DNA of 53,366 nucleotides from a virus (taxonomy: Duplodnaviria; Caudoviricetes): positions 1-53,366 of IMG/VR virus record IMGVR_UViG_3300005611_000037. One strand, 5' to 3'. The notes under the pieces were generated by a model, which was not told where the DNA came from, ran no database searches, and saw nothing but the letters and a program-made list of their open reading frames with translations. Shown here piece after piece: positions 1 through 53,366 of this stretch. Within the stretch, counting starts at the first letter, position 1. Every line of letters begins with the position of its first letter. Made by a program: the position numbers and the translations under genes.

Positions 1-68
1 CAACAACCTCTTTTTGAAGAGATGTCGATTAATTGTAATACGCCGATATAAAATTGTTTCTCGTCCAT
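1..68 (-). CDS. small phage protein, truncated at window edge (MDEKQFYIGVLQLIDISSKRG...)
   Basis: ATG at 68 just downstream of the 83..334 ORF, with an AG-rich upstream sequence; runs off the window start. Confidence 0.55.
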   Translation of the reverse strand, partial: MDEKQFYIGVLQLIDISSKRGC

Positions 69-82
69 ATTCTTTCTTCTAA

Positions 83-334
83 TTAGTTAGCTGCAATATA
101 AGCATCACCAACAGCTATAGCATCTGTATAAGATGACTTATCTCTGTCATCAGCTACCACTTCTTCATAAGCTAATACGATATTTAGATGGTCGACATTA
201 CGTTGTACCATATCGTTAATTTCGGATTGTTCCATTCCTGAAACATCCCAAGTACCAGCATTAACTTTATTAATTAAGCTAACAGAATCGTCTGCGGCAT
301 TTAGAATATCATCTACGTTTCTTTCAATTGACAT
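83..334 (-). CDS. hypothetical acidic protein downstream of tail fibre
   Basis: 83 aa ORF with GGAGG RBS, directly after the tail fibre stop. Confidence 0.7.
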   Translation of the reverse strand: MSIERNVDDILNAADDSVSLINKVNAGTWDVSGMEQSEINDMVQRNVDHLNIVLAYEEVVADDRDKSSYTDAIAVGDAYIAAN

Positions 335-335
335 T

Positions 336-2969
336 TTAGTTTCCTCCTTTTATGTCATTAATTTCTTGTTTCAAGCTTTCTACTTGACTGGATAGTTCTT
401 GTATGGCTTTAACTAAAACAGGAACAAGAGCTGCAGGAGCTGCTGTTAGCACCCCATCATCTCGTTCTTTAATTAAGCCTAAACCATTTTTAACTTCTGA
501 GTGATTGGCAAGAACCTCTTGAACCTCTTGAGCTATAAAGCCATGATAAGTATGGTCATCTTCACCATGTATTCTTTCTTCAGAATCTGCTTCGTGATAT
601 TTTTCTAGTTCTGGAGAGATGTCTTTTTTCTTTCTCCAGTCATAAGTTCTTACTCTTAAATCATTAACAAAAGATAGACCAGCTTCTGAATCATTTATGT
701 TTTCTTTTAATCTTTCATCAGATGAAGCAGCCCATGAAGTGTCTGAACCATTTAAATCTAGTTCGGCTATATTGGTGAATACACCAAGAGTAATTCTGTC
801 GTTAGCTGTACCACTTACATCTCGTCCTATAACAATTCTGTCATTTCCTCCTGTAGCTCCTGCATTCGAACCAACTCCTAAAATTACATTTCTAATTCCA
901 GTTGTTAAATCATCACCAGCAGCATAACCAAGACAAGTATTGCTGGTAGCTGTTGTTATAGCAGCACCTGCTGAACGACCTATACAAGTATTATTACTAC
1001 CTGTAGTAATTTCTGTTGCAGCAAGATATCCTAAAGCAGTATTATTAGAAGCTGTAGTGTTTGCATCTAAAGATAAAGAACCTATTGCAGTATTATTAGC
1101 ACCTGTAGTGTTTAGAGCTAAAGCTCCATTACCTATTGCAGTATTTTGCGAACTTGTAGTAATTTTTTCACCTGCTATATGTCCCATCAAGGTATTACCA
1201 CCACCAGTTGTTATGTCATTACCTGCATAATAACCAAGCATATGGTTTGATGTACCTGTTGTAATAGCACTACCTGCGTTTGCACCAAAAGCTGAGTTTG
1301 TTCCTGTGGTGTTGGCATATAAAGCAGCATATCCGACTGCTGTAATATTTATAGCTGTGTTGTTATATAGGCATTGTGAGCCTACTGCTGTAGTATTGCC
1401 TCCTTGAACCCCAGCACCACAAGCTTCATAACCAACTGCTGTAATATTATTTTGGGTTGTAGTGTTGTCACAAGCTCCTTGACCAATAGCTACGTTTTGA
1501 ATACCTGAGGTGTTTGCTGCTAAAGCAGACTGACCAATAGCTACATTATTGCTTCCTGTAGTATTAGCACTTAAAGCTACATATCCCATAGCCACATTAA
1601 GCTGTCCTGTAACGTTAGAAACCATAGAATTACTACCAACCGCAGTATTTTGCACACCTGTTGTAGTAGCACTTAAGGATAGATAACCAACACCAGTATT
1701 GTGGTCTGCTGTTGTAGCTGCATCTAAAGCTAAAGAACCTAGAGCTGTATTAGCACCACCTGTACTATTAACACCTAAAGCTGACCTACCGAAGGCTGTA
1801 TTATTATTTCCTGTTGTATTAGAATCTAAAGCTTCAGAACCAGCTGCGGTATTGTCGGTTCCTGTAGTGTTAGAGAAAAGTGCAGCATATCCTACAGCTA
1901 CGTTATCTGATGCTGTAGTGTTAGCACCTAATGAAGCTCGACCTATAGCTACGTTTTTACTACCAGTAGTATTGACATCTAAAGCTTCAGCACCAAAGGC
2001 ATCATTATTTACCCCTGTAGTGTTAGCAAATAAAGCATTTACTCCGACAGCAGTATTTAAAGTACCTGTAGTGTTAGATGTTAAAGCTGAATAACCAATC
2101 GCAGTATTATTAGATGCTGTAGTGTTGGCATCTAGAGCTGCACCTCCTACTGCAGTATTTGAAACTCCTGTAGTATTGGAGATAAGTGCATCAGAACCTA
2201 TTGCAGTATTATTAGAAGCTGTTGAGTTAGAAGCTAAAGCACTCCTACCTACTGCTGTATTGTCTGAACCAGTATTGGAAGCCAAAGAATTATAACCAAC
2301 TGCTGTATTGTCTATACCGTCAGTTAAGTCAGTTAAAGCATTACCCCCTAAAGCTGTATTTCTAGCTCCCGTAGTGACACTATCTAAAGCCGTATCCCCT
2401 AAAGCTACGTTATTTGTACCTGTTGGATAGTTACCATCTAGTTTGATAGATCCACCATCTATAGAAACGTTACCACTAACAGTAAGCCCTGTAAGTGTGC
2501 CGACTGAGGTTATGTTGGTTTGAGCTGCGTCTGTAACTTTAAGGTTGGCAAAAGCGTCAACAACAGCTGCTCCTGCTCCAGCTCCGTCTGTATATATGAC
2601 TTTAACATCACCATTTGGAATGGTTACGTTGGCTCCTGAACCTTGAGATATTGATATTGACTGAGAACCAGACGTTGCGTTTTCAATCATAAATATTTTA
2701 GAAACAGTATTAGGTGCTATTGTTAGTGTTCTGGTTGCAGTCAAAGATACGCCAGACGTTACTTTGACGTAAATACTTCTATATGGGTCGGTTGAGCCGT
2801 CTGCTATTGTTTCTGTTTGATCGGCATCTGAACCAAAAGTTGCAACAGTAGAATAGCTAAAAGCTTCGGCAATAAGCTCTAGGTTTGTGTTGGTACTGGT
2901 TCCCCAAGTTCCTGACTCATCACCAGTTGCTATTTCTTTTAATCTTAAATCATTTACATATGTGGCCAT
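336..2969 (-). CDS. tail fibre/spike with beta-helix repeats and C-terminal Peptidase S74 intramolecular chaperone
   Basis: Many 14-aa NTAxGxxALxxNTTG repeats; C-terminal SDERLKENI...GFIAQEV...LVKAIQEL coiled-coil motifs of S74. Confidence 0.9.
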   Translation of the reverse strand: MATYVNDLRLKEIATGDESGTWGTSTNTNLELIAEAFSYSTVATFGSDADQTETIADGSTDPYRSIYVKVTSGVSLTATRTLTIAPNTVSKIFMIENATSGSQSISISQGSGANVTIPNGDVKVIYTDGAGAGAAVVDAFANLKVTDAAQTNITSVGTLTGLTVSGNVSIDGGSIKLDGNYPTGTNNVALGDTALDSVTTGARNTALGGNALTDLTDGIDNTAVGYNSLASNTGSDNTAVGRSALASNSTASNNTAIGSDALISNTTGVSNTAVGGAALDANTTASNNTAIGYSALTSNTTGTLNTAVGVNALFANTTGVNNDAFGAEALDVNTTGSKNVAIGRASLGANTTASDNVAVGYAALFSNTTGTDNTAAGSEALDSNTTGNNNTAFGRSALGVNSTGGANTALGSLALDAATTADHNTGVGYLSLSATTTGVQNTAVGSNSMVSNVTGQLNVAMGYVALSANTTGSNNVAIGQSALAANTSGIQNVAIGQGACDNTTTQNNITAVGYEACGAGVQGGNTTAVGSQCLYNNTAINITAVGYAALYANTTGTNSAFGANAGSAITTGTSNHMLGYYAGNDITTGGGNTLMGHIAGEKITTSSQNTAIGNGALALNTTGANNTAIGSLSLDANTTASNNTALGYLAATEITTGSNNTCIGRSAGAAITTATSNTCLGYAAGDDLTTGIRNVILGVGSNAGATGGNDRIVIGRDVSGTANDRITLGVFTNIAELDLNGSDTSWAASSDERLKENINDSEAGLSFVNDLRVRTYDWRKKKDISPELEKYHEADSEERIHGEDDHTYHGFIAQEVQEVLANHSEVKNGLGLIKERDDGVLTAAPAALVPVLVKAIQELSSQVESLKQEINDIKGGN

Positions 2970-3023
2970 TTATTTTCCTCAAATCTATTTTTATATATTT
3001 TCTTGCGAGAGACCATTTCGCCA

Positions 3024-3917
3024 TTAAGCAACTTCCTCGTAGTCTGGAGTCTGGGTCTCATCGATTTCAGACCAACCAGGGGTTTGTGTTTCTGTAATTC
3101 CATTATAGTTTGGAGTTTGACTGGTATCAACTAATCCCCATATTAAAAACTTACCAACTATACCATTTGCTTGCTGTCCATCTGGGACAACATTTGCTTT
3201 GGCAATAACCGCTAAAGTACCAATACCAGAAGTTGCACTTACTCCAGATACAAATACAAAGTTAACAGTTTTTACTGTTGGGACATTTAAAGTAGCGGTA
3301 CCAGCCTGTTCAGTTACTGCAACATTTGCCTTACCAATAAAGGCAAGAGTTCCTAAAGCTAGAGTTGCTGATTGTTCAGTTACAGCTACTTTAGCTTCAG
3401 CATCTACAGTTACTGTACCAAGTGCGGCAGTTGCGCCTTGCTCTGTAACCGCTACGTTTGCTTTAGCAGCAACGTTTGGTGCATTTACAGATCCTGTAGC
3501 ACCTTGTTCGGTTACATCAATATTGGCTTCGGCATCAATTTGAACCGCTACTGCGCCAAGAGTAGCAACAGCGTTAGGTACATTTACATTTGCTTCGGCA
3601 TTTATGTCTAAGCTGCCTGGTGCAGCTGTAGCAGATTGTCCAGTAGGGACAACATTAGCTTTGGCAATAATGCCAACATTATTTACCGATCCTGTTGAGC
3701 TTTGTCCTGCGACTGGTGCATTAGCATCAGCAGTAACATCTGGATTATTGAGTGTTGAATTAGCAGACTGACCATTTGGGACAAAATTAGCCTCTGCAAT
3801 AATAGCAACAGTACCAACCGCTCCTGTAGCTGATTGGCCTGTTAATTCTACTGGGACTGGTTCGCCCCAAGGACCGTCACCCCAGGCTTGTCGACCCCAA
3901 CCTGTTATTGCGGCCAT
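3024..3917 (-). CDS. putative virion/tail structural protein with ~20-aa Ala/Val/Thr repeats
   Basis: Repeats such as AxAxVxVTEQxATxxLG; N-terminal GWGRQAWGDGPWG; position in tail module. Confidence 0.65.
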   Translation of the reverse strand: MAAITGWGRQAWGDGPWGEPVPVELTGQSATGAVGTVAIIAEANFVPNGQSANSTLNNPDVTADANAPVAGQSSTGSVNNVGIIAKANVVPTGQSATAAPGSLDINAEANVNVPNAVATLGAVAVQIDAEANIDVTEQGATGSVNAPNVAAKANVAVTEQGATAALGTVTVDAEAKVAVTEQSATLALGTLAFIGKANVAVTEQAGTATLNVPTVKTVNFVFVSGVSATSGIGTLAVIAKANVVPDGQQANGIVGKFLIWGLVDTSQTPNYNGITETQTPGWSEIDETQTPDYEEVA

Positions 3918-3926
3918 TCAAGTCTC

Positions 3927-4364
3927 CTAGGCGATAGTTATGATAGCGTTGGCACCTGCTGTTGGGAATACTATTGTAAAGTCTCCAGCGGTAGATGTTT
4001 TCGATCCACCAAAGCTGATTGTTGCTACTGATTTATCTGCATCAGTATCGTTATAAATAAGACAACCACTTGCTGTAATAGTTGCGGTTGAAAATGTTAA
4101 ATCAACAAAGTCAACAAATGCTGTTGTACCTGTTGCTCCAGGCGCTGCAATAGCTGGTACTAAAGTACCGCCACCTGCTGTATAGCCTGTACCTACTACT
4201 TGTCCTGCAAGACCTGTAGAGTAAGCCGTTGTTGTTGCGTCTAGAGAGGCGGTTGCACCTGCATATAGGGCCAATTTAAAAGAATCGCCACCTGAAGCAA
4301 AATTATGCACGCCTTGCAATAGTTCTTTTTTAAAACTTGTTGTTAATGCGGATGAAATCGCCAT
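3927..4364 (-). CDS. putative tail structural protein
   Basis: 145 aa beta-rich ORF (FKLALY, GYTAGG, GDFTIVFP) typical of tail-module proteins. Confidence 0.6.
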   Translation of the reverse strand: MAISSALTTSFKKELLQGVHNFASGGDSFKLALYAGATASLDATTTAYSTGLAGQVVGTGYTAGGGTLVPAIAAPGATGTTAFVDFVDLTFSTATITASGCLIYNDTDADKSVATISFGGSKTSTAGDFTIVFPTAGANAIITIA

Positions 4365-4652
4365 TTATAGTCTCCTAATTATATTTGCTAGTTCTTCTTC
4401 ACCACCTTTCATTAATTGTTGAATGATTGTGGTTTTATATGATTTTATAGCATTATTAATGTAAATCAAAGCGACTTGGTAAATTAAATCACGATAGGCT
4501 TCGGCTTGTTCTCTTATGTGTGGCTCCTGTTCTTCTGAAACAGATACAATTTTTTTAACCATTTGATCAGCCCAAAACTCTGGTGGGTGTCCACCAAAAT
4601 TTGTTGTAGCTACTTCAACAACGCCTAATTTCGGTAATCCTTCTTGTTTCAA
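4365..4652 (-). CDS. hypothetical protein
   Basis: ORF coupled to both neighbours. Confidence 0.6.
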   Translation of the reverse strand: MKQEGLPKLGVVEVATTNFGGHPPEFWADQMVKKIVSVSEEQEPHIREQAEAYRDLIYQVALIYINNAIKSYKTTIIQQLMKGGEEELANIIRRL

Positions 4653-5389
4653 TATTTTTTGGGTTCAACAGGACCTTTTAAATGTGAATCGTATCGATCA
4701 AGATAACCGGTCTGTTTTTGGGTTTCAGCTAGATATTTAACGTCACTTACTTTTCTAGTAACTAAGTTTCCTTTACTATCATGCCCTACTACTAATGGAT
4801 CGTCTAAACGATGATAACCATATAGCTTATCTTCCGATGGTATATCGGCATCTAATAGACTAGATCTTTGTGCAACGTCCACTTGAATACCAGCTTCAAT
4901 GCATTTACACAACCAAAACTCAACGCAACCACGTCCAGCTTCAGCAAAGCCTACATTTGATTTATAAGTAAAATCAACTCCAAACAATGATACTTTTTTT
5001 ACTTTATTCCAATAAGCAAAAGCAACTGCATAAGCCACAGTATTATTTAGATAGTATGATTTAGTATCTTTTAAAACTTCGTTGATCGGATATTCAACCA
5101 AACCTGGACATCTATCATCTAACTCACAAGTATAGATTGGACCTTGATGTTCTTTTAAAACTTTTCTCAAAGTATTGGTTTGACCACCAGCATCTTCAGA
5201 ATCTAAAAATCTAGATGCAGGATCCATCATGAATACACGATCGTGGAATATTACATTACATACTGAGTTGATTGCCCAAACTTCATCAAATTCAACTCCA
5301 TGGGTTTTTGCGATATTAAAGTCTTGCCAACTATTGCCTAAACCAACAATAGCAACCGACTTATTTAAAAGCTCTTTTAAAGGTTTCAC
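4649..5389 (-). CDS. putative nucleotide-sugar-utilising enzyme (MptE/MAF/sialyltransferase-like fold)
   Basis: Rossmann-like AIVGLGNS, VWAINS, NTVAYAVAFA and LFGVDF motifs. Confidence 0.5.
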   Translation of the reverse strand: MKPLKELLNKSVAIVGLGNSWQDFNIAKTHGVEFDEVWAINSVCNVIFHDRVFMMDPASRFLDSEDAGGQTNTLRKVLKEHQGPIYTCELDDRCPGLVEYPINEVLKDTKSYYLNNTVAYAVAFAYWNKVKKVSLFGVDFTYKSNVGFAEAGRGCVEFWLCKCIEAGIQVDVAQRSSLLDADIPSEDKLYGYHRLDDPLVVGHDSKGNLVTRKVSDVKYLAETQKQTGYLDRYDSHLKGPVEPKKY

Positions 5390-5403
5390 TAATTCTCTCT
5401 CTT

Positions 5404-6078
5404 TTATTGTACTGGTCTTCTAAGCTCATCATAACGATATTCGTCTCTTCGACCTCTTGCTTCTGCTCTGTTTTTGAGTTTAGCAACTTCTTGATTATAT
5501 CTTCTTTCATAAACTTGTAAAAGATCTGGCTCACCTTTTAAGAAAGTGTAAGCATCAACCAGACAACCATATAGCAATGCGTCTCGTGCATTTTGCGATA
5601 ACCAAGTGCCAGTTGTGCTTGTTACTAAAGATGTAGGCTCGTACAAATAATGAAGCTCAACGTTGTAATCTGAGTCTGGAACAGGGGCTACAATAAAGGT
5701 TGAACCATTGTCTGAACCTGTGGATAAGTCCTTATCAAACTGTGCATAATATTTTGGCAACCCTCTTGCTGAACTATCTGTAGGGTCTGGATCGTATTCT
5801 TGCATAAACGATGGGTGTTTAAGATCTAAATAATGGTAATCGCCATTACCATCTATTACAGCTAAACTAAACGAAAGAACGTAATCTGATGGACAAGTTA
5901 AAAATCTACTGCCTGTTGTTAAATTACCTGTAACATTTTTTCTGTAGTAATCAAATTGTATTTCATTAAATAGTCTGTCTTCTGTATTTTTTATAATGTC
6001 ATCTAAAGTATTTACAAAAGTGGTTTCACTAGATTCTGTGTAATTTTGTATTAATGTTTTTAATTCGCTTAATGTCAT
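5404..6078 (-). CDS. head-tail adaptor / tail tubular-like protein
   Basis: G.PKYYA, VAPVPD.DYNVELHY and LLYGCL motifs typical of podoviral adaptor proteins. Confidence 0.7.
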   Translation of the reverse strand: MTLSELKTLIQNYTESSETTFVNTLDDIIKNTEDRLFNEIQFDYYRKNVTGNLTTGSRFLTCPSDYVLSFSLAVIDGNGDYHYLDLKHPSFMQEYDPDPTDSSARGLPKYYAQFDKDLSTGSDNGSTFIVAPVPDSDYNVELHYLYEPTSLVTSTTGTWLSQNARDALLYGCLVDAYTFLKGEPDLLQVYERRYNQEVAKLKNRAEARGRRDEYRYDELRRPVQ

Positions 6079-6386
6079 GATGTAGTTATGGTAACACTTC
6101 CCAAATTAGAAGTCGCTGATACAGGGTTAAAATTAATTCCTACAGGGTCTGTATTTGTAAAAACATGTACGTAATTTGTGTTTTCGTTATCATTGTCTGG
6201 TCTTGGCTCGTATAAGGCTTCTGGATCTATTACTGCTGGTACAGGTTCTAATTGTGGATGTTTAATTTCAAAACATTCTTTACAGACTTTTAAACCATTC
6301 CATTCTTTTTTTAATTCTAAAAGTTTGTAACGAAACCCACATCTATCGCAATGTGCTAATGCAAATTTACCTACTGCGTATGCCAT
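6075..6386 (-). CDS. zinc-ribbon protein
   Basis: CDRCG...CKEC...KHPQ. Confidence 0.65.
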   Translation of the reverse strand: MAYAVGKFALAHCDRCGFRYKLLELKKEWNGLKVCKECFEIKHPQLEPVPAVIDPEALYEPRPDNDNENTNYVHVFTNTDPVGINFNPVSATSNLGSVTITTS

Positions 6387-6388
6387 AT

Positions 6389-6934
6389 TTATGTCTCAAA
6401 AAACATGCCATTCACTCTGAGAAACTCTCGTTCCATTGTTGAATGTTCAAGTATATTTTCTTTTAGTTTATCAGAATGTTTTAAACCTTGCGCTTCTATT
6501 TTTTCTATCCAATAGCTAAGTGGTTGTGGGTTTGGGTGATAAACACCAGGAGTATTGTTGGCTGTTAGTATTAAATATTTATCGCAATTTTTTACCAAAG
6601 TTTCAACAAACTTATCAGCAAATTCCTCTGGTATATGTTCAGCTACCTCTACTGACCAAACTACATCAAATGGTTTGTGAAATATTACAGGGTTAACAGC
6701 TAAATCTATAAGCGCACAATTTGGCACTTTTTTTTCAAAAATAACATGATCGTCAACATCAATACCAAAAGCTCCCCAACCTAAGTCAAGAGCGTTTTTA
6801 ACTTGGTCGCCAGTTGAGCAACCAACATCAAGCATTGAACGACACCCTATCGAGTCTAAGTATTTTAATGAACCTACATCTTGATGAGTTATGTTGGCAT
6901 TACCGCCAGCATAGTTTGGACGTCTCCATGCCAT
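6389..6934 (-). CDS. class I SAM-dependent methyltransferase
   Basis: MLDVGCSTG motif I, FGID, FDVVWSVEVAEHI. Confidence 0.85.
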   Translation of the reverse strand: MAWRRPNYAGGNANITHQDVGSLKYLDSIGCRSMLDVGCSTGDQVKNALDLGWGAFGIDVDDHVIFEKKVPNCALIDLAVNPVIFHKPFDVVWSVEVAEHIPEEFADKFVETLVKNCDKYLILTANNTPGVYHPNPQPLSYWIEKIEAQGLKHSDKLKENILEHSTMEREFLRVNGMFFET

Positions 6935-7608
6935 TAATAGCCACCTCTAGAGTATGGGCTTATTTTTAATGAAGCTCTGTCTTCGTCTTGATCTGCTGCT
7001 CTTCTAAACTCTTCTTCGTATATTTGTTTTAAATTAGGAGATCTTTCAGGCGCTCTTTTCAATGATACGTAATAAGCTAGTCCAGCAACAAAACATGGAT
7101 AAAATCTAAATGGCATATCCAAAGTATTGGTAGCTGCATCAGCATCGTCCATTCTAACAATTTTGTTAAAGACTAAAATGTCTGTTGAGTTTTCTGGTGT
7201 TGGCCAAACTTTTAAAACAGGAGTAGTTAGCTTGTCTAAAAAAAACTGCGATGGTCTGGACTGTGTAGCTTTGGTAGGAATGTTTAAATATTCCGATCTG
7301 CTTATTCTTGACATTTGTAAATCTGTTGTAGTTCCACCTTCTGTTCTTCTTAAAGAGCAATCTAAAACATCAATAACATTTGAATTAAGCGTATAACTTG
7401 CTGTCCCTTGTGTAACTGTTTGTGTTGCTTGTTCTATAGTCCATTGGTTTAAACCTCTGTTGGCCCATTCAGCTAATAAAAAATTTATAGATCTCCTAGC
7501 TGTTTTTAGATCATATCCTGTTCTTAATTCTAAGCCACAACGCTCGAAAGCTTCTTCAATAAATTCTGCTACGTTGGGTTCAAAGTTTGTGCTTCCTGAT
7601 AATGCCAT
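6934..7608 (-). CDS. head-tail adaptor (P22 gp4-like) protein
   Basis: IEEAFERCG, WANRGLN.W, RPSQFF, VWPTP motifs; position after capsid genes. Confidence 0.7.
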   Translation of the reverse strand: MALSGSTNFEPNVAEFIEEAFERCGLELRTGYDLKTARRSINFLLAEWANRGLNQWTIEQATQTVTQGTASYTLNSNVIDVLDCSLRRTEGGTTTDLQMSRISRSEYLNIPTKATQSRPSQFFLDKLTTPVLKVWPTPENSTDILVFNKIVRMDDADAATNTLDMPFRFYPCFVAGLAYYVSLKRAPERSPNLKQIYEEEFRRAADQDEDRASLKISPYSRGGY

Positions 7609-7675
7609 AATTTATTTTACTTTTTTTCTGATGGTTTGTTTATCATTTTGACTTTAATTTTTTTTATGCTTTATT

Positions 7676-8014
7676 CTAACTTGGTTTTTCACACAGTTGT
7701 AGGCTTTCATATTCTCTTTGCCTTAAACCATCTATCTCTTTCTCATAAAGTTTTAGTTCAGTTTCCAAGACAAAGACTTGTCGTTCAAGTTCTACTGTTT
7801 TTTCTTCTAGTTCTCTAATATCAGGAAAGATGTAATTGTTTTGATTTCCTCTAATGTTGCGAGCTTCTCTGGCATTTTTTTCAATGCGTTCACTTATGTT
7901 GGCATAACCATAGACAGCAATGCTAATGGTCACAATGATTTGCACTAGATAACTTAGTGAAATGTTTAAAGATGTTTTGTCATCAACTTTGGCTACCATT
8001 TTTTGCAAGACCAA
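7676..8014 (-). CDS. hypothetical membrane-anchored coiled-coil protein
   Basis: N-terminal hydrophobic helix followed by coiled coil; start uncertain (7999 also possible). Confidence 0.55.
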   Translation of the reverse strand: MVLQKMVAKVDDKTSLNISLSYLVQIIVTISIAVYGYANISERIEKNAREARNIRGNQNNYIFPDIRELEEKTVELERQVFVLETELKLYEKEIDGLRQREYESLQLCEKPS

Positions 8015-8244
8015 TACCTAGCTGTTAATTTGCTTGGTGGGCTAGTGTCGCATCTATGCCTAGCACGAAATGACTTTCTTCTTTTCGGTTGATCTTTTTT
8101 GATGGTCATGTTGGGATCACCATAACGGATTAATCTTACTTTAGATCCTTGTTTTGCTAGAACAGCAAACTTTTTGTTTTTACCTGGTGTTCTTTTGGGT
8201 TTGTTGTACCCGCTAAATCTTTCACCTCTGTATGTAATAGCCAT
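7993..8244 (-). CDS. small basic phage protein
   Basis: KKFAVLA...LIRYGDPNM...RRKSFRARH.C...ARYWSC.KW; very K/R-rich. Confidence 0.75.
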   Translation of the reverse strand: MAITYRGERFSGYNKPKRTPGKNKKFAVLAKQGSKVRLIRYGDPNMTIKKDQPKRRKSFRARHRCDTSPPSKLTARYWSCKKW

Positions 8245-8246
8245 AA

Positions 8247-9050
8247 TTATTCTGGGTAAGGTCTGTTTTCTATATAGATTATATCAAAGCCTGCTGATAC
8301 TGCTAAATTAGCATTTGATGAGCTTGCTATAGCCCTGACTTCAAGATCTGTTTTTTCTTCGAATTTTAATGGATAGGTAAATTCTTGATTAATTGTTCCT
8401 TGTGATGAAACAAATTTATCCTGAACATTAAATACACCACCAAAAGGTCTAGCTAAAAATGAAACAGTACCAAATTTATTTGCTACTTCCGTATTCATTG
8501 TAATATCAACTTGATCTATATAAGCAGTATAACCTCTTGGTACGGTCCATAAAGCCATAAGTGTTTGATTGTCGCCAATAGCTACTGTTGCGTATTTATT
8601 GCTAGGCACACCAAGAGTAGGAGATGATTCTGTTCCTACATAAAGCACACCTGCGTTAGCTTCACCTGTACCAGCAGTATTAACTTTAATTCTATTAACT
8701 CTTATCCAATTGGAAGCGTCTCCTAACTGAACACCATTTTGTCCATCTAATTCAACTGTAACGTCAATCTCATCGTAATTAGCATCTAAGCCTGAAACAG
8801 TAGCAGTTCTTGCTCCTGTCCCTGCCGCATCATCGGCTGTAGATGAGCTAGATATGTATAAAGTAGATGCTGCCGATAAATATGTGTATAACCCACCTTG
8901 AGACCATATAGTTTCTAAAGAATCATCTACGTCTGGATTAAAGCCAAACTTGTAATTTTTTTTGTGAAAAGCAATTTGACCTCTTGAGACTTGAAGCTCA
9001 AAAGGTTCAGAAGTCCCAACTCTTGAGATTGATGAGACTTCTCTTGCCAT
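8247..9050 (-). CDS. putative virion structural protein
   Basis: 267 aa beta-rich ORF in the head module. Confidence 0.6.
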   Translation of the reverse strand: MAREVSSISRVGTSEPFELQVSRGQIAFHKKNYKFGFNPDVDDSLETIWSQGGLYTYLSAASTLYISSSSTADDAAGTGARTATVSGLDANYDEIDVTVELDGQNGVQLGDASNWIRVNRIKVNTAGTGEANAGVLYVGTESSPTLGVPSNKYATVAIGDNQTLMALWTVPRGYTAYIDQVDITMNTEVANKFGTVSFLARPFGGVFNVQDKFVSSQGTINQEFTYPLKFEEKTDLEVRAIASSSNANLAVSAGFDIIYIENRPYPE

Positions 9051-9053
9051 TTT

Positions 9054-9353
9054 TTATGAATGGAAAACAGTAACGCGATCTATGTTGGATAAAGTTACAT
9101 GAATACCATCTTCAAACAATACTCCTTGATCTGGAATATTAAGTGTTTCGGTATCATTGGCATTGCATGGCGCTATTAGTAAAGTATCTCCTGAAGCAGA
9201 ACCATTCCTAAAAGTAACAGTTCCATCGGAACCACCGCCCGCAATAATAAATCCTCTTAACCTAGATCTGCCGCCAAATAGACTAGCGCCACCTGTGGCA
9301 GCGCTGGTCGTTGTTGCTGTTTTTACATCTGAACCTATCATTCTAACAGACAT
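9054..9353 (-). CDS. putative small structural protein
   Basis: IPDQGVLFEDGIHVT motif; head module. Confidence 0.6.
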   Translation of the reverse strand: MSVRMIGSDVKTATTTSAATGGASLFGGRSRLRGFIIAGGGSDGTVTFRNGSASGDTLLIAPCNANDTETLNIPDQGVLFEDGIHVTLSNIDRVTVFHS

Positions 9354-9365
9354 ATATTATTCCAA

Positions 9366-9872
9366 TTATGCGTCAGCAAATGGAGTTACAAGAGTTCCTG
9401 AACCAAGAACTATACCTTCAACTGCATATTTATCATCTGCAATTGCAGTCACTTTAACTACGCTACCTGCTAATCCGCCTTGTGTTGTACCATTTAATGT
9501 AATGACGTCATTTGTTGCACCAGAGATAAATGTTTTACCTGTTGCATTGTTAACACCAATATATAAACCACCAACAAATTTATCTGTACCATCTGTTTTG
9601 ATGTCCAAATCTGTTGCTGCTGTTTCTATAACAAAATAGAAAGATGCTCCTAAATTGTTTAGTTGATTTGGATCTGTAGAATCGCTTGGGCTTGATGCGT
9701 TAATTGTTGGTAACGTAAACTTACCATCAGCATCATTACAGACCAATACTCTACCAGCATGATCATCAACTGTTAAACTTGTATCAGCCGTTAAACTAAC
9801 GACTGCACCGCTACCTGAAGAAATAAATCCATTTAAGGATTTAACAGGTCCTGAAAATGTAGATTTTGCCAT
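9366..9872 (-). CDS. putative capsid decoration/fibre protein
   Basis: N-terminal MAKSTFSGPVKS; strong GGAGG RBS. Confidence 0.6.
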   Translation of the reverse strand: MAKSTFSGPVKSLNGFISSGSGAVVSLTADTSLTVDDHAGRVLVCNDADGKFTLPTINASSPSDSTDPNQLNNLGASFYFVIETAATDLDIKTDGTDKFVGGLYIGVNNATGKTFISGATNDVITLNGTTQGGLAGSVVKVTAIADDKYAVEGIVLGSGTLVTPFADA

Positions 9873-9886
9873 TTTTTTGCCTCCTA

Positions 9887-9942
9887 TAACTATCGTCTTG
9901 GCTTGTCTGCTAGGTCAGTCGATAGCTAGATTAATTACCTAG
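9887..9942 (-). ncRNA. pseudoknotted structured RNA element, candidate Mu-gpT-DE-like motif
   Basis: Minus strand: TAGCTATCG/CGATAGTTA stem enclosing a CTG-ACCTAG-CAG hairpin whose loop is complementary to upstream CTAGGT; abuts the RBS of 9366..9872. Confidence 0.55.
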
Positions 9943-9954
9943 AACTTAAGTTTA

Positions 9955-10380
9955 TTATACAGCTTCTTCTAAGGCAACAGGAAGATTTTCTTTAGCTTTT
10001 TTTATGGACTCTAATGAGTTGTATAAATCTTTGTAAGATTTTTCAATTATAGGATCTTTGCCAAAAGTATGAATTAAATCGTCACCGATCATTTCTATTA
10101 AGCATCTAGCTGCAAATAATTTGTTTTCAATTTCTCTTTCTTTATTTTCTCGTGACATGTTTCTAAACTCCTTTTTTTGACGAATATCGTAATTGACTGA
10201 ATTTTTTAAGTTTATCAGTTTCTTTTCAAAATCGGAATAGGAAGGCCAATCTCTTATCTCTATTTCTGTTCGTCCACAACCTTGACAGACAATATCCCCC
10301 CAAGTAGTGCTACATCTACCTATGCATGGAGAGTCGCTTAATGAGGTAGACTCTCCGTTTACCTCATGCAGTAAATTCAT
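9955..10380 (-). CDS. DUF1289-family Cys-rich protein with C-terminal helical extension
   Basis: SPCIGRCSTTWGDIVCQGCGRT..EI.DW; start moved to ATG 10380 because the track start overlaps a terminator. Confidence 0.8.
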   Translation of the reverse strand: MNLLHEVNGESTSLSDSPCIGRCSTTWGDIVCQGCGRTEIEIRDWPSYSDFEKKLINLKNSVNYDIRQKKEFRNMSRENKEREIENKLFAARCLIEMIGDDLIHTFGKDPIIEKSYKDLYNSLESIKKAKENLPVALEEAV

Positions 10381-10404
10381 TTCGGTTACTCTAGTAACAC
10401 CAAT

Positions 10405-10433
10405 AATATACACGAAGTATAAAAATCTGTAAA
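10405..10433 (-). promoter_or_regulatory. sigma70-type promoter for the DUF1289 gene
   Basis: TTTACA-17 nt-TATATT on the minus strand. Confidence 0.55.
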
Positions 10434-10460
10434 GAAAAAGGGACACTAAAAAGTGTCCCT
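10431..10460 (-). terminator. intrinsic terminator after Hsp20
   Basis: AGGGACACT-TTTT-AGTGTCCCT followed by TTTTCTTT. Confidence 0.85.
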
Positions 10461-10465
10461 ATAAA

Positions 10466-10864
10466 TTACTTTATTTTTACAGTTTTTGGTCTTTTATCCT
10501 CTGGAATATTTTTTTCTAATTCCAAGATAAGCAAACCATTTTTTAGTTCAGCATTAACCACTTCTATGTATTCAGCCAATGTAAACTTTTGTTCAAAGGA
10601 TCTTTGAGCTATACCACAATAAATATAATCTTGATCAGATTTTTTAGCGGTATGTTTTATACTCAAAACACCTTCATCAATTTCGATCTGGAGATCTTCT
10701 TTAGATAAACCAGCTACTGCAAGTTCAATATAAAATTTATCCCCATCTTTTTTTAAATTGTAAGGTGGGTAACTAGAATGAGATTGTTTGGTTAAATCTC
10801 TTATACGTTTGAAAATCTCATCGTAACCTAATACATGACGAGATATTAAAGAATCGTTATACAT
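10466..10864 (-). CDS. ibpA: small heat-shock protein Hsp20 (IbpA-like)
   Basis: YPPYNL, IELAVAG, GIAQRSF...FTLAE, A.LKNGLL.I.L alpha-crystallin motifs. Confidence 0.93.
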   Translation of the reverse strand: MYNDSLISRHVLGYDEIFKRIRDLTKQSHSSYPPYNLKKDGDKFYIELAVAGLSKEDLQIEIDEGVLSIKHTAKKSDQDYIYCGIAQRSFEQKFTLAEYIEVVNAELKNGLLILELEKNIPEDKRPKTVKIK

Positions 10865-10919
10865 AATAAGTCCTCCTTAAAGCGACTTAGTTAATGTTGA
10901 CCTCACCAGAGCATCAACA
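10865..10919 (-). promoter_or_regulatory. ROSE-like RNA thermometer in the Hsp20 5' UTR
   Basis: Hairpin TGTTGATGCTC/GAGGTCAACA, then TAAGTCGCTTTAAGGAGGACTTA in which UCGCU pairs opposite the AGGAGG SD. Confidence 0.7.
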
Positions 10920-10943
10920 ATTTAATTATATGGTTTTCTTGAT

Positions 10944-10971
10944 AAAAAAAAAGGGGTTCCGAAGAACCCCT
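10944..10971 (-). terminator. intrinsic terminator after major capsid gene
   Basis: AGGGGTTC-TTCG-GAACCCCT plus long T run. Confidence 0.92.
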
Positions 10972-10990
10972 AAATTCAGATTAACAGGTA

Positions 10991-11899
10991 CTATGCACCT
11001 TTTGATCCAAACACACATCTTGGGTTTGAGAACCCAAAAGAGTATCTCTCTCTAGCTTTGAATCTGACGTTGCCAGTATCAAAGTCACCTTCCATAGAAG
11101 TTGAAAGAGGAGTTCTTTCATAGTGTTTGAAGCCATCAGGAACATCTGATAATACGAAGAATGCGTCCACATCTGTTAAGAAATGGTTAACAACATAGCC
11201 TTCTGGAATAGCGCCCATGTTGTTGATAGCATTAATATCGTTATCTGATGTACCAACCCTTCCAGGTGATTGTAACAGCCTATCAGCCACGAACTGTAAC
11301 TGAGGTGGTACAACTAACTTTCTTGGTTGTAATGCAATGTTTAGACCTCTGTCATCAACGAATGTTGAAATACTAATGATAGCATCTTCTAAAGATGTTT
11401 CATTTAAGTCAGCATCTGTTGAAGGCTCATTTGCAAATGTTCCACCACCTGTTAATGGGTGTAATGTTGAACAAAGTTCGACACCATCACCGCCAGGGAA
11501 GTTGGAATCAAAAGCGTTGTTAAGAACATTAGCTGCCTTAACTTGCTTTGTGTGAGCCATAGATCTTGCAAGAGCTTTTGTATATCTTGCACCTAGTCTG
11601 TCATACAAATTATCTTCAATAGCTTCTTCAGTAAGAGCAAAAGCCAAAGCGATGGTTTCGTGTGAGTAACGAGCAGTATAACCTTCTGAAGCGTTGTCAA
11701 ATGAGACACCTTCTCCTTCAGGTTTAACTGGTGCATTACCAAAACCAACGATTAAAACTTCTTCTTCAAATGCTCTATCAGATGAAACTGTTTCATAGAT
11801 CTCTGCATGTTCGTTTTCGTACCTATTGTATTCCTGCCCAAAAAGTGCAGCTAACCCAGGTTCGAGTTCTTTTGCTAATTGCGCTCTATTAATAGCCAT
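10991..11899 (-). CDS. major capsid protein (HK97 fold, Mu gpT-like family)
   Basis: MAINRAQLAKELEPGL, ITEEAIEDNLY-like, LVVPPQL, KARERYSFG motifs; follows the scaffold, precedes a strong terminator. Confidence 0.9.
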   Translation of the reverse strand: MAINRAQLAKELEPGLAALFGQEYNRYENEHAEIYETVSSDRAFEEEVLIVGFGNAPVKPEGEGVSFDNASEGYTARYSHETIALAFALTEEAIEDNLYDRLGARYTKALARSMAHTKQVKAANVLNNAFDSNFPGGDGVELCSTLHPLTGGGTFANEPSTDADLNETSLEDAIISISTFVDDRGLNIALQPRKLVVPPQLQFVADRLLQSPGRVGTSDNDINAINNMGAIPEGYVVNHFLTDVDAFFVLSDVPDGFKHYERTPLSTSMEGDFDTGNVRFKARERYSFGFSNPRCVFGSKGA

Positions 11900-11918
11900 A
11901 TTTTTATCCTACCTTATA

Positions 11919-12488
11919 TTAAACACCAGCATCGTTTTCGTAAGCATGCTCATTAATTTTAACAATCATGTTTACGTTTGCTGCACCTAGTTCGTTGTTT
12001 TGGTCGTCTCTTGAGACGCCAACAATTCTGTAGTTAGCGGTACCAGCAGTTGCGCCTGAAGCGATTTCTGCTTTTGATTGACCACTAACTGTTGAACCTG
12101 CTGTGTAAGCAATATCAACGTTAGCTCCAATGTCTGCTCTAGCTAAAGAACCAGTACATTGAACTTCGTATAGGTTATACGGGTTATCCTCAACAAAGGC
12201 TACTATGTCTCCTGTGGCTGTTTGGCCAGCAGGGAAATACGCAGAGTATTTAACCTCTTTCGTAGTTGCATCGTTATATTGACATCCTCTGAAGATGCCC
12301 AGTATTTTAACGTCAGCTGCAGCATCAGCTACATCAATGTAACCACCAGCCAACATTTTTACTGGATCTCCTGAAAAGATGCCTTGGGTTGAGCCAGATT
12401 CAATATTGTATTCTGTAACTTTATTTTGAGCTACACCGGACAAATTTCCTACTAACTTAAACCCAAATGGTTTATCTTGGTTTGCCAT
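11919..12488 (-). CDS. capsid-associated (cement/decoration) protein
   Basis: MAN.DKPFGF, IFSGDPV, GIFRGCQY; immediately upstream of the capsid gene. Confidence 0.65.
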   Translation of the reverse strand: MANQDKPFGFKLVGNLSGVAQNKVTEYNIESGSTQGIFSGDPVKMLAGGYIDVADAAADVKILGIFRGCQYNDATTKEVKYSAYFPAGQTATGDIVAFVEDNPYNLYEVQCTGSLARADIGANVDIAYTAGSTVSGQSKAEIASGATAGTANYRIVGVSRDDQNNELGAANVNMIVKINEHAYENDAGV

Positions 12489-12524
12489 AATTTTTCCTTA
12501 TATGTTTACCAAAGAAAAGACAAC

Positions 12525-12992
12525 CTAGTCTTTTCCGAAAGTTACCCTTGTTTTTAACTCTCTGGTTATAGGCATTGCAGGGTTTTCCTCACGCATAAGG
12601 TCATTTTCTACGGCTCTCATTTGGTTGTCGGTCATATTTTTATAATACTGCCTTCTTTGTTCAACAATTCTGTTGTCTATTTTGCAAAGAATTAATCCGC
12701 CAACTCCAATGACACCCGAATGCCGACCTTCATCGACTACAGGTAAACCATGGCCACTTGGTAAGTCCTCGGCTTTCACAGGAACAAAGCCTTCTCTAAA
12801 TCTTTTAGAGATATTTGTTTTATCTGCTTGACCAAGAATATCCGATCTGATCCATCTAAAAGTTGTTCCAGGAGGTGGATCTATTGGAACATCCAGCGCT
12901 GCTGGTGGTTTCCAAGTTTGTACACGTTCCTCGAACTTTCTATCTTCTACTTCTCTTGTAGATCTCGATTGTTTTATATCCTTGTTGCTCAT
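12525..12992 (-). CDS. conserved head-module protein
   Basis: WKPPAAL, FRWIR, REGFVPV, GVGGLILCK. Confidence 0.65.
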   Translation of the reverse strand: MSNKDIKQSRSTREVEDRKFEERVQTWKPPAALDVPIDPPPGTTFRWIRSDILGQADKTNISKRFREGFVPVKAEDLPSGHGLPVVDEGRHSGVIGVGGLILCKIDNRIVEQRRQYYKNMTDNQMRAVENDLMREENPAMPITRELKTRVTFGKD

Positions 12993-13984
12993 GATTTTTG
13001 TAACCTCGCTTTTTGTATTGCGTAATCTTTAAATGACACTCCAAGCTTTTTAGCTAGTTGCTGTTCGCTCGGTGTCAACTCGATACGATTATTCCTGCGT
13101 CCTGTCGATGTGGTGCGTGATGGTGAAGCTACAGTTTGGACGGGTTTGTTAGCTTCCACGTTGTTAAATTTATGAGGAATTTCTTCTCTCAGTCTTCTGT
13201 CTATTTCATTATAGTATTCATCGCTCTCAGTATCAAAGCCTTTATTGACTAAATCTGAGTGAATAGTATAAGCAACTGCTGTTGCTGTTTGATCTTTACC
13301 GAACCATGGGTTCTTTGATGCCCAGTCTTGCGCTCTAGCAGAAGGTTCAGCGAACTCTTCAACTTGTTGTGCTTGATAGTTTTGTTGTGGTTGATTTTGG
13401 TAATACTGTTGTGCTTGATCTTGCCATTGTTTTTGGTAAGCAAGTTGTTGTTTGTATTGATCAATTTTTACTTTATCAGACGTTGCCATAGTTAAAGCTT
13501 CAGTTGCTGTAGCTATAGCTTCTGGATCGCCAGACTCTGTTGCTTGTTTTAAAGCTTGTTTTGCTAAAGATAACTGCGACTCAACTCGATCGGTTGCTTC
13601 TTGACTATAGGTATCAGCAAAGTTTTGTTGATAACTTGACAGCTCCTGATTTTGTCTTTGCAGATCTTTGGCATATTGCAAAGCAATAAGTTCTCTTCTT
13701 TGAAACTCTTTTGCTTGTGCTACTGCTTTATTGATTCGGTTTTGAGCATAAGCTGCTCTACGCTCAACTTCAGAAAGATCTTTTGATTGTTCCTCTACTT
13801 TTTTAGAAACATCAAAGTCTTCTTGAATTTCATCTTCGGTTATTGGTTTGACATTATCATCAATACCAACTTCAACGTTGGAGTCAGAAGTTTCAACTTC
13901 TGCTCTTTTATTTTCGGGCAATGCTGCTTTTTCTATTTGTTCTTCAGAAATATCAACATCGATTACTTGTGCTTCTTCAGCCAT
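12989..13984 (-). CDS. capsid scaffolding protein
   Basis: Acidic coiled coil, WASKNPWFG, C-terminal LTPSEQQLAKKLGVSFKDYA. Confidence 0.75.
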   Translation of the reverse strand: MAEEAQVIDVDISEEQIEKAALPENKRAEVETSDSNVEVGIDDNVKPITEDEIQEDFDVSKKVEEQSKDLSEVERRAAYAQNRINKAVAQAKEFQRRELIALQYAKDLQRQNQELSSYQQNFADTYSQEATDRVESQLSLAKQALKQATESGDPEAIATATEALTMATSDKVKIDQYKQQLAYQKQWQDQAQQYYQNQPQQNYQAQQVEEFAEPSARAQDWASKNPWFGKDQTATAVAYTIHSDLVNKGFDTESDEYYNEIDRRLREEIPHKFNNVEANKPVQTVASPSRTTSTGRRNNRIELTPSEQQLAKKLGVSFKDYAIQKARLQKS

Positions 13985-13991
13985 ATTTTCC

Positions 13992-14510
13992 TCATAAAGA
14001 TTTGATGTCGTCAGGACTTAGTATGGTCCCAATGACTTCATCATCGTTAATTAAACGCACTTCATGATCATCTTCTAAAAGGAATCTAGCACCAGAATAT
14101 CTTCCGATTAAAATCCAGTCTCCTTTTTTGCACCAAGGTTTACCACCAAACCGATCTTTGTCTTTGTAAGCCAATGGTCCTGTTTTCAAAACATAACAAA
14201 CCATTGTCCCATGAGACTCTCGATCTATAGTGGATTTTACTAATTGAATACCACCATCGGTAACATCTTTACCTCTGTATGGTAAAACCAAAACACGCCA
14301 ACCTGTAGGGTCGGGCATTCTATCAATTAGTGACTTTTTAAGTAAGGTTGGATCTAAAACTCTTTTGTCTTCTTCAACAAAAGCTTTATCCAGTTCTGAC
14401 TGTTCTTCAACTTGTTTTTGTTTTTGTCTCTCTTCGAATCTTTTGACTGCATCGTTGTTTTTATCGATGCTTTCTTTTTGTTCTATTGTTTCTTTTGCGA
14501 TCTTACTCAT
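13992..14510 (-). CDS. groES: co-chaperonin GroES-like protein with N-terminal extension
   Basis: PTGWRVLV...TDGGIQL...GPLAY...KGDWILIGRYSG...RLINDDEVIG. Confidence 0.88.
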   Translation of the reverse strand: MSKIAKETIEQKESIDKNNDAVKRFEERQKQKQVEEQSELDKAFVEEDKRVLDPTLLKKSLIDRMPDPTGWRVLVLPYRGKDVTDGGIQLVKSTIDRESHGTMVCYVLKTGPLAYKDKDRFGGKPWCKKGDWILIGRYSGARFLLEDDHEVRLINDDEVIGTILSPDDIKSL

Positions 14511-14697
14511 CTATATCGTATTTTTGCAGCGTTTCTTTTAAATCTTGTGCCAAGGCTCTTAACGCTGATAAAGCACCAATGGCATATTTATATTCTTCCA
14601 TGGATTTTACATTGCCTGAAGACAAGCTGTCAACAATTTGTGCTTCTCTTTCTTTTATTTGTTTAAAAAAATATTGAGCTAACTTAATGCTATCCAT
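14503..14697 (-). CDS. small helical protein upstream of GroES
   Basis: LSSGNVKSMEEYKY.IG; GGAGAG RBS. Confidence 0.7.
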   Translation of the reverse strand: MDSIKLAQYFFKQIKEREAQIVDSLSSGNVKSMEEYKYAIGALSALRALAQDLKETLQKYDIDE

Positions 14698-14740
14698 AAC
14701 AAACTCTCCTGAAGTTATGTTTTATTGTAAACTTTTATGC

Positions 14741-16336
14741 CTATCTTGGAAACCTTGGAAAACCACCTGGAGGTATGACTGGCATAGTTCTCATTATTGG
14801 TTCTACTGGTAGACGTGGTGGTCTATTGCTTACTGGTGGCCTAGGTACTATTGGCATAGGTTTCATTGGTATTGGAGGCATAACTGGTCTAGGTCTCATT
14901 ATTGGTTCTGCTGGTGGTAATATTGGCATAGGCCTTTCACCAGGCACTCCTACAGAACCTTTATTGATGTTTCCTTGTGAGGGTACTGGAAGTAAAGGTC
15001 TCGGTGAAGGTACAAAACCTGGTTTACCACCAATGTTAGGTGGTACAGGTAATCCAACTCTTATTGGTGGTCTGTCAACTGGTGGCAGTAACCTTGGTGG
15101 TGTTGGTTCTACTGGCGGCATTGGCATAGGTCTCATTATTGGTTCTACTGGTAGACGTGGTGGTCTATTACTTGGTGGTTCTGGTGGTAATATTGGTATG
15201 GGTCCTCGGTCAATTGGCATTGGCATAGGTCTCATTATTGGCTCTACTGGGGGTTCTGGTAAAAAATCATTTCCACCTCTTATTGGTGGCATAGGTCCAA
15301 GTATTGGCATAGGTCCGCCTTCATTTGGTGGTAGTAATTCCCTTGGTGGTTGGCCTGATATATCGCCAGATCCAACACCAGCACCCACTCCTGAACCTAC
15401 ACCTGCTTCTCCGCTCGGAACTTCGATTCGTTGGCCATCTGGACCAAAAGCATACACCATTCCTGGTCTTGGCATAACCGTGGTGTACATTCCACCACTT
15501 GGAGCATCAAAAGAAAAACCTTCTGGTAAATTTGCTGGGTCGTATCTTTTACCAGCACCATAAATATCTGTTCTTTCAGACAATGGAATTCGAACTGGTT
15601 GTTGTGGAGGAACAAAAGCTCCAGGTCTTACTCCTGGTTCTACAGGACCGCCTTCATCTATTCGGTCTTCAATATCAAAGTCATCATATAAATCTATAAT
15701 ATCTTGTTGTTCTGGTATTGGTGCTGGTATTGGTGCTGGTATTGGTGCTGGTATTGGTGCAGGTGTTGGAGCTGGTGTTGGTTCTGGTGGTAATATTAGT
15801 TCTTCGCCAACTCCTTCTCCTGGGGCGAAGCCTTGACCTGTGCCTAAGTCTGGTTCTTGTTGTCCAGATCTTAACTCTTCAATTTGTCTTTCGAGATCTT
15901 GTATTTGTGATAAGTAATCTGGTTGTTCTGCTGGTTGAGGTGGTTGTTGTTGTTCTTGCACTCTATTAAATTGTTCAAATAAGTTTTGAAAAATTCCTTT
16001 TAACATTTCTGGATCAAAAGATGGCTGTGGTTGAGGTTGAGGTTGAGGTTCAGGCATTGGTCGAGCAAACTGACCAAACTGACTCATTAATGGCATCATA
16101 CCTGGTTGAAAACCGCCCATGCCGCCCATATCTCCCATGCCGCCCATACCCATTGGTCCCATAGCTGATGGAAACTGCATGCCAAAACTTGGTGGCATAT
16201 AAAATGATGGTCCACCTTCAACTAATCTTGGTCTTGATTGAAATCCAAAAGGGTTGCCAAATCCACTTGGTCTACCAAATGGCAGTCCGCCACCGCCACC
16301 AAATCTTCCAAGTCCACCTAACATGTTTTCAAACAT
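14741..16336 (-). CDS. Pro/Gly/Met-rich low-complexity protein
   Basis: 531 aa open frame, TAATG-coupled to the upstream gene; internal repeats. Confidence 0.7.
   Translation of the reverse strand: MFENMLGGLGRFGGGGGLPFGRPSGFGNPFGFQSRPRLVEGGPSFYMPPSFGMQFPSAMGPMGMGGMGDMGGMGGFQPGMMPLMSQFGQFARPMPEPQPQPQPQPSFDPEMLKGIFQNLFEQFNRVQEQQQPPQPAEQPDYLSQIQDLERQIEELRSGQQEPDLGTGQGFAPGEGVGEELILPPEPTPAPTPAPIPAPIPAPIPAPIPEQQDIIDLYDDFDIEDRIDEGGPVEPGVRPGAFVPPQQPVRIPLSERTDIYGAGKRYDPANLPEGFSFDAPSGGMYTTVMPRPGMVYAFGPDGQRIEVPSGEAGVGSGVGAGVGSGDISGQPPRELLPPNEGGPMPILGPMPPIRGGNDFLPEPPVEPIMRPMPMPIDRGPIPILPPEPPSNRPPRLPVEPIMRPMPMPPVEPTPPRLLPPVDRPPIRVGLPVPPNIGGKPGFVPSPRPLLPVPSQGNINKGSVGVPGERPMPILPPAEPIMRPRPVMPPIPMKPMPIVPRPPVSNRPPRLPVEPIMRTMPVIPPGGFPRFPR
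15714..15786. repeat. 12-bp tandem repeat (GGTATTGGTGCT) encoding PAPI/PAPT
   Basis: Tandem copies visible directly, degenerating to the right. Confidence 0.85.
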
Positions 16337-16509
16337 TAAAATATTCCTTGAAACTTTTTACCTCTAAGTGCAATACCGCCACCTCTAGATTCGCCAGCGC
16401 CAAATGGTTTAGGTCCACTAGGGTTTGGAATTTCTTGCACTTGTTTTAAAGGCACATTACCTTGCCCTTTAATTTCAACGTCTTTTCTTACTTTTGGATC
16501 TTTTTGCAT
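16336..16509 (-). CDS. 57-aa basic protein not in the ORF track (MQKDPKVRK...[16 protein letters not shown])
   Basis: Manual translation; stop overlaps the next ATG (TAATG). Confidence 0.7.
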
Positions 16510-16633
16510 TTTTCTTTTTCCCTGCTTTATTTAATGCTATGGCAACTGCTTGTTTTTGCGGTTTGCCTTCTTTTTTTAATTTTTTTATATTAGCAGAAAT
16601 TACTTTACTTGTGCTACCTTTTTTTAAGGGCAT
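16475..16633 (-). CDS. 52-aa Lys-rich phage protein not in the ORF track ([19 protein letters not shown]...QKQAVAIAL)
   Basis: Manual translation; ATG directly after the upstream stop; recognisable MPLKKG...QAVAIAL small-protein pattern. Confidence 0.75.
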
Positions 16634-17002
16634 TTATCTTGATCTTTTTTTGCCTGATTTCTTTTTAACAACACCAGACTTTTTAGATCCCTTTTTTAAC
16701 TTTGTAACTCCAGCTTTACCAGAGCCACCCATCATACCTCGGATAGCATCTTTTCTTGCTCTAAAACCAACAGCACCACCATAAGCAAAATTAAGCACAC
16801 CACCTGGGCCTCTTTGACCACCTATTTTTTGTGGTGTTAGTGGTCTTCCTCTCATTGGTATGCCACCAATGTTTGGTCCACTAGAGCCGATAGGTCCGTT
16901 ACCACCAATTTGAATAGGGCTACCCGAGCCTGGTTGTAATGGTACTGGTCCGCCCATATTCATTTTTTTAACAGAGCCGCCTTTTTTCATTTTTTGTCGC
17001 AT
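16634..17002 (-). CDS. Gly/Lys-rich low-complexity protein with several MxxGG motifs
   Basis: KMKKGGSV, KMNMGGPV, FAYGGAV. Confidence 0.65.
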   Translation of the reverse strand: MRQKMKKGGSVKKMNMGGPVPLQPGSGSPIQIGGNGPIGSSGPNIGGIPMRGRPLTPQKIGGQRGPGGVLNFAYGGAVGFRARKDAIRGMMGGSGKAGVTKLKKGSKKSGVVKKKSGKKRSR

Positions 17003-17511
17003 TTCAATTTCCTTTTTGTAACAAATTCATCGAATATTTCTTTTGTCCAATTTGAGTAGTAACCTAACTGCTCAATTTTTTTTGATGCGTCCACAAGCTC
17101 TTTATGTCTTTGAACGAAAACCATATACATGGAATCGTGGGGATCCAGATCTGCGTTGTTTTCAAAACCTGGTTTGTCTTCATGATTTGGGTGTGAAGAC
17201 ATAATCCACAAATCTAGTTTAACACATAAATCGTTCATAATGTCTACCCTTGCATCAAACTCTTCATCGCTAATGTGATCCCAATTGTTGTTGACATAGA
17301 TTAAAACATCTAAGCTATCATCGAAATCAACAATGGCTTGAGTTAAATCCAACCAATCATTTCTTTTGCAAATTTGTATTTTAACTCTGTTTTGTTCCCA
17401 AGATTTTTTAGCAAATGGACAAGCTGGTAAACCATTATGATAATCGGACTTTGGTTCAAGAACTTCTTTTGACCATTCGCGTATTGTTTTTCCAGGGGTA
17501 AATAATTTCAT
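16987..17511 (-). CDS. DUF1415-like protein
   Basis: LPACPFAK, SSHP, FVQR motifs. Confidence 0.55.
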   Translation of the reverse strand: MKLFTPGKTIREWSKEVLEPKSDYHNGLPACPFAKKSWEQNRVKIQICKRNDWLDLTQAIVDFDDSLDVLIYVNNNWDHISDEEFDARVDIMNDLCVKLDLWIMSSHPNHEDKPGFENNADLDPHDSMYMVFVQRHKELVDASKKIEQLGYYSNWTKEIFDEFVTKRKLKCDKK

Positions 17512-17514
17512 TAA

Positions 17515-17610
17515 TTATTTTTTCTTGCGACTTTTTTTGTTTTTATTTTTGCCTTCGTTTCTCAACCATTCTTTTAAAAATCTAAAAGATTCTTCAACCC
17601 CATACAACAT
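17515..17610 (-). CDS. 31-aa basic peptide (MLYGVEESFRFLKEWL...KKSRKKK)
   Basis: Manual translation; TAATG coupling with the upstream ORF. Confidence 0.4.
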   Translation of the reverse strand: MLYGVEESFRFLKEWLRNEGKNKNKKSRKKK

Positions 17611-17735
17611 TATTTTTTAACTCTAATTTTTCTAACACGAACTTTTTTAAGTTTGGATTTAAGTCTTGGTTTTTTAACACGCAATCTTGGCGACTTAGAA
17701 ATTTGTTTTGCCATGGAAGATCTCCTAATGGCCAT
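17610..17735 (-). CDS. 41-aa extremely basic peptide (MAIRRSSMAKQISKSPRLRVKK...)
   Basis: Manual translation; TAATG coupling at both ends; GAGG RBS. Confidence 0.6.
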   Translation of the reverse strand: MAIRRSSMAKQISKSPRLRVKKPRLKSKLKKVRVRKIRVKK

Positions 17736-20197
17736 TACTTACCTCGATAAAAGTCAAGGGCTTTGAAACTTTGTGATTGTTCCAAACGATCGCGAGCGAT
17801 GTCGTCTTTCATTTCAGCAATGTCTCTTTGTAGGTTTAAACGTTCTTGTGCCAATTGTCCAGATTGCATTAACTTCATAGCATCGAACTCTTGTCTTTGT
17901 ACAAACTCTTCACGTTTTCTTTGGACATCATCGGCTTTAATGTCAAGCTCTTTATCACGCAACTCGACCAATGGGTCTGGGGCTGGTGGTGGTGGCATAA
18001 AGATCTGATTGATCTGTGCCATTAATTGTGAAGCTGTTTGAGCTACGCTTTTTGCTACCGATTCTTTTAACTGCTCTTGATATTGTTGTGCTTGTTCTGG
18101 TGGCAAAGATTGGAGCTGTTGCGTAAATGCTTGGAACTCTGGATCTTGAGAATTTTGTTGATCCACAATTTCTGCCGCTCTAAAAGAAATGTGCTGATAA
18201 ATATGTGCTTGAATGAGCGACAGAACTTGTGGATTGTTTTGTGCTGTTATGGTGTTGTACAAAGATAAGTGCGTCTGAATGTGCGCATCGTGATCTTGGT
18301 TAGCAAAAGCTTGAGCAGGTACTCCCGAAATCAAACTAGCATTTTCACTTGCTGGATCGATTGGTTGAGGGGGTTGAGGGGGTGGGAGCAACTGCTCAAT
18401 ATTTTGTACTCCCATGGCTGCATACATTCTACGATATGCCTCATACATACCATTAGGGCCATGGATTTGTGGGTTTGATTGTACTGTTTTCAACATTTCT
18501 TGTGCCAACATAACTCTTTGTGACATAGAGAAAACGTTAGGGTCTGATACTGGCAAGACATCAATACGCTCATCAAAGTCCATAGCTTTGATGGCTTGAT
18601 TGCCATTGGCTGTCATGTATGGGTATTCTGGTGGTAGATACTCACCAAATACTTTGGACAACAAATTAAATTCTATTTTTTGACTGGCATGCAATCTTTT
18701 ATGAATGGAACTCATAACTCTGGTACCACGCTCAAGTAAAGCTACTGTAGTACCTACAGGGGCATTTTGGTTGGCATCGCCAACTTGCATATCTGTAATA
18801 GATGCGAAACGCCTACCACTATCTACCAAGATTCCCAAAAGAGAGAGGAGAGTTTGAGAAGGCTCCTTGAAAGGCAATGGCACAAAGGCGTCTCGCAGAC
18901 TGCCACCTGGAGCGTCCATGTCTCTGAACTCTCCTGGTTGTAATGGTTGGTCATCATTACGTATGCGAATGCCACGCGCCTTAAAGCCAGCAGGCAAATT
19001 CGATAAAGTTCCAGCGTCTATTAGCTGTCTTAAAATAGAAGTTGAAGCTTTGGATAACCCACCGATCATGTGTGTTAAGCCGAAGCCATAAAATCCTAAA
19101 CCTGGTAAAAATTTGTATTGAACAAAGTAATTGATTTTTTGTTTTAAAACATCTTCTGGTTTGTAGTTTCTTCTGATTGATAAAATCTCATCGTTGGTTC
19201 TTGATATGGTAACGATGTAAGGCAATTTAATACCTGTTTCTTCCCCATTGGGATCGCGGTCTTCAAAACCTGGGAGATCTAATTCAGTATGTACTTCATA
19301 AATTTCACACCTATCATCTTCACGATAGCTAGGCTCAATGCCTTGTAGTTCATCAATCTCTTCTTGTACTTGATCGTAATCTTCTGGACTGTAACCGCCA
19401 GACATATCGATCATTTTGTAAAACCCTATTTGCTGTAATTTTTTGACATCGTTCTTTGACATGTCAATAACGTGCGTCACTCTAGTAGCGTTATACAGAT
19501 CGGTTGCTGAATAAGGCACAATGAGATCTTCACTAGGAATAAATTTAGAAACAGCACGTCCTAAGTTTTGGTCGTAATAAACTTTACGGAAAGCAGAACC
19601 TGAGAGGGGTAAATAAAACAAGAGTTGGTCTGTTTCAGGCTCATACTCTTTCATAATGTGCATGAGTTGATAGTTCATAAACTCTTGCACTCTTGTTGCT
19701 TGTTGATCAATTTCTGGATTGCTTTGTCCTAATACTTGAGTTTTAACTGGACCTTGCGATGGTAGCAATTCATTGTAAGCTTGGGATTGAAACTGAGTAA
19801 CCGATTCAGCTAGTAAAGGGTGCATAACACCAGAAGCACCTTCAAATGGTTGGGTGCGTTCTTCGTACTTCATACCAAGATATTCCAAACCATTGCGATA
19901 GGTTTGTTCCCATTCTTCTCTTGATGCTTTGTCGGCTTCAACGCCATCGAGAATGTCAAGCTTGACTTTACTGAGGTCAGTATCGTCCATGACTTCAGCT
20001 AGGTTGGCATAAAAGTCAATGTTTTCTGGGGGTGGTAAAGCGCCACCAAATACTAAAGTACCATCGTCTAGTTGTTGAAACTCAGAAATGTCTTGGATCT
20101 CTTCTTCAGGAACCTCAACTTCCATAGCTTTGTTACGATCACGAACTTCTAGTTCGGCTTGTTCATCAACACTAATTACTTTATCTATGTCTGCCAT
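17735..20197 (-). CDS. portal protein
   Basis: 820 aa; HPLLAESVTQFQ, GSAFRKVYYD, YGFGL.H.IG, APVGTTVALLE; located between terL and the scaffold. Confidence 0.9.
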   Translation of the reverse strand: MADIDKVISVDEQAELEVRDRNKAMEVEVPEEEIQDISEFQQLDDGTLVFGGALPPPENIDFYANLAEVMDDTDLSKVKLDILDGVEADKASREEWEQTYRNGLEYLGMKYEERTQPFEGASGVMHPLLAESVTQFQSQAYNELLPSQGPVKTQVLGQSNPEIDQQATRVQEFMNYQLMHIMKEYEPETDQLLFYLPLSGSAFRKVYYDQNLGRAVSKFIPSEDLIVPYSATDLYNATRVTHVIDMSKNDVKKLQQIGFYKMIDMSGGYSPEDYDQVQEEIDELQGIEPSYREDDRCEIYEVHTELDLPGFEDRDPNGEETGIKLPYIVTISRTNDEILSIRRNYKPEDVLKQKINYFVQYKFLPGLGFYGFGLTHMIGGLSKASTSILRQLIDAGTLSNLPAGFKARGIRIRNDDQPLQPGEFRDMDAPGGSLRDAFVPLPFKEPSQTLLSLLGILVDSGRRFASITDMQVGDANQNAPVGTTVALLERGTRVMSSIHKRLHASQKIEFNLLSKVFGEYLPPEYPYMTANGNQAIKAMDFDERIDVLPVSDPNVFSMSQRVMLAQEMLKTVQSNPQIHGPNGMYEAYRRMYAAMGVQNIEQLLPPPQPPQPIDPASENASLISGVPAQAFANQDHDAHIQTHLSLYNTITAQNNPQVLSLIQAHIYQHISFRAAEIVDQQNSQDPEFQAFTQQLQSLPPEQAQQYQEQLKESVAKSVAQTASQLMAQINQIFMPPPPAPDPLVELRDKELDIKADDVQRKREEFVQRQEFDAMKLMQSGQLAQERLNLQRDIAEMKDDIARDRLEQSQSFKALDFYRGK

Positions 20198-20550
20198 TAT
20201 TTTATCTCTCTACCAAAACCTCTTTTTGCTACGCCTGAAGATTTTCTTCTTACTATACCACCTTTTTTAATTCCATACTTCTCTCTGAGTGATTTAATTA
20301 ATCCAGGTCTAGGACCACGAGGTGATGGATTAGGAGAAAAAACTTCTTTTTCTACGCCTGCTTTTTTAGCTTCTTGTTTTATTTGTGATATTTCTTGATC
20401 GGCTTTGTTTATTTTGTTTTGTCCTGCTTTGCTATCTGCTGGATAATTACTTTCATCGCCAACTTTTTTTTCAGATTCTCCTCTTTGTTTTTTGTTTTGT
20501 GCTTTTTTAAGTCTTGCTTTTAAAAACTTAACAACCCCTTTGGCAGCCAT
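20197..20550 (-). CDS. small basic protein, paralogue 3 (ends KKGGIV...SSGVAKRGFGREIK)
   Basis: TAATG-coupled; shared C-terminal motif. Confidence 0.75.
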   Translation of the reverse strand: MAAKGVVKFLKARLKKAQNKKQRGESEKKVGDESNYPADSKAGQNKINKADQEISQIKQEAKKAGVEKEVFSPNPSPRGPRPGLIKSLREKYGIKKGGIVRRKSSGVAKRGFGREIK

Positions 20551-20834
20551 TACTTTATTTCTTTTCCGAAACCTTTAAGCGCTACGCCAGAAGATTTTGA
20601 TTTTGAAGAGACAACTCCGCCACTTTTCATTTCTTGCACTTTGCTTCCTCCAATACCTACTCCTAATGAACCTGCAAGAGCGGGTGAAACATTTTTAATT
20701 TTCTCAATGTTTTTCATAGTTCTAAGCTTCATTTCAGCATTACGTCTTTTTTCTGGCCGACTAAATGGATCCATTGATTTAGCTCTAAGCTTAAGTTTCT
20801 TAAGACCTTCTTTGATTGCTTTTCCCATTGCCAT
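20550..20834 (-). CDS. small basic protein, paralogue 2 (ends KSGGVV...SSGVALKGFGKEIK)
   Basis: TAATG-coupled; shared C-terminal motif. Confidence 0.75.
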   Translation of the reverse strand: MAMGKAIKEGLKKLKLRAKSMDPFSRPEKRRNAEMKLRTMKNIEKIKNVSPALAGSLGVGIGGSKVQEMKSGGVVSSKSKSSGVALKGFGKEIK

Positions 20835-21385
20835 TATTTTATTTCCTTACCATAACCTCTGAGTGCTACACCAGAGGATCTTCTTTTGACTGGTTTTCTA
20901 ACACTAGATTTAACCATACCACCTCTTTTCATTTTTTTAGGGCCAGGTAATCTTTTACTAACGTAATCTTCTTTTGTTTTTCTTATGCTTTTTTTAACTT
21001 CTGATTCGTAAAGTTTTTCTAAGTTGCTATCTTTTGGTGTAATGCCTCTTTTTTTAAGGTAATCAACTTTGCCTTGTCGAATGCTTTTCTTTGCTTCTGA
21101 TTCAAAAATTTTATCCAACTCTTTGTCGGATAATTTTTTTAGAGGAGTTTTATTTTTTAAAGCTGGTTTAACTACTTTGTTTACATAATTTTTAGTAAAG
21201 GATTGCAACTCTTGTCTTTCCATTCCTTTCTTAATATCTTTCTTGACTGCTTTATCAAACTTTTCAAAATCAATTTCATTTTGTATTTGCTGTGATTTAG
21301 CCGATGGGTTTAATTTCTCGCCAACAACGCCTTCTTTTTTCTTTTTACCCTTAAGAACGCCCTTGATTAATTTTGTAATTGCCAT
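20834..21385 (-). CDS. small basic protein, paralogue 1 (ends KRGGMV...SSGVALRGYGKEIK)
   Basis: TAATG-coupled; shared C-terminal motif. Confidence 0.75.
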   Translation of the reverse strand: MAITKLIKGVLKGKKKKEGVVGEKLNPSAKSQQIQNEIDFEKFDKAVKKDIKKGMERQELQSFTKNYVNKVVKPALKNKTPLKKLSDKELDKIFESEAKKSIRQGKVDYLKKRGITPKDSNLEKLYESEVKKSIRKTKEDYVSKRLPGPKKMKRGGMVKSSVRKPVKRRSSGVALRGYGKEIK

Positions 21386-22851
21386 TAGTAATATATCCTT
21401 TCTTTTGGTATTGGTTCTTCGTCTTCTAAGTCCGAATACAGACTTATGAAATTTCCTTGCCTAAATCTTAATATGGCTTGCGTCATTGAGTCAACAAAAT
21501 CGTCATGCTCCCCATAAGGGAAAGCTGCGCATTCTTCCATGACTTCGTCAGCAAAAATGGTATCAGGCGCCCAAACCAACCCAGATTCAAATACTGGAGC
21601 GACCGAATGCACACGAGTTGTCTTGTCTTTACCTCTGGTGGGCCTGTAATTAACTACAGGTATTCCCGCCATGCGCAACTCGTGAGTCAAAGGCAAGCCG
21701 CTTGCTTGTGATTCTACCAAGACTGCGTCTGGTTGCCAATACTGATATTCTTCATAAGCGATACTTTTTAATTCAGGGAAATCCCAACGCCCACGTTTGG
21801 CGTCCAACAAAATAATGGATTCAGGCGCATCGGCATTGGGGCGAAACACACCCCAAGTTGTAATGGCTGAGTAGTCTGCGGTTTGTTTGGCTGAGAAAGC
21901 TGTATCGTAAGATTGCAAGACGTAACTCGGTTCGGGTGGGTTTTTATTCTCCCACTTCTGCCACCATTCACGTTTGATAATCGCCCCTTCTTCCGAGGTT
22001 GGGTTTTGCATGTACTGAGCGTTCCACTTAGCAATCGGCAAAGAGGCCTTAACCGCTTCGAGTTCTTCGATCTTCCAAAACTCAGGCCACAAAGGTTCAC
22101 CGCTTTCCAAGATGGCAGGTAGCTCAACCACTTCCCATTGGTCGGCATGCGCTTCGCCCATACGTCTAATAAGTTTCTCAGTTAGATCCAAAGTCGACCA
22201 TCTGGTCATAACCACCACAATCGAACCACCAGGTTGCAAACGCTGACGCGGTCCAGAGGTGTACCACTCGTAAGCCGACTCCAAAGCCGAAGGCGACATG
22301 GCGTCCTGTTCTGAATGCGGGTCATCAATGATGAGCAGATCGGCACCTCGTCCTGTGATCGCGCCCCCGACCCCTGCGGCAAAGTATTCGCCCCCTGCAC
22401 TGGTTTCCCAACGTCCTGCCGACTTGGAATCAGCCGACAGCGAAACCTTGTCAAAAACACGCTTGTACTCTTCGGTGTCCATAAGGTTACGCACCTTACG
22501 CCCGAACCTCTGTGAAAGTTCTGCGGTGTGGGTGGTCTGCATGATCTTCATGTCGGGTCTGATGCCCATCATGTAAGAGGGGAAATACACCGAAGCAAAC
22601 TCAGACTTGGTGTGACGTGGGGGCATGTTGACTATGAGACGTTTGATCTTGCCGCGCGCGACTGCTTCGAGCTTACGCGCAAAAAGCTTGTGATGTTCGC
22701 CCTCGATGAAGCCGTCCCAGACTGCTTTGATGTAACTAAGGAAGTTTTTCTGAGCTTGGTCGCGATTGTCGATCTGCTTGAGCTTTTCCTTGATCATAAG
22801 GATCTCGCGCAACTTATCGTCAGCAAGGTGGTCTAGTTTAGGCTTCGTCAT
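21385..22851 (-). CDS. terL: terminase large subunit
   Basis: Walker A NMPPRHTKS, Walker B LLIIDDP, MTRW coupling motif, nuclease SYDTA and HDDFVDS. Confidence 0.95.
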   Translation of the reverse strand: MTKPKLDHLADDKLREILMIKEKLKQIDNRDQAQKNFLSYIKAVWDGFIEGEHHKLFARKLEAVARGKIKRLIVNMPPRHTKSEFASVYFPSYMMGIRPDMKIMQTTHTAELSQRFGRKVRNLMDTEEYKRVFDKVSLSADSKSAGRWETSAGGEYFAAGVGGAITGRGADLLIIDDPHSEQDAMSPSALESAYEWYTSGPRQRLQPGGSIVVVMTRWSTLDLTEKLIRRMGEAHADQWEVVELPAILESGEPLWPEFWKIEELEAVKASLPIAKWNAQYMQNPTSEEGAIIKREWWQKWENKNPPEPSYVLQSYDTAFSAKQTADYSAITTWGVFRPNADAPESIILLDAKRGRWDFPELKSIAYEEYQYWQPDAVLVESQASGLPLTHELRMAGIPVVNYRPTRGKDKTTRVHSVAPVFESGLVWAPDTIFADEVMEECAAFPYGEHDDFVDSMTQAILRFRQGNFISLYSDLEDEEPIPKERIYY

Positions 22852-23446
22852 TGGTAATACTTAAAATGTATGCACTCACTTGGCGCGGTTCGTTTAATTT
22901 TATCTCGATAAGTTCTGGTTGACAAAACCCATTTAAATACTGCTCAAGTCGCCAAAAGGTTTTGCGCCCTGGGTCAGCCAGCATAATCTCAGCAACACCT
23001 GCCTTGAGTGCTTGCTTGATGAACTTGACCAAGCCGTCTAGTTGTTCGTCCCAAAAACAAACATCAGCGCCCACAATCCAATCGATGTGCGCGAGGTCGC
23101 CAAGGTCAAGGCGCGTGAGATCTGTGATGCGCAACATGCCTTGAGTGTTGTTTAGCTCTCTGATGAGTTCATAGTAGAGGGCAACGTTGGGGTCGTAGTC
23201 GACCGACTGCACATGGGCGCCTTTACGCGCGAGCATGCTTGAGACCACGCCCCAGCCACAGCCGATTTCCATGATCTCGTGGTCGGTGACATCGTAGTCG
23301 GACAAGTAGTCCATCAGTGCCAGTGATGCGTTCCATACCTTGTTGCCGTGGGCTTGGTATGAAATTTTTTTGTTTTTAATGTTTCTTACCATGCCATGGG
23401 CGCTAGTTGGAATCACGATGTCGTGAAAAGTAAAACTCTGCCTCAT
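22838..23446 (-). CDS. SAM-dependent methyltransferase, Methyltransf_16-like (putative protein-lysine MTase)
   Basis: GNKVWNASLALMDYL, IMEIGCGWG, IVGADVCF, LADPGR. Confidence 0.8.
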   Translation of the reverse strand: MRQSFTFHDIVIPTSAHGMVRNIKNKKISYQAHGNKVWNASLALMDYLSDYDVTDHEIMEIGCGWGVVSSMLARKGAHVQSVDYDPNVALYYELIRELNNTQGMLRITDLTRLDLGDLAHIDWIVGADVCFWDEQLDGLVKFIKQALKAGVAEIMLADPGRKTFWRLEQYLNGFCQPELIEIKLNEPRQVSAYILSITNDEA

Positions 23447-23667
23447 TGTGTATATAGTATCTGAATAGGGGTCCCAAAGCTATTTTTTTGCTGATTGTAT
23501 GTATTGATTGTTATATATATATACTAAAATTTTTGCACACCGCCTAGCATTGGGGGGTCGCCATTTTTAAAAAAAAGTTCTAGAAAATTTGGGTTGCAAT
23601 TCCATAGAGACCCATAAAAAAAAGTAGTGTTTATTTTTATAAAACTATACAAATTGTCTATTTAATT

Positions 23668-23676
23668 TGGTAAAAT
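23668..23676 (+). promoter_or_regulatory. extended -10 promoter of the first early unit
   Basis: TGG-TAAAAT in AT-rich DNA about 40 nt upstream of ATG 23718. Confidence 0.45.
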
Positions 23677-23717
23677 AACTGTAAGTTATTTAGGTAAATA
23701 ACTACGGAGAAAATAAA

Positions 23718-24065
23718 ATGAAAGATATAAGTCTTTTAAAATCGTTGAGAGAAATGAAAAATTCTCTTGAAAGTAATACCAAGGTACAAAAATACCTTGA
23801 GGTAATGTCTCAGCTTTCAGCCTGTGAAAGTAGAATAAAGAATGAGATCAAAGACAATTTGATTGTTAAAGATGATCGGTTCGGGTTTCGTAGCGGGTGG
23901 CACAATTGGACCAAATCTAAATCTAGAATTAAACCAATAATTACTGATGGCACTAGAATTAATGGCTCAATTGGCAATAGTGGGCAACTGCTTCACTATA
24001 CTGTCAGCCACCGCAAAGGCTATGAAGTAAAACCTACGGCAACAATTAAATTGGAGATGTTCTAA
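23718..24065 (+). CDS. hypothetical early protein
   Basis: GGAGAAAATAAA-ATG RBS; 115 aa. Confidence 0.75.
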   Translation: MKDISLLKSLREMKNSLESNTKVQKYLEVMSQLSACESRIKNEIKDNLIVKDDRFGFRSGWHNWTKSKSRIKPIITDGTRINGSIGNSGQLLHYTVSHRKGYEVKPTATIKLEMF

Positions 24066-24397
24066 TGGAAAGATTACCAAATGATTTAATGCCCAACTTT
24101 GCTGACCGAGAGGTCAGCAAGGAACAGGCAGCCGAGGAGCTCTATCAAGCTTTGTGCAAAATTGCTGAAGCTAATGGCCACGATCCAAAATGGGAAGTCT
24201 CAATAATGAAAGATCATAATAAATATGAAGAGATTAATGAGGGTGACATTTGGGTGACTTATGAAGCGGGGCCGTGGGAATGGGGCGTTGGCTATTCTTT
24301 AGGCTCACACCCTGAAAGTTATACTTGGCCTACAACTAAGCAAGATTGGTATCTTGAGACCTATTATGGATTTGATGTCATCTTTACAGACATCTAA
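24065..24397 (+). CDS. hypothetical acidic early protein
   Basis: TAATG coupling; aromatic/acidic (YEAGPWEWG). Confidence 0.75.
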   Translation: MERLPNDLMPNFADREVSKEQAAEELYQALCKIAEANGHDPKWEVSIMKDHNKYEEINEGDIWVTYEAGPWEWGVGYSLGSHPESYTWPTTKQDWYLETYYGFDVIFTDI

Positions 24398-24432
24398 CAG
24401 GAGCCTGGGGCAGCAATGCCCCAGGATTTATT

Positions 24433-24618
24433 ATGGTAATGAAAATAAATAAGAAAAAATTTGATCAATGCTTTGGCCAAAGAATAACCGAGTGTTTTAA
24501 ATGCGAGTCAAAAAACATTGGGTTTCTAGGTGGCGTTGCAGTCAAAGACAATGAAGCTGAACTATTCCTTTATTGTTCAGGCCATTGGTGTTTGGATTGT
24601 GACACTGAGCTAGATTAA
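24433..24618 (+). CDS. small zinc-ribbon protein
   Basis: CFKCES...CLDC. Confidence 0.6.
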   Translation: MVMKINKKKFDQCFGQRITECFKCESKNIGFLGGVAVKDNEAELFLYCSGHWCLDCDTELD

Positions 24619-24668
24619 ATTTGGAGATCTCCAACAAGATCCAGATCGGGCTGGAGATCTCCACCAAG

Positions 24669-24693
24669 ACCAGGCGAAAGCCTGGTTTTTTTT
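24669..24693 (+). terminator. intrinsic terminator
   Basis: CCAGGC-GAAA-GCCTGG followed by T8. Confidence 0.9.
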
Positions 24694-24781
24694 ACGCCAT
24701 CGCTCGCAAATTATATTCAAGCTCGCAAAAAAAATTTATGTTCAAGCTCGCAAAAAGTTTAACGCCATAGCTCGCAAAAAA
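24691..24781 (+). repeat. array of four GCTCGCAAA direct repeats
   Basis: TTTACGCCATCGCTCGCAAA, TTCAAGCTCGCAAAA (twice), TTAACGCCATAGCTCGCAAAA. Confidence 0.85.
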
Positions 24782-24844
24782 TAAAACCCCTGGAATCGCA
24801 ATACTTGGAGCTGACAAACAAACAAAGATAGATAAATTTAGTTG

Positions 24845-24873
24845 TTGACAAATTGTATATAATAAAAGAAAAT
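24845..24873 (+). promoter_or_regulatory. probable promoter of the second early unit
   Basis: Perfect TTGACA; only a weak -10 (GAAAAT) at 17 nt. Confidence 0.4.
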
Positions 24874-24920
24874 AAAGTATTGATGGTAATTAAGCCATCA
24901 TGTAATTGGAGAAAATTATT

Positions 24921-25313
24921 ATGGGTAATCGAGCCGTAATAGCAATCGAGAAAGAGGGAGTGCCTAAAGAGTACAGCCCTGCAATATATGTTCATTGGAA
25001 TGGTGGACGCGATAGCATCGAAGCATTCCTTGAAGCAGCCAAAAGAATGGGCGTCAGACTAAATGAAGACGACTATTTTTTAGCACGACTAACGCAATTA
25101 ATCACTAATTTCTTTGGTGGCACTTTGTCTGTAGGTGTTGGCAATTATTGTTCACTTGACACCAACAACTACGATAATGGTGTTTATTGGCTGAAGAATG
25201 GCGAGATAGTTGGTAGAGAATTTGCCCCCGAAGAAGAACAAACGGGGCATGATTTCGAGGAGATGGTTGAGGAAATTCTCAACAGAACAAACACCGAAGG
25301 GGCATTAGCCTAA
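24921..25313 (+). CDS. conserved hypothetical early phage protein
   Basis: ATG 24921 follows GGAGAAAATTATT; MGNRAVI...IYVHWNGG..S...FL...DNGVY. Confidence 0.8.
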   Translation: MGNRAVIAIEKEGVPKEYSPAIYVHWNGGRDSIEAFLEAAKRMGVRLNEDDYFLARLTQLITNFFGGTLSVGVGNYCSLDTNNYDNGVYWLKNGEIVGREFAPEEEQTGHDFEEMVEEILNRTNTEGALA

Positions 25314-25349
25314 CAGGGGGTGGGGCGTAGCAATGCGCCCCTTTTGATT

Positions 25350-25715
25350 ATGGAATTACTAACTATTGATAACGCTAGGGATCTCTTGAAGAAGGGAGAA
25401 ACTTATCGCATTGGGGCTAACGAACTAAACTGTTTAGAGTTTGCCTACGAACACAAAGGGTTTAAAACAAAAAACCCGCACTATGAAAAGCTACCATCAT
25501 TTTTAAATGATGCTGAAACTTTGTATTTAGATGGGACAATTAATTGGTTGGATGTTGACATGGAAGAACAGAAAACCGATTACAGATTCCACGCTATAAG
25601 AAAACCACCTAGTGAAAAGTTGGACAATAAATTTATGCATGGGGTATTCTGTGCTTGGAATGGTGAGCCACTTTGGTTGCTAGATGATTACGAAACTACA
25701 AAGGATATAGTTTAA
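25350..25715 (+). CDS. hypothetical early protein
   Basis: ATG 25350 preferred because the track start lies inside a hairpin. Confidence 0.65.
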   Translation: MELLTIDNARDLLKKGETYRIGANELNCLEFAYEHKGFKTKNPHYEKLPSFLNDAETLYLDGTINWLDVDMEEQKTDYRFHAIRKPPSEKLDNKFMHGVFCAWNGEPLWLLDDYETTKDIV

Positions 25716-25722
25716 CCAGGAT

Positions 25723-25748
25723 CCCCAGGGGAAACCCTGGGGTTTTTT
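25723..25748 (+). terminator. intrinsic terminator
   Basis: CCCCAGGG-GAAA-CCCTGGGG followed by T6. Confidence 0.9.
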
Positions 25749-25766
25749 ATTCACGCCATAAGTCGA

Positions 25767-25795
25767 TTGCGTCAGAACGCAAATGCGTGTATGAT
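25767..25795 (+). promoter_or_regulatory. sigma70-type promoter for the candidate sRNA
   Basis: TTGCGT-17 nt-TATGAT. Confidence 0.65.
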
Positions 25796-25800
25796 CGCAA

Positions 25801-25871
25801 ATATCACTTTCATATTATTTTCTCCAAGGTGTGAATATGAGTAGGGGAGATCGCAAGATCTCCCTTTTTTT
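25801..25871 (+). ncRNA. candidate ~70 nt anti-RBS small RNA
   Basis: Bounded by a promoter and a terminator, no plausible ORF, contains CTTTCATATTATTTTCTCCAA (antisense to an SD plus AUG). Confidence 0.6.
25845..25871 (+). terminator. intrinsic terminator of the candidate sRNA
   Basis: GGGAGATC-GCAA-GATCTCCC followed by T7. Confidence 0.9.
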
Positions 25872-25959
25872 ATGCCCAAGGTCGCAGAAAGATCCAGATC
25901 GGTTGGTCTAGGACTTCCCCGTCAGACGGCAACTTCCCCTAGGATTTCCCTGCACGCAC

Positions 25960-26019
25960 AAGCTCGCACCAATTTTTTACGCCCCAGCCCGCAAATTTTT
26001 ACGCCCCCGCCCGCAGAAA
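25960..26019 (+). repeat. 22-bp tandem repeat related to the 24.7 kb array
   Basis: TTTTTACGCCCCAGCCCGCAAA / TTTTTACGCCCCCGCCCGCAGA, preceded by AAGCTCGCA. Confidence 0.8.
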
Positions 26020-26134
26020 CTTGATCGGTTGCAAAAGTTTTTGCTTTTCGGGGGAAAGAGGGGGGGAATGAGATTAATTACACCTTTTTGTTTTTTATTT
26101 TTATTTTCAATTATTTTTGTGATTTGTAATATGT

Positions 26135-26164
26135 TTGTAAAATAATATACTTTCGGTATATAAT
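26135..26164 (+). promoter_or_regulatory. sigma70-type promoter of the third early unit
   Basis: TTGTAA-18 nt-TATAAT with an AT-rich upstream element. Confidence 0.6.
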
Positions 26165-26196
26165 ACTTATATGTATTTAATTAAGGAGTTAATAAT

Positions 26197-26769
26197 ATGA
26201 ATATAGAACTATCTACCAAAGAGATTGGTTTAATCCTAGATCAATTTGACGAAGACCGAATACCAAAACAAGTTTTAGTTTTGGGTAAGTGTGATTATGG
26301 TAAGCAAGACATTACCATTAGAACGCAAGAGCAAGATTTCTATGACCTGCAAAATAAGTTGACAGAAGCACAAGTTAATCAGATGGCAAAAGATTTAACT
26401 TTGGGTGAGTGCAACAACGACAGTTATGGGAATTGCGATTGCAAAGTATTACCAAAAAATCTTGGTGGTCATAATGATCTAGTAAGAAAAACTTTCAAAT
26501 TGGAAGGACTAGAAGAAACCTTTGATGGCTATCTTGATCTAGCCAATCCATCTTGGAATGGTTGGGCGTTACCTTTATTTCCTAAAAGCGAACGAGATGA
26601 ATTTCTCAAAGCACAAATGATGTATGTTAGCGAAAATTTATGCTCAGAAAATATGGAACTTCTTGAAGACATTATGACAATTAAAGCAAAAACATTTCAA
26701 GACCAAAGATTGTACGACTTGGGTTGTGGTTTGTGTTGGTCAATAGTTGAAGATGAGGGGGAAGAATGA
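26197..26769 (+). CDS. hypothetical early protein
   Basis: AAGGAG RBS; C-terminal WNGWALPLF...GLCW domain. Confidence 0.75.
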   Translation: MNIELSTKEIGLILDQFDEDRIPKQVLVLGKCDYGKQDITIRTQEQDFYDLQNKLTEAQVNQMAKDLTLGECNNDSYGNCDCKVLPKNLGGHNDLVRKTFKLEGLEETFDGYLDLANPSWNGWALPLFPKSERDEFLKAQMMYVSENLCSENMELLEDIMTIKAKTFQDQRLYDLGCGLCWSIVEDEGEE

Positions 26770-27236
26770 GCGATAGTAAAAAAATAGTTTTACCAACTAC
26801 AAAATGGGTTGAACTCTACGCAAGACTTTCGGAATATGTTTTAGAGTATTCATCACTTGACCCAATCTACAATGATGATGGAACTAAAACAGAAGAAAAA
26901 CAAGACGAGTTTTGCGACATTGTAGATGATGTAGAAAACATTTTAAGAATGTTTTTTATCAAAGCAGACGAAACAAACTCATCAAATGATGAAGTAAAAA
27001 CATTTACTTCTAATTCTTGGACAACTTTTGATAGAACTGAAATTTGCTTAGAAGGTATACGATACACCACAACAGAATCTTATTGGTGTCGTGTTGTCGA
27101 AGAAGACTTACCAAAATTAAAAAGCATTTTAGGTAACAGACTTTATGAATGGGCATTAGATGGTGGAAGCCATGTTGAAATCCCAGAAGATGAAGTTTGG
27201 CATCGTCTTCCAAATAATTGGAAGATGAAAACGTAA
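26766..27236 (+). CDS. hypothetical acidic early protein
   Basis: ATGA overlap; GAGGGG RBS. Confidence 0.7.
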   Translation: MSDSKKIVLPTTKWVELYARLSEYVLEYSSLDPIYNDDGTKTEEKQDEFCDIVDDVENILRMFFIKADETNSSNDEVKTFTSNSWTTFDRTEICLEGIRYTTTESYWCRVVEEDLPKLKSILGNRLYEWALDGGSHVEIPEDEVWHRLPNNWKMKT

Positions 27237-27245
27237 GGGGGTTGT

Positions 27246-27473
27246 ATGGGAACTTACAACAGAATGTACTTTGCTTTCCAAGAGAGGAAAGATTACGAGG
27301 AAAAAACCAAGGCTTTCGACTTGGCTTTTGAACAAGGATTTGAATCCGAACAGGAACTTGAATCCAATTACCAAAAGTTTCACAAAGAGCTTTTGGGTTA
27401 CGAAGCTGATGGGGGAGAAATTACTTTCCTATTGAACGACCTAGATTTGTGTGCGTATGATTACGGACACTGA
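27246..27473 (+). CDS. hypothetical acidic protein
   Basis: AGGGGG RBS. Confidence 0.65.
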   Translation: MGTYNRMYFAFQERKDYEEKTKAFDLAFEQGFESEQELESNYQKFHKELLGYEADGGEITFLLNDLDLCAYDYGH

Positions 27474-27562
27474 AACTATGGTTTGGATTATCAATCAATT
27501 GTCCGAGGGGAAAATATCCCCTCAGACTTTTGAACTTTTAACAGGAATTAATACTAAGGAGA

Positions 27563-27877
27563 GTGCCAATGGCAACAAAAAAAGATCTGGATCTATTCAG
27601 AAAAATCAGAAACGAAAATAGATCTTTGCAAAAACAAGTAAAAGAGTTAGAGGGTGAGGGCGCAAGTACCAATCCAATGGCTCGCAAATACGAAGTAACA
27701 GTAGAACACACAGGAAGTTGGGTATCTACTTATGTTGTTTCGGCTTCAACAGAATCAGAAGCTGAAGCAAATTGGGAAGAAGGCAGACTAAAAGAGAACT
27801 ATGCTCACATTGTTGATACGAGTGAAGTTTCTCTATTAGATGTTGTTGAATACAATCCACAAGACTACATCAGCTAA
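27563..27877 (+). CDS. hypothetical protein
   Basis: AAGGAG RBS; start at 27563 or 27569. Confidence 0.6.
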   Translation: MPMATKKDLDLFRKIRNENRSLQKQVKELEGEGASTNPMARKYEVTVEHTGSWVSTYVVSASTESEAEANWEEGRLKENYAHIVDTSEVSLLDVVEYNPQDYIS

Positions 27878-27904
27878 TGTTATTTGAAAGCAAGGAGGTA
27901 ACTA

Positions 27905-28078
27905 ATGAGCATTAAAAAAGTAGAAATAAAATTAGTTGTAGATGTTGATACAACTGATGATTTTATTTGTCCTAGTGGTAATCCCTTAGAACATAACGTT
28001 GTATTAAATACGATAGAAAGTGATTATTTTCTAGAGCCAGTAAGTGTTTTAGAAATTAAGGAAGTAACTAGAAATTGA
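27905..28078 (+). CDS. 57-aa hypothetical protein not in the ORF track (MSIKKVEIKLVVDVD...)
   Basis: Perfect AAGGAGGT RBS; manual translation. Confidence 0.7.
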   Translation: MSIKKVEIKLVVDVDTTDDFICPSGNPLEHNVVLNTIESDYFLEPVSVLEIKEVTRN

Positions 28079-28079
28079 T

Positions 28080-28226
28080 ATGACAATTAACATAATGATC
28101 GCAGTAGCTGTTATAGCTTTCATAACAATCTCTACCCTCTTATGCGTTGTTTTGTTTTTAATCAACGATTCAGTATTGAAATGGCAAAAGAAAAAAATCA
28201 AGGAGATAAACAATGACCAAATTTAA
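28080..28226 (+). CDS. 48-aa single-pass membrane protein not in the ORF track
   Basis: MTINIMIAVAVIAFITISTLLCVVLFLIND followed by a basic tail; AAGGAAG upstream. Confidence 0.6.
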   Translation: MTINIMIAVAVIAFITISTLLCVVLFLINDSVLKWQKKKIKEINNDQI

Positions 28227-28416
28227 ACAAGCTATACGTTATTTCCACGAAGAAAGATTTGATTACGATCCAGCCCAAACTGTTCTTAAAAACTTTAAAG
28301 CATGGTTAACGCCTATGCGTTATGAACGCGAGTACAATGGCGACAAACCAATTACAGATCGGGAAGCTTGGGAAGGTTTTAAAATCAGATACAAAGATGA
28401 AATACAAAGTAGATAA
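28213..28416 (+). CDS. hypothetical protein
   Basis: AAGGAG RBS. Confidence 0.7.
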   Translation: MTKFKQAIRYFHEERFDYDPAQTVLKNFKAWLTPMRYEREYNGDKPITDREAWEGFKIRYKDEIQSR

Positions 28417-28615
28417 ATACATTCCTATGCCAAGGTTTCATTCACCATTTGTTGAAGCTCTCTACAAGCTCAATGTTGGTGAGAGCATAGGCAATCTCAC
28501 ACGCAAGCAAGTCTACAAGCACAGACAAAACTTCTACCGCCCAGACTTTGCCCCGCGTAAGTTTCGTTTCCGCCAAGAAGACAATCGCAGATGGAGAATT
28601 TGGCGCGTTGAATAA
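28397..28615 (+). CDS. small basic putative DNA-binding protein
   Basis: MKYKVDK.IPMP...LNVGES...RIWRVE pattern; start refined to ATG 28397. Confidence 0.7.
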   Translation: MKYKVDKYIPMPRFHSPFVEALYKLNVGESIGNLTRKQVYKHRQNFYRPDFAPRKFRFRQEDNRRWRIWRVE

Positions 28616-28629
28616 TTCTGTGCTACTAT
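28600..28629 (+). promoter_or_regulatory. promoter giving a probable leaderless xseB mRNA
   Basis: TTGGCG-18 nt-TACTAT with TG extension, 6 nt before the ATG; no SD. Confidence 0.5.
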
Positions 28630-28635
28630 CTCGAC

Positions 28636-28833
28636 ATGAGTTTCGAGAGAGGACTATCAGAACTAGAAAATATTGTTGACCAATTGGAAAGCAACTCGAC
28701 AAGTCTAGAAGATGCCATGCAACTATTTGAGAAAGGTACAAAGATCATTAACTTCTGTAACAACGAACTAACCAAAGCAGAAGCCAAGCTCCAAGAACTT
28801 ACTCAGGATCTTCCCCAACAACAGAATCGTTAA
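28636..28833 (+). CDS. xseB: exodeoxyribonuclease VII small subunit
   Basis: SFE.GLSELE.IV..LE.....LEDAM.LFEKG..I...C...L.KAE.KL matches the XseB consensus over its full length. Confidence 0.92.
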   Translation: MSFERGLSELENIVDQLESNSTSLEDAMQLFEKGTKIINFCNNELTKAEAKLQELTQDLPQQQNR

Positions 28834-29305
28834 GATCTCCATTTGACTTGTCCGCAGTTTCATTCATAACCTTGGCTTCAATCACCATTTGATTTTCCTG
28901 CATCAATTCATTCAGACGCAACTCCAACTGTTCCCTAGACATGCTATCAATCTTGTGTATCTTGTACTCCTTCTTATCCACCATGAGTCCGGCAAGCTTA
29001 GCTCGAGCAACTTCAGCAGCCACCGCAGGACCATACGACCCATCATCGACCGCCCGATCTCTGATCTCGGACAACTTGTTCGCAATCTTCTCAAAGGTAA
29101 TCTCATTCTTCTTCCTTTGTATCGCTTTGAGTTCCCTAATGCGTTCGCGCACATACTCGTACCGAGCATCGCTCAACATAACACTAGCTGCCACCCCAGG
29201 ATTGGCATACCCCGCCAAGTGCGCACACTCAGTCTGGGTGTAATCGTGATACACCATAAGATCAACAAACTTCTCTTGCTTTTTTGTCAACTTCGCTTTT
29301 TTCAT
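28799..29305 (-). CDS. terS: terminase small subunit
   Basis: LTKKQEKFV...TECAHLAGY HTH, AVAAEVARAKLAGL.VDK. Confidence 0.75.
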   Translation of the reverse strand: MKKAKLTKKQEKFVDLMVYHDYTQTECAHLAGYANPGVAASVMLSDARYEYVRERIRELKAIQRKKNEITFEKIANKLSEIRDRAVDDGSYGPAVAAEVARAKLAGLMVDKKEYKIHKIDSMSREQLELRLNELMQENQMVIEAKVMNETADKSNGDLNDSVVGEDPE

Positions 29306-29371
29306 TTTTGCATTTTTCCTTTTTTACTTTTTACCATTTTAGCCCAACTCATTCCTAAAGCTTGCGTAAGA

Positions 29372-29591
29372 AAGGGAGTATTTATACTCCTTCCTTTCTC
29401 CCCCTTTAGGGGGTTGCACAACTGCACAACTGCACGTACCGCTAAACATAAGGGTTTCAAGCCACGTTGTGCGCATGTGCAGGCATGTGCAATTGCACAA
29501 CCGCACAACCTAAGAAATCCCATAAGAATGCACCTTTCAGCCCACGTTGTGCAATTTCCATTTTTTCCATTGCACGTTGTATATATATACA
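29372..29591. repeat. iteron-like direct/inverted repeat cluster, candidate replication origin
   Basis: Multiple (T/C)GCACAAC and GTTGTGC copies, CCACGTTGTGC twice, palindromes GTGCAATTGCAC and TGTATATATATACA. Confidence 0.65.
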
Positions 29592-29606
29592 GTAGTCGGC
29601 TATTAT

Positions 29607-30587
29607 TCACTTAATTTCTACCTCGTTAAACATATCGCGTTTGATCAATTTTTGAGCAATCTCAATGTACTCTGGGTTCAGTTCTATCAGTGTACTGTCG
29701 CGCCCAAACTTCTCAGCGACACGCCCTGTTGTGCCTGACCCGCCAAAGGGATCTAAGACTGCACCCCCTGCTCTTGACCCTGCCAATATGCACGGCTCGA
29801 TCAAGTCGGGTGGGTAGGTAGCAAAGTGTGCTTCCTTGACAGGCTTCGTTGTTACCCGCCACACCGAGCGTTTATTGGCTCCTTTGATTTCGCTGTACTC
29901 TCTTCTTTCCATGTTGTGTTTGTTTTTACCACCCAAAGGTCCTGAAGCAGTTCTTGCTCTAGCCATAATAAAACCTTTGTTTGTTTCCTTGATCGGCTCT
30001 CTTATCGCTTCCATATTGCAATAATACTTCGGCTGTTTGCTGAACAAGAAGATGTACTCATGCGCTTTCGTGCAACGATCTTTGACACTCTCAGGCATAG
30101 GGTTAGGCTTGTGCCAGATGATGTCTTGTCTGAGATACCAACCATCGGCTTGCAACGCAAAGGCTACGCGCCAGGGTAAACCCATGAGATCTTTTGCTTT
30201 CAGTCCAGCAGGTATACGTGACTTACCCTTGTACCCAAAGTTGTCGCGCCCAGACGCTTCCCAAGCTCTAGGAGCTATGATGCCTTTTTGGCCTGCTTTT
30301 GGTTTCCATTTGAAATCCTTAGTGCCACCGCGCATGCTTGACATAGCGTAGCTGTCGCCCATGTTGAGCCAGAGTGTGCCATCGTCACGCAAGACGCGCT
30401 TCACTTCGCGCATGACTTCGACTATCTTCTCGACAAAGATGTAGATGTCGTCTTCCAAACCGATCTGCCCATCAACGCCATAATCGCGCAATCCCCAATA
30501 AGGCGGAGAGGTCACACACATATCATAGTGGGTGGGAGAGAATTTGCGCATAACCTCTACACAATCGCCTTGATAAATACTAATCAT
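29607..30587 (-). CDS. DNA N4-cytosine/N6-adenine methyltransferase (beta class)
   Basis: TSPPY, IIWHKPNPMPES, HFATYP, VLDPFGGSGTT; start refined to ATG 30587. Confidence 0.92.
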   Translation of the reverse strand: MISIYQGDCVEVMRKFSPTHYDMCVTSPPYWGLRDYGVDGQIGLEDDIYIFVEKIVEVMREVKRVLRDDGTLWLNMGDSYAMSSMRGGTKDFKWKPKAGQKGIIAPRAWEASGRDNFGYKGKSRIPAGLKAKDLMGLPWRVAFALQADGWYLRQDIIWHKPNPMPESVKDRCTKAHEYIFLFSKQPKYYCNMEAIREPIKETNKGFIMARARTASGPLGGKNKHNMERREYSEIKGANKRSVWRVTTKPVKEAHFATYPPDLIEPCILAGSRAGGAVLDPFGGSGTTGRVAEKFGRDSTLIELNPEYIEIAQKLIKRDMFNEVEIK

Positions 30588-30699
30588 TCTTGTTCTTCTT
30601 TTTGTCTTTGTTCTTCTTGCCGTACACCCGTTCCCAATTAGCGAACCACTCATGCTCGCTAATCTGCCTTGGGCGTTGCTTCGATCCTTTACCGCTCAT
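30580..30699 (-). CDS. 39-aa phage peptide (MSGKGSKQRP...NWERVYG)
   Basis: Manual translation; ATGA overlap; GAGG RBS. Confidence 0.65.
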   Translation of the reverse strand: MSGKGSKQRPRQISEHEWFANWERVYGKKNKDKKKNKND

Positions 30700-30848
30700 T
30701 TGCCTTGTCCTCGATATTTCTTAAAGCTACGTTTGTAACTTTTGTTCATTGTTTTTGTACTAATGTTCCCATTGCCTTGCGAGGTTTTCTTACCACGCAC
30801 TCCACAAGTGGGCGTATGATTATCCGTGTTCGTCCATTTAGTTGCCAT
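30696..30848 (-). CDS. 50-aa basic phage peptide (KKTSQG...KKYRGQGK)
   Basis: Manual translation; GAGG RBS; recognisable YRGQG C-terminus. Confidence 0.7.
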   Translation of the reverse strand: MATKWTNTDNHTPTCGVRGKKTSQGNGNISTKTMNKSYKRSFKKYRGQGK

Positions 30849-30857
30849 ATTTTTTCC

Positions 30858-31076
30858 TCACGATAGTTCTATTTCAATCGACTCCCATATCCAATTTGGT
30901 ATGTATATGTCTATCCTGGGTAACTCTTCTCCACCTGTAGCCAAGTATTCGTCTAGCGCTATTTCAAACAACCTGCGATAGTTTTCCCTATGCAAAAGCT
31001 CACGATTCGATTTACCACGCTTGACTGAGTCTTCGCGCCAACACTTGTCCAATACTTCCTCGGTATATACCACCAT
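30858..31076 (-). CDS. hypothetical protein
   Basis: TAATG coupling. Confidence 0.6.
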   Translation of the reverse strand: MVVYTEEVLDKCWREDSVKRGKSNRELLHRENYRRLFEIALDEYLATGGEELPRIDIYIPNWIWESIEIELS

Positions 31077-32080
31077 TACATATACCCCAATATGTGTTTG
31101 ATAACCTCAACTGTCCAACCATTGCCGAGCATCTTGTATCTTTGAGTATTTGATACGCCTTCTGTGTAGTTGTCTGGCACAGTCTGTAATCTTTCACACT
31201 CTAAAGGTGTCAGCTTGCGCCAATGCAATTCATCTACACTATCCCATTCGTGTCTGTCGTAAGATCCTCGACCACCTGATCTCACTGTCTTGGACTTGTC
31301 TCTGATAGCCGATACTGCTACCTTCGGCTCTCTGTTACCACCGCCCATAGAGTTAAGTGTTGGCGACTTACCCTCTGGGCTATACACTCTTTTGAGTATG
31401 TCGTGTCCGTTGATGTCAGTAGCTATACCAACCTGTTTTGGTTTAAAGACCGCTTGTCTTTTGGCTTTGGTTTTATAAGTTCTTTGCAAGTATTCTGGAC
31501 TACCGCCTTTGTGATAGTTGGCATCAATGCAATAGCTTTTATCTTTGTCTGCTTGGAAATCATCTTCCAATATATCTTTTAAAACTATTCCTCTATCTTC
31601 TGGCTGTTCTATGTTGGGTATGTTAGTCCAATAATATCTCTGTCTTGACTGTGCTGATACCAAAGCACTATTAATAAAGATAGGCTCAACACCAAGCAGA
31701 TCGGTTATCACTTGCAAGTATTCTTTTTTCATCTTGACGTTCTCTAATAAGAAATACTTTGGCTTGATACCTTCAAGCAATCTAACAAACTGAAAGAACA
31801 ATGCAGACCTTGGGTCATCAAACGCCAATTGCTTACCAGCAAAACTAAAACCTTGGCATGGACTGCCACCCATAATTAAATCGACATCTTGAAAGTCTTT
31901 AGGATCTAAGTCACAAACATCACCGACCTGTATTGTGTTGGGATAATTCTTTTGTGTGATCTGCATTGCCCACTTATCTATCTCACTAGCGTAATAAGTA
32001 TCAACCTCTACGCCCAATTGATCGAGAGCAATCTGCCCACAACTCATACCATCAAATAAACTTAATACCTTAATCCCCAT
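31076..32080 (-). CDS. DNA (cytosine-5) methyltransferase
   Basis: LSLFDG, GSPCQGFS, LLENV, QSRQR.YW, RKLTPLECERLQT, YKMLGNG. Confidence 0.95.
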   Translation of the reverse strand: MGIKVLSLFDGMSCGQIALDQLGVEVDTYYASEIDKWAMQITQKNYPNTIQVGDVCDLDPKDFQDVDLIMGGSPCQGFSFAGKQLAFDDPRSALFFQFVRLLEGIKPKYFLLENVKMKKEYLQVITDLLGVEPIFINSALVSAQSRQRYYWTNIPNIEQPEDRGIVLKDILEDDFQADKDKSYCIDANYHKGGSPEYLQRTYKTKAKRQAVFKPKQVGIATDINGHDILKRVYSPEGKSPTLNSMGGGNREPKVAVSAIRDKSKTVRSGGRGSYDRHEWDSVDELHWRKLTPLECERLQTVPDNYTEGVSNTQRYKMLGNGWTVEVIKHILGYM

Positions 32081-32291
32081 GCTTCCTTTTAAACCACATT
32101 CTTGTAGCGTATCTTCTAATGATTGCTAGAACTGTAATCACAAATGTTTGTATTACTGTGATAACAAAAGGGTCATCAGTAAACAACAAACACAAACTCA
32201 AAGTTATGTAAACTGTAGGAAAGTTGATAGCCAAGCCCAGCATAGTATCTGCTATGGATTCTTTCATGGCTTTTTTATCTATCTTAATCAT
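32070..32291 (-). CDS. small two-helix membrane protein
   Basis: ES..DT..G hydrophobic helices and RRY..R.WF terminus. Confidence 0.65.
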   Translation of the reverse strand: MIKIDKKAMKESIADTMLGLAINFPTVYITLSLCLLFTDDPFVITVIQTFVITVLAIIRRYATRMWFKRKHGD

Positions 32292-33126
32292 GACAAGTAC
32301 AATCTCCTAAACCATCATCAAACAATTCAACTTCTGAATTACTTATATCAACTAAGTCAATGTAGGTTGGGCCATCTTTTCTAAAGGTTGCGCCCTTGTG
32401 ATCACCAAACTTTTGTTCTTGTTTAATCCACCAGTCAGCCATGCCAGGATATTTCTTTATCATGTTCTTTCTTGTTTGGCTGGCTTTTAAGAAACACAAA
32501 TCACAGTTACCTTCTGGGGCAACGCCATTGTAATTCTCTAGTTGTAAATCAAATTCTTGGTTACGCCAAAACTCAGCGACATCTTCTTTGGTAACTTCAG
32601 CATCGTACAAAGGCATAATACTTTCCCACCTTTCTCTATCTGCTGATTTCCTAGCCGACATAACTCTTCTTGGCTCATCGTATCTTAGACCAATAACATT
32701 ATCCCAATGATCGTAGCCCATAACCTTTCTCATGAAGTCACGCATTCTTCTGATCTTTAGTTCTGCTGTACAAAATCTAGCCACAGGGTTTGGTAAAAAC
32801 TTTTTACGATCGACCAAAGCTTCAAAGGGTTCACCATTCCTTGATGCAGTTTCATAAGTTACTTCCTTGGTACGATAAACAGGTTTCTCATCAAAGATCT
32901 CCAGCTCCAACCAATGTATCTTGACGCCCCATCTTTTACTGCATTCTTGAACAAAGTCCAAAGTCTGTTCCATTTCTTTGCCTGTATTAGCAAAGGTAAT
33001 GTGAACATCTTCTGGCAAATTAAAATCGTGTGCTTCAAGTATGTGATATAACATGTGACCTGAAGTTCTGCCACCGCTAAAACTAATTAGTGCTGGACCT
33101 TCTATTTTATATGGATTACTTTTCAT
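32284..33126 (-). CDS. PAPS reductase-family (adenine nucleotide alpha hydrolase) protein
   Basis: PP-loop SFSGGRTS, FANTGKE, RFCT.ELK, IGLRYDE..R, GNCDLCF. Confidence 0.88.
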   Translation of the reverse strand: MKSNPYKIEGPALISFSGGRTSGHMLYHILEAHDFNLPEDVHITFANTGKEMEQTLDFVQECSKRWGVKIHWLELEIFDEKPVYRTKEVTYETASRNGEPFEALVDRKKFLPNPVARFCTAELKIRRMRDFMRKVMGYDHWDNVIGLRYDEPRRVMSARKSADRERWESIMPLYDAEVTKEDVAEFWRNQEFDLQLENYNGVAPEGNCDLCFLKASQTRKNMIKKYPGMADWWIKQEQKFGDHKGATFRKDGPTYIDLVDISNSEVELFDDGLGDCTCHD

Positions 33127-35092
33127 CTTTTTCCCATGGCCTTTTCGCCTCATTGTCTGCCAAGAAATACCATGTATGTTTCCCTGGCTGTTGATATGTT
33201 TTGACAGTATCGCCTAAGTATTTAGTAACATAACTTACTGCGTATCTGCCTGCTCTTTCACCACTAGCATGATCGGCTTCTTTCAGTGCTTGTCTTGCTA
33301 GTATTTCAAGATCTGTTCTAGTGTAAAACTTATGTCTGTCCATAGCTTTGGCTACCACACGAGCAATACCGACTTCGTCTGGACCTGCTTTGGCATCAAC
33401 CACCTTGAAGAACCCACCCTCATAATCAAAGTAAGCATTGTGTTGTTCAGGTTCTTTAGCATTACGCGCTTCGTAAAACAATGTAATGTTTGGTTTTGTA
33501 CCAAGCAACTTGATACCAGAATCCATCCAGCCAGCAAAGGCTGAACCACCACGCGCTGACATAAAGCTAAGATCGTCTGCTCTTTCTTTACCTGTGTGGT
33601 GAGCAATGATGCACGAGATCTTAAACATTTCAATCAGCTTATCTACGCGCGATAACATTTCATGGACTTCTTGGTTTGAGTTTTCTTCACCACTAAAGAA
33701 ATTAATAATAGGGTCAATCATGACCAAGTCTGGTTTGTGATAATCTATACTTTCTGCTATGTCGTCCATGTCTCCATCTCTCATGATGTTCTTTCTTAGT
33801 CTACCAGATGCAATCAAGTTTGACTTCCCCAAATCCATAAGATCTTGATCGTGCATAAAAGGTTTGTAATACATGTCAATTCTATTCTTCAAAAATTCAT
33901 GGATAATTTCTGCTTGTAACCACATTACTTTCAAAGGTCTAGTAAAAGGTTTACCCATAAACTCTGTACCTGTTGTGGCAGCAGCAGCAAAAGCCCCAAG
34001 CCAATGCGACTTACCGATCTTTGGTTTACCAACCAACAACACCCTTGACTCTTGGAAAATAAAACAGTCGCCCCAAAACTGTTCAATCCTACCAGAGTCC
34101 ATACCTTCCCAGAAAGAATCGTTGTAAGGTCTAAGTCCTAGTGGGTCTTTGGTTTCTTTTGTTTCTTTCTTTTTGACATCAATAGGATCTTCTTGATCCA
34201 TGATTTCTTTTAACTCATCTGTCAGTTGTATTTGCCATTCACTTGTTTTCCATTTGTGAATACCTGCTTCTGTATCGTCTGGATTTCTACGCATGTGTCC
34301 AGTACAAATACTGGTAACTGTTTGCGATACTTCTTCTAGTGACATAGGTGGGTTGTTGCTTTGATTCCAATCAAATGCTTTGATCAAAACTTCACGCAAT
34401 CCCCAGCCTTCTTTTATCCATCGTCCGACCAATCGTGCCAAGGTATCGTTCCTTTGCCCTTCGCCAACTCCATCTGTTGATAGTAAGCTTTTGTTTTCTG
34501 ATGATGCTCGACCTTGATTGTTGTAGTCGTAAATAGCATTGATGTCTTTGAGTGTTAGCTTGGGTAAGTCAGCAAAAGATTGTAGATCTCCATCGATTTC
34601 TAACTCGTAATCTATTGATGGTTCCATCATGACATAACCACCTTCGCCCCTTACATCTAGTCTACCTGTTGTATTCCTTATAATGTGATCTGATACTGCA
34701 TAGAAATAGTGATACCCACCCCTCGGTGTTTTCTGCTTCATAGGTGTTTGTGTTATGCCAGACTCTTCAACAAACACACAAGCTTCGTGCGTGTCAGCAT
34801 CAAGCACTACAAAGTTAACTCCTGTAACTACCGCCCAATTGCACCCAGGGAATTGTTTAAACCATTGAGCAACTTCTTCTTTGCTTGGTTGTTTGGTTAT
34901 ATACTCAGACCATTTAACTCTAGGAGTCTTAGCCCATTTACGCGCTAAACCAAAATCGTCTTCAAAGGGGTGCTTCTTTCTGAAATACTCTGGAATAAAG
35001 TCTTTCGTTGAACCACAAGGTATAAGATGACACCCATTTTCCCAATAGGTTTTGACTAGGTTTTGTCTTGTATCTCCTGGTTTAATTGGCAT
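33116..35092 (-). CDS. bifunctional primase-polymerase with PriCT and RecA-like (AAA_25) helicase
   Basis: VVLDAD, TPRGGYHYFY, DVRGEGGYV, EGQRND, Walker A GKPKIGKS, VMIDP, AHHTGK. Confidence 0.9.
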   Translation of the reverse strand: MPIKPGDTRQNLVKTYWENGCHLIPCGSTKDFIPEYFRKKHPFEDDFGLARKWAKTPRVKWSEYITKQPSKEEVAQWFKQFPGCNWAVVTGVNFVVLDADTHEACVFVEESGITQTPMKQKTPRGGYHYFYAVSDHIIRNTTGRLDVRGEGGYVMMEPSIDYELEIDGDLQSFADLPKLTLKDINAIYDYNNQGRASSENKSLLSTDGVGEGQRNDTLARLVGRWIKEGWGLREVLIKAFDWNQSNNPPMSLEEVSQTVTSICTGHMRRNPDDTEAGIHKWKTSEWQIQLTDELKEIMDQEDPIDVKKKETKETKDPLGLRPYNDSFWEGMDSGRIEQFWGDCFIFQESRVLLVGKPKIGKSHWLGAFAAAATTGTEFMGKPFTRPLKVMWLQAEIIHEFLKNRIDMYYKPFMHDQDLMDLGKSNLIASGRLRKNIMRDGDMDDIAESIDYHKPDLVMIDPIINFFSGEENSNQEVHEMLSRVDKLIEMFKISCIIAHHTGKERADDLSFMSARGGSAFAGWMDSGIKLLGTKPNITLFYEARNAKEPEQHNAYFDYEGGFFKVVDAKAGPDEVGIARVVAKAMDRHKFYTRTDLEILARQALKEADHASGERAGRYAVSYVTKYLGDTVKTYQQPGKHTWYFLADNEAKRPWEKDEK

Positions 35093-35306
35093 GTTCTAAG
35101 ATCACAGGTTCTTTTGTAACCTTTACTGGGCCAAATATATTTTCCCAATCTAATGCTCTGCCTGTCATTGCAATTAGATTTTTTGCTTGCTTTACTGATG
35201 GTTGTCTTAAACCATATCTCCACGATTTAATAGTGTTGACAGATACTCCCAACTCTTTTGCTAGTTCCTTCTCTCCCACTTTTTTAATGTAATCTTTTAA
35301 AGTCAT
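35082..35306 (-). CDS. Cro-like HTH regulator
   Basis: ELAKELGVSVNTIKSWRYGLRQP; start refined to ATG 35306. Confidence 0.8.
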   Translation of the reverse strand: MTLKDYIKKVGEKELAKELGVSVNTIKSWRYGLRQPSVKQAKNLIAMTGRALDWENIFGPVKVTKEPVILEHAN

Positions 35307-35350
35307 AATGAGTGATATTAAATTAATATTACAAAAAGTAAATATTTTTG

Positions 35351-35380
35351 TTGACAAAAAATATATTATAATGGTAATTT
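35351..35380 (+). promoter_or_regulatory. promoter of the recombination/replication operon in a divergent control region
   Basis: TTGACA-18 nt-TAATTT with TG extension. Confidence 0.6.
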
Positions 35381-35386
35381 AGATAT

Positions 35387-35499
35387 TGGTTGAGCGGGGA
35401 AAAAAGTCTCCTTGCGCTAATGAAGATACAAGAACTATAGATATTGTATGTTTATGGCACAGTTCAAAACTGCATTTTCGCTTTAATCCCCATCAACCA
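35387..35499 (+). ncRNA. candidate structured leader RNA
   Basis: Closing stem TGGTTGA..GGGGA / TCCCC.TCAACCA enclosing two hairpins. Confidence 0.4.
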
Positions 35500-35510
35500 T
35501 TTTTAATATT

Positions 35511-35963
35511 ATGAATAATTTGAATGACTTAAATTTTGTTGACTTGCTCAAGATGAAAAAGAAAAATTTATCTGACCAAGCCGATCTGCGAAAACAAAGC
35601 GAAGCCTTGGATAAAGAAATCGCTTCACGCCAAGAAGTTTTAAATGCTGTTGGAGATCTCCATGAATCTGGTGGATCGAAGAGAGTAAAACTGAATGGAC
35701 TTATACCTTTAGATTTACGTGTGCAATATAGAGTTACAAGATCTTGGGATCAAGATTATGTTGACACCATAAAATCTCAAGTGCCACCAAATCTTTTTCC
35801 TTTTAAAACACAGTACGTTGAAGATGCTAAAGCAACTGCTGCTTTGTCAGAAACAAATCCTGAAGTTTACAACATGGTACAAAAAGGTTTGCAAACAAAA
35901 ATTAACGAGCGACCATACATATCGTTTGTTGATCTACCTAAAAATGAAAATACCAGTAAGTAA
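35511..35963 (+). CDS. hypothetical protein of the recombination module
   Basis: 150 aa ORF upstream of the AAA ATPase. Confidence 0.7.
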   Translation: MNNLNDLNFVDLLKMKKKNLSDQADLRKQSEALDKEIASRQEVLNAVGDLHESGGSKRVKLNGLIPLDLRVQYRVTRSWDQDYVDTIKSQVPPNLFPFKTQYVEDAKATAALSETNPEVYNMVQKGLQTKINERPYISFVDLPKNENTSK

Positions 35964-36162
35964 AACAAAACTATCTGACAGTATAGGGTATCGTTTTCCA
36001 TACGATCATTTGGAATTTGCTGATAAATTGGTTGATGCGTCTCAAGTAACCAACAAGTTTGGAGTTACTTTTAAGATGACAAGATCTGATGCAATTAGAA
36101 TTATTATGGAAAAGGGTATCGAAAAAATTAACGAGGAAAATAAAAATGAGTTTACTAAATGA
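35944..36162 (+). CDS. small putative ribbon-helix-helix DNA-binding protein
   Basis: IGYRFP strand and TRSDAIRIIMEKG helix; start refined. Confidence 0.5.
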   Translation: MKIPVSKTKLSDSIGYRFPYDHLEFADKLVDASQVTNKFGVTFKMTRSDAIRIIMEKGIEKINEENKNEFTK

Positions 36163-36904
36163 AGTTACTACAGGAATCAAAGTGCCAGCAATAAAAATAA
36201 ACATAGCAGGTACAGACGGCATAGGTAAAACTACCTTTGCATCAAAAGCACCAAAACCAATCTTTATAAAGACAGAGGAAGGCACCAACTTTTTAGACGT
36301 TGCTTCCTTTCCGCTTTGTAAAAGTTACGATGACATCGTTAAACAAATACAAACATTGCACGATGAAGAACACGATTACAAAACCCTCGTGTTTGATACC
36401 ACCGACTGGGGTGAAAAGCTTGTGCATGAAAAGGTTTGTCAAAATCATTCAGTCAAATCCATTGAAGCGATCGGATTTGGCAAAGGTTACACCGAAGCAG
36501 CCGAACTATTTGGTCGACTGTTAAGGCTGTTTGATGCGTTGCAACAGAAAAAAATGAATATCATTTTACTTTCTCACGTAGCCATCAGAACTTTCAACGA
36601 TCCAGAGCGTGAGCCTTACGATCGTTGGGAACTCAATACCCACAAAAAAATATCAGCTTTGATACGTGAGTGGGTAGACTTTAACTTGTTTGCGAACTAC
36701 GAGGTATCAACTCGTACCAGTGGGCAAGGTTTTAAGGAAGCAACTCGTGCTGTGTCTTATGGCAAGCGTAAGTTGTTCCATAAATTTACTGCTGCCTTTG
36801 ATGCTAAATCCAGGGTAGATCTGGGCAATGCGCCAATAGATCTAGATTGGACAGCATTTATTGCAGCATTTAAACAATCTTTGCAAAGACTAAAAGGAGA
36901 ATAA
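36146..36904 (+). CDS. AAA_24 / Sak4-like ATPase (single-strand annealing)
   Basis: GTDGIGKTTFA, TLVFDT.DW, GFGKGY, ILLSH, AFDAKSR; GAGG RBS before ATG 36146. Confidence 0.85.
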   Translation: MSLLNEVTTGIKVPAIKINIAGTDGIGKTTFASKAPKPIFIKTEEGTNFLDVASFPLCKSYDDIVKQIQTLHDEEHDYKTLVFDTTDWGEKLVHEKVCQNHSVKSIEAIGFGKGYTEAAELFGRLLRLFDALQQKKMNIILLSHVAIRTFNDPEREPYDRWELNTHKKISALIREWVDFNLFANYEVSTRTSGQGFKEATRAVSYGKRKLFHKFTAAFDAKSRVDLGNAPIDLDWTAFIAAFKQSLQRLKGE

Positions 36905-36908
36905 TTTT

Positions 36909-37403
36909 ATGAGCCAAGATTTTAATTTAGATTTAACTAATATCGAAAACGATGATTCACCTATTGGTGCTATGCCAGCAGGTGTCTATGAACTGCAAGG
37001 TAACACTTGGCAGGTATTAACTAGCAAAGCTAGTGGTAACAGAATGATCAAGGTCGAGTACGATGTGATCGGTCCAAATTACGCAGGTCGTAAATTGTGG
37101 GAACATTTTATGCTCGAAGGTAATGGTCTACAAGTATCAACTAGAAAACTTAGAGAGTGGCGTAGGTCTATGGGTTTAGATCCAGATGTAAATGCTTTTG
37201 GCATTGAGGACTTAAACTCTATGATGAACGTTGCTTTCAGCGCAAGCATTAAAGTTGAGCCAGGTACCGATAAAGGTGATGGTACAAAATACGAAGATTC
37301 CAATAGGATTTTGAAATACCTTCCTGCTGACAGTAAGGTACAAACACCTAAAGCATCAGCTCCAGCACCTGCTGCAGATGATGACTTTGATTGGGAAGCA
37401 TAA
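36909..37403 (+). CDS. DUF669-like single-stranded DNA-binding protein
   Basis: PAGVY, YAGRKLWE, acidic aromatic tail DDDFDWEA; follows the Sak4-like gene. Confidence 0.8.
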   Translation: MSQDFNLDLTNIENDDSPIGAMPAGVYELQGNTWQVLTSKASGNRMIKVEYDVIGPNYAGRKLWEHFMLEGNGLQVSTRKLREWRRSMGLDPDVNAFGIEDLNSMMNVAFSASIKVEPGTDKGDGTKYEDSNRILKYLPADSKVQTPKASAPAPAADDDFDWEA

Positions 37404-37550
37404 GGAACTGTGGCTTATTACATGAGTAGTTGCCAGTACGCTCATGCTCCTTATCCACTCAGAAGTTTTGGTGTGGGCCACAGAGGGTTTTTAAAGTTTT
37501 TATTCCCTTTCATAACGCATTAAAACATACTGGCATTTTGGAGAAATACT

Positions 37551-37754
37551 ATGTTTAAAAGTGAACTAGAAAACGATTTAAAAAATATGATGCAATCTAC
37601 AACAGATTTGATAAGGGAGATTCATCATACTTATTCAGATGTACCTTCTGGATTAAACAAAAAGATAGAAGCTACTAAAGCTTTGTTATTGAATGTAAAC
37701 TATGATTATGAAACTAAAAAAATCCAAAGGTTCTTATCTAAAATCCTTGGATGA
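37551..37754 (+). CDS. hypothetical protein
   Basis: GGAG RBS. Confidence 0.6.
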   Translation: MFKSELENDLKNMMQSTTDLIREIHHTYSDVPSGLNKKIEATKALLLNVNYDYETKKIQRFLSKILG

Positions 37755-38022
37755 TACCTGTGTAGAAAAAGTTACAGAGGATATGCAGAAGTGTTTAGAC
37801 GGCTGGGTCGAACAAGATTTAGATACCGAGTCAGCCGTTTTAGCACTTGTTAGCTTTGCTCTTGATCTGGCTTTTTATTATTCCAAGTCACCTCAACAGG
37901 TGTTTCGTGCCATTGCTAATTTAATTTCTGAGAAAATAGAACAAGACAATATCAATATAGAAGATCTCCTAAATGATTTTTCATATTTAGAATCTTTACA
38001 AAAAGATAATATAGTCCATTGA
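37702..38022 (+). CDS. hypothetical protein
   Basis: 106 aa ORF overlapping both neighbours. Confidence 0.6.
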   Translation: MIMKLKKSKGSYLKSLDDTCVEKVTEDMQKCLDGWVEQDLDTESAVLALVSFALDLAFYYSKSPQQVFRAIANLISEKIEQDNINIEDLLNDFSYLESLQKDNIVH

Positions 38023-39680
38023 AATTAAGATACTACCAAAAAGAAGCTGTAGATTCTTTACATAACTGGTTCGATACACGTCCAGCCGAAGACCATGCTT
38101 TAATTACTTTGCCAACTGCTGCGGGTAAAACCATTGTCTTCTCGCATTTTATTAAAGAAACACTAGAACAAAAACCAGATGCCAGGTTCTTGGTTATGGC
38201 TCATCGTAAAGAATTAGTAGCCCAAGCTGAAGCTAAACTAAAAACTGTTTGGCCCGATGCCCCTGTCGGTGTTATGGCAGCTGGCATGAAACGTTTTGAA
38301 AATACCCAGATCTTAGTTGCCAGTAGAGATACATTGGCATCACCTAAAAGATTAGAGTCAGTTGGATCTTTTGATTACATGATTGTTGATGAAGCACACA
38401 ACATACCACCCCAAGGTTTTACTCGCTACAAGAAAATAATTAACACCCTATCAGATCGTGGCACTATGCGCGTCATGGGTTGTACTGCTACACCTTATCG
38501 TATGGGGCAAGGTTATATCTATGGCAATCGTAAAGACCATTTCTTTAAAGACTTGGCTTATTCGGTTTCTATTCCAGAACTAATAAAAGAAGGTTACTTG
38601 GCTCGGCTTTCTGCTTTTGCTGTCAAAGAAGATGCCATCATAGATGCTAGTCAAGTCAAGCTAAAATTTAAGAATGGTGACTTCAGAGAGAAAGAACTAG
38701 AAGAGTTGGCTATGGTTGATGAAACCATTATAGAAATCATATCCGACTGGATTGATTCGGCTTACACCAAAGGTAGAACTGCAACTGTATTTTTCTGTGT
38801 GTCAGTATTGCATGCCTTGAAGATGACTTCTTTCTTGAAAGCACAAGGCATTGCTGCAGCTTGTGTCACTGGTGAAACCCCAGCCGATGAACGTGAACAA
38901 ATACTACAAGACTTTGAAGACGGCAGAATCCACGCGCTATGCAATGTCGGAGTTCTTACTGAGGGTTGGGACGCCCCTCGAACCGATTGTATTGCTCTGT
39001 TACGCCCAACACAAAGTGCAGGACTTTATGTGCAAATGTGTGGACGAGGTATGCGTTTACACCCAGGGAAAGAAAACTGTTTGCTTCTAGACTATGGTGA
39101 GAATGTAGCGCGCCATGGCTGTCTCGATGAAGTATGTCCAGAGGATCGCTCGGCTCGTTATCGTCCCAAGATCTGCGCCAACTGCAATGCCATCAATAGT
39201 CCTAGCGCAACCAAGTGTGTTGAGTGTGAGGAAAGTTTCAAGCCTGCTGAAACCAAGTCTTTATATACAGCCAAAGAAAAAGAAGCAGCCAAGAGAACCA
39301 AAGCAGAACGTCAGGCTGTGTTGTCTGATGAAAGGGAGAAAGCAAAACCTCGCGCCAAAAAAGTGTCAGACATATTTGCTGTTACCAAAAAGTCCAAGAA
39401 CGATAACGATTACTGTTCAGTTATCTTTACATTGAAAGACGAGTTCTTTCCTAAAAAATTACCACTAATGTTTGGCCACCCTAAAGCACATCACATGGCA
39501 GTTAGTAAATGGCGCAAGATTGCGCCCAAATGGAAAGCACCCAATGAACCATGGATGGCAACAGAGTTGATAAATAATGGTGCATTTGACACAATACAAG
39601 AAGTTATATTACAGAGAGAGGGCAAATATGAAAACATTGTCGGTATCAGAAACAAGGATAACCAACTCATAAGGCTATGA
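38019..39680 (+). CDS. superfamily 2 helicase (RadD/YejH-like) with Zn finger
   Basis: LRYYQ, PTAAGKT, DEAH, TATP, LTEGWD, QMCGRGMR, CANC...CVEC. Confidence 0.93.
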   Translation: MKLRYYQKEAVDSLHNWFDTRPAEDHALITLPTAAGKTIVFSHFIKETLEQKPDARFLVMAHRKELVAQAEAKLKTVWPDAPVGVMAAGMKRFENTQILVASRDTLASPKRLESVGSFDYMIVDEAHNIPPQGFTRYKKIINTLSDRGTMRVMGCTATPYRMGQGYIYGNRKDHFFKDLAYSVSIPELIKEGYLARLSAFAVKEDAIIDASQVKLKFKNGDFREKELEELAMVDETIIEIISDWIDSAYTKGRTATVFFCVSVLHALKMTSFLKAQGIAAACVTGETPADEREQILQDFEDGRIHALCNVGVLTEGWDAPRTDCIALLRPTQSAGLYVQMCGRGMRLHPGKENCLLLDYGENVARHGCLDEVCPEDRSARYRPKICANCNAINSPSATKCVECEESFKPAETKSLYTAKEKEAAKRTKAERQAVLSDEREKAKPRAKKVSDIFAVTKKSKNDNDYCSVIFTLKDEFFPKKLPLMFGHPKAHHMAVSKWRKIAPKWKAPNEPWMATELINNGAFDTIQEVILQREGKYENIVGIRNKDNQLIRL

Positions 39681-40792
39681 ACATCAACCAAGCTTTTGAT
39701 GACATAGAGGTCAGAGAAAAATTTAAGCCTAGATATTATTTAGGAGTCAGTCAGATCGGTTCTGAAAACGATCGCATGTTATGGTTCAACTTTAGATGGT
39801 GTATGCCATTTGATATAGAGCCTAGAGTTTCTAGGCTGTTAGATCTGGGTAATGTAGTTGAAGACCATTTGATAGATAAGATGCGTCAGATTGAAGGCGC
39901 CAAAATTTATGACAAAACCAAAGATGGTAAACAGTTTGAAGCCAATGCTTTAGGTGGACACGTTAGCGGTCACATTGATGGCTTGGCTAAGAACTTACCA
40001 GGTTTAGATCCTAAAGAAACTTACTTGCTTGAATTTAAAACTGCCAACGATAAAAGGTTCAATGAGTTAAAAAAACTTGACAGCTATTGCGCTTGGTCTC
40101 AAGAGTATAAAGCACAAGTTCATTTGTATATGGGTATGTTCAAACTTAAAAAATGTATTGCTATTGTTTATAACAAAAACAATTCTGATCTGTACACTGA
40201 GATCATTGATTTTGATAAAGAGTTATACGATTTGTTTATGGACAAAGCCAAACGCATTGTTGAGTCAGCAGAACCACCAGAAAATAAAATTCCAGAAACA
40301 GATTACCGCATTAGATCTTTTATGTCGCAAAAACAACAAGACATATATCTAGGAAAAAAACTTCCAGACAAAGTCAATTGTCGTAACTGTCGCTTTGCTA
40401 AACCAAAGCTAGATGAAGAGGGAGCAACCTGGTTTTGTGAGGCCCATAAACGCAATCTGTCCATAGATAGGCAACTCAAAGCATGCCCTAGGCATAACTT
40501 TGTCCCAGAATTGATCTCAGCGCTTTGCATAAATAAAACTGATAATAGTGTCGAATATAAGCACGAAGATATAACTATCATTAATAGTTCAGAACAAATT
40601 AGTGGTAAAACGCCAGATCATTACTCAAGTAAAGAATTAATTCAGATTGTTAACAACAATTACCCAAGATCTGTTATTGATAATCTTAATGAAATGAAAG
40701 CTGGAAGCTTGAAAAAGTTTGCTCCAATAAAATTAACTAAGATCTCCAAAACAGAAGAGGAAGAAGATCCTCTTAAAGATGTGCCTTTTTAA
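39677..40792 (+). CDS. Cas4-like PD-(D/E)XK exonuclease
   Basis: GHIDG, LLEFKT, QVHLYM, CRNC...C...C. Confidence 0.82.
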   Translation: MNINQAFDDIEVREKFKPRYYLGVSQIGSENDRMLWFNFRWCMPFDIEPRVSRLLDLGNVVEDHLIDKMRQIEGAKIYDKTKDGKQFEANALGGHVSGHIDGLAKNLPGLDPKETYLLEFKTANDKRFNELKKLDSYCAWSQEYKAQVHLYMGMFKLKKCIAIVYNKNNSDLYTEIIDFDKELYDLFMDKAKRIVESAEPPENKIPETDYRIRSFMSQKQQDIYLGKKLPDKVNCRNCRFAKPKLDEEGATWFCEAHKRNLSIDRQLKACPRHNFVPELISALCINKTDNSVEYKHEDITIINSSEQISGKTPDHYSSKELIQIVNNNYPRSVIDNLNEMKAGSLKKFAPIKLTKISKTEEEEDPLKDVPF

Positions 40793-43700
40793 CCAAGCCC
40801 TAACAGTTTGTTTATTTCTTCTTGTCTTAAAGCGTCTACATTCCTAACAGTAGGTTGACCAACATTAGGTGTTCTTGTAACAACTGGCTGAATGTTTAAG
40901 TCTTGTGGTCTGGGTTGAGGTTGTGAAAAAGTTGGCTGATTAAAACTACCAACTAAGTCTTGACCACCAAGCATCATACCTAACTGATAAAGCTTTTCTA
41001 TTGGCACAGGTTGTCTAGCTTTGTTGTAATCCGATCGCAATGCTTCAGATAGTAAACCTTCTTGCAATTCTATTGGTTTAAATATTCCTTGCATGACTAA
41101 TTCTCTATTAGATACTTTTGCTCTTGCAAGTTCTCTGTCAATTTTGTATGAATCTAAACCTAATAAACGAGCATCTTCAATAGCGGTATAAAGATCTCGT
41201 AAAGAATTGTAACGTCCTTCGTTTGAACGAATGTATGATTTAACAAAGTCTTCAGCGTCTCTTAAGTTAGAGGAACGCAATACTCTATTAAATTCATTAG
41301 AAGAGTTTCTTATAGCTTCATTGGCGCTAAACCCTTTGTATCTTAAAGACTTTTCTATTTGTGGTTTAACTACTTTCAAACCACTAAAAGCTTGTACCAT
41401 GGTTTCGGCTGGATCTAAACGTGTACCTTTTCTAGTAATTAGTTTGTCTTCACCTTGTCCATCTGTGCTACCAAAGATACTGCTGGTTACAACTCTTGGA
41501 AAATCTTTTTGTTCAAATTTAATTCCTAAGACACCGCCCCCAGGGTCAGCAGAAATGTTAAATGGTACTACAGAAGGAGCTATTTCATCAGTTATGTAAG
41601 CGATGCTTTTTAATAACTTATCGCCTTCAGTATCAGTGTCATTCCAAATTGTTCTACCTGTATCTGTTTCTCCGTTGTAAGCTTGCAAGAAAGTATTAAT
41701 GCCTAATGATGGCTCATAGAATGGTGAGAATAATTCACTGGCTGCTGAAGTAGTTGCTCTAAATGAAGTATCGAGTAAAGATCTTTCGTTTCTATTACCA
41801 TTCATAACTTCCATCATTAATGCTTTTACAGGCCTTTGTAAGTAATCGTAAGGATTGGTATAACTAAAGTTGTAAAAGCCTGTTGGATTACCATTTTTAT
41901 CTGAACCAGTTGGAATCAATGTTGCTGTCTTATCCCATGGTGCAGCGAAAGATCTCTTGTAAGCGTCTGTCTTTTCTTGGTCAACTCCTGTTAAAGCATT
42001 TCCTGTAGCAACCAAAGCTGTTGGTAATCCCATAGTTACAGTTGCAGCCCCAGCCAATCTTCTAGCACCTATCTTTGCTAACTCTGAGTTACCACTAGCT
42101 AATTCGGCTGATGCACGAGCAAGGGTATTGGCTGTGTTTCTAATAATCTCAGAAGGGAAAGCAACGAAGTTACCAAGCAAAGGAAAATATTTCATTGCTT
42201 TTACTGCATCTGGTACACGTGAATAAGTCGGTACAGTATTCAAAGTTATTTCAGCAGCTTCAGCTTTAACAAATTTTTCTAGTGCTTCTCCTGTTAAATC
42301 ACTAGCCTTTACAACTGGACCATTTGGTGTGTTGCTAATAATGTCTTTAAATTCTATGGTTGCACGAGCAGATCTGACCGGTATAGGTTGAGCGCCAGAA
42401 GCTTTTATAGCATTTTTTAATTTAGCTTGTTCAGCATTCCATGCAAACATACGAGCAGCATCATCAGACATGGAGTAAGCTTTTTCAAATGTCTCTATAC
42501 CTGTAAGCTTTTTAGCTTTTCTTCCTAATTCACTGCCTGTAACTTTTTGATAAATACTAGAATCTTCTGTAGCATATCGCGCTAAAGTTCTAATCTCATC
42601 TAAAACTGCGCCACCTCTTTGTATGATTCCATAATCTTTAGCATCTTTAACTACACCTCTTTTCAATGCTCTTTTTGATGGATCAAATAAACCTGCAAAA
42701 ACTGTATTAACAGCATCAACAAATCTACCGCTTGCTCCTAGATTACCATTCATCAAGGCAAAGAAAGGAATAGAGGTAAAGTTTCTTATTTGAGTAGTAG
42801 GAGATAAAACAGTTTTACCATATTGTGTGCCTGCTTTTAATGCGAGCAATCCTTTTATTGACTGCCCTATGGCGCCAGTGTTTGCTAACAGATCGGTAGT
42901 TGCGCCCATGATGGCATCGTGAAAAATATCTTGTGCATACAAATCTTTTAAAGCTCCAGCATTTTCTGAAAACTTTTTATACTTAATACCTTCTTGAACT
43001 ATTTCATCTGGTAATTGTTGTCCTGGTGAAAGCTGTCCTCTAAAATCTTTTAAAAATTTTTGTTGTCCAAACTGTTGTGCATTGTCATTTAAAACTTTGA
43101 TGTCATCAAACATTTTAGATTTACCAACCAAAGATCCTAGTTTTGCCATAGTTGTTTGTGTTGCTAAAGCAGTATTAGCTATTGCTTCTTTCCAATCATT
43201 TTTACCATAACCTGTTACCTCGCCTAAAGCTTTTCTTACTTCAGGTAAATTGTTTAAAGTTCTACCTTTTAAAGAACCAAACTGTAAACCTTCTACTAGA
43301 AAGTTAGGTGTTTCAAAATCATAAGCTGCTTTATTTTTTGGCCCAGGATTAAGTAATCCATCAAAAGCTGTTTCTGCTTCTATTCTAGAAATGCCCATTT
43401 TTTGTTGCATTTCTCTTAGAGCATTTTCTTTTAAATCTTGTGGAACTGTATAACCAGCATCTAAAAAAGCTTTGTAAGATCTAGAACCATAAGTTCCTTG
43501 GTTTGCAGCAATAGCATTTTTTACTTCATCAGGAATAAATAATTTTACTAACTGATCATCACCTGGTGTTGAAAGATCCAAAATTTCTTTTTCTAACAAA
43601 TTAATGCTGTTGCGATTTTCTTCTAACATTTTTGATATAGATAAATTTTCATCAATACCCAAAGCTTTATAATCTATTTTATTACCAGCACCTTCATAAC

Positions 43701-44715
43701 TTTTTATATTACGTAAAGCTTTTGCTTGCAGTTCTTTTGATGCGTCCGCTAATTCTCTGCCAAGTAATTCTGGTCTTTCAAAACCAAGTCTACTTTGTGG
43801 CGCCATAAAATCTTGAATATTTTTTGACAAATTAAGAGCATCTTGTTGCCCTAAGTTACCACCTTTGGTTGCCAACTCTACGTCTTTATTAATTTGATTA
43901 AAGGTGGTTTCTACATTTTCTTTAATGGCTCCTAGTTGAGCAGTTTTAGCAGCAGATAATTGAGCTACCAAATCATTTGGTTTTCTTCCTGCAAAGGTAA
44001 AATTTTTACGAAAAAAATCACCAAACATATTGTTAGCTAATGAAGCATCACCTTCTACGTTCTTACCTTTTGATAAAGCTTTAGCCACAGGAGAAGCCAG
44101 AGGAGCAATCATATCGCTTGCTAACCCAGCAGTTTTACCAACAAGTCCTAGGGCAGCAGGTGCAGTTAACATAATCCCAGCAGTTTCACCGACCACTCCC
44201 AATCTTTCCATCAAACGAGCAGAAGCTTTTTCAGCACCATTTAGTCTAGCCAATCTATCTTCGTCCGATTCGCTATCAAAAAATACATCGGTTAAGGTTT
44301 GTACGTCATCGGTAGCAACAGCGCCATCTACCGCTGCGGCTCCTAGTATTTGTTTTGCTTTACCAGCTTTAGATAGTAAGCCAACTGTACCCAAACCTGG
44401 GACACCAAACTGTGTTATAAACTGTGCTGTTTTACCGACATCGCCTTCAACCTCTGGTTTAATGCTTTCAAAGTATTCGTTAACATCATCGGTTAGATCT
44501 GTATCAAAAAACAAATCTACACCAGTTGTTGCTAATTCTGTTAGACCTTGAGGGATTGAAATTAAACCAGCGCCAATACCACGACCTAGTTCACCAAGCA
44601 CAGATTGATCTGGAGATCTAAGTCTATTTAAACGTTCTTCTGCTTTTTGAATAGCTTCTGGTGAATCGTCTTCGACATATAATCTTGTGCCATCATTTAA
44701 AGTTATTATTGGCAT
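40789..44715 (-). CDS. large internal virion (ejection) protein
   Basis: 1308 aa helical protein, last gene of the ejection cluster. Confidence 0.65.
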   Translation of the reverse strand: MPIITLNDGTRLYVEDDSPEAIQKAEERLNRLRSPDQSVLGELGRGIGAGLISIPQGLTELATTGVDLFFDTDLTDDVNEYFESIKPEVEGDVGKTAQFITQFGVPGLGTVGLLSKAGKAKQILGAAAVDGAVATDDVQTLTDVFFDSESDEDRLARLNGAEKASARLMERLGVVGETAGIMLTAPAALGLVGKTAGLASDMIAPLASPVAKALSKGKNVEGDASLANNMFGDFFRKNFTFAGRKPNDLVAQLSAAKTAQLGAIKENVETTFNQINKDVELATKGGNLGQQDALNLSKNIQDFMAPQSRLGFERPELLGRELADASKELQAKALRNIKSYEGAGNKIDYKALGIDENLSISKMLEENRNSINLLEKEILDLSTPGDDQLVKLFIPDEVKNAIAANQGTYGSRSYKAFLDAGYTVPQDLKENALREMQQKMGISRIEAETAFDGLLNPGPKNKAAYDFETPNFLVEGLQFGSLKGRTLNNLPEVRKALGEVTGYGKNDWKEAIANTALATQTTMAKLGSLVGKSKMFDDIKVLNDNAQQFGQQKFLKDFRGQLSPGQQLPDEIVQEGIKYKKFSENAGALKDLYAQDIFHDAIMGATTDLLANTGAIGQSIKGLLALKAGTQYGKTVLSPTTQIRNFTSIPFFALMNGNLGASGRFVDAVNTVFAGLFDPSKRALKRGVVKDAKDYGIIQRGGAVLDEIRTLARYATEDSSIYQKVTGSELGRKAKKLTGIETFEKAYSMSDDAARMFAWNAEQAKLKNAIKASGAQPIPVRSARATIEFKDIISNTPNGPVVKASDLTGEALEKFVKAEAAEITLNTVPTYSRVPDAVKAMKYFPLLGNFVAFPSEIIRNTANTLARASAELASGNSELAKIGARRLAGAATVTMGLPTALVATGNALTGVDQEKTDAYKRSFAAPWDKTATLIPTGSDKNGNPTGFYNFSYTNPYDYLQRPVKALMMEVMNGNRNERSLLDTSFRATTSAASELFSPFYEPSLGINTFLQAYNGETDTGRTIWNDTDTEGDKLLKSIAYITDEIAPSVVPFNISADPGGGVLGIKFEQKDFPRVVTSSIFGSTDGQGEDKLITRKGTRLDPAETMVQAFSGLKVVKPQIEKSLRYKGFSANEAIRNSSNEFNRVLRSSNLRDAEDFVKSYIRSNEGRYNSLRDLYTAIEDARLLGLDSYKIDRELARAKVSNRELVMQGIFKPIELQEGLLSEALRSDYNKARQPVPIEKLYQLGMMLGGQDLVGSFNQPTFSQPQPRPQDLNIQPVVTRTPNVGQPTVRNVDALRQEEINKLLGLG

Positions 44716-44717
44716 AG

Positions 44718-46082
44718 TTATACCTCTTGTATGGCATAATTTTGTCTTATGTAATTATTAAAATCTGTTATGTTGTCAAATTGATTTGCTAAAGATAATA
44801 GTGTTAATGAATCAATTACATTGCCGCTTGTATCAACAATATTAATTCTATCTGGTGATGTTCCTGGGCTTAAGGCATTTTTTACAATAGCTACTAATTG
44901 TTCTCCTTGAAATCCTGAAAGTTGATCTAATATACTTTTTTGAGTTTTACCTTTACCTGTCAAATACATTTCAGCAAGATCAGGATTTTCTTGTAGCATT
45001 TCTAATGTTCGTATGGCTGCTGGTACTGATTCTTCTTGTCTGGTTTTTTCTCCCAAGTAACCTTCACCAAAAGCAACTGCTGCATTAATTGGTGCTATGC
45101 CTTCTCTTGGTTTCATCATGTTTAAAAATCCAGCCAATGAAGCTTGTGGATTTTTTTGTATGAAATCAAAAATAGGATTGGTTGATGTTACTGGCGGTTG
45201 AACCACATCACCGCTTGGTGCTGGTGTTGGTGCTGGTGTGGGAGTTTGATCTGCGCCAACTACTAGAGCAGACACTTGTTCTTTTTCATCTTTTGGAGAC
45301 ATTGCAGAACCAAGTACTGCAGCACTACCTAATCCACCTATTACTGCTGGAACTACTGAAGATGTTGTACTAACAGCAGGAGTTACTGGTACCAATGGAC
45401 CACCTTGTGGAACTAATGGACCACCTTGTTGTGGTACTACTTGTTGACTTGATGGTACGCCCGATGGTTGACCTTCGCCAGATTTTACTTTAACTCTTTC
45501 TTTTTTAGCTTTACTAGATTGCTCTAAAGATTCTTTTGACTTGTCGGTAGATGTTGGTTTGTCTTCTTTTGGTTTACTTTTTTTACCAAAATGTTTTTTG
45601 TAAATATCTTTTATTGACCTTATGGTTGATTTAATAATACCACCTTTGTTCATTTTTTTAGGCAGACTATCTACTATGCCACCATCTGCCATTTTTGGTT
45701 TCATTTCTTCTGACAGTTTTTGTTCAGCAATGTTTTGTGCTAAAGATAAAAGTTGTTGTTGCTCTTGTGGCTCAACATCGTTAAGAATTTCTTGCATTTC
45801 TGGATCGTTAACAAGCATGTTTGTAAGATCAATGCCTAAAGCAGTGCCTGCTAGTTTCCCTGCTGGTACGTTTAATGGACTTAAGTTAAGTGCTTTATTG
45901 GCTGCCATAGCCGATCTTATTGCTCTATTAGCACCAGCTCCAAGTGGTCCTGCAAAGTAAAGAGGTGCAAGTGCCATGCTTAGTGGATCATCAGGGTCAG
46001 CAATAAAGTCTGTAATATCTCTTAAGTTAAAGCTTTCTGGATCTTTCTCTAAGCTAAGAAAATCTAATATACCATTACTCAT
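44718..46082 (-). CDS. putative internal virion protein
   Basis: Low-complexity; KMADGGIV and KMNKGGII motifs. Confidence 0.55.
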   Translation of the reverse strand: MSNGILDFLSLEKDPESFNLRDITDFIADPDDPLSMALAPLYFAGPLGAGANRAIRSAMAANKALNLSPLNVPAGKLAGTALGIDLTNMLVNDPEMQEILNDVEPQEQQQLLSLAQNIAEQKLSEEMKPKMADGGIVDSLPKKMNKGGIIKSTIRSIKDIYKKHFGKKSKPKEDKPTSTDKSKESLEQSSKAKKERVKVKSGEGQPSGVPSSQQVVPQQGGPLVPQGGPLVPVTPAVSTTSSVVPAVIGGLGSAAVLGSAMSPKDEKEQVSALVVGADQTPTPAPTPAPSGDVVQPPVTSTNPIFDFIQKNPQASLAGFLNMMKPREGIAPINAAVAFGEGYLGEKTRQEESVPAAIRTLEMLQENPDLAEMYLTGKGKTQKSILDQLSGFQGEQLVAIVKNALSPGTSPDRINIVDTSGNVIDSLTLLSLANQFDNITDFNNYIRQNYAIQEV

Positions 46083-47344
46083 TAAGACATTGCTCCTATA
46101 CCACCGCCAACGCCAGCACCGCCAGCTTGACCGCCTTGTTGACCACCGCCAAAGAGACTACCTAAAAAGTTACCAAAGTTAAAGCCGCCACCTTGACCGC
46201 CACCTTGACCGCCAAATATGGTTGCTAAAGAACCTAAAGCACCAATGCCTTGAGCTATACCGCTAGGCTGTTGGTAAGATTGTGGTTGATATAGTTGAGT
46301 TGTAGTACCACCGCCCATTTGATTGTATGGTAAACCAGCTAATAATTGCTGTCCTCTCATCAGTCTTTGGAATGGCATGTCAGCCATTCTTTGTGCTGCT
46401 TGGAATTGTCTGCTTAATGCAGATTGTTGAGTTTGTTGTCCTTGACCGCCTAGCTGATTCATGAGACCAATTTGTGAAGCTAATTGTTGTTGTCCTTGTT
46501 GTCCAAGACCTGAGAAACCAGAACCGATCTGTCCAAACTGACTACCAAGTCCTGCTGTGGTTTGTCCTAGTCCTGCTATCTGTTGACCGATACCAGCTTG
46601 TTGTGTACCGAGACCAGCTTGCAATCCAGCCAATCCACTTTGTGCTTGTCTTGCTTGTTCAAATGCTGACTGTGCTTGTTGTTGCGCTCTACCAAAACCA
46701 CTACTTCTAAGGGCGCCTATTCTTTCTGAAGCACCTCTTGCTGCTTGTCGTGCCAACTCTTCTTGTCCAAGTCTTGCTCTTGAACCACCAAAAGCGCCAC
46801 TAGAAATAGCTCTTTGTCTAGCGCCAATATCGGATTGTGCTAGACCTTCACTTACGTCTCTCATGGTTTGTTGAACAACGTCTTGTTCAAATGGGTCGTA
46901 AAAAGCTCTACCCATTCTTGGATCGTACATGCCTAGACTACCAAGTCCTGTTTGTTCGGCACGAGATAAGGTATCTAAACCTCGACCCATAGCACGTTCA
47001 GCCTCTGGTAAGTATTCCAATGCACCTCTAGTAACGTCTTCTTGTTGTCTTAATAGTCTTTCTGATTCTTGAAGATAAGGTCTAAAACCACCCAGATCTT
47101 GTGTTAAAGCACGGGCTTGTAATTGTAAAGGAGTAAGTCCTGCTGTTTGTTCTATTGGCACGTCCATTCTTGCGCCAATCATGCCTGGGCTTTCTCCTGG
47201 GACACCAAAGTAAGAAGCAAGCATTCTTCGGCTGTAGTCCTCTACATAAGGAGAAATCATTCTGTAACTTGTTTCTGGTGTTACAACAGTTTGGGCTGGT
47301 GGACCCATTTTGGTTGTGCTTTGTAAAAAATCAAATATGCTCAT
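46082..47344 (-). CDS. putative DNA pilot/ejection protein
   Basis: Gln/Gly-rich heptads, GAFGGSR motif, G-rich hydrophobic C-terminus. Confidence 0.65.
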   Translation of the reverse strand: MSIFDFLQSTTKMGPPAQTVVTPETSYRMISPYVEDYSRRMLASYFGVPGESPGMIGARMDVPIEQTAGLTPLQLQARALTQDLGGFRPYLQESERLLRQQEDVTRGALEYLPEAERAMGRGLDTLSRAEQTGLGSLGMYDPRMGRAFYDPFEQDVVQQTMRDVSEGLAQSDIGARQRAISSGAFGGSRARLGQEELARQAARGASERIGALRSSGFGRAQQQAQSAFEQARQAQSGLAGLQAGLGTQQAGIGQQIAGLGQTTAGLGSQFGQIGSGFSGLGQQGQQQLASQIGLMNQLGGQGQQTQQSALSRQFQAAQRMADMPFQRLMRGQQLLAGLPYNQMGGGTTTQLYQPQSYQQPSGIAQGIGALGSLATIFGGQGGGQGGGFNFGNFLGSLFGGGQQGGQAGGAGVGGGIGAMS

Positions 47345-48849
47345 TAGATCATGCTCCCTAAACCTTCGGCTAATTTTTGCTGGTCATACAATTGTTTTGC
47401 TCCCATCATTCTTTGTTCGTACATATCACTTGGGTCAGCGCCCATCATTAAACCCAAACCTCTAACTGCTGCTGCATTGGTAACAAACTCACCATCGGAA
47501 AGCATGGCTGGGATTTCATCGCCTTTTTCACCGCCTGGGCCTGTTATTAGTTTGTCTCTTTCTGGAAACTCACTAACGTCAACTCCAGCTTCGCCTGTGC
47601 CTTCAGCCGCATAAAGCTGTCCAGGTATTCTTCTTGATTGTAAATTAAATAAAGCTTCTTGTGGTGGTGCAACTAATGGACTAAATGGTACACCTCTAGC
47701 TTGAGCGTATAGTTTTTCTACTTCACTTGGGTAATACATGTAAGCTGGTGGTCTGTCCATGTAAGGATCTACAGTAATAGATTGTCCAGGTGTTGTAGCA
47801 CCATACATAGAATAAGGGTTAAACTCTGTACTTTGACCCATTCCTGGCATACCGCCCATTCCTGGCATACCGCCCATGCTTGGCATACCGCCATAACCAC
47901 CGCCTTGGCCACCGCCAAACATACCAAATAGTTTGGCTAGTTGTTCTTGTTGTTCTTTAATTCTTTTGTCTTGTTGTTTTTGTGCTAAGTAACCTAAACC
48001 CAATCTACCTAAGTCTGACTGAAATCCGCCTATGCCACCTAGCAATGCCCCTGGACCACCGCCAGTTAGACCGCCACGTATTATGTCAGCTAAAATATTT
48101 CTTTGACCTTCAGCACCACCGCCCATCAAACTAGATAGAAAATTACCACCTTGGCCGCCACCGCCTAATCCAAGATTGCCAAAAAGACCAACCTTATCAG
48201 CACCAGGTAAAACAAATTCACCAAGGCTTCCGAGACCACCCATTATGTTGCTACCAATGTTTCCTAAAGTCGTACCAGCACCACCGAGTAAATTACCTAA
48301 ACTGCCAAGTCCACCTTTTAATGCACCACCAACGCTACCTAAACCACTTCCTATGGCAGAGCCTGCTGCGCCCAATCCACTTCCTATAGCTGACCCAACT
48401 CCAGGTATTAATAAACTGCCTAAAAGTGCAGCAGTTTTTGGATTGTCTTTAATGCTACCAACAAGACCTTTACCACTTGGGTCAAGTCCTAAAATATCGT
48501 CTGTTACTTTTTTGAAACCTTTCTTTAGTTTTTTAACAAGACCACCCAAAACCATTTTTTGTGGTTCTTCCATTAAATTAGCTATACCACCCATTTCTTC
48601 TGCTTCTAAATTTTGAATGGCTTGTAACATATCCATTCTATCTTTTTGTCTAAGAAACTCTTCAACCTCGTCCAGATCTTCTTGACTCATATCCAAAGCA
48701 TCTGGTGGTAGCATTGGCATACCGCCCATCATACCGCCCATAAAATAACCTGGGACATCGTAGCCAAATTTATCTTCTACTAAAGCTGGTTCTTCTTTTG
48801 CTAGTTTTTGTAAACCTTCGTTTGCTTGTGCTAAACTTTTTAAACTCAT
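47344..48849 (-). CDS. putative internal virion protein with glycine zipper
   Basis: Gly-rich hydrophobic helices; C-terminal GPGGEKGDEIPAMLSDGEFV.NA.AV domain. Confidence 0.65.
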   Translation of the reverse strand: MSLKSLAQANEGLQKLAKEEPALVEDKFGYDVPGYFMGGMMGGMPMLPPDALDMSQEDLDEVEEFLRQKDRMDMLQAIQNLEAEEMGGIANLMEEPQKMVLGGLVKKLKKGFKKVTDDILGLDPSGKGLVGSIKDNPKTAALLGSLLIPGVGSAIGSGLGAAGSAIGSGLGSVGGALKGGLGSLGNLLGGAGTTLGNIGSNIMGGLGSLGEFVLPGADKVGLFGNLGLGGGGQGGNFLSSLMGGGAEGQRNILADIIRGGLTGGGPGALLGGIGGFQSDLGRLGLGYLAQKQQDKRIKEQQEQLAKLFGMFGGGQGGGYGGMPSMGGMPGMGGMPGMGQSTEFNPYSMYGATTPGQSITVDPYMDRPPAYMYYPSEVEKLYAQARGVPFSPLVAPPQEALFNLQSRRIPGQLYAAEGTGEAGVDVSEFPERDKLITGPGGEKGDEIPAMLSDGEFVTNAAAVRGLGLMMGADPSDMYEQRMMGAKQLYDQQKLAEGLGSMI

Positions 48850-49241
48850 TTCTCTCTAGAAATTCCTTTTGTTTTTTCAAATGTTCTGAGGCCACCTAGG
48901 CCAAGCATCCCCATTAAAATGGTGGACAGTTGTGCGAAATCAAATTCGGGTAAATTTATTTCATTATAACCGAATAAACTTAAAACAGTATATAAAAGTG
49001 GGTTTAAAATAAAGTGCCAAAGAAGAGCAAAGCCACACACCCAGCCAATAAAAGGGCGCCACCCAGCAACAAATATACTCTTATGAGCAGCCTCCGCCTT
49101 GTTGACTTCCAGTTGCGCCATATTAGCTTTGTGAATTTCGGACTTGAGTTCATATTCTAATTTGGTTTTAAGGTCTTTATCAGCTACAAATTTACCAAGT
49201 ATTTTCTCAATTGGCGATATTAAATCGTTTAAATCTATCAT
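48846..49241 (-). CDS. holin (3TM/GTA-type)
   Basis: FVAGWRPFIGWVCG, MLGLGGLRTFEK. Confidence 0.85.
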   Translation of the reverse strand: MIDLNDLISPIEKILGKFVADKDLKTKLEYELKSEIHKANMAQLEVNKAEAAHKSIFVAGWRPFIGWVCGFALLWHFILNPLLYTVLSLFGYNEINLPEFDFAQLSTILMGMLGLGGLRTFEKTKGISREK

Positions 49242-49579
49242 GAATACCTTGTTCTTTTTCTACGATCTGACATAACAGATCCACAACCTTTGTGTAATCT
49301 AGAAATAATACCACCATTTGCTTTTTTAGTGAATGTTTTCACCATGGTTGGTTTACCGCCTACACCTTGTGGTTTGGCTCTTTTTCTAGCAACAGCGCTT
49401 TTTCTTTCTGATTCACTCATACGTTTAGCAGTTGATCTGGGAACACACTTGGGATATTTTCTTTTTGAACCTTTTGCAGACTTACGCCCACAAGGTTGAA
49501 ACTTGCCTTTCTTTTTTGGCGCACCAATATCAACCCAATCACCTTTGGGTCCCTTACCAAACCATTCTGTTAAAGACAT
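49238..49579 (-). CDS. DUF5872-like basic protein
   Basis: L.EWF...WVDI...CGRK...YPKCVP; ends ANGGII...KGCGSV. Confidence 0.65.
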   Translation of the reverse strand: MSLTEWFGKGPKGDWVDIGAPKKKGKFQPCGRKSAKGSKRKYPKCVPRSTAKRMSESERKSAVARKRAKPQGVGGKPTMVKTFTKKANGGIISRLHKGCGSVMSDRRKRTRYS

Positions 49580-49752
49580 TATTTATATTTACCGCCTCTT
49601 TTTTTGTAAGTTCTAACTAGCCAAGCGTTTGCGTATGCACTTGGGTACACTTTAAATTTACGTTTTGCCTCAGACTTAACCCTAGAATATAAGGTAGGGT
49701 TGGCTGGTTTAGGACTTTTTTTGCTACTCGATGTTTTTCTTTTAGCTACCAT
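49579..49752 (-). CDS. 57-aa basic protein not in the ORF track (LYSRVKSEAKRKFKVYPSAYANAWLV..YKKRGG)
   Basis: Manual translation; TAATG coupling; resembles the N-terminal part of DUF5872 proteins. Confidence 0.75.
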   Translation of the reverse strand: MVAKRKTSSSKKSPKPANPTLYSRVKSEAKRKFKVYPSAYANAWLVRTYKKRGGKYK

Positions 49753-49771
49753 AAAAATATTTTAAACCAAT

Positions 49772-50083
49772 TTAAGGAGTAGAAACAGTAACAGAACCCA
49801 ATCCGCTTGTGCTAGATAATCCTGTTACATAAGTTCTATGCGTTGTTAGATCTATAAATTCTGTGCCATCAAAAACCTGTAAAACTTCAGTAGTGGTGTT
49901 GAATATAATTGTGCCTGCTGAAAAGTTGCTTTGATCTCTTACTTCAGTTGTCATAGATAGAGTAGCAACTGGATCGAAAGCGTTTAAGTTTATCTCAAGA
50001 ATCCTAACTAATTTGTTAAATGTAGCAGCACTAACATATTGACCATTTTCTAAAGGTAATCTTGAGTTTAATAGTTTTGCCAT
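49772..50083 (-). CDS. putative tail-associated protein
   Basis: GTIIFNTTT..LQVFDG motif; TAATG coupling. Confidence 0.6.
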   Translation of the reverse strand: MAKLLNSRLPLENGQYVSAATFNKLVRILEINLNAFDPVATLSMTTEVRDQSNFSAGTIIFNTTTEVLQVFDGTEFIDLTTHRTYVTGLSSTSGLGSVTVSTP

Positions 50084-51972
50084 TATCTCCTGCCATCTGG
50101 TCTTATATCTAATCTAGTTGCACCAAGTCGCCACTTAAAGCCCATTCTATTACCAGCAGGTGCATCATCGTCTGACTCTACTCTAAAAACTATTTGTCTT
50201 GCCCTACCTCTAATAAAAGATTGCTGTGTTGAGCTACTGATAACGCTAGTTGAACTGGTTGATAAACTATCCCCTGGAAAGTTTCTTGTTTTAATAACAA
50301 AGTTTATTTGTCCACCATTAGCATCTGAACCAAAAAAACTTACATCAGGAATTATTCTGCGTAAAAAACTAAATTGTTCGCCATCTTGCAGATCAAGATC
50401 TCCAGATTCTAAGAAAACATTATCCATAGGACTACCATCATCGTCATCACCAACCTCATGGTTATATAAATAGTTTGTGCTACTTACTATGCCAGTTGCT
50501 CTTGGTTTTTCAAAAACGCCATCGTCTATCCAAGCATGTCTTTCTAATTGTCCAATAGACCAAGTCCTTTCTAAATAATTGTAGGTAACATATCTATCAA
50601 TTTCTTCACTAGAACCAGAACAATAAAACCAACCGACTTCGTTAAATTCTCTATTGGTAAAAGCAAATGTTTTAAATGACTGAGACTGGTTAAAATCATC
50701 TATAACATAGTTTAAAACCGAACAAGATAATCTTTGTACTGATCCGTTGTAAACATAAAAACCATCACGCGTCATCCAGTAGACACCATCTGGGGCATTT
50801 ATGGCGCCATTAGGACCAATTAATCCTACGTTTTGGTTTATTAAGTTAACGCCAAAAGTAAAAGGTGCGCCAATAAATTGCATAGAATACAAAGCAGTAT
50901 CAGTCCAAATTAGTATTTCTTGTCTTGACTGAAGGCCACCAATAATGGTTGAACCAGATGACAGTCTTAAAGATCCTGCTGTATTGGTTAATTGTGGTTC
51001 CCATTCAGCTATGTTTTCCTGATCTGAAAAAGCTATTAACATCGGATCTATAGAACCTGTTCTAGCTGTGCCTGCATCGTTTATAGGGTCTGCGCCTAAA
51101 ACAACAACGTGCCTATCTACTTCAGAAATTAAAACTTGCAATCCTTTGGTTGGTGCTAAATTAGCTCCGGATAAAGATGTAATATTAACTGCTCTGGTAG
51201 ATATGCCACTACTTTCGTCCCAGTAATAAATACCGCCTGCTCTTACGTTAGCAACTAGATCTTCGCCAAAATTGTCTTGTGACCATAATCGTAATTGGTT
51301 TGTATCTGAAAGTCCTGTTACTGAACCCCAAGCTCCACTACCCCAAGGAGATACACCCCAACCAGTACCAGACACATAATTATCCAATCCCACATTAATT
51401 TGATAGGCGCCTACTGTTGAACCACCGCCATTACCAGTATCAGACCCATCAGCTAAAACTGGATCACCATTCGTATCTTTAGCTTCTATCGTGTAGCTAT
51501 TTGAATTTACGATCGTATCAATTTGATATTCTTGATTTAAAACAGTGTCTGTTATATTGCCACCCAAAGAAACTGCGCCACTATAAGTTACAAAATCACC
51601 TTTAACAGCGCCATGTCCTGTATCAGAAACTGTAAGGGTAGCATCACCATTGACTGCAGCAAAAGTAACATCGCCAGCCGAAGTGGTTTCTCTTATTGGT
51701 GTAATATCGTTGTAATTATCACCTTCTAACACATAAAGTTTAGATGTCGTGCCAAGCCCTAAATAAGAAGTCCCTTCTAATGAAGTCCATGGAAACAAAG
51801 ATCTGCATTTACCAATAAAGGAATTAGCATTAGCTTTTTCCCAACCACCTATTTTTTCTGGCAGCCCTTTTCTGAATCTTACCAAGTTACCATCAAACCA
51901 ACCATTTTCATCAAGCAAAGATGTTGTCTCTTTATTGATGCCTGGATTAAAAATGTATTTGACTAAACTCAT
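50083..51972 (-). CDS. tail nozzle / packaged-DNA stabilisation protein (P22 gp10-like beta-propeller)
   Basis: PGINKE, VRFR.GLPEKIGGW, LWSQDNFGEDL, FSDQE, C-terminal PDGRR. Confidence 0.75.
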   Translation of the reverse strand: MSLVKYIFNPGINKETTSLLDENGWFDGNLVRFRKGLPEKIGGWEKANANSFIGKCRSLFPWTSLEGTSYLGLGTTSKLYVLEGDNYNDITPIRETTSAGDVTFAAVNGDATLTVSDTGHGAVKGDFVTYSGAVSLGGNITDTVLNQEYQIDTIVNSNSYTIEAKDTNGDPVLADGSDTGNGGGSTVGAYQINVGLDNYVSGTGWGVSPWGSGAWGSVTGLSDTNQLRLWSQDNFGEDLVANVRAGGIYYWDESSGISTRAVNITSLSGANLAPTKGLQVLISEVDRHVVVLGADPINDAGTARTGSIDPMLIAFSDQENIAEWEPQLTNTAGSLRLSSGSTIIGGLQSRQEILIWTDTALYSMQFIGAPFTFGVNLINQNVGLIGPNGAINAPDGVYWMTRDGFYVYNGSVQRLSCSVLNYVIDDFNQSQSFKTFAFTNREFNEVGWFYCSGSSEEIDRYVTYNYLERTWSIGQLERHAWIDDGVFEKPRATGIVSSTNYLYNHEVGDDDDGSPMDNVFLESGDLDLQDGEQFSFLRRIIPDVSFFGSDANGGQINFVIKTRNFPGDSLSTSSTSVISSSTQQSFIRGRARQIVFRVESDDDAPAGNRMGFKWRLGATRLDIRPDGRR

Positions 51973-52193
51973 AACAATTCCTTTAATTTTTTTTCATACC
52001 ACTCGGCTTTCTCTAGATCCTGTTTGCCATTTCTAAAACGAAATCTCCACCTATATTTAAAACTATTGCCCCTTAAATATCCTATCAATTCTTCTTTAGA
52101 GAGCATAGATTTTAAAGCATCAAAAGCTTCTATTTCACCTTGATTGTAATGCTTTGGTTTAGAAACTGGATCGTATTTTATTTTATTTGCCAT
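51969..52193 (-). CDS. DUF3310 (T7 gp1.7-like nucleotide kinase family) protein
   Basis: VSKPKHYN.GEIE, GN..KY.WR...NG.QDLEKAEWY. Confidence 0.85.
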   Translation of the reverse strand: MANKIKYDPVSKPKHYNQGEIEAFDALKSMLSKEELIGYLRGNSFKYRWRFRFRNGKQDLEKAEWYEKKLKELL

Positions 52194-52654
52194 TGTTCTT
52201 TTAACTTTATATCTTCTTCAGATTCTGTTATGTTATTTTTTATTTCTAATATTAAGTTAACAGATTTATTTAAACTTTCCTGACTATTAACAGTCTTTAT
52301 ATATTCTACTTTTTTTTGATAAGTTTTTCCTAGATTATAATTAGGTTCAAAAATAACTTTATCTCTAGATAAAAAAACAAAAGCAAATATATCAACCTCT
52401 TCGCCATCGTAAGTTCTATATTCTTTGGTGCTTGTTTTTTTCTTTTTTATGTCCCAACGCACCCAGTCTGAACCATGATGGTTAAAAGTGCTATCGGTTG
52501 TTTTAACTTGTATTTTAAAATTTTGATTGTTTTTATGACATAAGAAATCAAACCTTGAAGAAGAAGGTGCGGTAAAAACATCATCAAAAATTCTAGCTAA
52601 ATGCGATGCAGCTAAATATTCTCCAGCTAGTCCTATTCTAAGATTCTTCGGCAT
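52178..52654 (-). CDS. PD-(D/E)XK endonuclease
   Basis: G.AGEY, RFD, KIQVKT, Y....VDIFAFV. Confidence 0.78.
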   Translation of the reverse strand: MPKNLRIGLAGEYLAASHLARIFDDVFTAPSSSRFDFLCHKNNQNFKIQVKTTDSTFNHHGSDWVRWDIKKKKTSTKEYRTYDGEEVDIFAFVFLSRDKVIFEPNYNLGKTYQKKVEYIKTVNSQESLNKSVNLILEIKNNITESEEDIKLKEQWQIK

Positions 52655-53075
52655 AAGCGTCTTCTTTCATCATTCTTGCAAGACGCTCTGATCTTTCGCC
52701 AACTTGTTTTGACCATTTACTATCTAGCATTTCATCTGATGCTTTGTTGTAGTCTTCTTCATACAATGCTTGCATCATTTTTTTAAACTTAAAAAGTCTG
52801 TTGCCTAAATTAAAATACATGTCAAGCAAGACAACTTGACGACATTCAGAAAGATTGTTCCAAAAAGATAAATTGTTTTCTAGTATGGTTTGACAGCGAT
52901 TTATATCATTTTCTAAAAGATATTCAGCTTCGTCTAAAGAAATGCCACCATTCAATTGAGGATCTACCATACGGCCTATTCCAATTGTCCAATAGCCTTC
53001 GGTATCTTGGTATACGGAAGATTTAAAACCTTCGTGAAGTTTTAGGAGATCTTTTAATTTTTGTTTCCAAATCAT
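52638..53075 (-). CDS. lysozyme/endolysin (GH24, T4-like)
   Basis: HEG....YQDTEGYWTIGIG, DMYFNLG, EMLDSKW..QV..R..RL. Confidence 0.92.
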   Translation of the reverse strand: MIWKQKLKDLLKLHEGFKSSVYQDTEGYWTIGIGRMVDPQLNGGISLDEAEYLLENDINRCQTILENNLSFWNNLSECRQVVLLDMYFNLGNRLFKFKKMMQALYEEDYNKASDEMLDSKWSKQVGERSERLARMMKEDAYAEES

Positions 53076-53293
53076 TAAAAAAGATTACGCACAATTAAAG
53101 TAATTATGCTAGAAATCAAAACGATTAAGAGACCAATTATGGTTTTAGTACCATTATCTAATTTAGTATTGATCTCTTTAACGTCCCGATCTATTTCATC
53201 AAATTTATTAAATGCAGTTTTCCATCTTTCAGCACACTCTTTTTCGTGAACCGCTAATTCTAAATGTACATCTGCTGCAGTTTTTCTTGCCAT
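53075..53293 (-). CDS. small coiled-coil membrane protein (XhlA-like)
   Basis: HEKECAERW, coiled coil, C-terminal TM helix. Confidence 0.65.
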   Translation of the reverse strand: MARKTAADVHLELAVHEKECAERWKTAFNKFDEIDRDVKEINTKLDNGTKTIIGLLIVLISSIITLIVRNLF

Positions 53294-53366
53294 TATTTTT
53301 TAACTTTAAAATTTAATGCTATTAAGTCTACTAACTTATATAGTTTGCCTAACCATTCATCATCTT
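53293..53366 (-). CDS. C-terminus of a small holin-like membrane protein, truncated at window edge
   Basis: ...DDEWLGKLYKLVDLIALNFKVKK*, TAATG-coupled to the next gene. Confidence 0.6.
   Translation of the reverse strand, partial: DDEWLGKLYKLVDLIALNFKVKK

Follow-up and report, generated by a model that had tools for sequence, protein, structure and literature searches.

An 11-residue glycine-hydrophobic-lysine unit and C-terminal tag on unrelated late proteins of uncultured ocean phages: a candidate docking tag for head loading

In phage T4, the capsid-targeting sequence (CTS) stands at the N-terminus in a single copy, and the prohead protease cuts it off. It is a short conserved peptide that forms the sole common part of diverse internal proteins and encapsidates them, as described in an excerpt of PMC3012670. 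The family-1 encapsulin peptides, with the consensus GSLxIGSLK, are C-terminal, are common to unrelated cargo, and bind the inner face of an HK97-fold shell (excerpt of PMC10960027). Adenoviral protease substrates carry a hydrophobic residue two positions before the first glycine, as in Met-Arg-Gly-Gly, and the adenoviral core precursors are small, very basic, DNA-associated virion proteins with hydrophobic-x-GG strings (excerpt of PMC4246237).

The window, which is the whole stretch of 53,366 nucleotides that was analysed, is the near-complete genome (97% complete) of a marine podophage, and its head module is of the type of HTVC023P-type pelagiphages. The portal shares 46-50% identity with those of 023Pt_psg01, HTVC027P, HTVC023P, and DSL-LC04. 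The major capsid protein has 4190 relatives at E<=0.001 and reads, from its length, as lacking a propeptide. The scaffold candidate matches only designed helical proteins in the PDB, and the Cpn10 match has an E-value of 1.3e-4 and 22.3 bits (cut-off 21.1). The late proteins of this phage are often low-complexity and Gly/Met/Pro-rich. No virion proteomics for this phage group was found in the literature searched. The head proteins of interest are as follows.

10991-11899, minus strand: major capsid protein, 302 aa, HK97/Mu gpT type (Pfam Phage_capsid_4, E 7e-14); octapeptide absent
12989-13984, minus strand: helical 331-aa protein, first 70 residues very acidic (phrog_28737, function unknown); scaffold candidate
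13992-14510, minus strand: phage Cpn10/GroES-like protein, 172 aa (Pfam Cpn10), with loop VTDGGIQL
17735-20197, minus strand: portal protein, 820 aa (phrog_1216, E 6e-50), with an acidic N-terminus; octapeptide absent

A sequence-only reading of this DNA had quoted 11 octapeptides resembling [KE][MFY]..GG.[VI] and proposed that they mark a cargo-addressing or processing system. A six-frame scan, with translations and coordinates, places all 11 in the ORFs given there, on the minus strand; NFAYGGAV and GYFMGGMM fit the pattern only loosely. One strict match, KMLAGGYI, had been overlooked outside the range then considered. A 57-aa protein with a compact form of the tag lies just beyond that range. 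The carriers are listed below.

11919-12488, minus strand: 189-aa protein adjoining the capsid gene; KMLAGGYI at 12336-12359
16336-16509, minus strand: 57-aa protein; compact tag form at the C-terminal end, 16339-16386
16634-17002, minus strand: 122-aa Gly/Pro-rich basic protein, net +26; N-terminal units KMKKGGSV at 16970-16993 and KMNMGGPV at 16943-16966, and a weak third match, NFAYGGAV, at 16769-16792
20197-20550, minus strand: 117-aa basic protein; GIKKGGIV at 20251-20274, C-terminal SSGVAKRGFGREIK at 20200-20241
20550-20834, minus strand: 94-aa basic protein; EMKSGGVV at 20610-20633, C-terminal SSGVALKGFGKEIK at 20553-20594
20834-21385, minus strand: 183-aa basic protein, net +32; KMKRGGMV at 20912-20935, C-terminal SSGVALRGYGKEIK at 20837-20878
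44718-46082, minus strand: 454-aa protein, net -8; linker units KMADGGIV at 45672-45695 and KMNKGGII at 45633-45656
47344-48849, minus strand: 501-aa Gly/Met-rich protein, net -16; KMVLGGLV at 48535-48558, MGGIANL at 48574-48594, and a weak GYFMGGMM at 48727-48750
49238-49579, minus strand: 113-aa basic protein (phrog_23735, function unknown); KKANGGII at 49304-49327, 21 residues from the C-terminus

The octapeptide is non-random in the window. The 78 ORFs (17,030 aa) contain seven matches to the form KM..GG.[VI], whereas 2000 composition-matched shuffles within proteins gave 0.03 on average and 2 at most; shuffling within windows of 15, 30, or 60 aa gave means of 0.026-0.033, and seven or more matches were reached in 0 of 2000. 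The broader pattern proposed earlier matches eight times, against 0.13-0.15 in shuffles. All 10 loose matches fall in the late block (11,758 aa of protein) and none in the remaining 5,438 aa, although this contrast is weak by itself because GG dipeptides show a skew of 135 to 26 as well. The octapeptide is indeed absent from the capsid, portal, and terminase, whose only similar strings are GG.[LI] with the K and M positions missing.

The carriers are basic or Gly-rich late proteins without recognised domains, and the small ones are strongly basic (net +16 to +32). They are otherwise unrelated, as the earlier reading held, since alignments between window carriers cover the motif only: the 454-aa and the 183-aa protein match each other in a single 15-aa stretch (60% identity, E 0.005) and nowhere beyond. 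The 183-aa protein, for which Pfam, PHROG, and NCBIfam hold no family, opens a tandem trio of small proteins encoded between terminase and portal; relatives of its family carry one to four units in tandem, and its C-terminal end aligns with the last 32 aa of the 117-aa protein (E 2e-5). The 57-aa protein has 70 BLAST matches among the ORFs of the loci and seven relatives, and its sequence can be aligned to C-terminal tags from other families. Of the 10 window copies, four are close to a C-terminus, two are N-terminal, and three fall within the leading third of a large protein; C-terminal placement is seen in the three small proteins and in the 57-aa and 113-aa proteins, but not in the 122-, 454-, and 501-aa proteins.

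The octapeptide is conserved at orthologous sites within poorly conserved linkers. Orthologues of the 454-aa protein, which is encoded upstream of a 1308-aa virion structural protein, carry LKNGGIASFKKGGKVI or DMAEGGIAKF at the same place. In the 501-aa protein, whose C-terminus is similar to tape-measure ends, EEPQKMFLGGLL is kept in six orthologues of 64-67% identity and MGGIANL is kept in phage DSL-LC04. The family of the 113-aa protein shows the variants KKRDGGMI, KKKDGGMI, and KKYYGGMI and, further out, KNGGEV. Distant relatives contain cognate forms, ADGGR[VI]G[YF] and MADGGLV, which are often C-terminal, and those with other hosts carry YARGGLATMFTRRR, FNRGGIADVRRK, and YMDGGRV in the same gene positions, often at the extreme end of large proteins. 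GGR[VI] is enriched in distant relatives (5 versus 0.57 and 4 versus 0.44), and the strict KM form is missing from all seven complete relatives.

Sequence context in uncultured relatives shows that the octapeptide belongs to a larger repeat and to a C-terminal tag, both of which the sequence-only reading had missed. It makes up the core of a basic 11-residue unit, K-[ST]-K-G-[MYF]-[KR]-x-G-G-Φ-Φ (last position [VMA]), which is often fused to G-[VIA]-A-x-[KR]-G-x-G-K and is also the first half of a C-terminal tag of about 20 aa, PKKMKxGG[IL]A[IM]KGxGKA[FY]. Among the 120 listed homologues of the terminase-portal family, which are not independent events and were drawn from ORF sets that take in spurious six-frame ORFs, 63 have at least one copy and 19 at least two, and the spacing of adjacent units is 11 aa in 19 of 21 pairs. 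Whole-repeat proteins of 60-102 aa, consisting only of units, occur at 31 of the 44 loci found with the pattern KGYKxGGMMK, and the longest arrays reach nine copies. Comparison of all pairs among the six units of locus L151 gave 76 identical codons, 61 synonymous differences, and 28 amino-acid differences; in tandem copies the peptide is under selection and the codons diverge synonymously. Of 118 unique carriers, 96 have their last copy in the final quarter of the protein, and the tag ends at most 15 aa from the C-terminus in 118 of the 120 listed tag-profile matches. The N-terminal parts of these 120 matches fall into nine BLAST-unlinked clusters of small basic proteins. The repeat and tag are in use across a whole group of uncultured ocean phages.

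The favoured reading, at a probability of roughly 0.38, is that the unit serves as a multivalent docking tag, which stays uncleaved and by which disordered internal proteins are loaded into the head. One or a few units, usually at or near the C-terminal end, would take disordered, mostly polycationic late proteins into the procapsid, Gly-rich ejection-type proteins would also be brought in through the unit, and the carriers would be retained inside the head together with the DNA. The hydrophobic residues flanking the GG turn may contact a protein pocket, and the lysine flanks may give electrostatic avidity, for an acidic partner first and for DNA later. The receptor may be an acidic N-terminal arm, that of the scaffold candidate or that of the portal, or it may be the HK97-fold capsid protein, bound at its inner face. 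We infer the presence of the carriers in the virion, binding by the unit, and the target that it binds. Copies are also found in acidic surroundings (KMADGGIVD) and in proteins of net negative charge (-8 and -16), and protein contact is therefore argued over charge alone. Of the two functions proposed earlier, addressing is the one preferred here, and processing is not supported.

The unit resembles the T4 CTS in being a short peptide that is the sole common part of otherwise diverse proteins, but it bears no sequence resemblance to it, is mostly C-terminal or internal (two of the 10 window copies are N-terminal), is often repeated, and is accompanied by no protease family that could be found. 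The C-terminal position of the tag recalls the family-1 encapsulin peptides, and its compact form, GGIAIKGxGK, has a similar G-small-Φ-x-Φ pattern; the consensus, KKMKxGG[IL]A[IM]KGxGKA[FY], is not of the GSLxIGSLK type described in the excerpt of PMC10960027, the carriers are domain-less basic proteins rather than enzymes, and the unit occurs in tandem repeats. Several observations run counter to a docking tag. Nine-copy arrays and whole-repeat proteins exceed the need of an address, and six of the 10 window copies lie away from the C-terminus. Because no Pfam domain was found in the 120 + 120 listed tag carriers, no recognisable cargo enzyme is seen to bear the tag, in contrast to T4 internal proteins and encapsulin cargo.

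The lysine-rich unit may instead bind the phosphate backbone or grooves of DNA directly, with no protein receptor, a doubtful though possible explanation in which the small proteins would act on the packaged genome as protamines, adenoviral core proteins, and AT-hooks do, neutralising and compacting it. The likeness to AT-hooks and protamines lies in disordered polycations built of short repeats, and this explanation is consistent with the charge of the small carriers, the 11-residue tandem period, the whole-repeat proteins at 31 loci, the predicted lack of structure of the repeat protein (pLDDT 53, single sequence), and the location of the genes between terminase and portal. A canonical AT-hook, RGRGRPK, is present in 50 of the 120 listed relatives of the terminase-portal family, separate from the repeat, which fits direct DNA binding. 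The repeat itself, however, is without the RGRP core, as are the window carriers, and the sequences of the three small proteins of the window contain no canonical AT-hook. Conservation covers hydrophobic residues (M/Y/F, then Φ-Φ) and glycine as well as lysine, and the motif is kept in acidic settings such as KMADGGIVD and EEMGGIANLMEE and in the distant forms SMADGGLVD and NMANGGIVQRFQEGSDEDG. No DNA-binding counterpart is known for the conserved hydrophobic and GG positions.

It is rather unlikely that the unit has no common partner and is a flexible, turn-forming, low-complexity element kept for bulk properties (charge, disorder, tail-channel passage) and spread through duplication, slippage, and recombination among small late genes. 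Copy number and spacing do change fast between close relatives: close relatives of the 122-aa protein have the same start, but K-x-G-S-KKSGV repeats replace the unit, and relatives of 90% portal identity encode one longer protein directly upstream of the portal where the window has three short paralogues. The absence of the strict KM form from the complete relatives and the frequency of low complexity among the late proteins point the same way. Such an origin is countered by the failure of local-composition shuffles to make the motif (0/2000), by residues kept despite synonymous change and across very distant relatives, and by a C-terminal tag that is near-identical on nine unlinked clusters.

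Returning to docking, an encapsulin-like principle is an improbable but more far-reaching claim: an uncleaved, repeatable Gly/hydrophobic/basic peptide would dock on the inner HK97-fold capsid face or the scaffold and load unrelated disordered proteins, and among the cargo would be AT-hook polycations, standing in for some counter-ions of the packaged DNA. If so, the tag would be portable, the loading of phage internal proteins would be linked with encapsulin cargo loading, and its users would be tailed phages from one of the ocean's most abundant groups.

The earlier suggestion of a maturation-cleavage signal finds no support here. A short capsid protein with a separate scaffold is a layout that is usually without a protease, and the window encodes a 302-aa capsid protein and a separate scaffold candidate. 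As had been noted before, no prohead protease is recognisable: none of six protease Pfam families, a search beyond whose reach distant or novel proteases lie, was matched in the 97%-complete genome (Peptidase_S77, S78, S49, and ClpP, 0 matches at E<=1; the adenain-like Peptidase_C5 and Ulp-like Peptidase_C48 of clan CE, 0 matches), and no protease fold has so far shown up for a conserved 155-aa head protein. Cutting at or after GG by a host or unrecognised phage protease, releasing 11-mers from arrays and C-terminal 20-30-mers from the three small proteins like the adenoviral peptide mu, is very unlikely. GG with an upstream hydrophobic residue does recall adenain and ubiquitin-like protease sites, the carriers look like basic core-protein precursors, and tandem arrays could serve as peptide polyprecursors. 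However, the adenain sites described in the excerpt of PMC4246237 have a hydrophobic P4 and Gly P2 (M/I/L-x-G-G or M/I/L-x-G-x-G), whereas the register here is one residue longer (M-x-x-G-G), with the hydrophobic residue at -3 from the first G, not -2, in 34 of the 56 unique units (M in 17, Y in 11, F in 6). Conservation is equal on either side of GG, the unit stands in 11-residue arrays, and adenovirus belongs to another host domain and capsid lineage.

Least probable of all is mimicry of the GroES mobile loop, in which the unit would bind GroEL apical domains and arrays would engage several heptamer subunits, so that disordered proteins are protected or host GroES is outcompeted to the benefit of the phage Cpn10: a Cpn10 is encoded by the phage itself, GroES belongs to the core genes of HTVC023P-type genomes (excerpt of PMC9599517), multivalent arrays would suit a heptameric ring, and a basic residue, GG, and then hydrophobics in a flexible segment resemble the relatives' Cpn10 loops (KTKGG[IVL][IV]L, near K-x-x-GG-Φ-Φ), but the unit is highly charged and lysine-rich, lies outside a Cpn10 fold (only the 172-aa protein, and no carrier, matches Cpn10), and lacks the third hydrophobic residue after GG (L/F in 6/7 phage Cpn10 loops versus K in 23/56 and V in 3/56 units), and loop and motif flavours show no co-variation.

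The 189-aa protein is probably a folded cement or decoration protein, and its KMLAGGYI copy may therefore be unrelated to the tag. An Atlas comparison gives phage cement families as a lead only (scores 0.82-0.84), and KMLTGGFI occupies the matching place in one relative of 90% portal identity, L002.

All eleven octapeptides from which the sequence-only reading derived a capsid-loading or maturation-cleavage signal are present in the window (11 of 11), and the motif is non-random: its strict form, KM..GG.[VI], occurs seven times, against a mean of 0.03 (maximum 2) in 2000 within-protein shuffles. Local K/G/M-rich composition does not explain this, since shuffles confined to windows of 15, 30 or 60 residues gave means of 0.026-0.033 and 0 of 2000 reached seven. 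One strict copy, KMLAGGYI (12336-12359), had been overlooked; it lies in a 189-aa protein that is probably a folded cement protein, for which an Atlas lead (0.82-0.84) is the sole basis, and for that reason the copy may be coincidental. Loose copies fall exclusively within late-block proteins (10 of 10), a late/early contrast that is weak taken alone because GG dipeptides are skewed too (135 vs 26). Mutual alignment of the carriers is restricted to the motif, except in three small proteins encoded between terminase and portal, which have common C-terminal ends. The observation is confirmed, and its extent is larger than had been noticed.

The 53,366-base window, a whole IMG/VR virus record, is 97% complete (CheckV) and carries its structural genes on the minus strand.

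Late genes of the window
22838-23446, minus strand: lysine-methyltransferase-like gene (Pfam Methyltransf_16, E 3.6e-9), opening the late operon directly upstream of the terminase
21385-22851, minus strand: large terminase, first late block
20197-21385, minus strand: three small basic genes between terminase and portal
17735-20197, minus strand: portal, then several small genes with basic or Gly/Pro-rich products
13992-14510, minus strand: Cpn10/GroES-like gene with an N-terminal extension of ~65 aa, inside the head module
Between the Cpn10 and capsid genes, minus strand: helical 331-aa scaffold candidate, then 155- and 189-aa genes
12525-12992, minus strand: 155-aa head-module protein with invariant GVGGL[IL]L
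10991-11899, minus strand: capsid gene, 302 aa, HK97/Mu gpT type
10466-10864, minus strand: Hsp20/alpha-crystallin gene, inside the head module after the capsid gene
After the Hsp20 gene, minus strand: SU10-type adaptors and tail fibre, end of the first late block
40789-53293: second late block, with a 1308-aa virion structural protein, 454-, 420- and 501-aa Gly-rich proteins, holin, small basic proteins and a 629-aa virion protein

One protein of the second late block reads as a lysozyme from sequence alone. Among the ORFs tested, none was recognisable as a terminase small subunit; those beside the late operon have no PHROG match. The clade of the window has HTVC023P-type pelagiphages as relatives. 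The portal of the window shares 46-50% identity with its counterparts in phage 023Pt_psg01, pelagiphages HTVC027P and HTVC023P, and DSL-LC04; the window has head and tail genes, but not replication genes, in common with these phages. The early/replication region (23700-40800) is almost without protein matches in the HTVC023P-type relatives that have the common head and tail genes, and outside the shared structural genes no window protein matches any ORF of the relatives. Because the structural genes match and this region almost does not, the genome is, judged by these matches, mosaic: it combines the structural module common to these phages with a replication module unlike theirs. Judged by sequence, two apparent DNA methyltransferases are encoded at 29607-30653 and 31076-32080 (both minus strand), with an SPPY-type and a cytosine-5-type N-terminus.

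The comparison set for the motif comprised 80 IMG/VR loci with portals 75-99% identical to that of the window. Homologues of the three terminase-portal proteins possess one to four C-terminal tandem units of 11 residues, followed by an invariant G-x-A-x-x-G-x-G, and the consensus of 56 unique units, [PS]-K-[GK]-[MYF]-[KR]-x-G-G-[MVIL]-[VMA]-K-[ST]-K-G, is close to the one proposed from the window. A profile of these tails matched 242 proteins at E<=0.001; among the 120 matches listed, at least one unit is present in 63 and at least two in 19, adjacent pairs are spaced 11 residues apart in 19 of 21 cases, a canonical AT-hook is also present in 50, and none (0/120) has a Pfam domain or functional name. 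Scanning IMG/VR for DNA encoding KGYKxGGMMK returned 44 loci, in 31 of which the carrier, 60-102 aa long, consists solely of 6-9 units; 27 of the 44 have a recognisable clade terminase, portal, capsid or Cpn10 gene, and the rest are short contigs. Comparing codons over all pairs of the six units at L151, a locus of an uncultured relative, gave 76 identities, 61 synonymous differences and 28 differences in the amino acid. Tandem units therefore keep the peptide despite differing codons: selection acts on the peptide and not on the DNA repeat. A signal at the nucleotide level, an internal Shine-Dalgarno-like GGTGG with ATG, was rejected because of these synonymous differences and because glycine codons vary from copy to copy in the window. 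Two structural proposals also failed: a beta-solenoid, for which the AF2 single-sequence model of the repeat protein, a weak test, had a pLDDT of 53 and no secondary structure, and an amphipathic 11/3-helix, which by hand calculation places Y, M and M on three different faces. The carriers matched no family above cut-off in NCBIfam, Pfam or PHROGs, and a 259-aa member of the AT-hook family had no tblastn match in 50,697 GenBank phage records.

Many small proteins carry the unit joined to G-x-A-x-[KR]-G-x-G-K as a compact tag, PKKMKxGG[IL]A[IM]KGxGKA[FY], whose profile matched 230 proteins at E<=0.01. Among the 120 matches listed, the end of the tag lies no more than 15 residues from the C-terminus in 118 and no Pfam domain is present (0/120); once the last 35 residues are removed, the N-terminal parts separate into nine BLAST-unlinked clusters, some of which may be distant relatives of one another. 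Across all loci and genomes, the last copy lies within the C-terminal quarter in 96 of 118 unique carriers. The three small proteins of the window possess a split tag (KMKRGGMV ... SSGVALRGYGKEIK), and the 57-aa protein at 16336-16509 possesses the compact form. One of the nine clusters carries a YPSAYAN motif resembling that of the DUF5872 protein of the window (57 aa, 49579-49752, minus strand), which itself has a C-terminal YKKRGGKYK; at locus L046 (13108-13323), a protein with this YPSAYAN motif bears the full C-terminal tag (KKMKNGGLVSIKGQGIVMKERLR). A further small basic family with MMKKGGKVKKQGYNARLDDSLGARKGKK... and C-terminal ADGIARKGRTKGRMV is present at L117 (3858-4340), L130, L140, L142, L145 and L159 and in 023Pt_psg01 (26708-27040), and an end similar to ADGIARKGRTKGRMV occurs in a 368-aa protein of Planktothrix phage Pag-Yong1.

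None of the seven complete relatives has the strict KM form, but cognate forms in complete relatives sit in the same kinds of genes as the window carriers. HTVC027P and 023Pt_psg01 possess ADGGR[VI]G[YF]xxG, with GGR[VI] enriched (4 vs 0.44 and 5 vs 0.57, respectively); ADGGR[VI]G[YF] and RGGIA are the forms of HTVC027P and HTVC023P, and DSL-LC04 has SMADGGLVD, NMANGGIVQ, MADGGLV and YAKGGLVTSKGQG. Distant relatives have C-terminal ends such as YARGGLATMFTRRR, FNRGGIADVRRK and YMDGGRV and near-C-terminal copies such as YAKGGLVTSKGQGRVI and YAKGGAV...YASGGMI; CRP-901 has no cognate form. In orthologues of the 501-, 454- and 113-aa proteins, the motif is kept within otherwise variable linkers.

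The motif is short, conserved on both sides of GG, set in disordered context, repeated, and biased to the C-termini of unrelated proteins, and these five features together give the signature of a binding peptide. The favoured reading, tentative at a probability of roughly 0.38, is an uncleaved multivalent docking tag that would load its carriers into the head; of the two roles proposed earlier, addressing is plausible as a prediction and cleavage is unsupported. When the capsid protein (alignment A2, 111 rows) was modelled in complex with the C-terminal 60 aa of the 183-aa protein (alignment A1, 24 rows), the score was 0.00 twice, without controls, which counts neither for nor against docking. 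The main rival, direct DNA condensation by the carriers, is possible though doubtful: carrier charge, AT-hooks and whole-repeat proteins suit it, whereas conserved hydrophobic positions and copies in acidic proteins do not. A purely bulk, low-complexity origin of the unit is unlikely, fitting poorly with residue-level conservation. Cleavage at the motif is disfavoured as highly improbable, given that the register of the unit is off the adenain sites in PMC4246237, that none of six protease families was matched in the 97%-complete genome, and that capsid and scaffold are arranged in the manner usual without a protease. No fold, protease or other, was assigned to the predicted structure (AF2 pLDDT 71) of the 155-aa head protein, which has a mean column identity of 75% across the clade (32 sequences): it had no family match, Foldseek against the PDB returned none at E<=0.001, and the best Z in VIA wide was 4.0. 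Nothing useful came from comparing the sequences of the 155-, 331- and 189-aa proteins and of the portal with the PDB. Least probable is a GroES-loop mimic, as the unit is without the third hydrophobic residue, although the phage has its own Cpn10 and the loops of relatives read KTKGG[IVL][IV]L.

How podophages without a prohead protease select head-interior proteins is poorly understood, and a peptide of ~11-20 residues common to nine BLAST-unlinked clusters and ejection-type proteins is a concrete, testable handle that makes the addressing role sharply testable. Candidate phage DNA-condensing core proteins would be found in the AT-hook family and in the whole-repeat K/G/M/Y proteins. Such proteins are present in adenoviruses and some other eukaryotic viruses; tandem-repeat versions are not known from tailed phages, and no description of them was found in the literature at abstract level. 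At the same level, with subscription journals outside the scope, no description was found of the motif, the repeat proteins or phage AT-hook virion proteins. The accessible parts of PMC9599517 and PMC10149686 do not mention proteomics, protease or internal proteins; according to the former, HTVC023P-type pelagiphages are described as widespread and are counted by their describers among the most abundant in nature, and GroES is a core gene of their genomes. Comparison with the T4 CTS and with encapsulin targeting peptides draws on parts of PMC3012670 and PMC10960027, respectively.

The Methyltransf_16-like gene has no match in the seven complete relatives and is present in only 5 of 132 IMG/VR loci searched, all in the subgroup with 90% portal identity. 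A lysine methyltransferase as general reader of the invariant K was rejected on this distribution and because distant motif forms are without K; obvious candidates for the substrates of the methyltransferase-like protein are the lysine-rich head proteins. The head module of the window encodes two chaperone-type proteins, Cpn10/GroES-like and Hsp20/alpha-crystallin, the latter without a counterpart in the seven complete relatives or the loci searched. A 531-aa protein (14741-16336, minus strand) is extremely rich in Pro and Met and contains VEPIMRPMPMP-like repeats as well as GMGGMGDMGGMGG, and the 501-aa protein (47344-48849, minus strand) contains GGMPSMGGMPGMGGMPGMG; the Gly-Gly-Met runs of both are reminiscent of the GGM tail of GroEL.

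Follow-up and report, generated by a model that had tools for sequence, protein, structure and literature searches.

A putative self-contained small RNA complementary to early ribosome-binding sites in an uncultured marine phage

A short interval at positions 25767–25871 (plus strand) of the phage genome IMGVR_UViG_3300005611_000037 contains a promoter-like sequence and a terminator with no plausible ORF between them, raising the question of whether it specifies a regulatory RNA and, if so, which messages that RNA would address. An earlier reading made from the letters alone (the sequence-only reading) had proposed a small RNA (sRNA) that acts in trans on the ribosome-binding sites of the lead genes of all three early operons. 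The window analyzed here is the whole IMG/VR virus record, a linear stretch of 53,366 bp that is 97% complete.

The window belongs to a tailed phage whose gene set includes a portal, terminase, tail-spike, primase/polymerase, helicase, Cas4-like exonuclease and two DNA methyltransferases; 77 genes were delineated with a crude home-made gene caller. Genes run leftward up to position 23446, rightward between 23718 and 28615, and leftward again beyond, and from its position only we take the rightward block to be the early region. This block consists of small ORFs, and the ten early proteins around the sRNA unit have no informative family. Defining a lead gene as one with an upstream gap of more than 120 nt or a divergent neighbor yields three in the early block, namely 23718, 24921 and 26197; the second early operon comprises genes 24921–25715, and the sRNA unit sits between this operon and the third. 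Nucleotide searches with the segment 24800–26800 against 50,697 phage records gave no matches. The large terminase shares 59–62% identity, over 99–100% of its length, with those of Pelagibacter phages HTVC027P and HTVC023P, and these HTVC023P-type pelagiphages, the nearest cultured terminase relatives, are described as lytic in the available text of their reports.

The sRNA unit is separated from transcription upstream by an intrinsic terminator at the end of operon 2 (25723–25748, plus strand), whose 8-pair stem (25723–25742) contains 7 G-C pairs and precedes a T6 tract. Next comes a sigma-70-like promoter (25767–25795, plus strand) composed of TTGCGT (25767–25772), a 17-nt spacer and TATGAT (25790–25795). 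This promoter is weak, matching the consensus at 8 of 12 positions, and is missing from our promoter scan list because the scan threshold was 9 of 12. About 45 non-coding bases lead from it to a strong intrinsic terminator (25843–25871, plus strand) with a 10-pair stem at 25843–25866, a 4-nt loop and a T run extending to 25871, which ranks among the four best of the 14 terminators in 12 kb. The sequence-only reading had described this arrangement of terminator, promoter and second terminator, and all of its sequence statements hold. The predicted product is an sRNA of approximately 70 nt (25802–25871, plus strand), its 5′ end placed by the -10 box and its 3′ end by the T run. The possibility that the unit is an attenuator or leader of operon 3 was rejected, as its terminator lies 320 nt upstream of 26197; it is also disfavored by a better promoter, TTGTAA-18-TATAAT (10 of 12 positions), at 26135–26164. 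As a separate observation, the heptamer TCGCAAA (25795–25801) is the first of four plus-strand YCGCARA copies clustered at 25795–26017, and CGCAAA-type repeats also flank the unit in relatives.

The segment 25796–25875 folds at −23.4 kcal/mol (z = −3.65), with none of 200 shuffles equally stable and with UUUUCUCCAA placed in a loop; the plus-strand fold of the window RNA is better than that of the minus strand by 7.0 kcal/mol. The 5′ half of the RNA forms a seed hairpin (25809–25835, plus strand) with the stem UUCAUAUU/GGUGUGAA and the 11-nt loop AUUUUCUCCAA, a weak structure that is rich in U/A and G·U pairs. The anti-Shine-Dalgarno motif CUCC occupies 25822–25825 and is predicted to be unpaired with a probability of 0.91–1.0 in the window fold. 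The proposed display of CUCC in a loop therefore stands, with its stem reassigned: the pairing TCATATT/AATATGA suggested earlier is not that of minimum energy, although both stems leave CUCC unpaired. The stretch 25801–25827 (plus strand), whose reverse complement is TTGGAGAAAATAATATGAAAGTGATAT, is complementary to ribosome-binding sites across the Shine-Dalgarno sequence, the AUG and the first codons.

A search of 23000–28000 against Rfam, a check that the sequence-only reading had recommended, assigned the sRNA unit to no family: its 8 matches have E-values of 1.6–8.9, all far below the gathering threshold. One of them, to BTnc231 over 25831–25875, scores 18.7 bits against a threshold of 80.4 and covers the terminator only.

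Relatives were collected via the neighboring marker gene 25350–25715, which gave 6 loci and then 29 metagenome and 8 viral loci; a search of phage records found no homologues of the marker protein in cultured phages. The module is present in 22 of the 37 marker-gene loci (a number that includes some contigs counted twice), which derive from uncultured marine phages, and it occurs as 14 distinct sequence variants, so that the layout of promoter, seed and terminator is indeed conserved in relatives. Ten of the 15 loci lacking it stop at the marker gene or a short way past it or, as in L026, break off within the module. The other five (L016 and L018–L021) carry a different hairpin with UUCUCC or CCUCC in the loop region. 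A pattern scan of IMG/VR added five further L005/L007-type contigs with the module among its 9 matches. A looser pattern matched at least 118 stretches; among the matches listed, 5 are true modules of the L028/L024 types and the others are mostly ordinary ribosome-binding sites in antisense. No modules were detected in 19-kb pieces of HTVC027P and HTVC023P by a crude scan for the motif followed by a terminator.

The internal order of the module is retained even where its setting has changed. In five loci (L022, L024, L025, L007 and L015) the unit is inverted with respect to the marker gene, yet the succession of -10 box, seed hairpins and terminator is kept. A TAnnnT box lies 6–7 nt upstream of the first hairpin in 16 of 16 loci, representing 14 unique RNAs, and the -35 hexamers vary by clade yet remain promoter-like (TTGCAA, TTTACA, TTTACT, TTGCTC, TTGGTA). 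The only sequence invariant across all clades is UUCUCC(A/U)AA, its UUCUCC part being strictly conserved while terminator sequences drift. Comparison with the 98%-identical L010 shows identity at 29 of 29 promoter columns and 72 of 72 RNA columns, against 245 of 275 in the downstream intergenic DNA, and contigs of two public runs have no listed differences in 25736–25906, the first change being the insertion of 18 nt at 25907. Given how near these relatives are, their identity lends weak support. Of three public runs matching 23500–28700, none is on record as RNA, and the variants in their contigs are DNA-like.

Selection at the RNA level was assessed by folding the 14 distinct sequences, each taken to start at the seventh base downstream of the -10 box and to finish with the T run. 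CUCC is unpaired in an apical hairpin loop in all 14 (probability unpaired 0.72–1.0). Twelve variants form three hairpins; the window RNA and that of L003 have hairpins 1 and 2 fused into one with a larger loop. Seed stems read AGUUUU/AAAACU, GGGUUU/AAACCU, GGUUUU/AAAACC or GUUUUU/AAAAAC, that is, they change on both sides while pairing is kept. The seed stem of the L005/L007 clade is ACUUUA/UAAAGU; in this clade the third hairpin has four pairs with compensatory changes among six sequences, and hairpins 1 and 2 show neither sequence variation nor covariation. These stem comparisons are taken from single-sequence folds because MAFFT alignments misalign the loop and the terminators. Terminator hairpins of the window clade are unrelated in sequence, and their stem and T6–T9 tract are kept in 8 of 8 variants.

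The same eight variants are more stable on the plus strand by 2.6–7.0 kcal/mol. The six L005/L007-clade variants show no strand asymmetry (+0.8 to −1.2 kcal/mol) and none has a U tract after the third hairpin, so the strand and the 3′ end are less secure in this clade. The G·U pairs and the folding asymmetry argue for selection on one RNA strand, and the comparison of sequences supports the unit of promoter, seed and terminator as a conserved plus-strand RNA gene.

Which messages such an RNA might address was assessed by RNAduplex energies between its 5′ part and each of the 77 ribosome-binding sites of the window (mean −12.7, standard deviation 4.1). The ribosome-binding-site strings quoted earlier at 23718, 24921, 26197 and 37551 are all present as quoted. 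The site of the first early gene, 23718–24065, is the first candidate target (23704–23730, plus strand); it contains the exact 11-nt run GGAGAAAATAA, has an energy of −23.7 to −24.0 and ranks second of 77 sites and third of 17,776 windows genome-wide. The lead gene of operon 2, 24921–25313, has a candidate site at 24906–24923 (plus strand) with the exact 11-nt run TTGGAGAAAAT and an energy of −19.2 (rank 5 of 77, outside the genome-wide top 12). That of operon 3, 26197–26769, has one at 26185–26201 (plus strand) with the exact 11-nt run AATAATATGAA and an energy of −21.5 (rank 3–4 of 77, eighth of 17,776 windows). A fourth candidate (37525–37564, plus strand) belongs to 37551–37754, the lead gene of a block holding the helicase and the Cas4-like exonuclease; its energy of −30.4 is the best of the 77 sites and of the 17,776 windows on both strands, and its exact run is 9 nt only.

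The three early lead sites and 37551 thus occupy ranks 1, 2, 3 and 5 of 77, and exact complementarity over 11 nt occurs at just three places in the whole window, both strands counted, namely at 23718, 24921 and 26197. The near-matches of 17–20 nt run through the AUG. Lead genes as a class (n = 11) have lower energies than the remaining genes (n = 66; p = 0.0145). Summed over the three early lead sites, the duplex energy amounts to −64.7; dinucleotide shuffles give −34.9 ± 5.1, and 0 of 300 attain that value. When the UUUCUCC core was fixed and the flanks were shuffled, the corresponding values are −64.4 and −42.8 ± 5.5, with 0 of 1000 shuffles reaching the real sum, which indicates that the match extends beyond the anti-Shine-Dalgarno core. 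By these ranks and shuffles the early sites score above most other sites of the phage and above shuffled controls, a comparison that the sequence-only reading had named as a check.

The specificity of the matches has to be read against the general character of the sequence. Several coding-region windows score −21 to −24 genome-wide, and in a control in which the reverse complement of each real site served as a pseudo-sRNA, 9 of 77 equalled or surpassed the sRNA in pairing with their four best partners. Read as its complement, the sRNA is a good copy of the ribosome-binding-site style of this genome; the unusual point is that a conserved non-coding unit contains such a site-like sequence in antisense orientation. 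The caveat attached to the original proposal, that some matches may be incidental, is a real one, given those 9 of 77 sites and the contigs of two relatives that have no lead-gene target.

The targets can also be followed in relatives, where each RNA was compared with the sites of its own genome. Two larger records were available, G001 (54,835 bp, 98% complete) and G002 (38,562 bp). G001 was ranked by the seed hairpin alone, the whole 45-nt 5′ part being dominated by its G+C-rich first hairpin. When scored with the G001 seed (CUUCUCCUAAAGU), the four lead genes that surround the early region of G001 take ranks 1, 4, 5 and 6 of 78; a 10-nt run, ACTTTAGGAG, recurs at the 16175 and 15346 sites, and TTTAGGAGAA is found at 17751. 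A test over all 15 lead genes of G001 is not significant (p = 0.198), and a genome-wide window scan of the same record places no lead sites in the top 12. In G002 the adjacent lead gene ranks first of 59 and another lead gene second.

Among the shorter loci, the top real match of L030 is the first early gene, with TGGAGAAAACTAATTATG against the reverse-complemented sRNA sequence TGGAGAAAAACTAATCTATG. Lead genes rank 2, 3 and 4 in L003 (all three in the top four, an antisense ORF overlapping the sRNA having been set aside) and 1, 2 and 4 in L011, with an internal gene in third place; in both loci a lineage-specific AAACT spacer is common to the sRNA and the lead sites. The top real match in L022, L024 and L025 is the marker gene, which is a lead gene in those contigs, and in L022 and L024 the number of A's after GGAG agrees between sRNA and site. 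L173 and L177 have a lead gene as their top match, no lead-gene target was found in L174 and L106, and the top matches of L028 and L005 are weak or internal. Overall, the lead-site matches are reproduced in part: they recur in G001, G002, L173 and L177 and are missing in L174 and L106. The protein encoded by 23718 has a family member of 43% identity in L003; its homology is not established in L030 (22%) or in G001 and L007 (15–17%).

When seeds were tested on the lead sites of a clade other than their own, no enrichment resulted (p = 0.12–0.66), and a matrix of own against swapped seeds resolves into clear blocks between clades, the difference within the 23718 family being only −21.6 versus −19.5. 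Taken together, the target rankings of the relatives and the swap matrix support tracking of seed flanks and lead sites at the level of clades; fine-scale covariation is not established. Covariation of seed and target, which the sequence-only reading had named as a check, is accordingly seen between clades, where own seeds are enriched and foreign ones are not, and dwindles within them to the small difference given above.

We consider that the best explanation of this locus, with about an even chance of being correct, is that 25802–25871 (plus strand) encodes a trans-acting, anti-ribosome-site sRNA of approximately 70 nt with its own weak sigma-70-type promoter and intrinsic terminator. Its seed loop would expose UUUUCUCCAA, a copy of the ribosome's own anti-Shine-Dalgarno core, and would make first contact with the GGAG of the early lead mRNAs 23718, 24921 and 26197, plus 37551. 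Pairing would then extend from GGAG via the U-rich 5′ arm into the A-rich spacer and the AUG. The resulting duplex would occlude the 30S subunit and turn off translation of the lead mRNAs, and the transcripts of the lead genes would probably also become less stable as the sRNA accumulates. A weak promoter together with a stable terminator hairpin would let the sRNA build up and end the early phase. We infer transcription, the 5′ end, pairing in the cell, repression as the sign of the effect and its timing from the nucleotide sequence. The proposal of a trans-acting, multi-target sRNA is supported in part, as regards a conserved RNA gene, its loop display and the ranking of its sites, and the shut-down of early translation enters as a prediction.

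A different set of targets is the strongest competitor, though we consider it unlikely. The RNA may be real and have as its physiological targets host mRNAs, or those of superinfecting related phages, with GGAG and an A-rich spacer, thus serving host shut-off or exclusion, while the match to its own lead genes is a side effect of a shared site style. The invariant UUCUCC(A/U)AA would fit any Shine-Dalgarno sequence of the GGAGAA type, and the sRNA in reverse complement resembles ribosome-binding sites in general, as the 9 of 77 control sites illustrate. In addition, the c4 RNA of P1 and P7 underlies heteroimmunity between relatives, according to the available text of PMC12197685. However, the seed flanks track the lead-gene sites of each clade, the phage's own three early lead sites hold the longest exact matches in the window, and seeds from other clades lack enrichment on foreign lead sites. 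The last of these observations leaves the suggestion that the sRNA silences a competing phage from another clade unsupported.

We regard as less probable again that the RNA is real but acts without base pairing, its CUCC-loop hairpin being a protein-binding or decoy element for an RNA-binding protein, a nuclease or a defense sensor. Such a role would suit the L028–L025 types, in which the loop has only 4–5 nt and is closed by a U-A stem, and the invariance of hairpins 1 and 2 in the L005/L007 clade is what a sequence-specific protein site would be expected to show. A protein site does not account for complementarity that continues well past the loop, with 11-nt exact runs and 17–20-nt near-matches through the AUG, nor for its shifting with the sites of each clade. 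No candidate binding protein is apparent either, as the ten neighboring early proteins have no informative family.

An element acting at the level of DNA or transcription is improbable. The unit could be a back-up terminator or part of a CGCAAA-repeat regulatory or replication-origin region, with the site-like sequence having no function of its own. It does lie inside plus-strand YCGCARA clusters, 8 copies of which occur in 24704–26017 (genome-wide, 31 copies are observed and 28 expected, which is no enrichment), the same repeats flank it in relatives, and its promoter is weak. Against this, the G·U pairs and the folding asymmetry point to one RNA strand, stems carry compensatory changes, a -10 box stands at a fixed distance in all variants, and UUCUCC is strictly kept while terminators drift.

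The minus strand of the unit reads GGAG, 8 nt and ATG, followed by 13 codons, a feature that the sequence-only reading had overlooked. Since this is a perfect Shine-Dalgarno sequence with a start codon, an ordinary minus-strand gene start was the first rival to exclude. The ORF (25772–25813, minus strand; MKVIFAIIHAFAF) was judged not to be a gene, and a minus-strand gene or type I toxin was rejected because the ORF is not conserved: the 13 codons of the window compare with about 50 in L003, 65 in L033 and 2 in L024, the ATG is absent in L025 and in all six L005/L007-clade variants, and the peptides are unrelated. No conserved ORF was found on either strand of the unit among the relatives compared. 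That the minus strand holds a real or relic gene start, such as a mini-ORF or a degraded gene with its ribosome-binding site, and that the plus-strand promoter and terminator are coincidental is highly improbable, since, for all the perfect start signal and the promoter-like minus-strand sites to the right (26141–26113 and 26219–26192, 9 of 12 positions each), the ORF varies in this way, folding is poorer on the minus strand in all 8 window-clade variants and the U-tract terminators are plus-strand.

Returning to the preferred reading of an anti-ribosome-site sRNA, we tentatively propose, at somewhat below an even chance, that the RNA represents a class-wide translational off-switch in widespread marine phages related to the abundant HTVC023P type, in which the leader or site would be an address that co-evolves with its reader clade by clade. 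Clade-specific seeds could, in addition, make this RNA a determinant of exclusion groups when relatives co-infect. If the anti-ribosome-site reading is correct, it would explain in a simple and testable way how a phage group that is ecologically dominant and genetically intractable switches from early to middle expression, would add an RNA family absent from Rfam, and would provide a compact natural design against ribosome-binding sites in which specificity stems from approximately 10–20 nt beside an invariant CUCC loop.

Base-pairing phage RNAs are known chiefly from temperate coliphages and prophages. We found no description in the literature of a self-contained sRNA that addresses the early-operon start sites of its own genome in a lytic-type marine phage, and the main texts of two pelagiphage papers make no mention of ncRNA, sRNA, intergenic regions, promoters or terminators. 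The closest described system is the c4 antisense RNA of P1 and P7, an analogy in mode of action. In the available text of its descriptions, c4 RNA (immI) has complementary sequences, thought to lie in loops, that bind around the ribosome-binding site and block translation (PMC12197685, PMC8198154). Judging from that text, both are phage small RNAs that are not encoded opposite their target; c4, however, has a single target (icd/ant), located downstream in the operon to which c4 itself belongs, and it serves immunity maintenance in a temperate phage. The sRNA described here, in contrast, has its own promoter and terminator and matches lead genes of several operons, in a phage whose terminase relatives are pelagiphages described as lytic in the text available. 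With no Rfam family reaching threshold in 23000–28000, homology in sequence or structure to c4 or any other curated family is absent.

P22 sar and lambda OOP are short, cis-encoded phage antisense RNAs; each has a promoter and a terminator of its own and pairs with a phage mRNA. They are transcribed opposite their target and hence are perfectly complementary to it, whereas no gene lies opposite the sRNA considered here, its putative targets are 0.3–12 kb away and the matches are imperfect. Among bacterial sRNAs whose C-rich loops pair with Shine-Dalgarno sequences, RsaE/RoxS and RNAIII of Firmicutes combine several hairpins, pyrimidine-rich anti-Shine-Dalgarno apical loops and many targets. 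Those RNAs are chromosomal and use the motif UCCC; the present one is phage-encoded, has flanks that mirror the early sites of its own phage and has no Rfam match.

The closest functional analogue is the T4 endoribonuclease RegB, and the analogy is one of function only. RegB cuts in the middle of GGAG and thereby inactivates early mRNAs, according to the available text of PMC1702504. The likeness lies in a class-wide, post-transcriptional shut-off of early mRNAs addressed via GGAG, which is what we propose for the phage studied here. Another T4 product, RegA, is a translational repressor protein. Unlike RegB and RegA, which are proteins, the proposed effector is an RNA that would pair with GGAG and its flanks; if the class-wide off-switch is real, it would constitute an RNA counterpart of T4 RegB/RegA.

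The best single site complementary to the sRNA, a predicted RNA of about 70 nt (25802–25871, plus strand), lies outside the early block, in the leader of gene 37551 (37525–37564), the first gene of a helicase/Cas4-like exonuclease block. The match extends out of frame into codons 3–5 (AAAGTGA), a pattern more in keeping with RNA pairing than with shared coding ancestry. The genome's strongest site-to-site resemblances belong to a minus-strand region (17735–20860) where three genes in a row (starting at 20197, 20550 and 20834) are preceded by nearly the same 30 nt, GAGGTTNTGGTANRGANATAAAATAATGGC; the same short peptide therefore closes each preceding protein.

Plus-strand clusters of a (G/A)CTCGCAAA / ATCGCAAAT-type motif occupy both inter-operon gaps of the window (24704–24778 and 25795–26017). 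Relatives recovered through the marker gene (the adjoining early gene 25350–25715) likewise have these repeats on the flanks of the sRNA, in clusters at L003 4660–4900, L005 1200–1500 and, on the opposite strand, L007 4650–4730. The repeats overlap the sRNA's -35 and +1 regions. In the window, a 1.3-kb stretch contains 8 copies of YCGCARA, although the motif shows no genome-wide enrichment (31 observed vs 28 expected). The repeats may represent phage regulator sites, or iterons.

Other sequences recur in the same gaps. GGAGATCTCC palindromes at 24623 and 24653 (within 24620–24690) reappear in the sRNA terminator stem (25845–25900 region), and the 13-mer AGATCCAGATCGG is common to both gaps (24637 and 25890). 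Shortly past the terminator, at 25907, contigs from two public runs carry an 18-nt insertion, with a similar one in the related locus L010; the sRNA itself is unchanged in all of these. Farther downstream, 100–170 nt ahead of the third early operon, a G-rich box, GAGAGGGGGGAAGT(C/G)A(T/G)ATTAA, is conserved in three clades (window 26053–26080; L003 about 5010–5035; L005 about 1505–1530; L006 about 4730–4755). No conserved ORF accompanies it, the window's 38-codon ORF (26029–26145) not being preserved in relatives.

Two internal early genes, 24433 and 25350, lack a Shine-Dalgarno sequence; each is preceded instead by a G+C-rich hairpin with (T)TTTATTATG or TTTTGATTATG immediately after it (24404–24432 and 25322–25352), an arrangement also found in L003 (about 2545–2578, 3985–4015 and 4405–4436). 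Both window hairpins score as terminators in the terminator scan, and the arrangement may mark a site of processing or act as a coupling signal.

The module of promoter, sRNA and terminator is absent from five relatives (L016 and L018–L021), which instead carry GGCGGTT...TTGGTTCTCCTATATTAAACTGAAAAACCGCC about 650–700 nt after the marker gene, with CCTCC in L020 and, in L018, a hairpin and T7 following the element. Its stems are possibly interleaved in a pseudoknot-like manner, and the element may represent a fourth version of this RNA.
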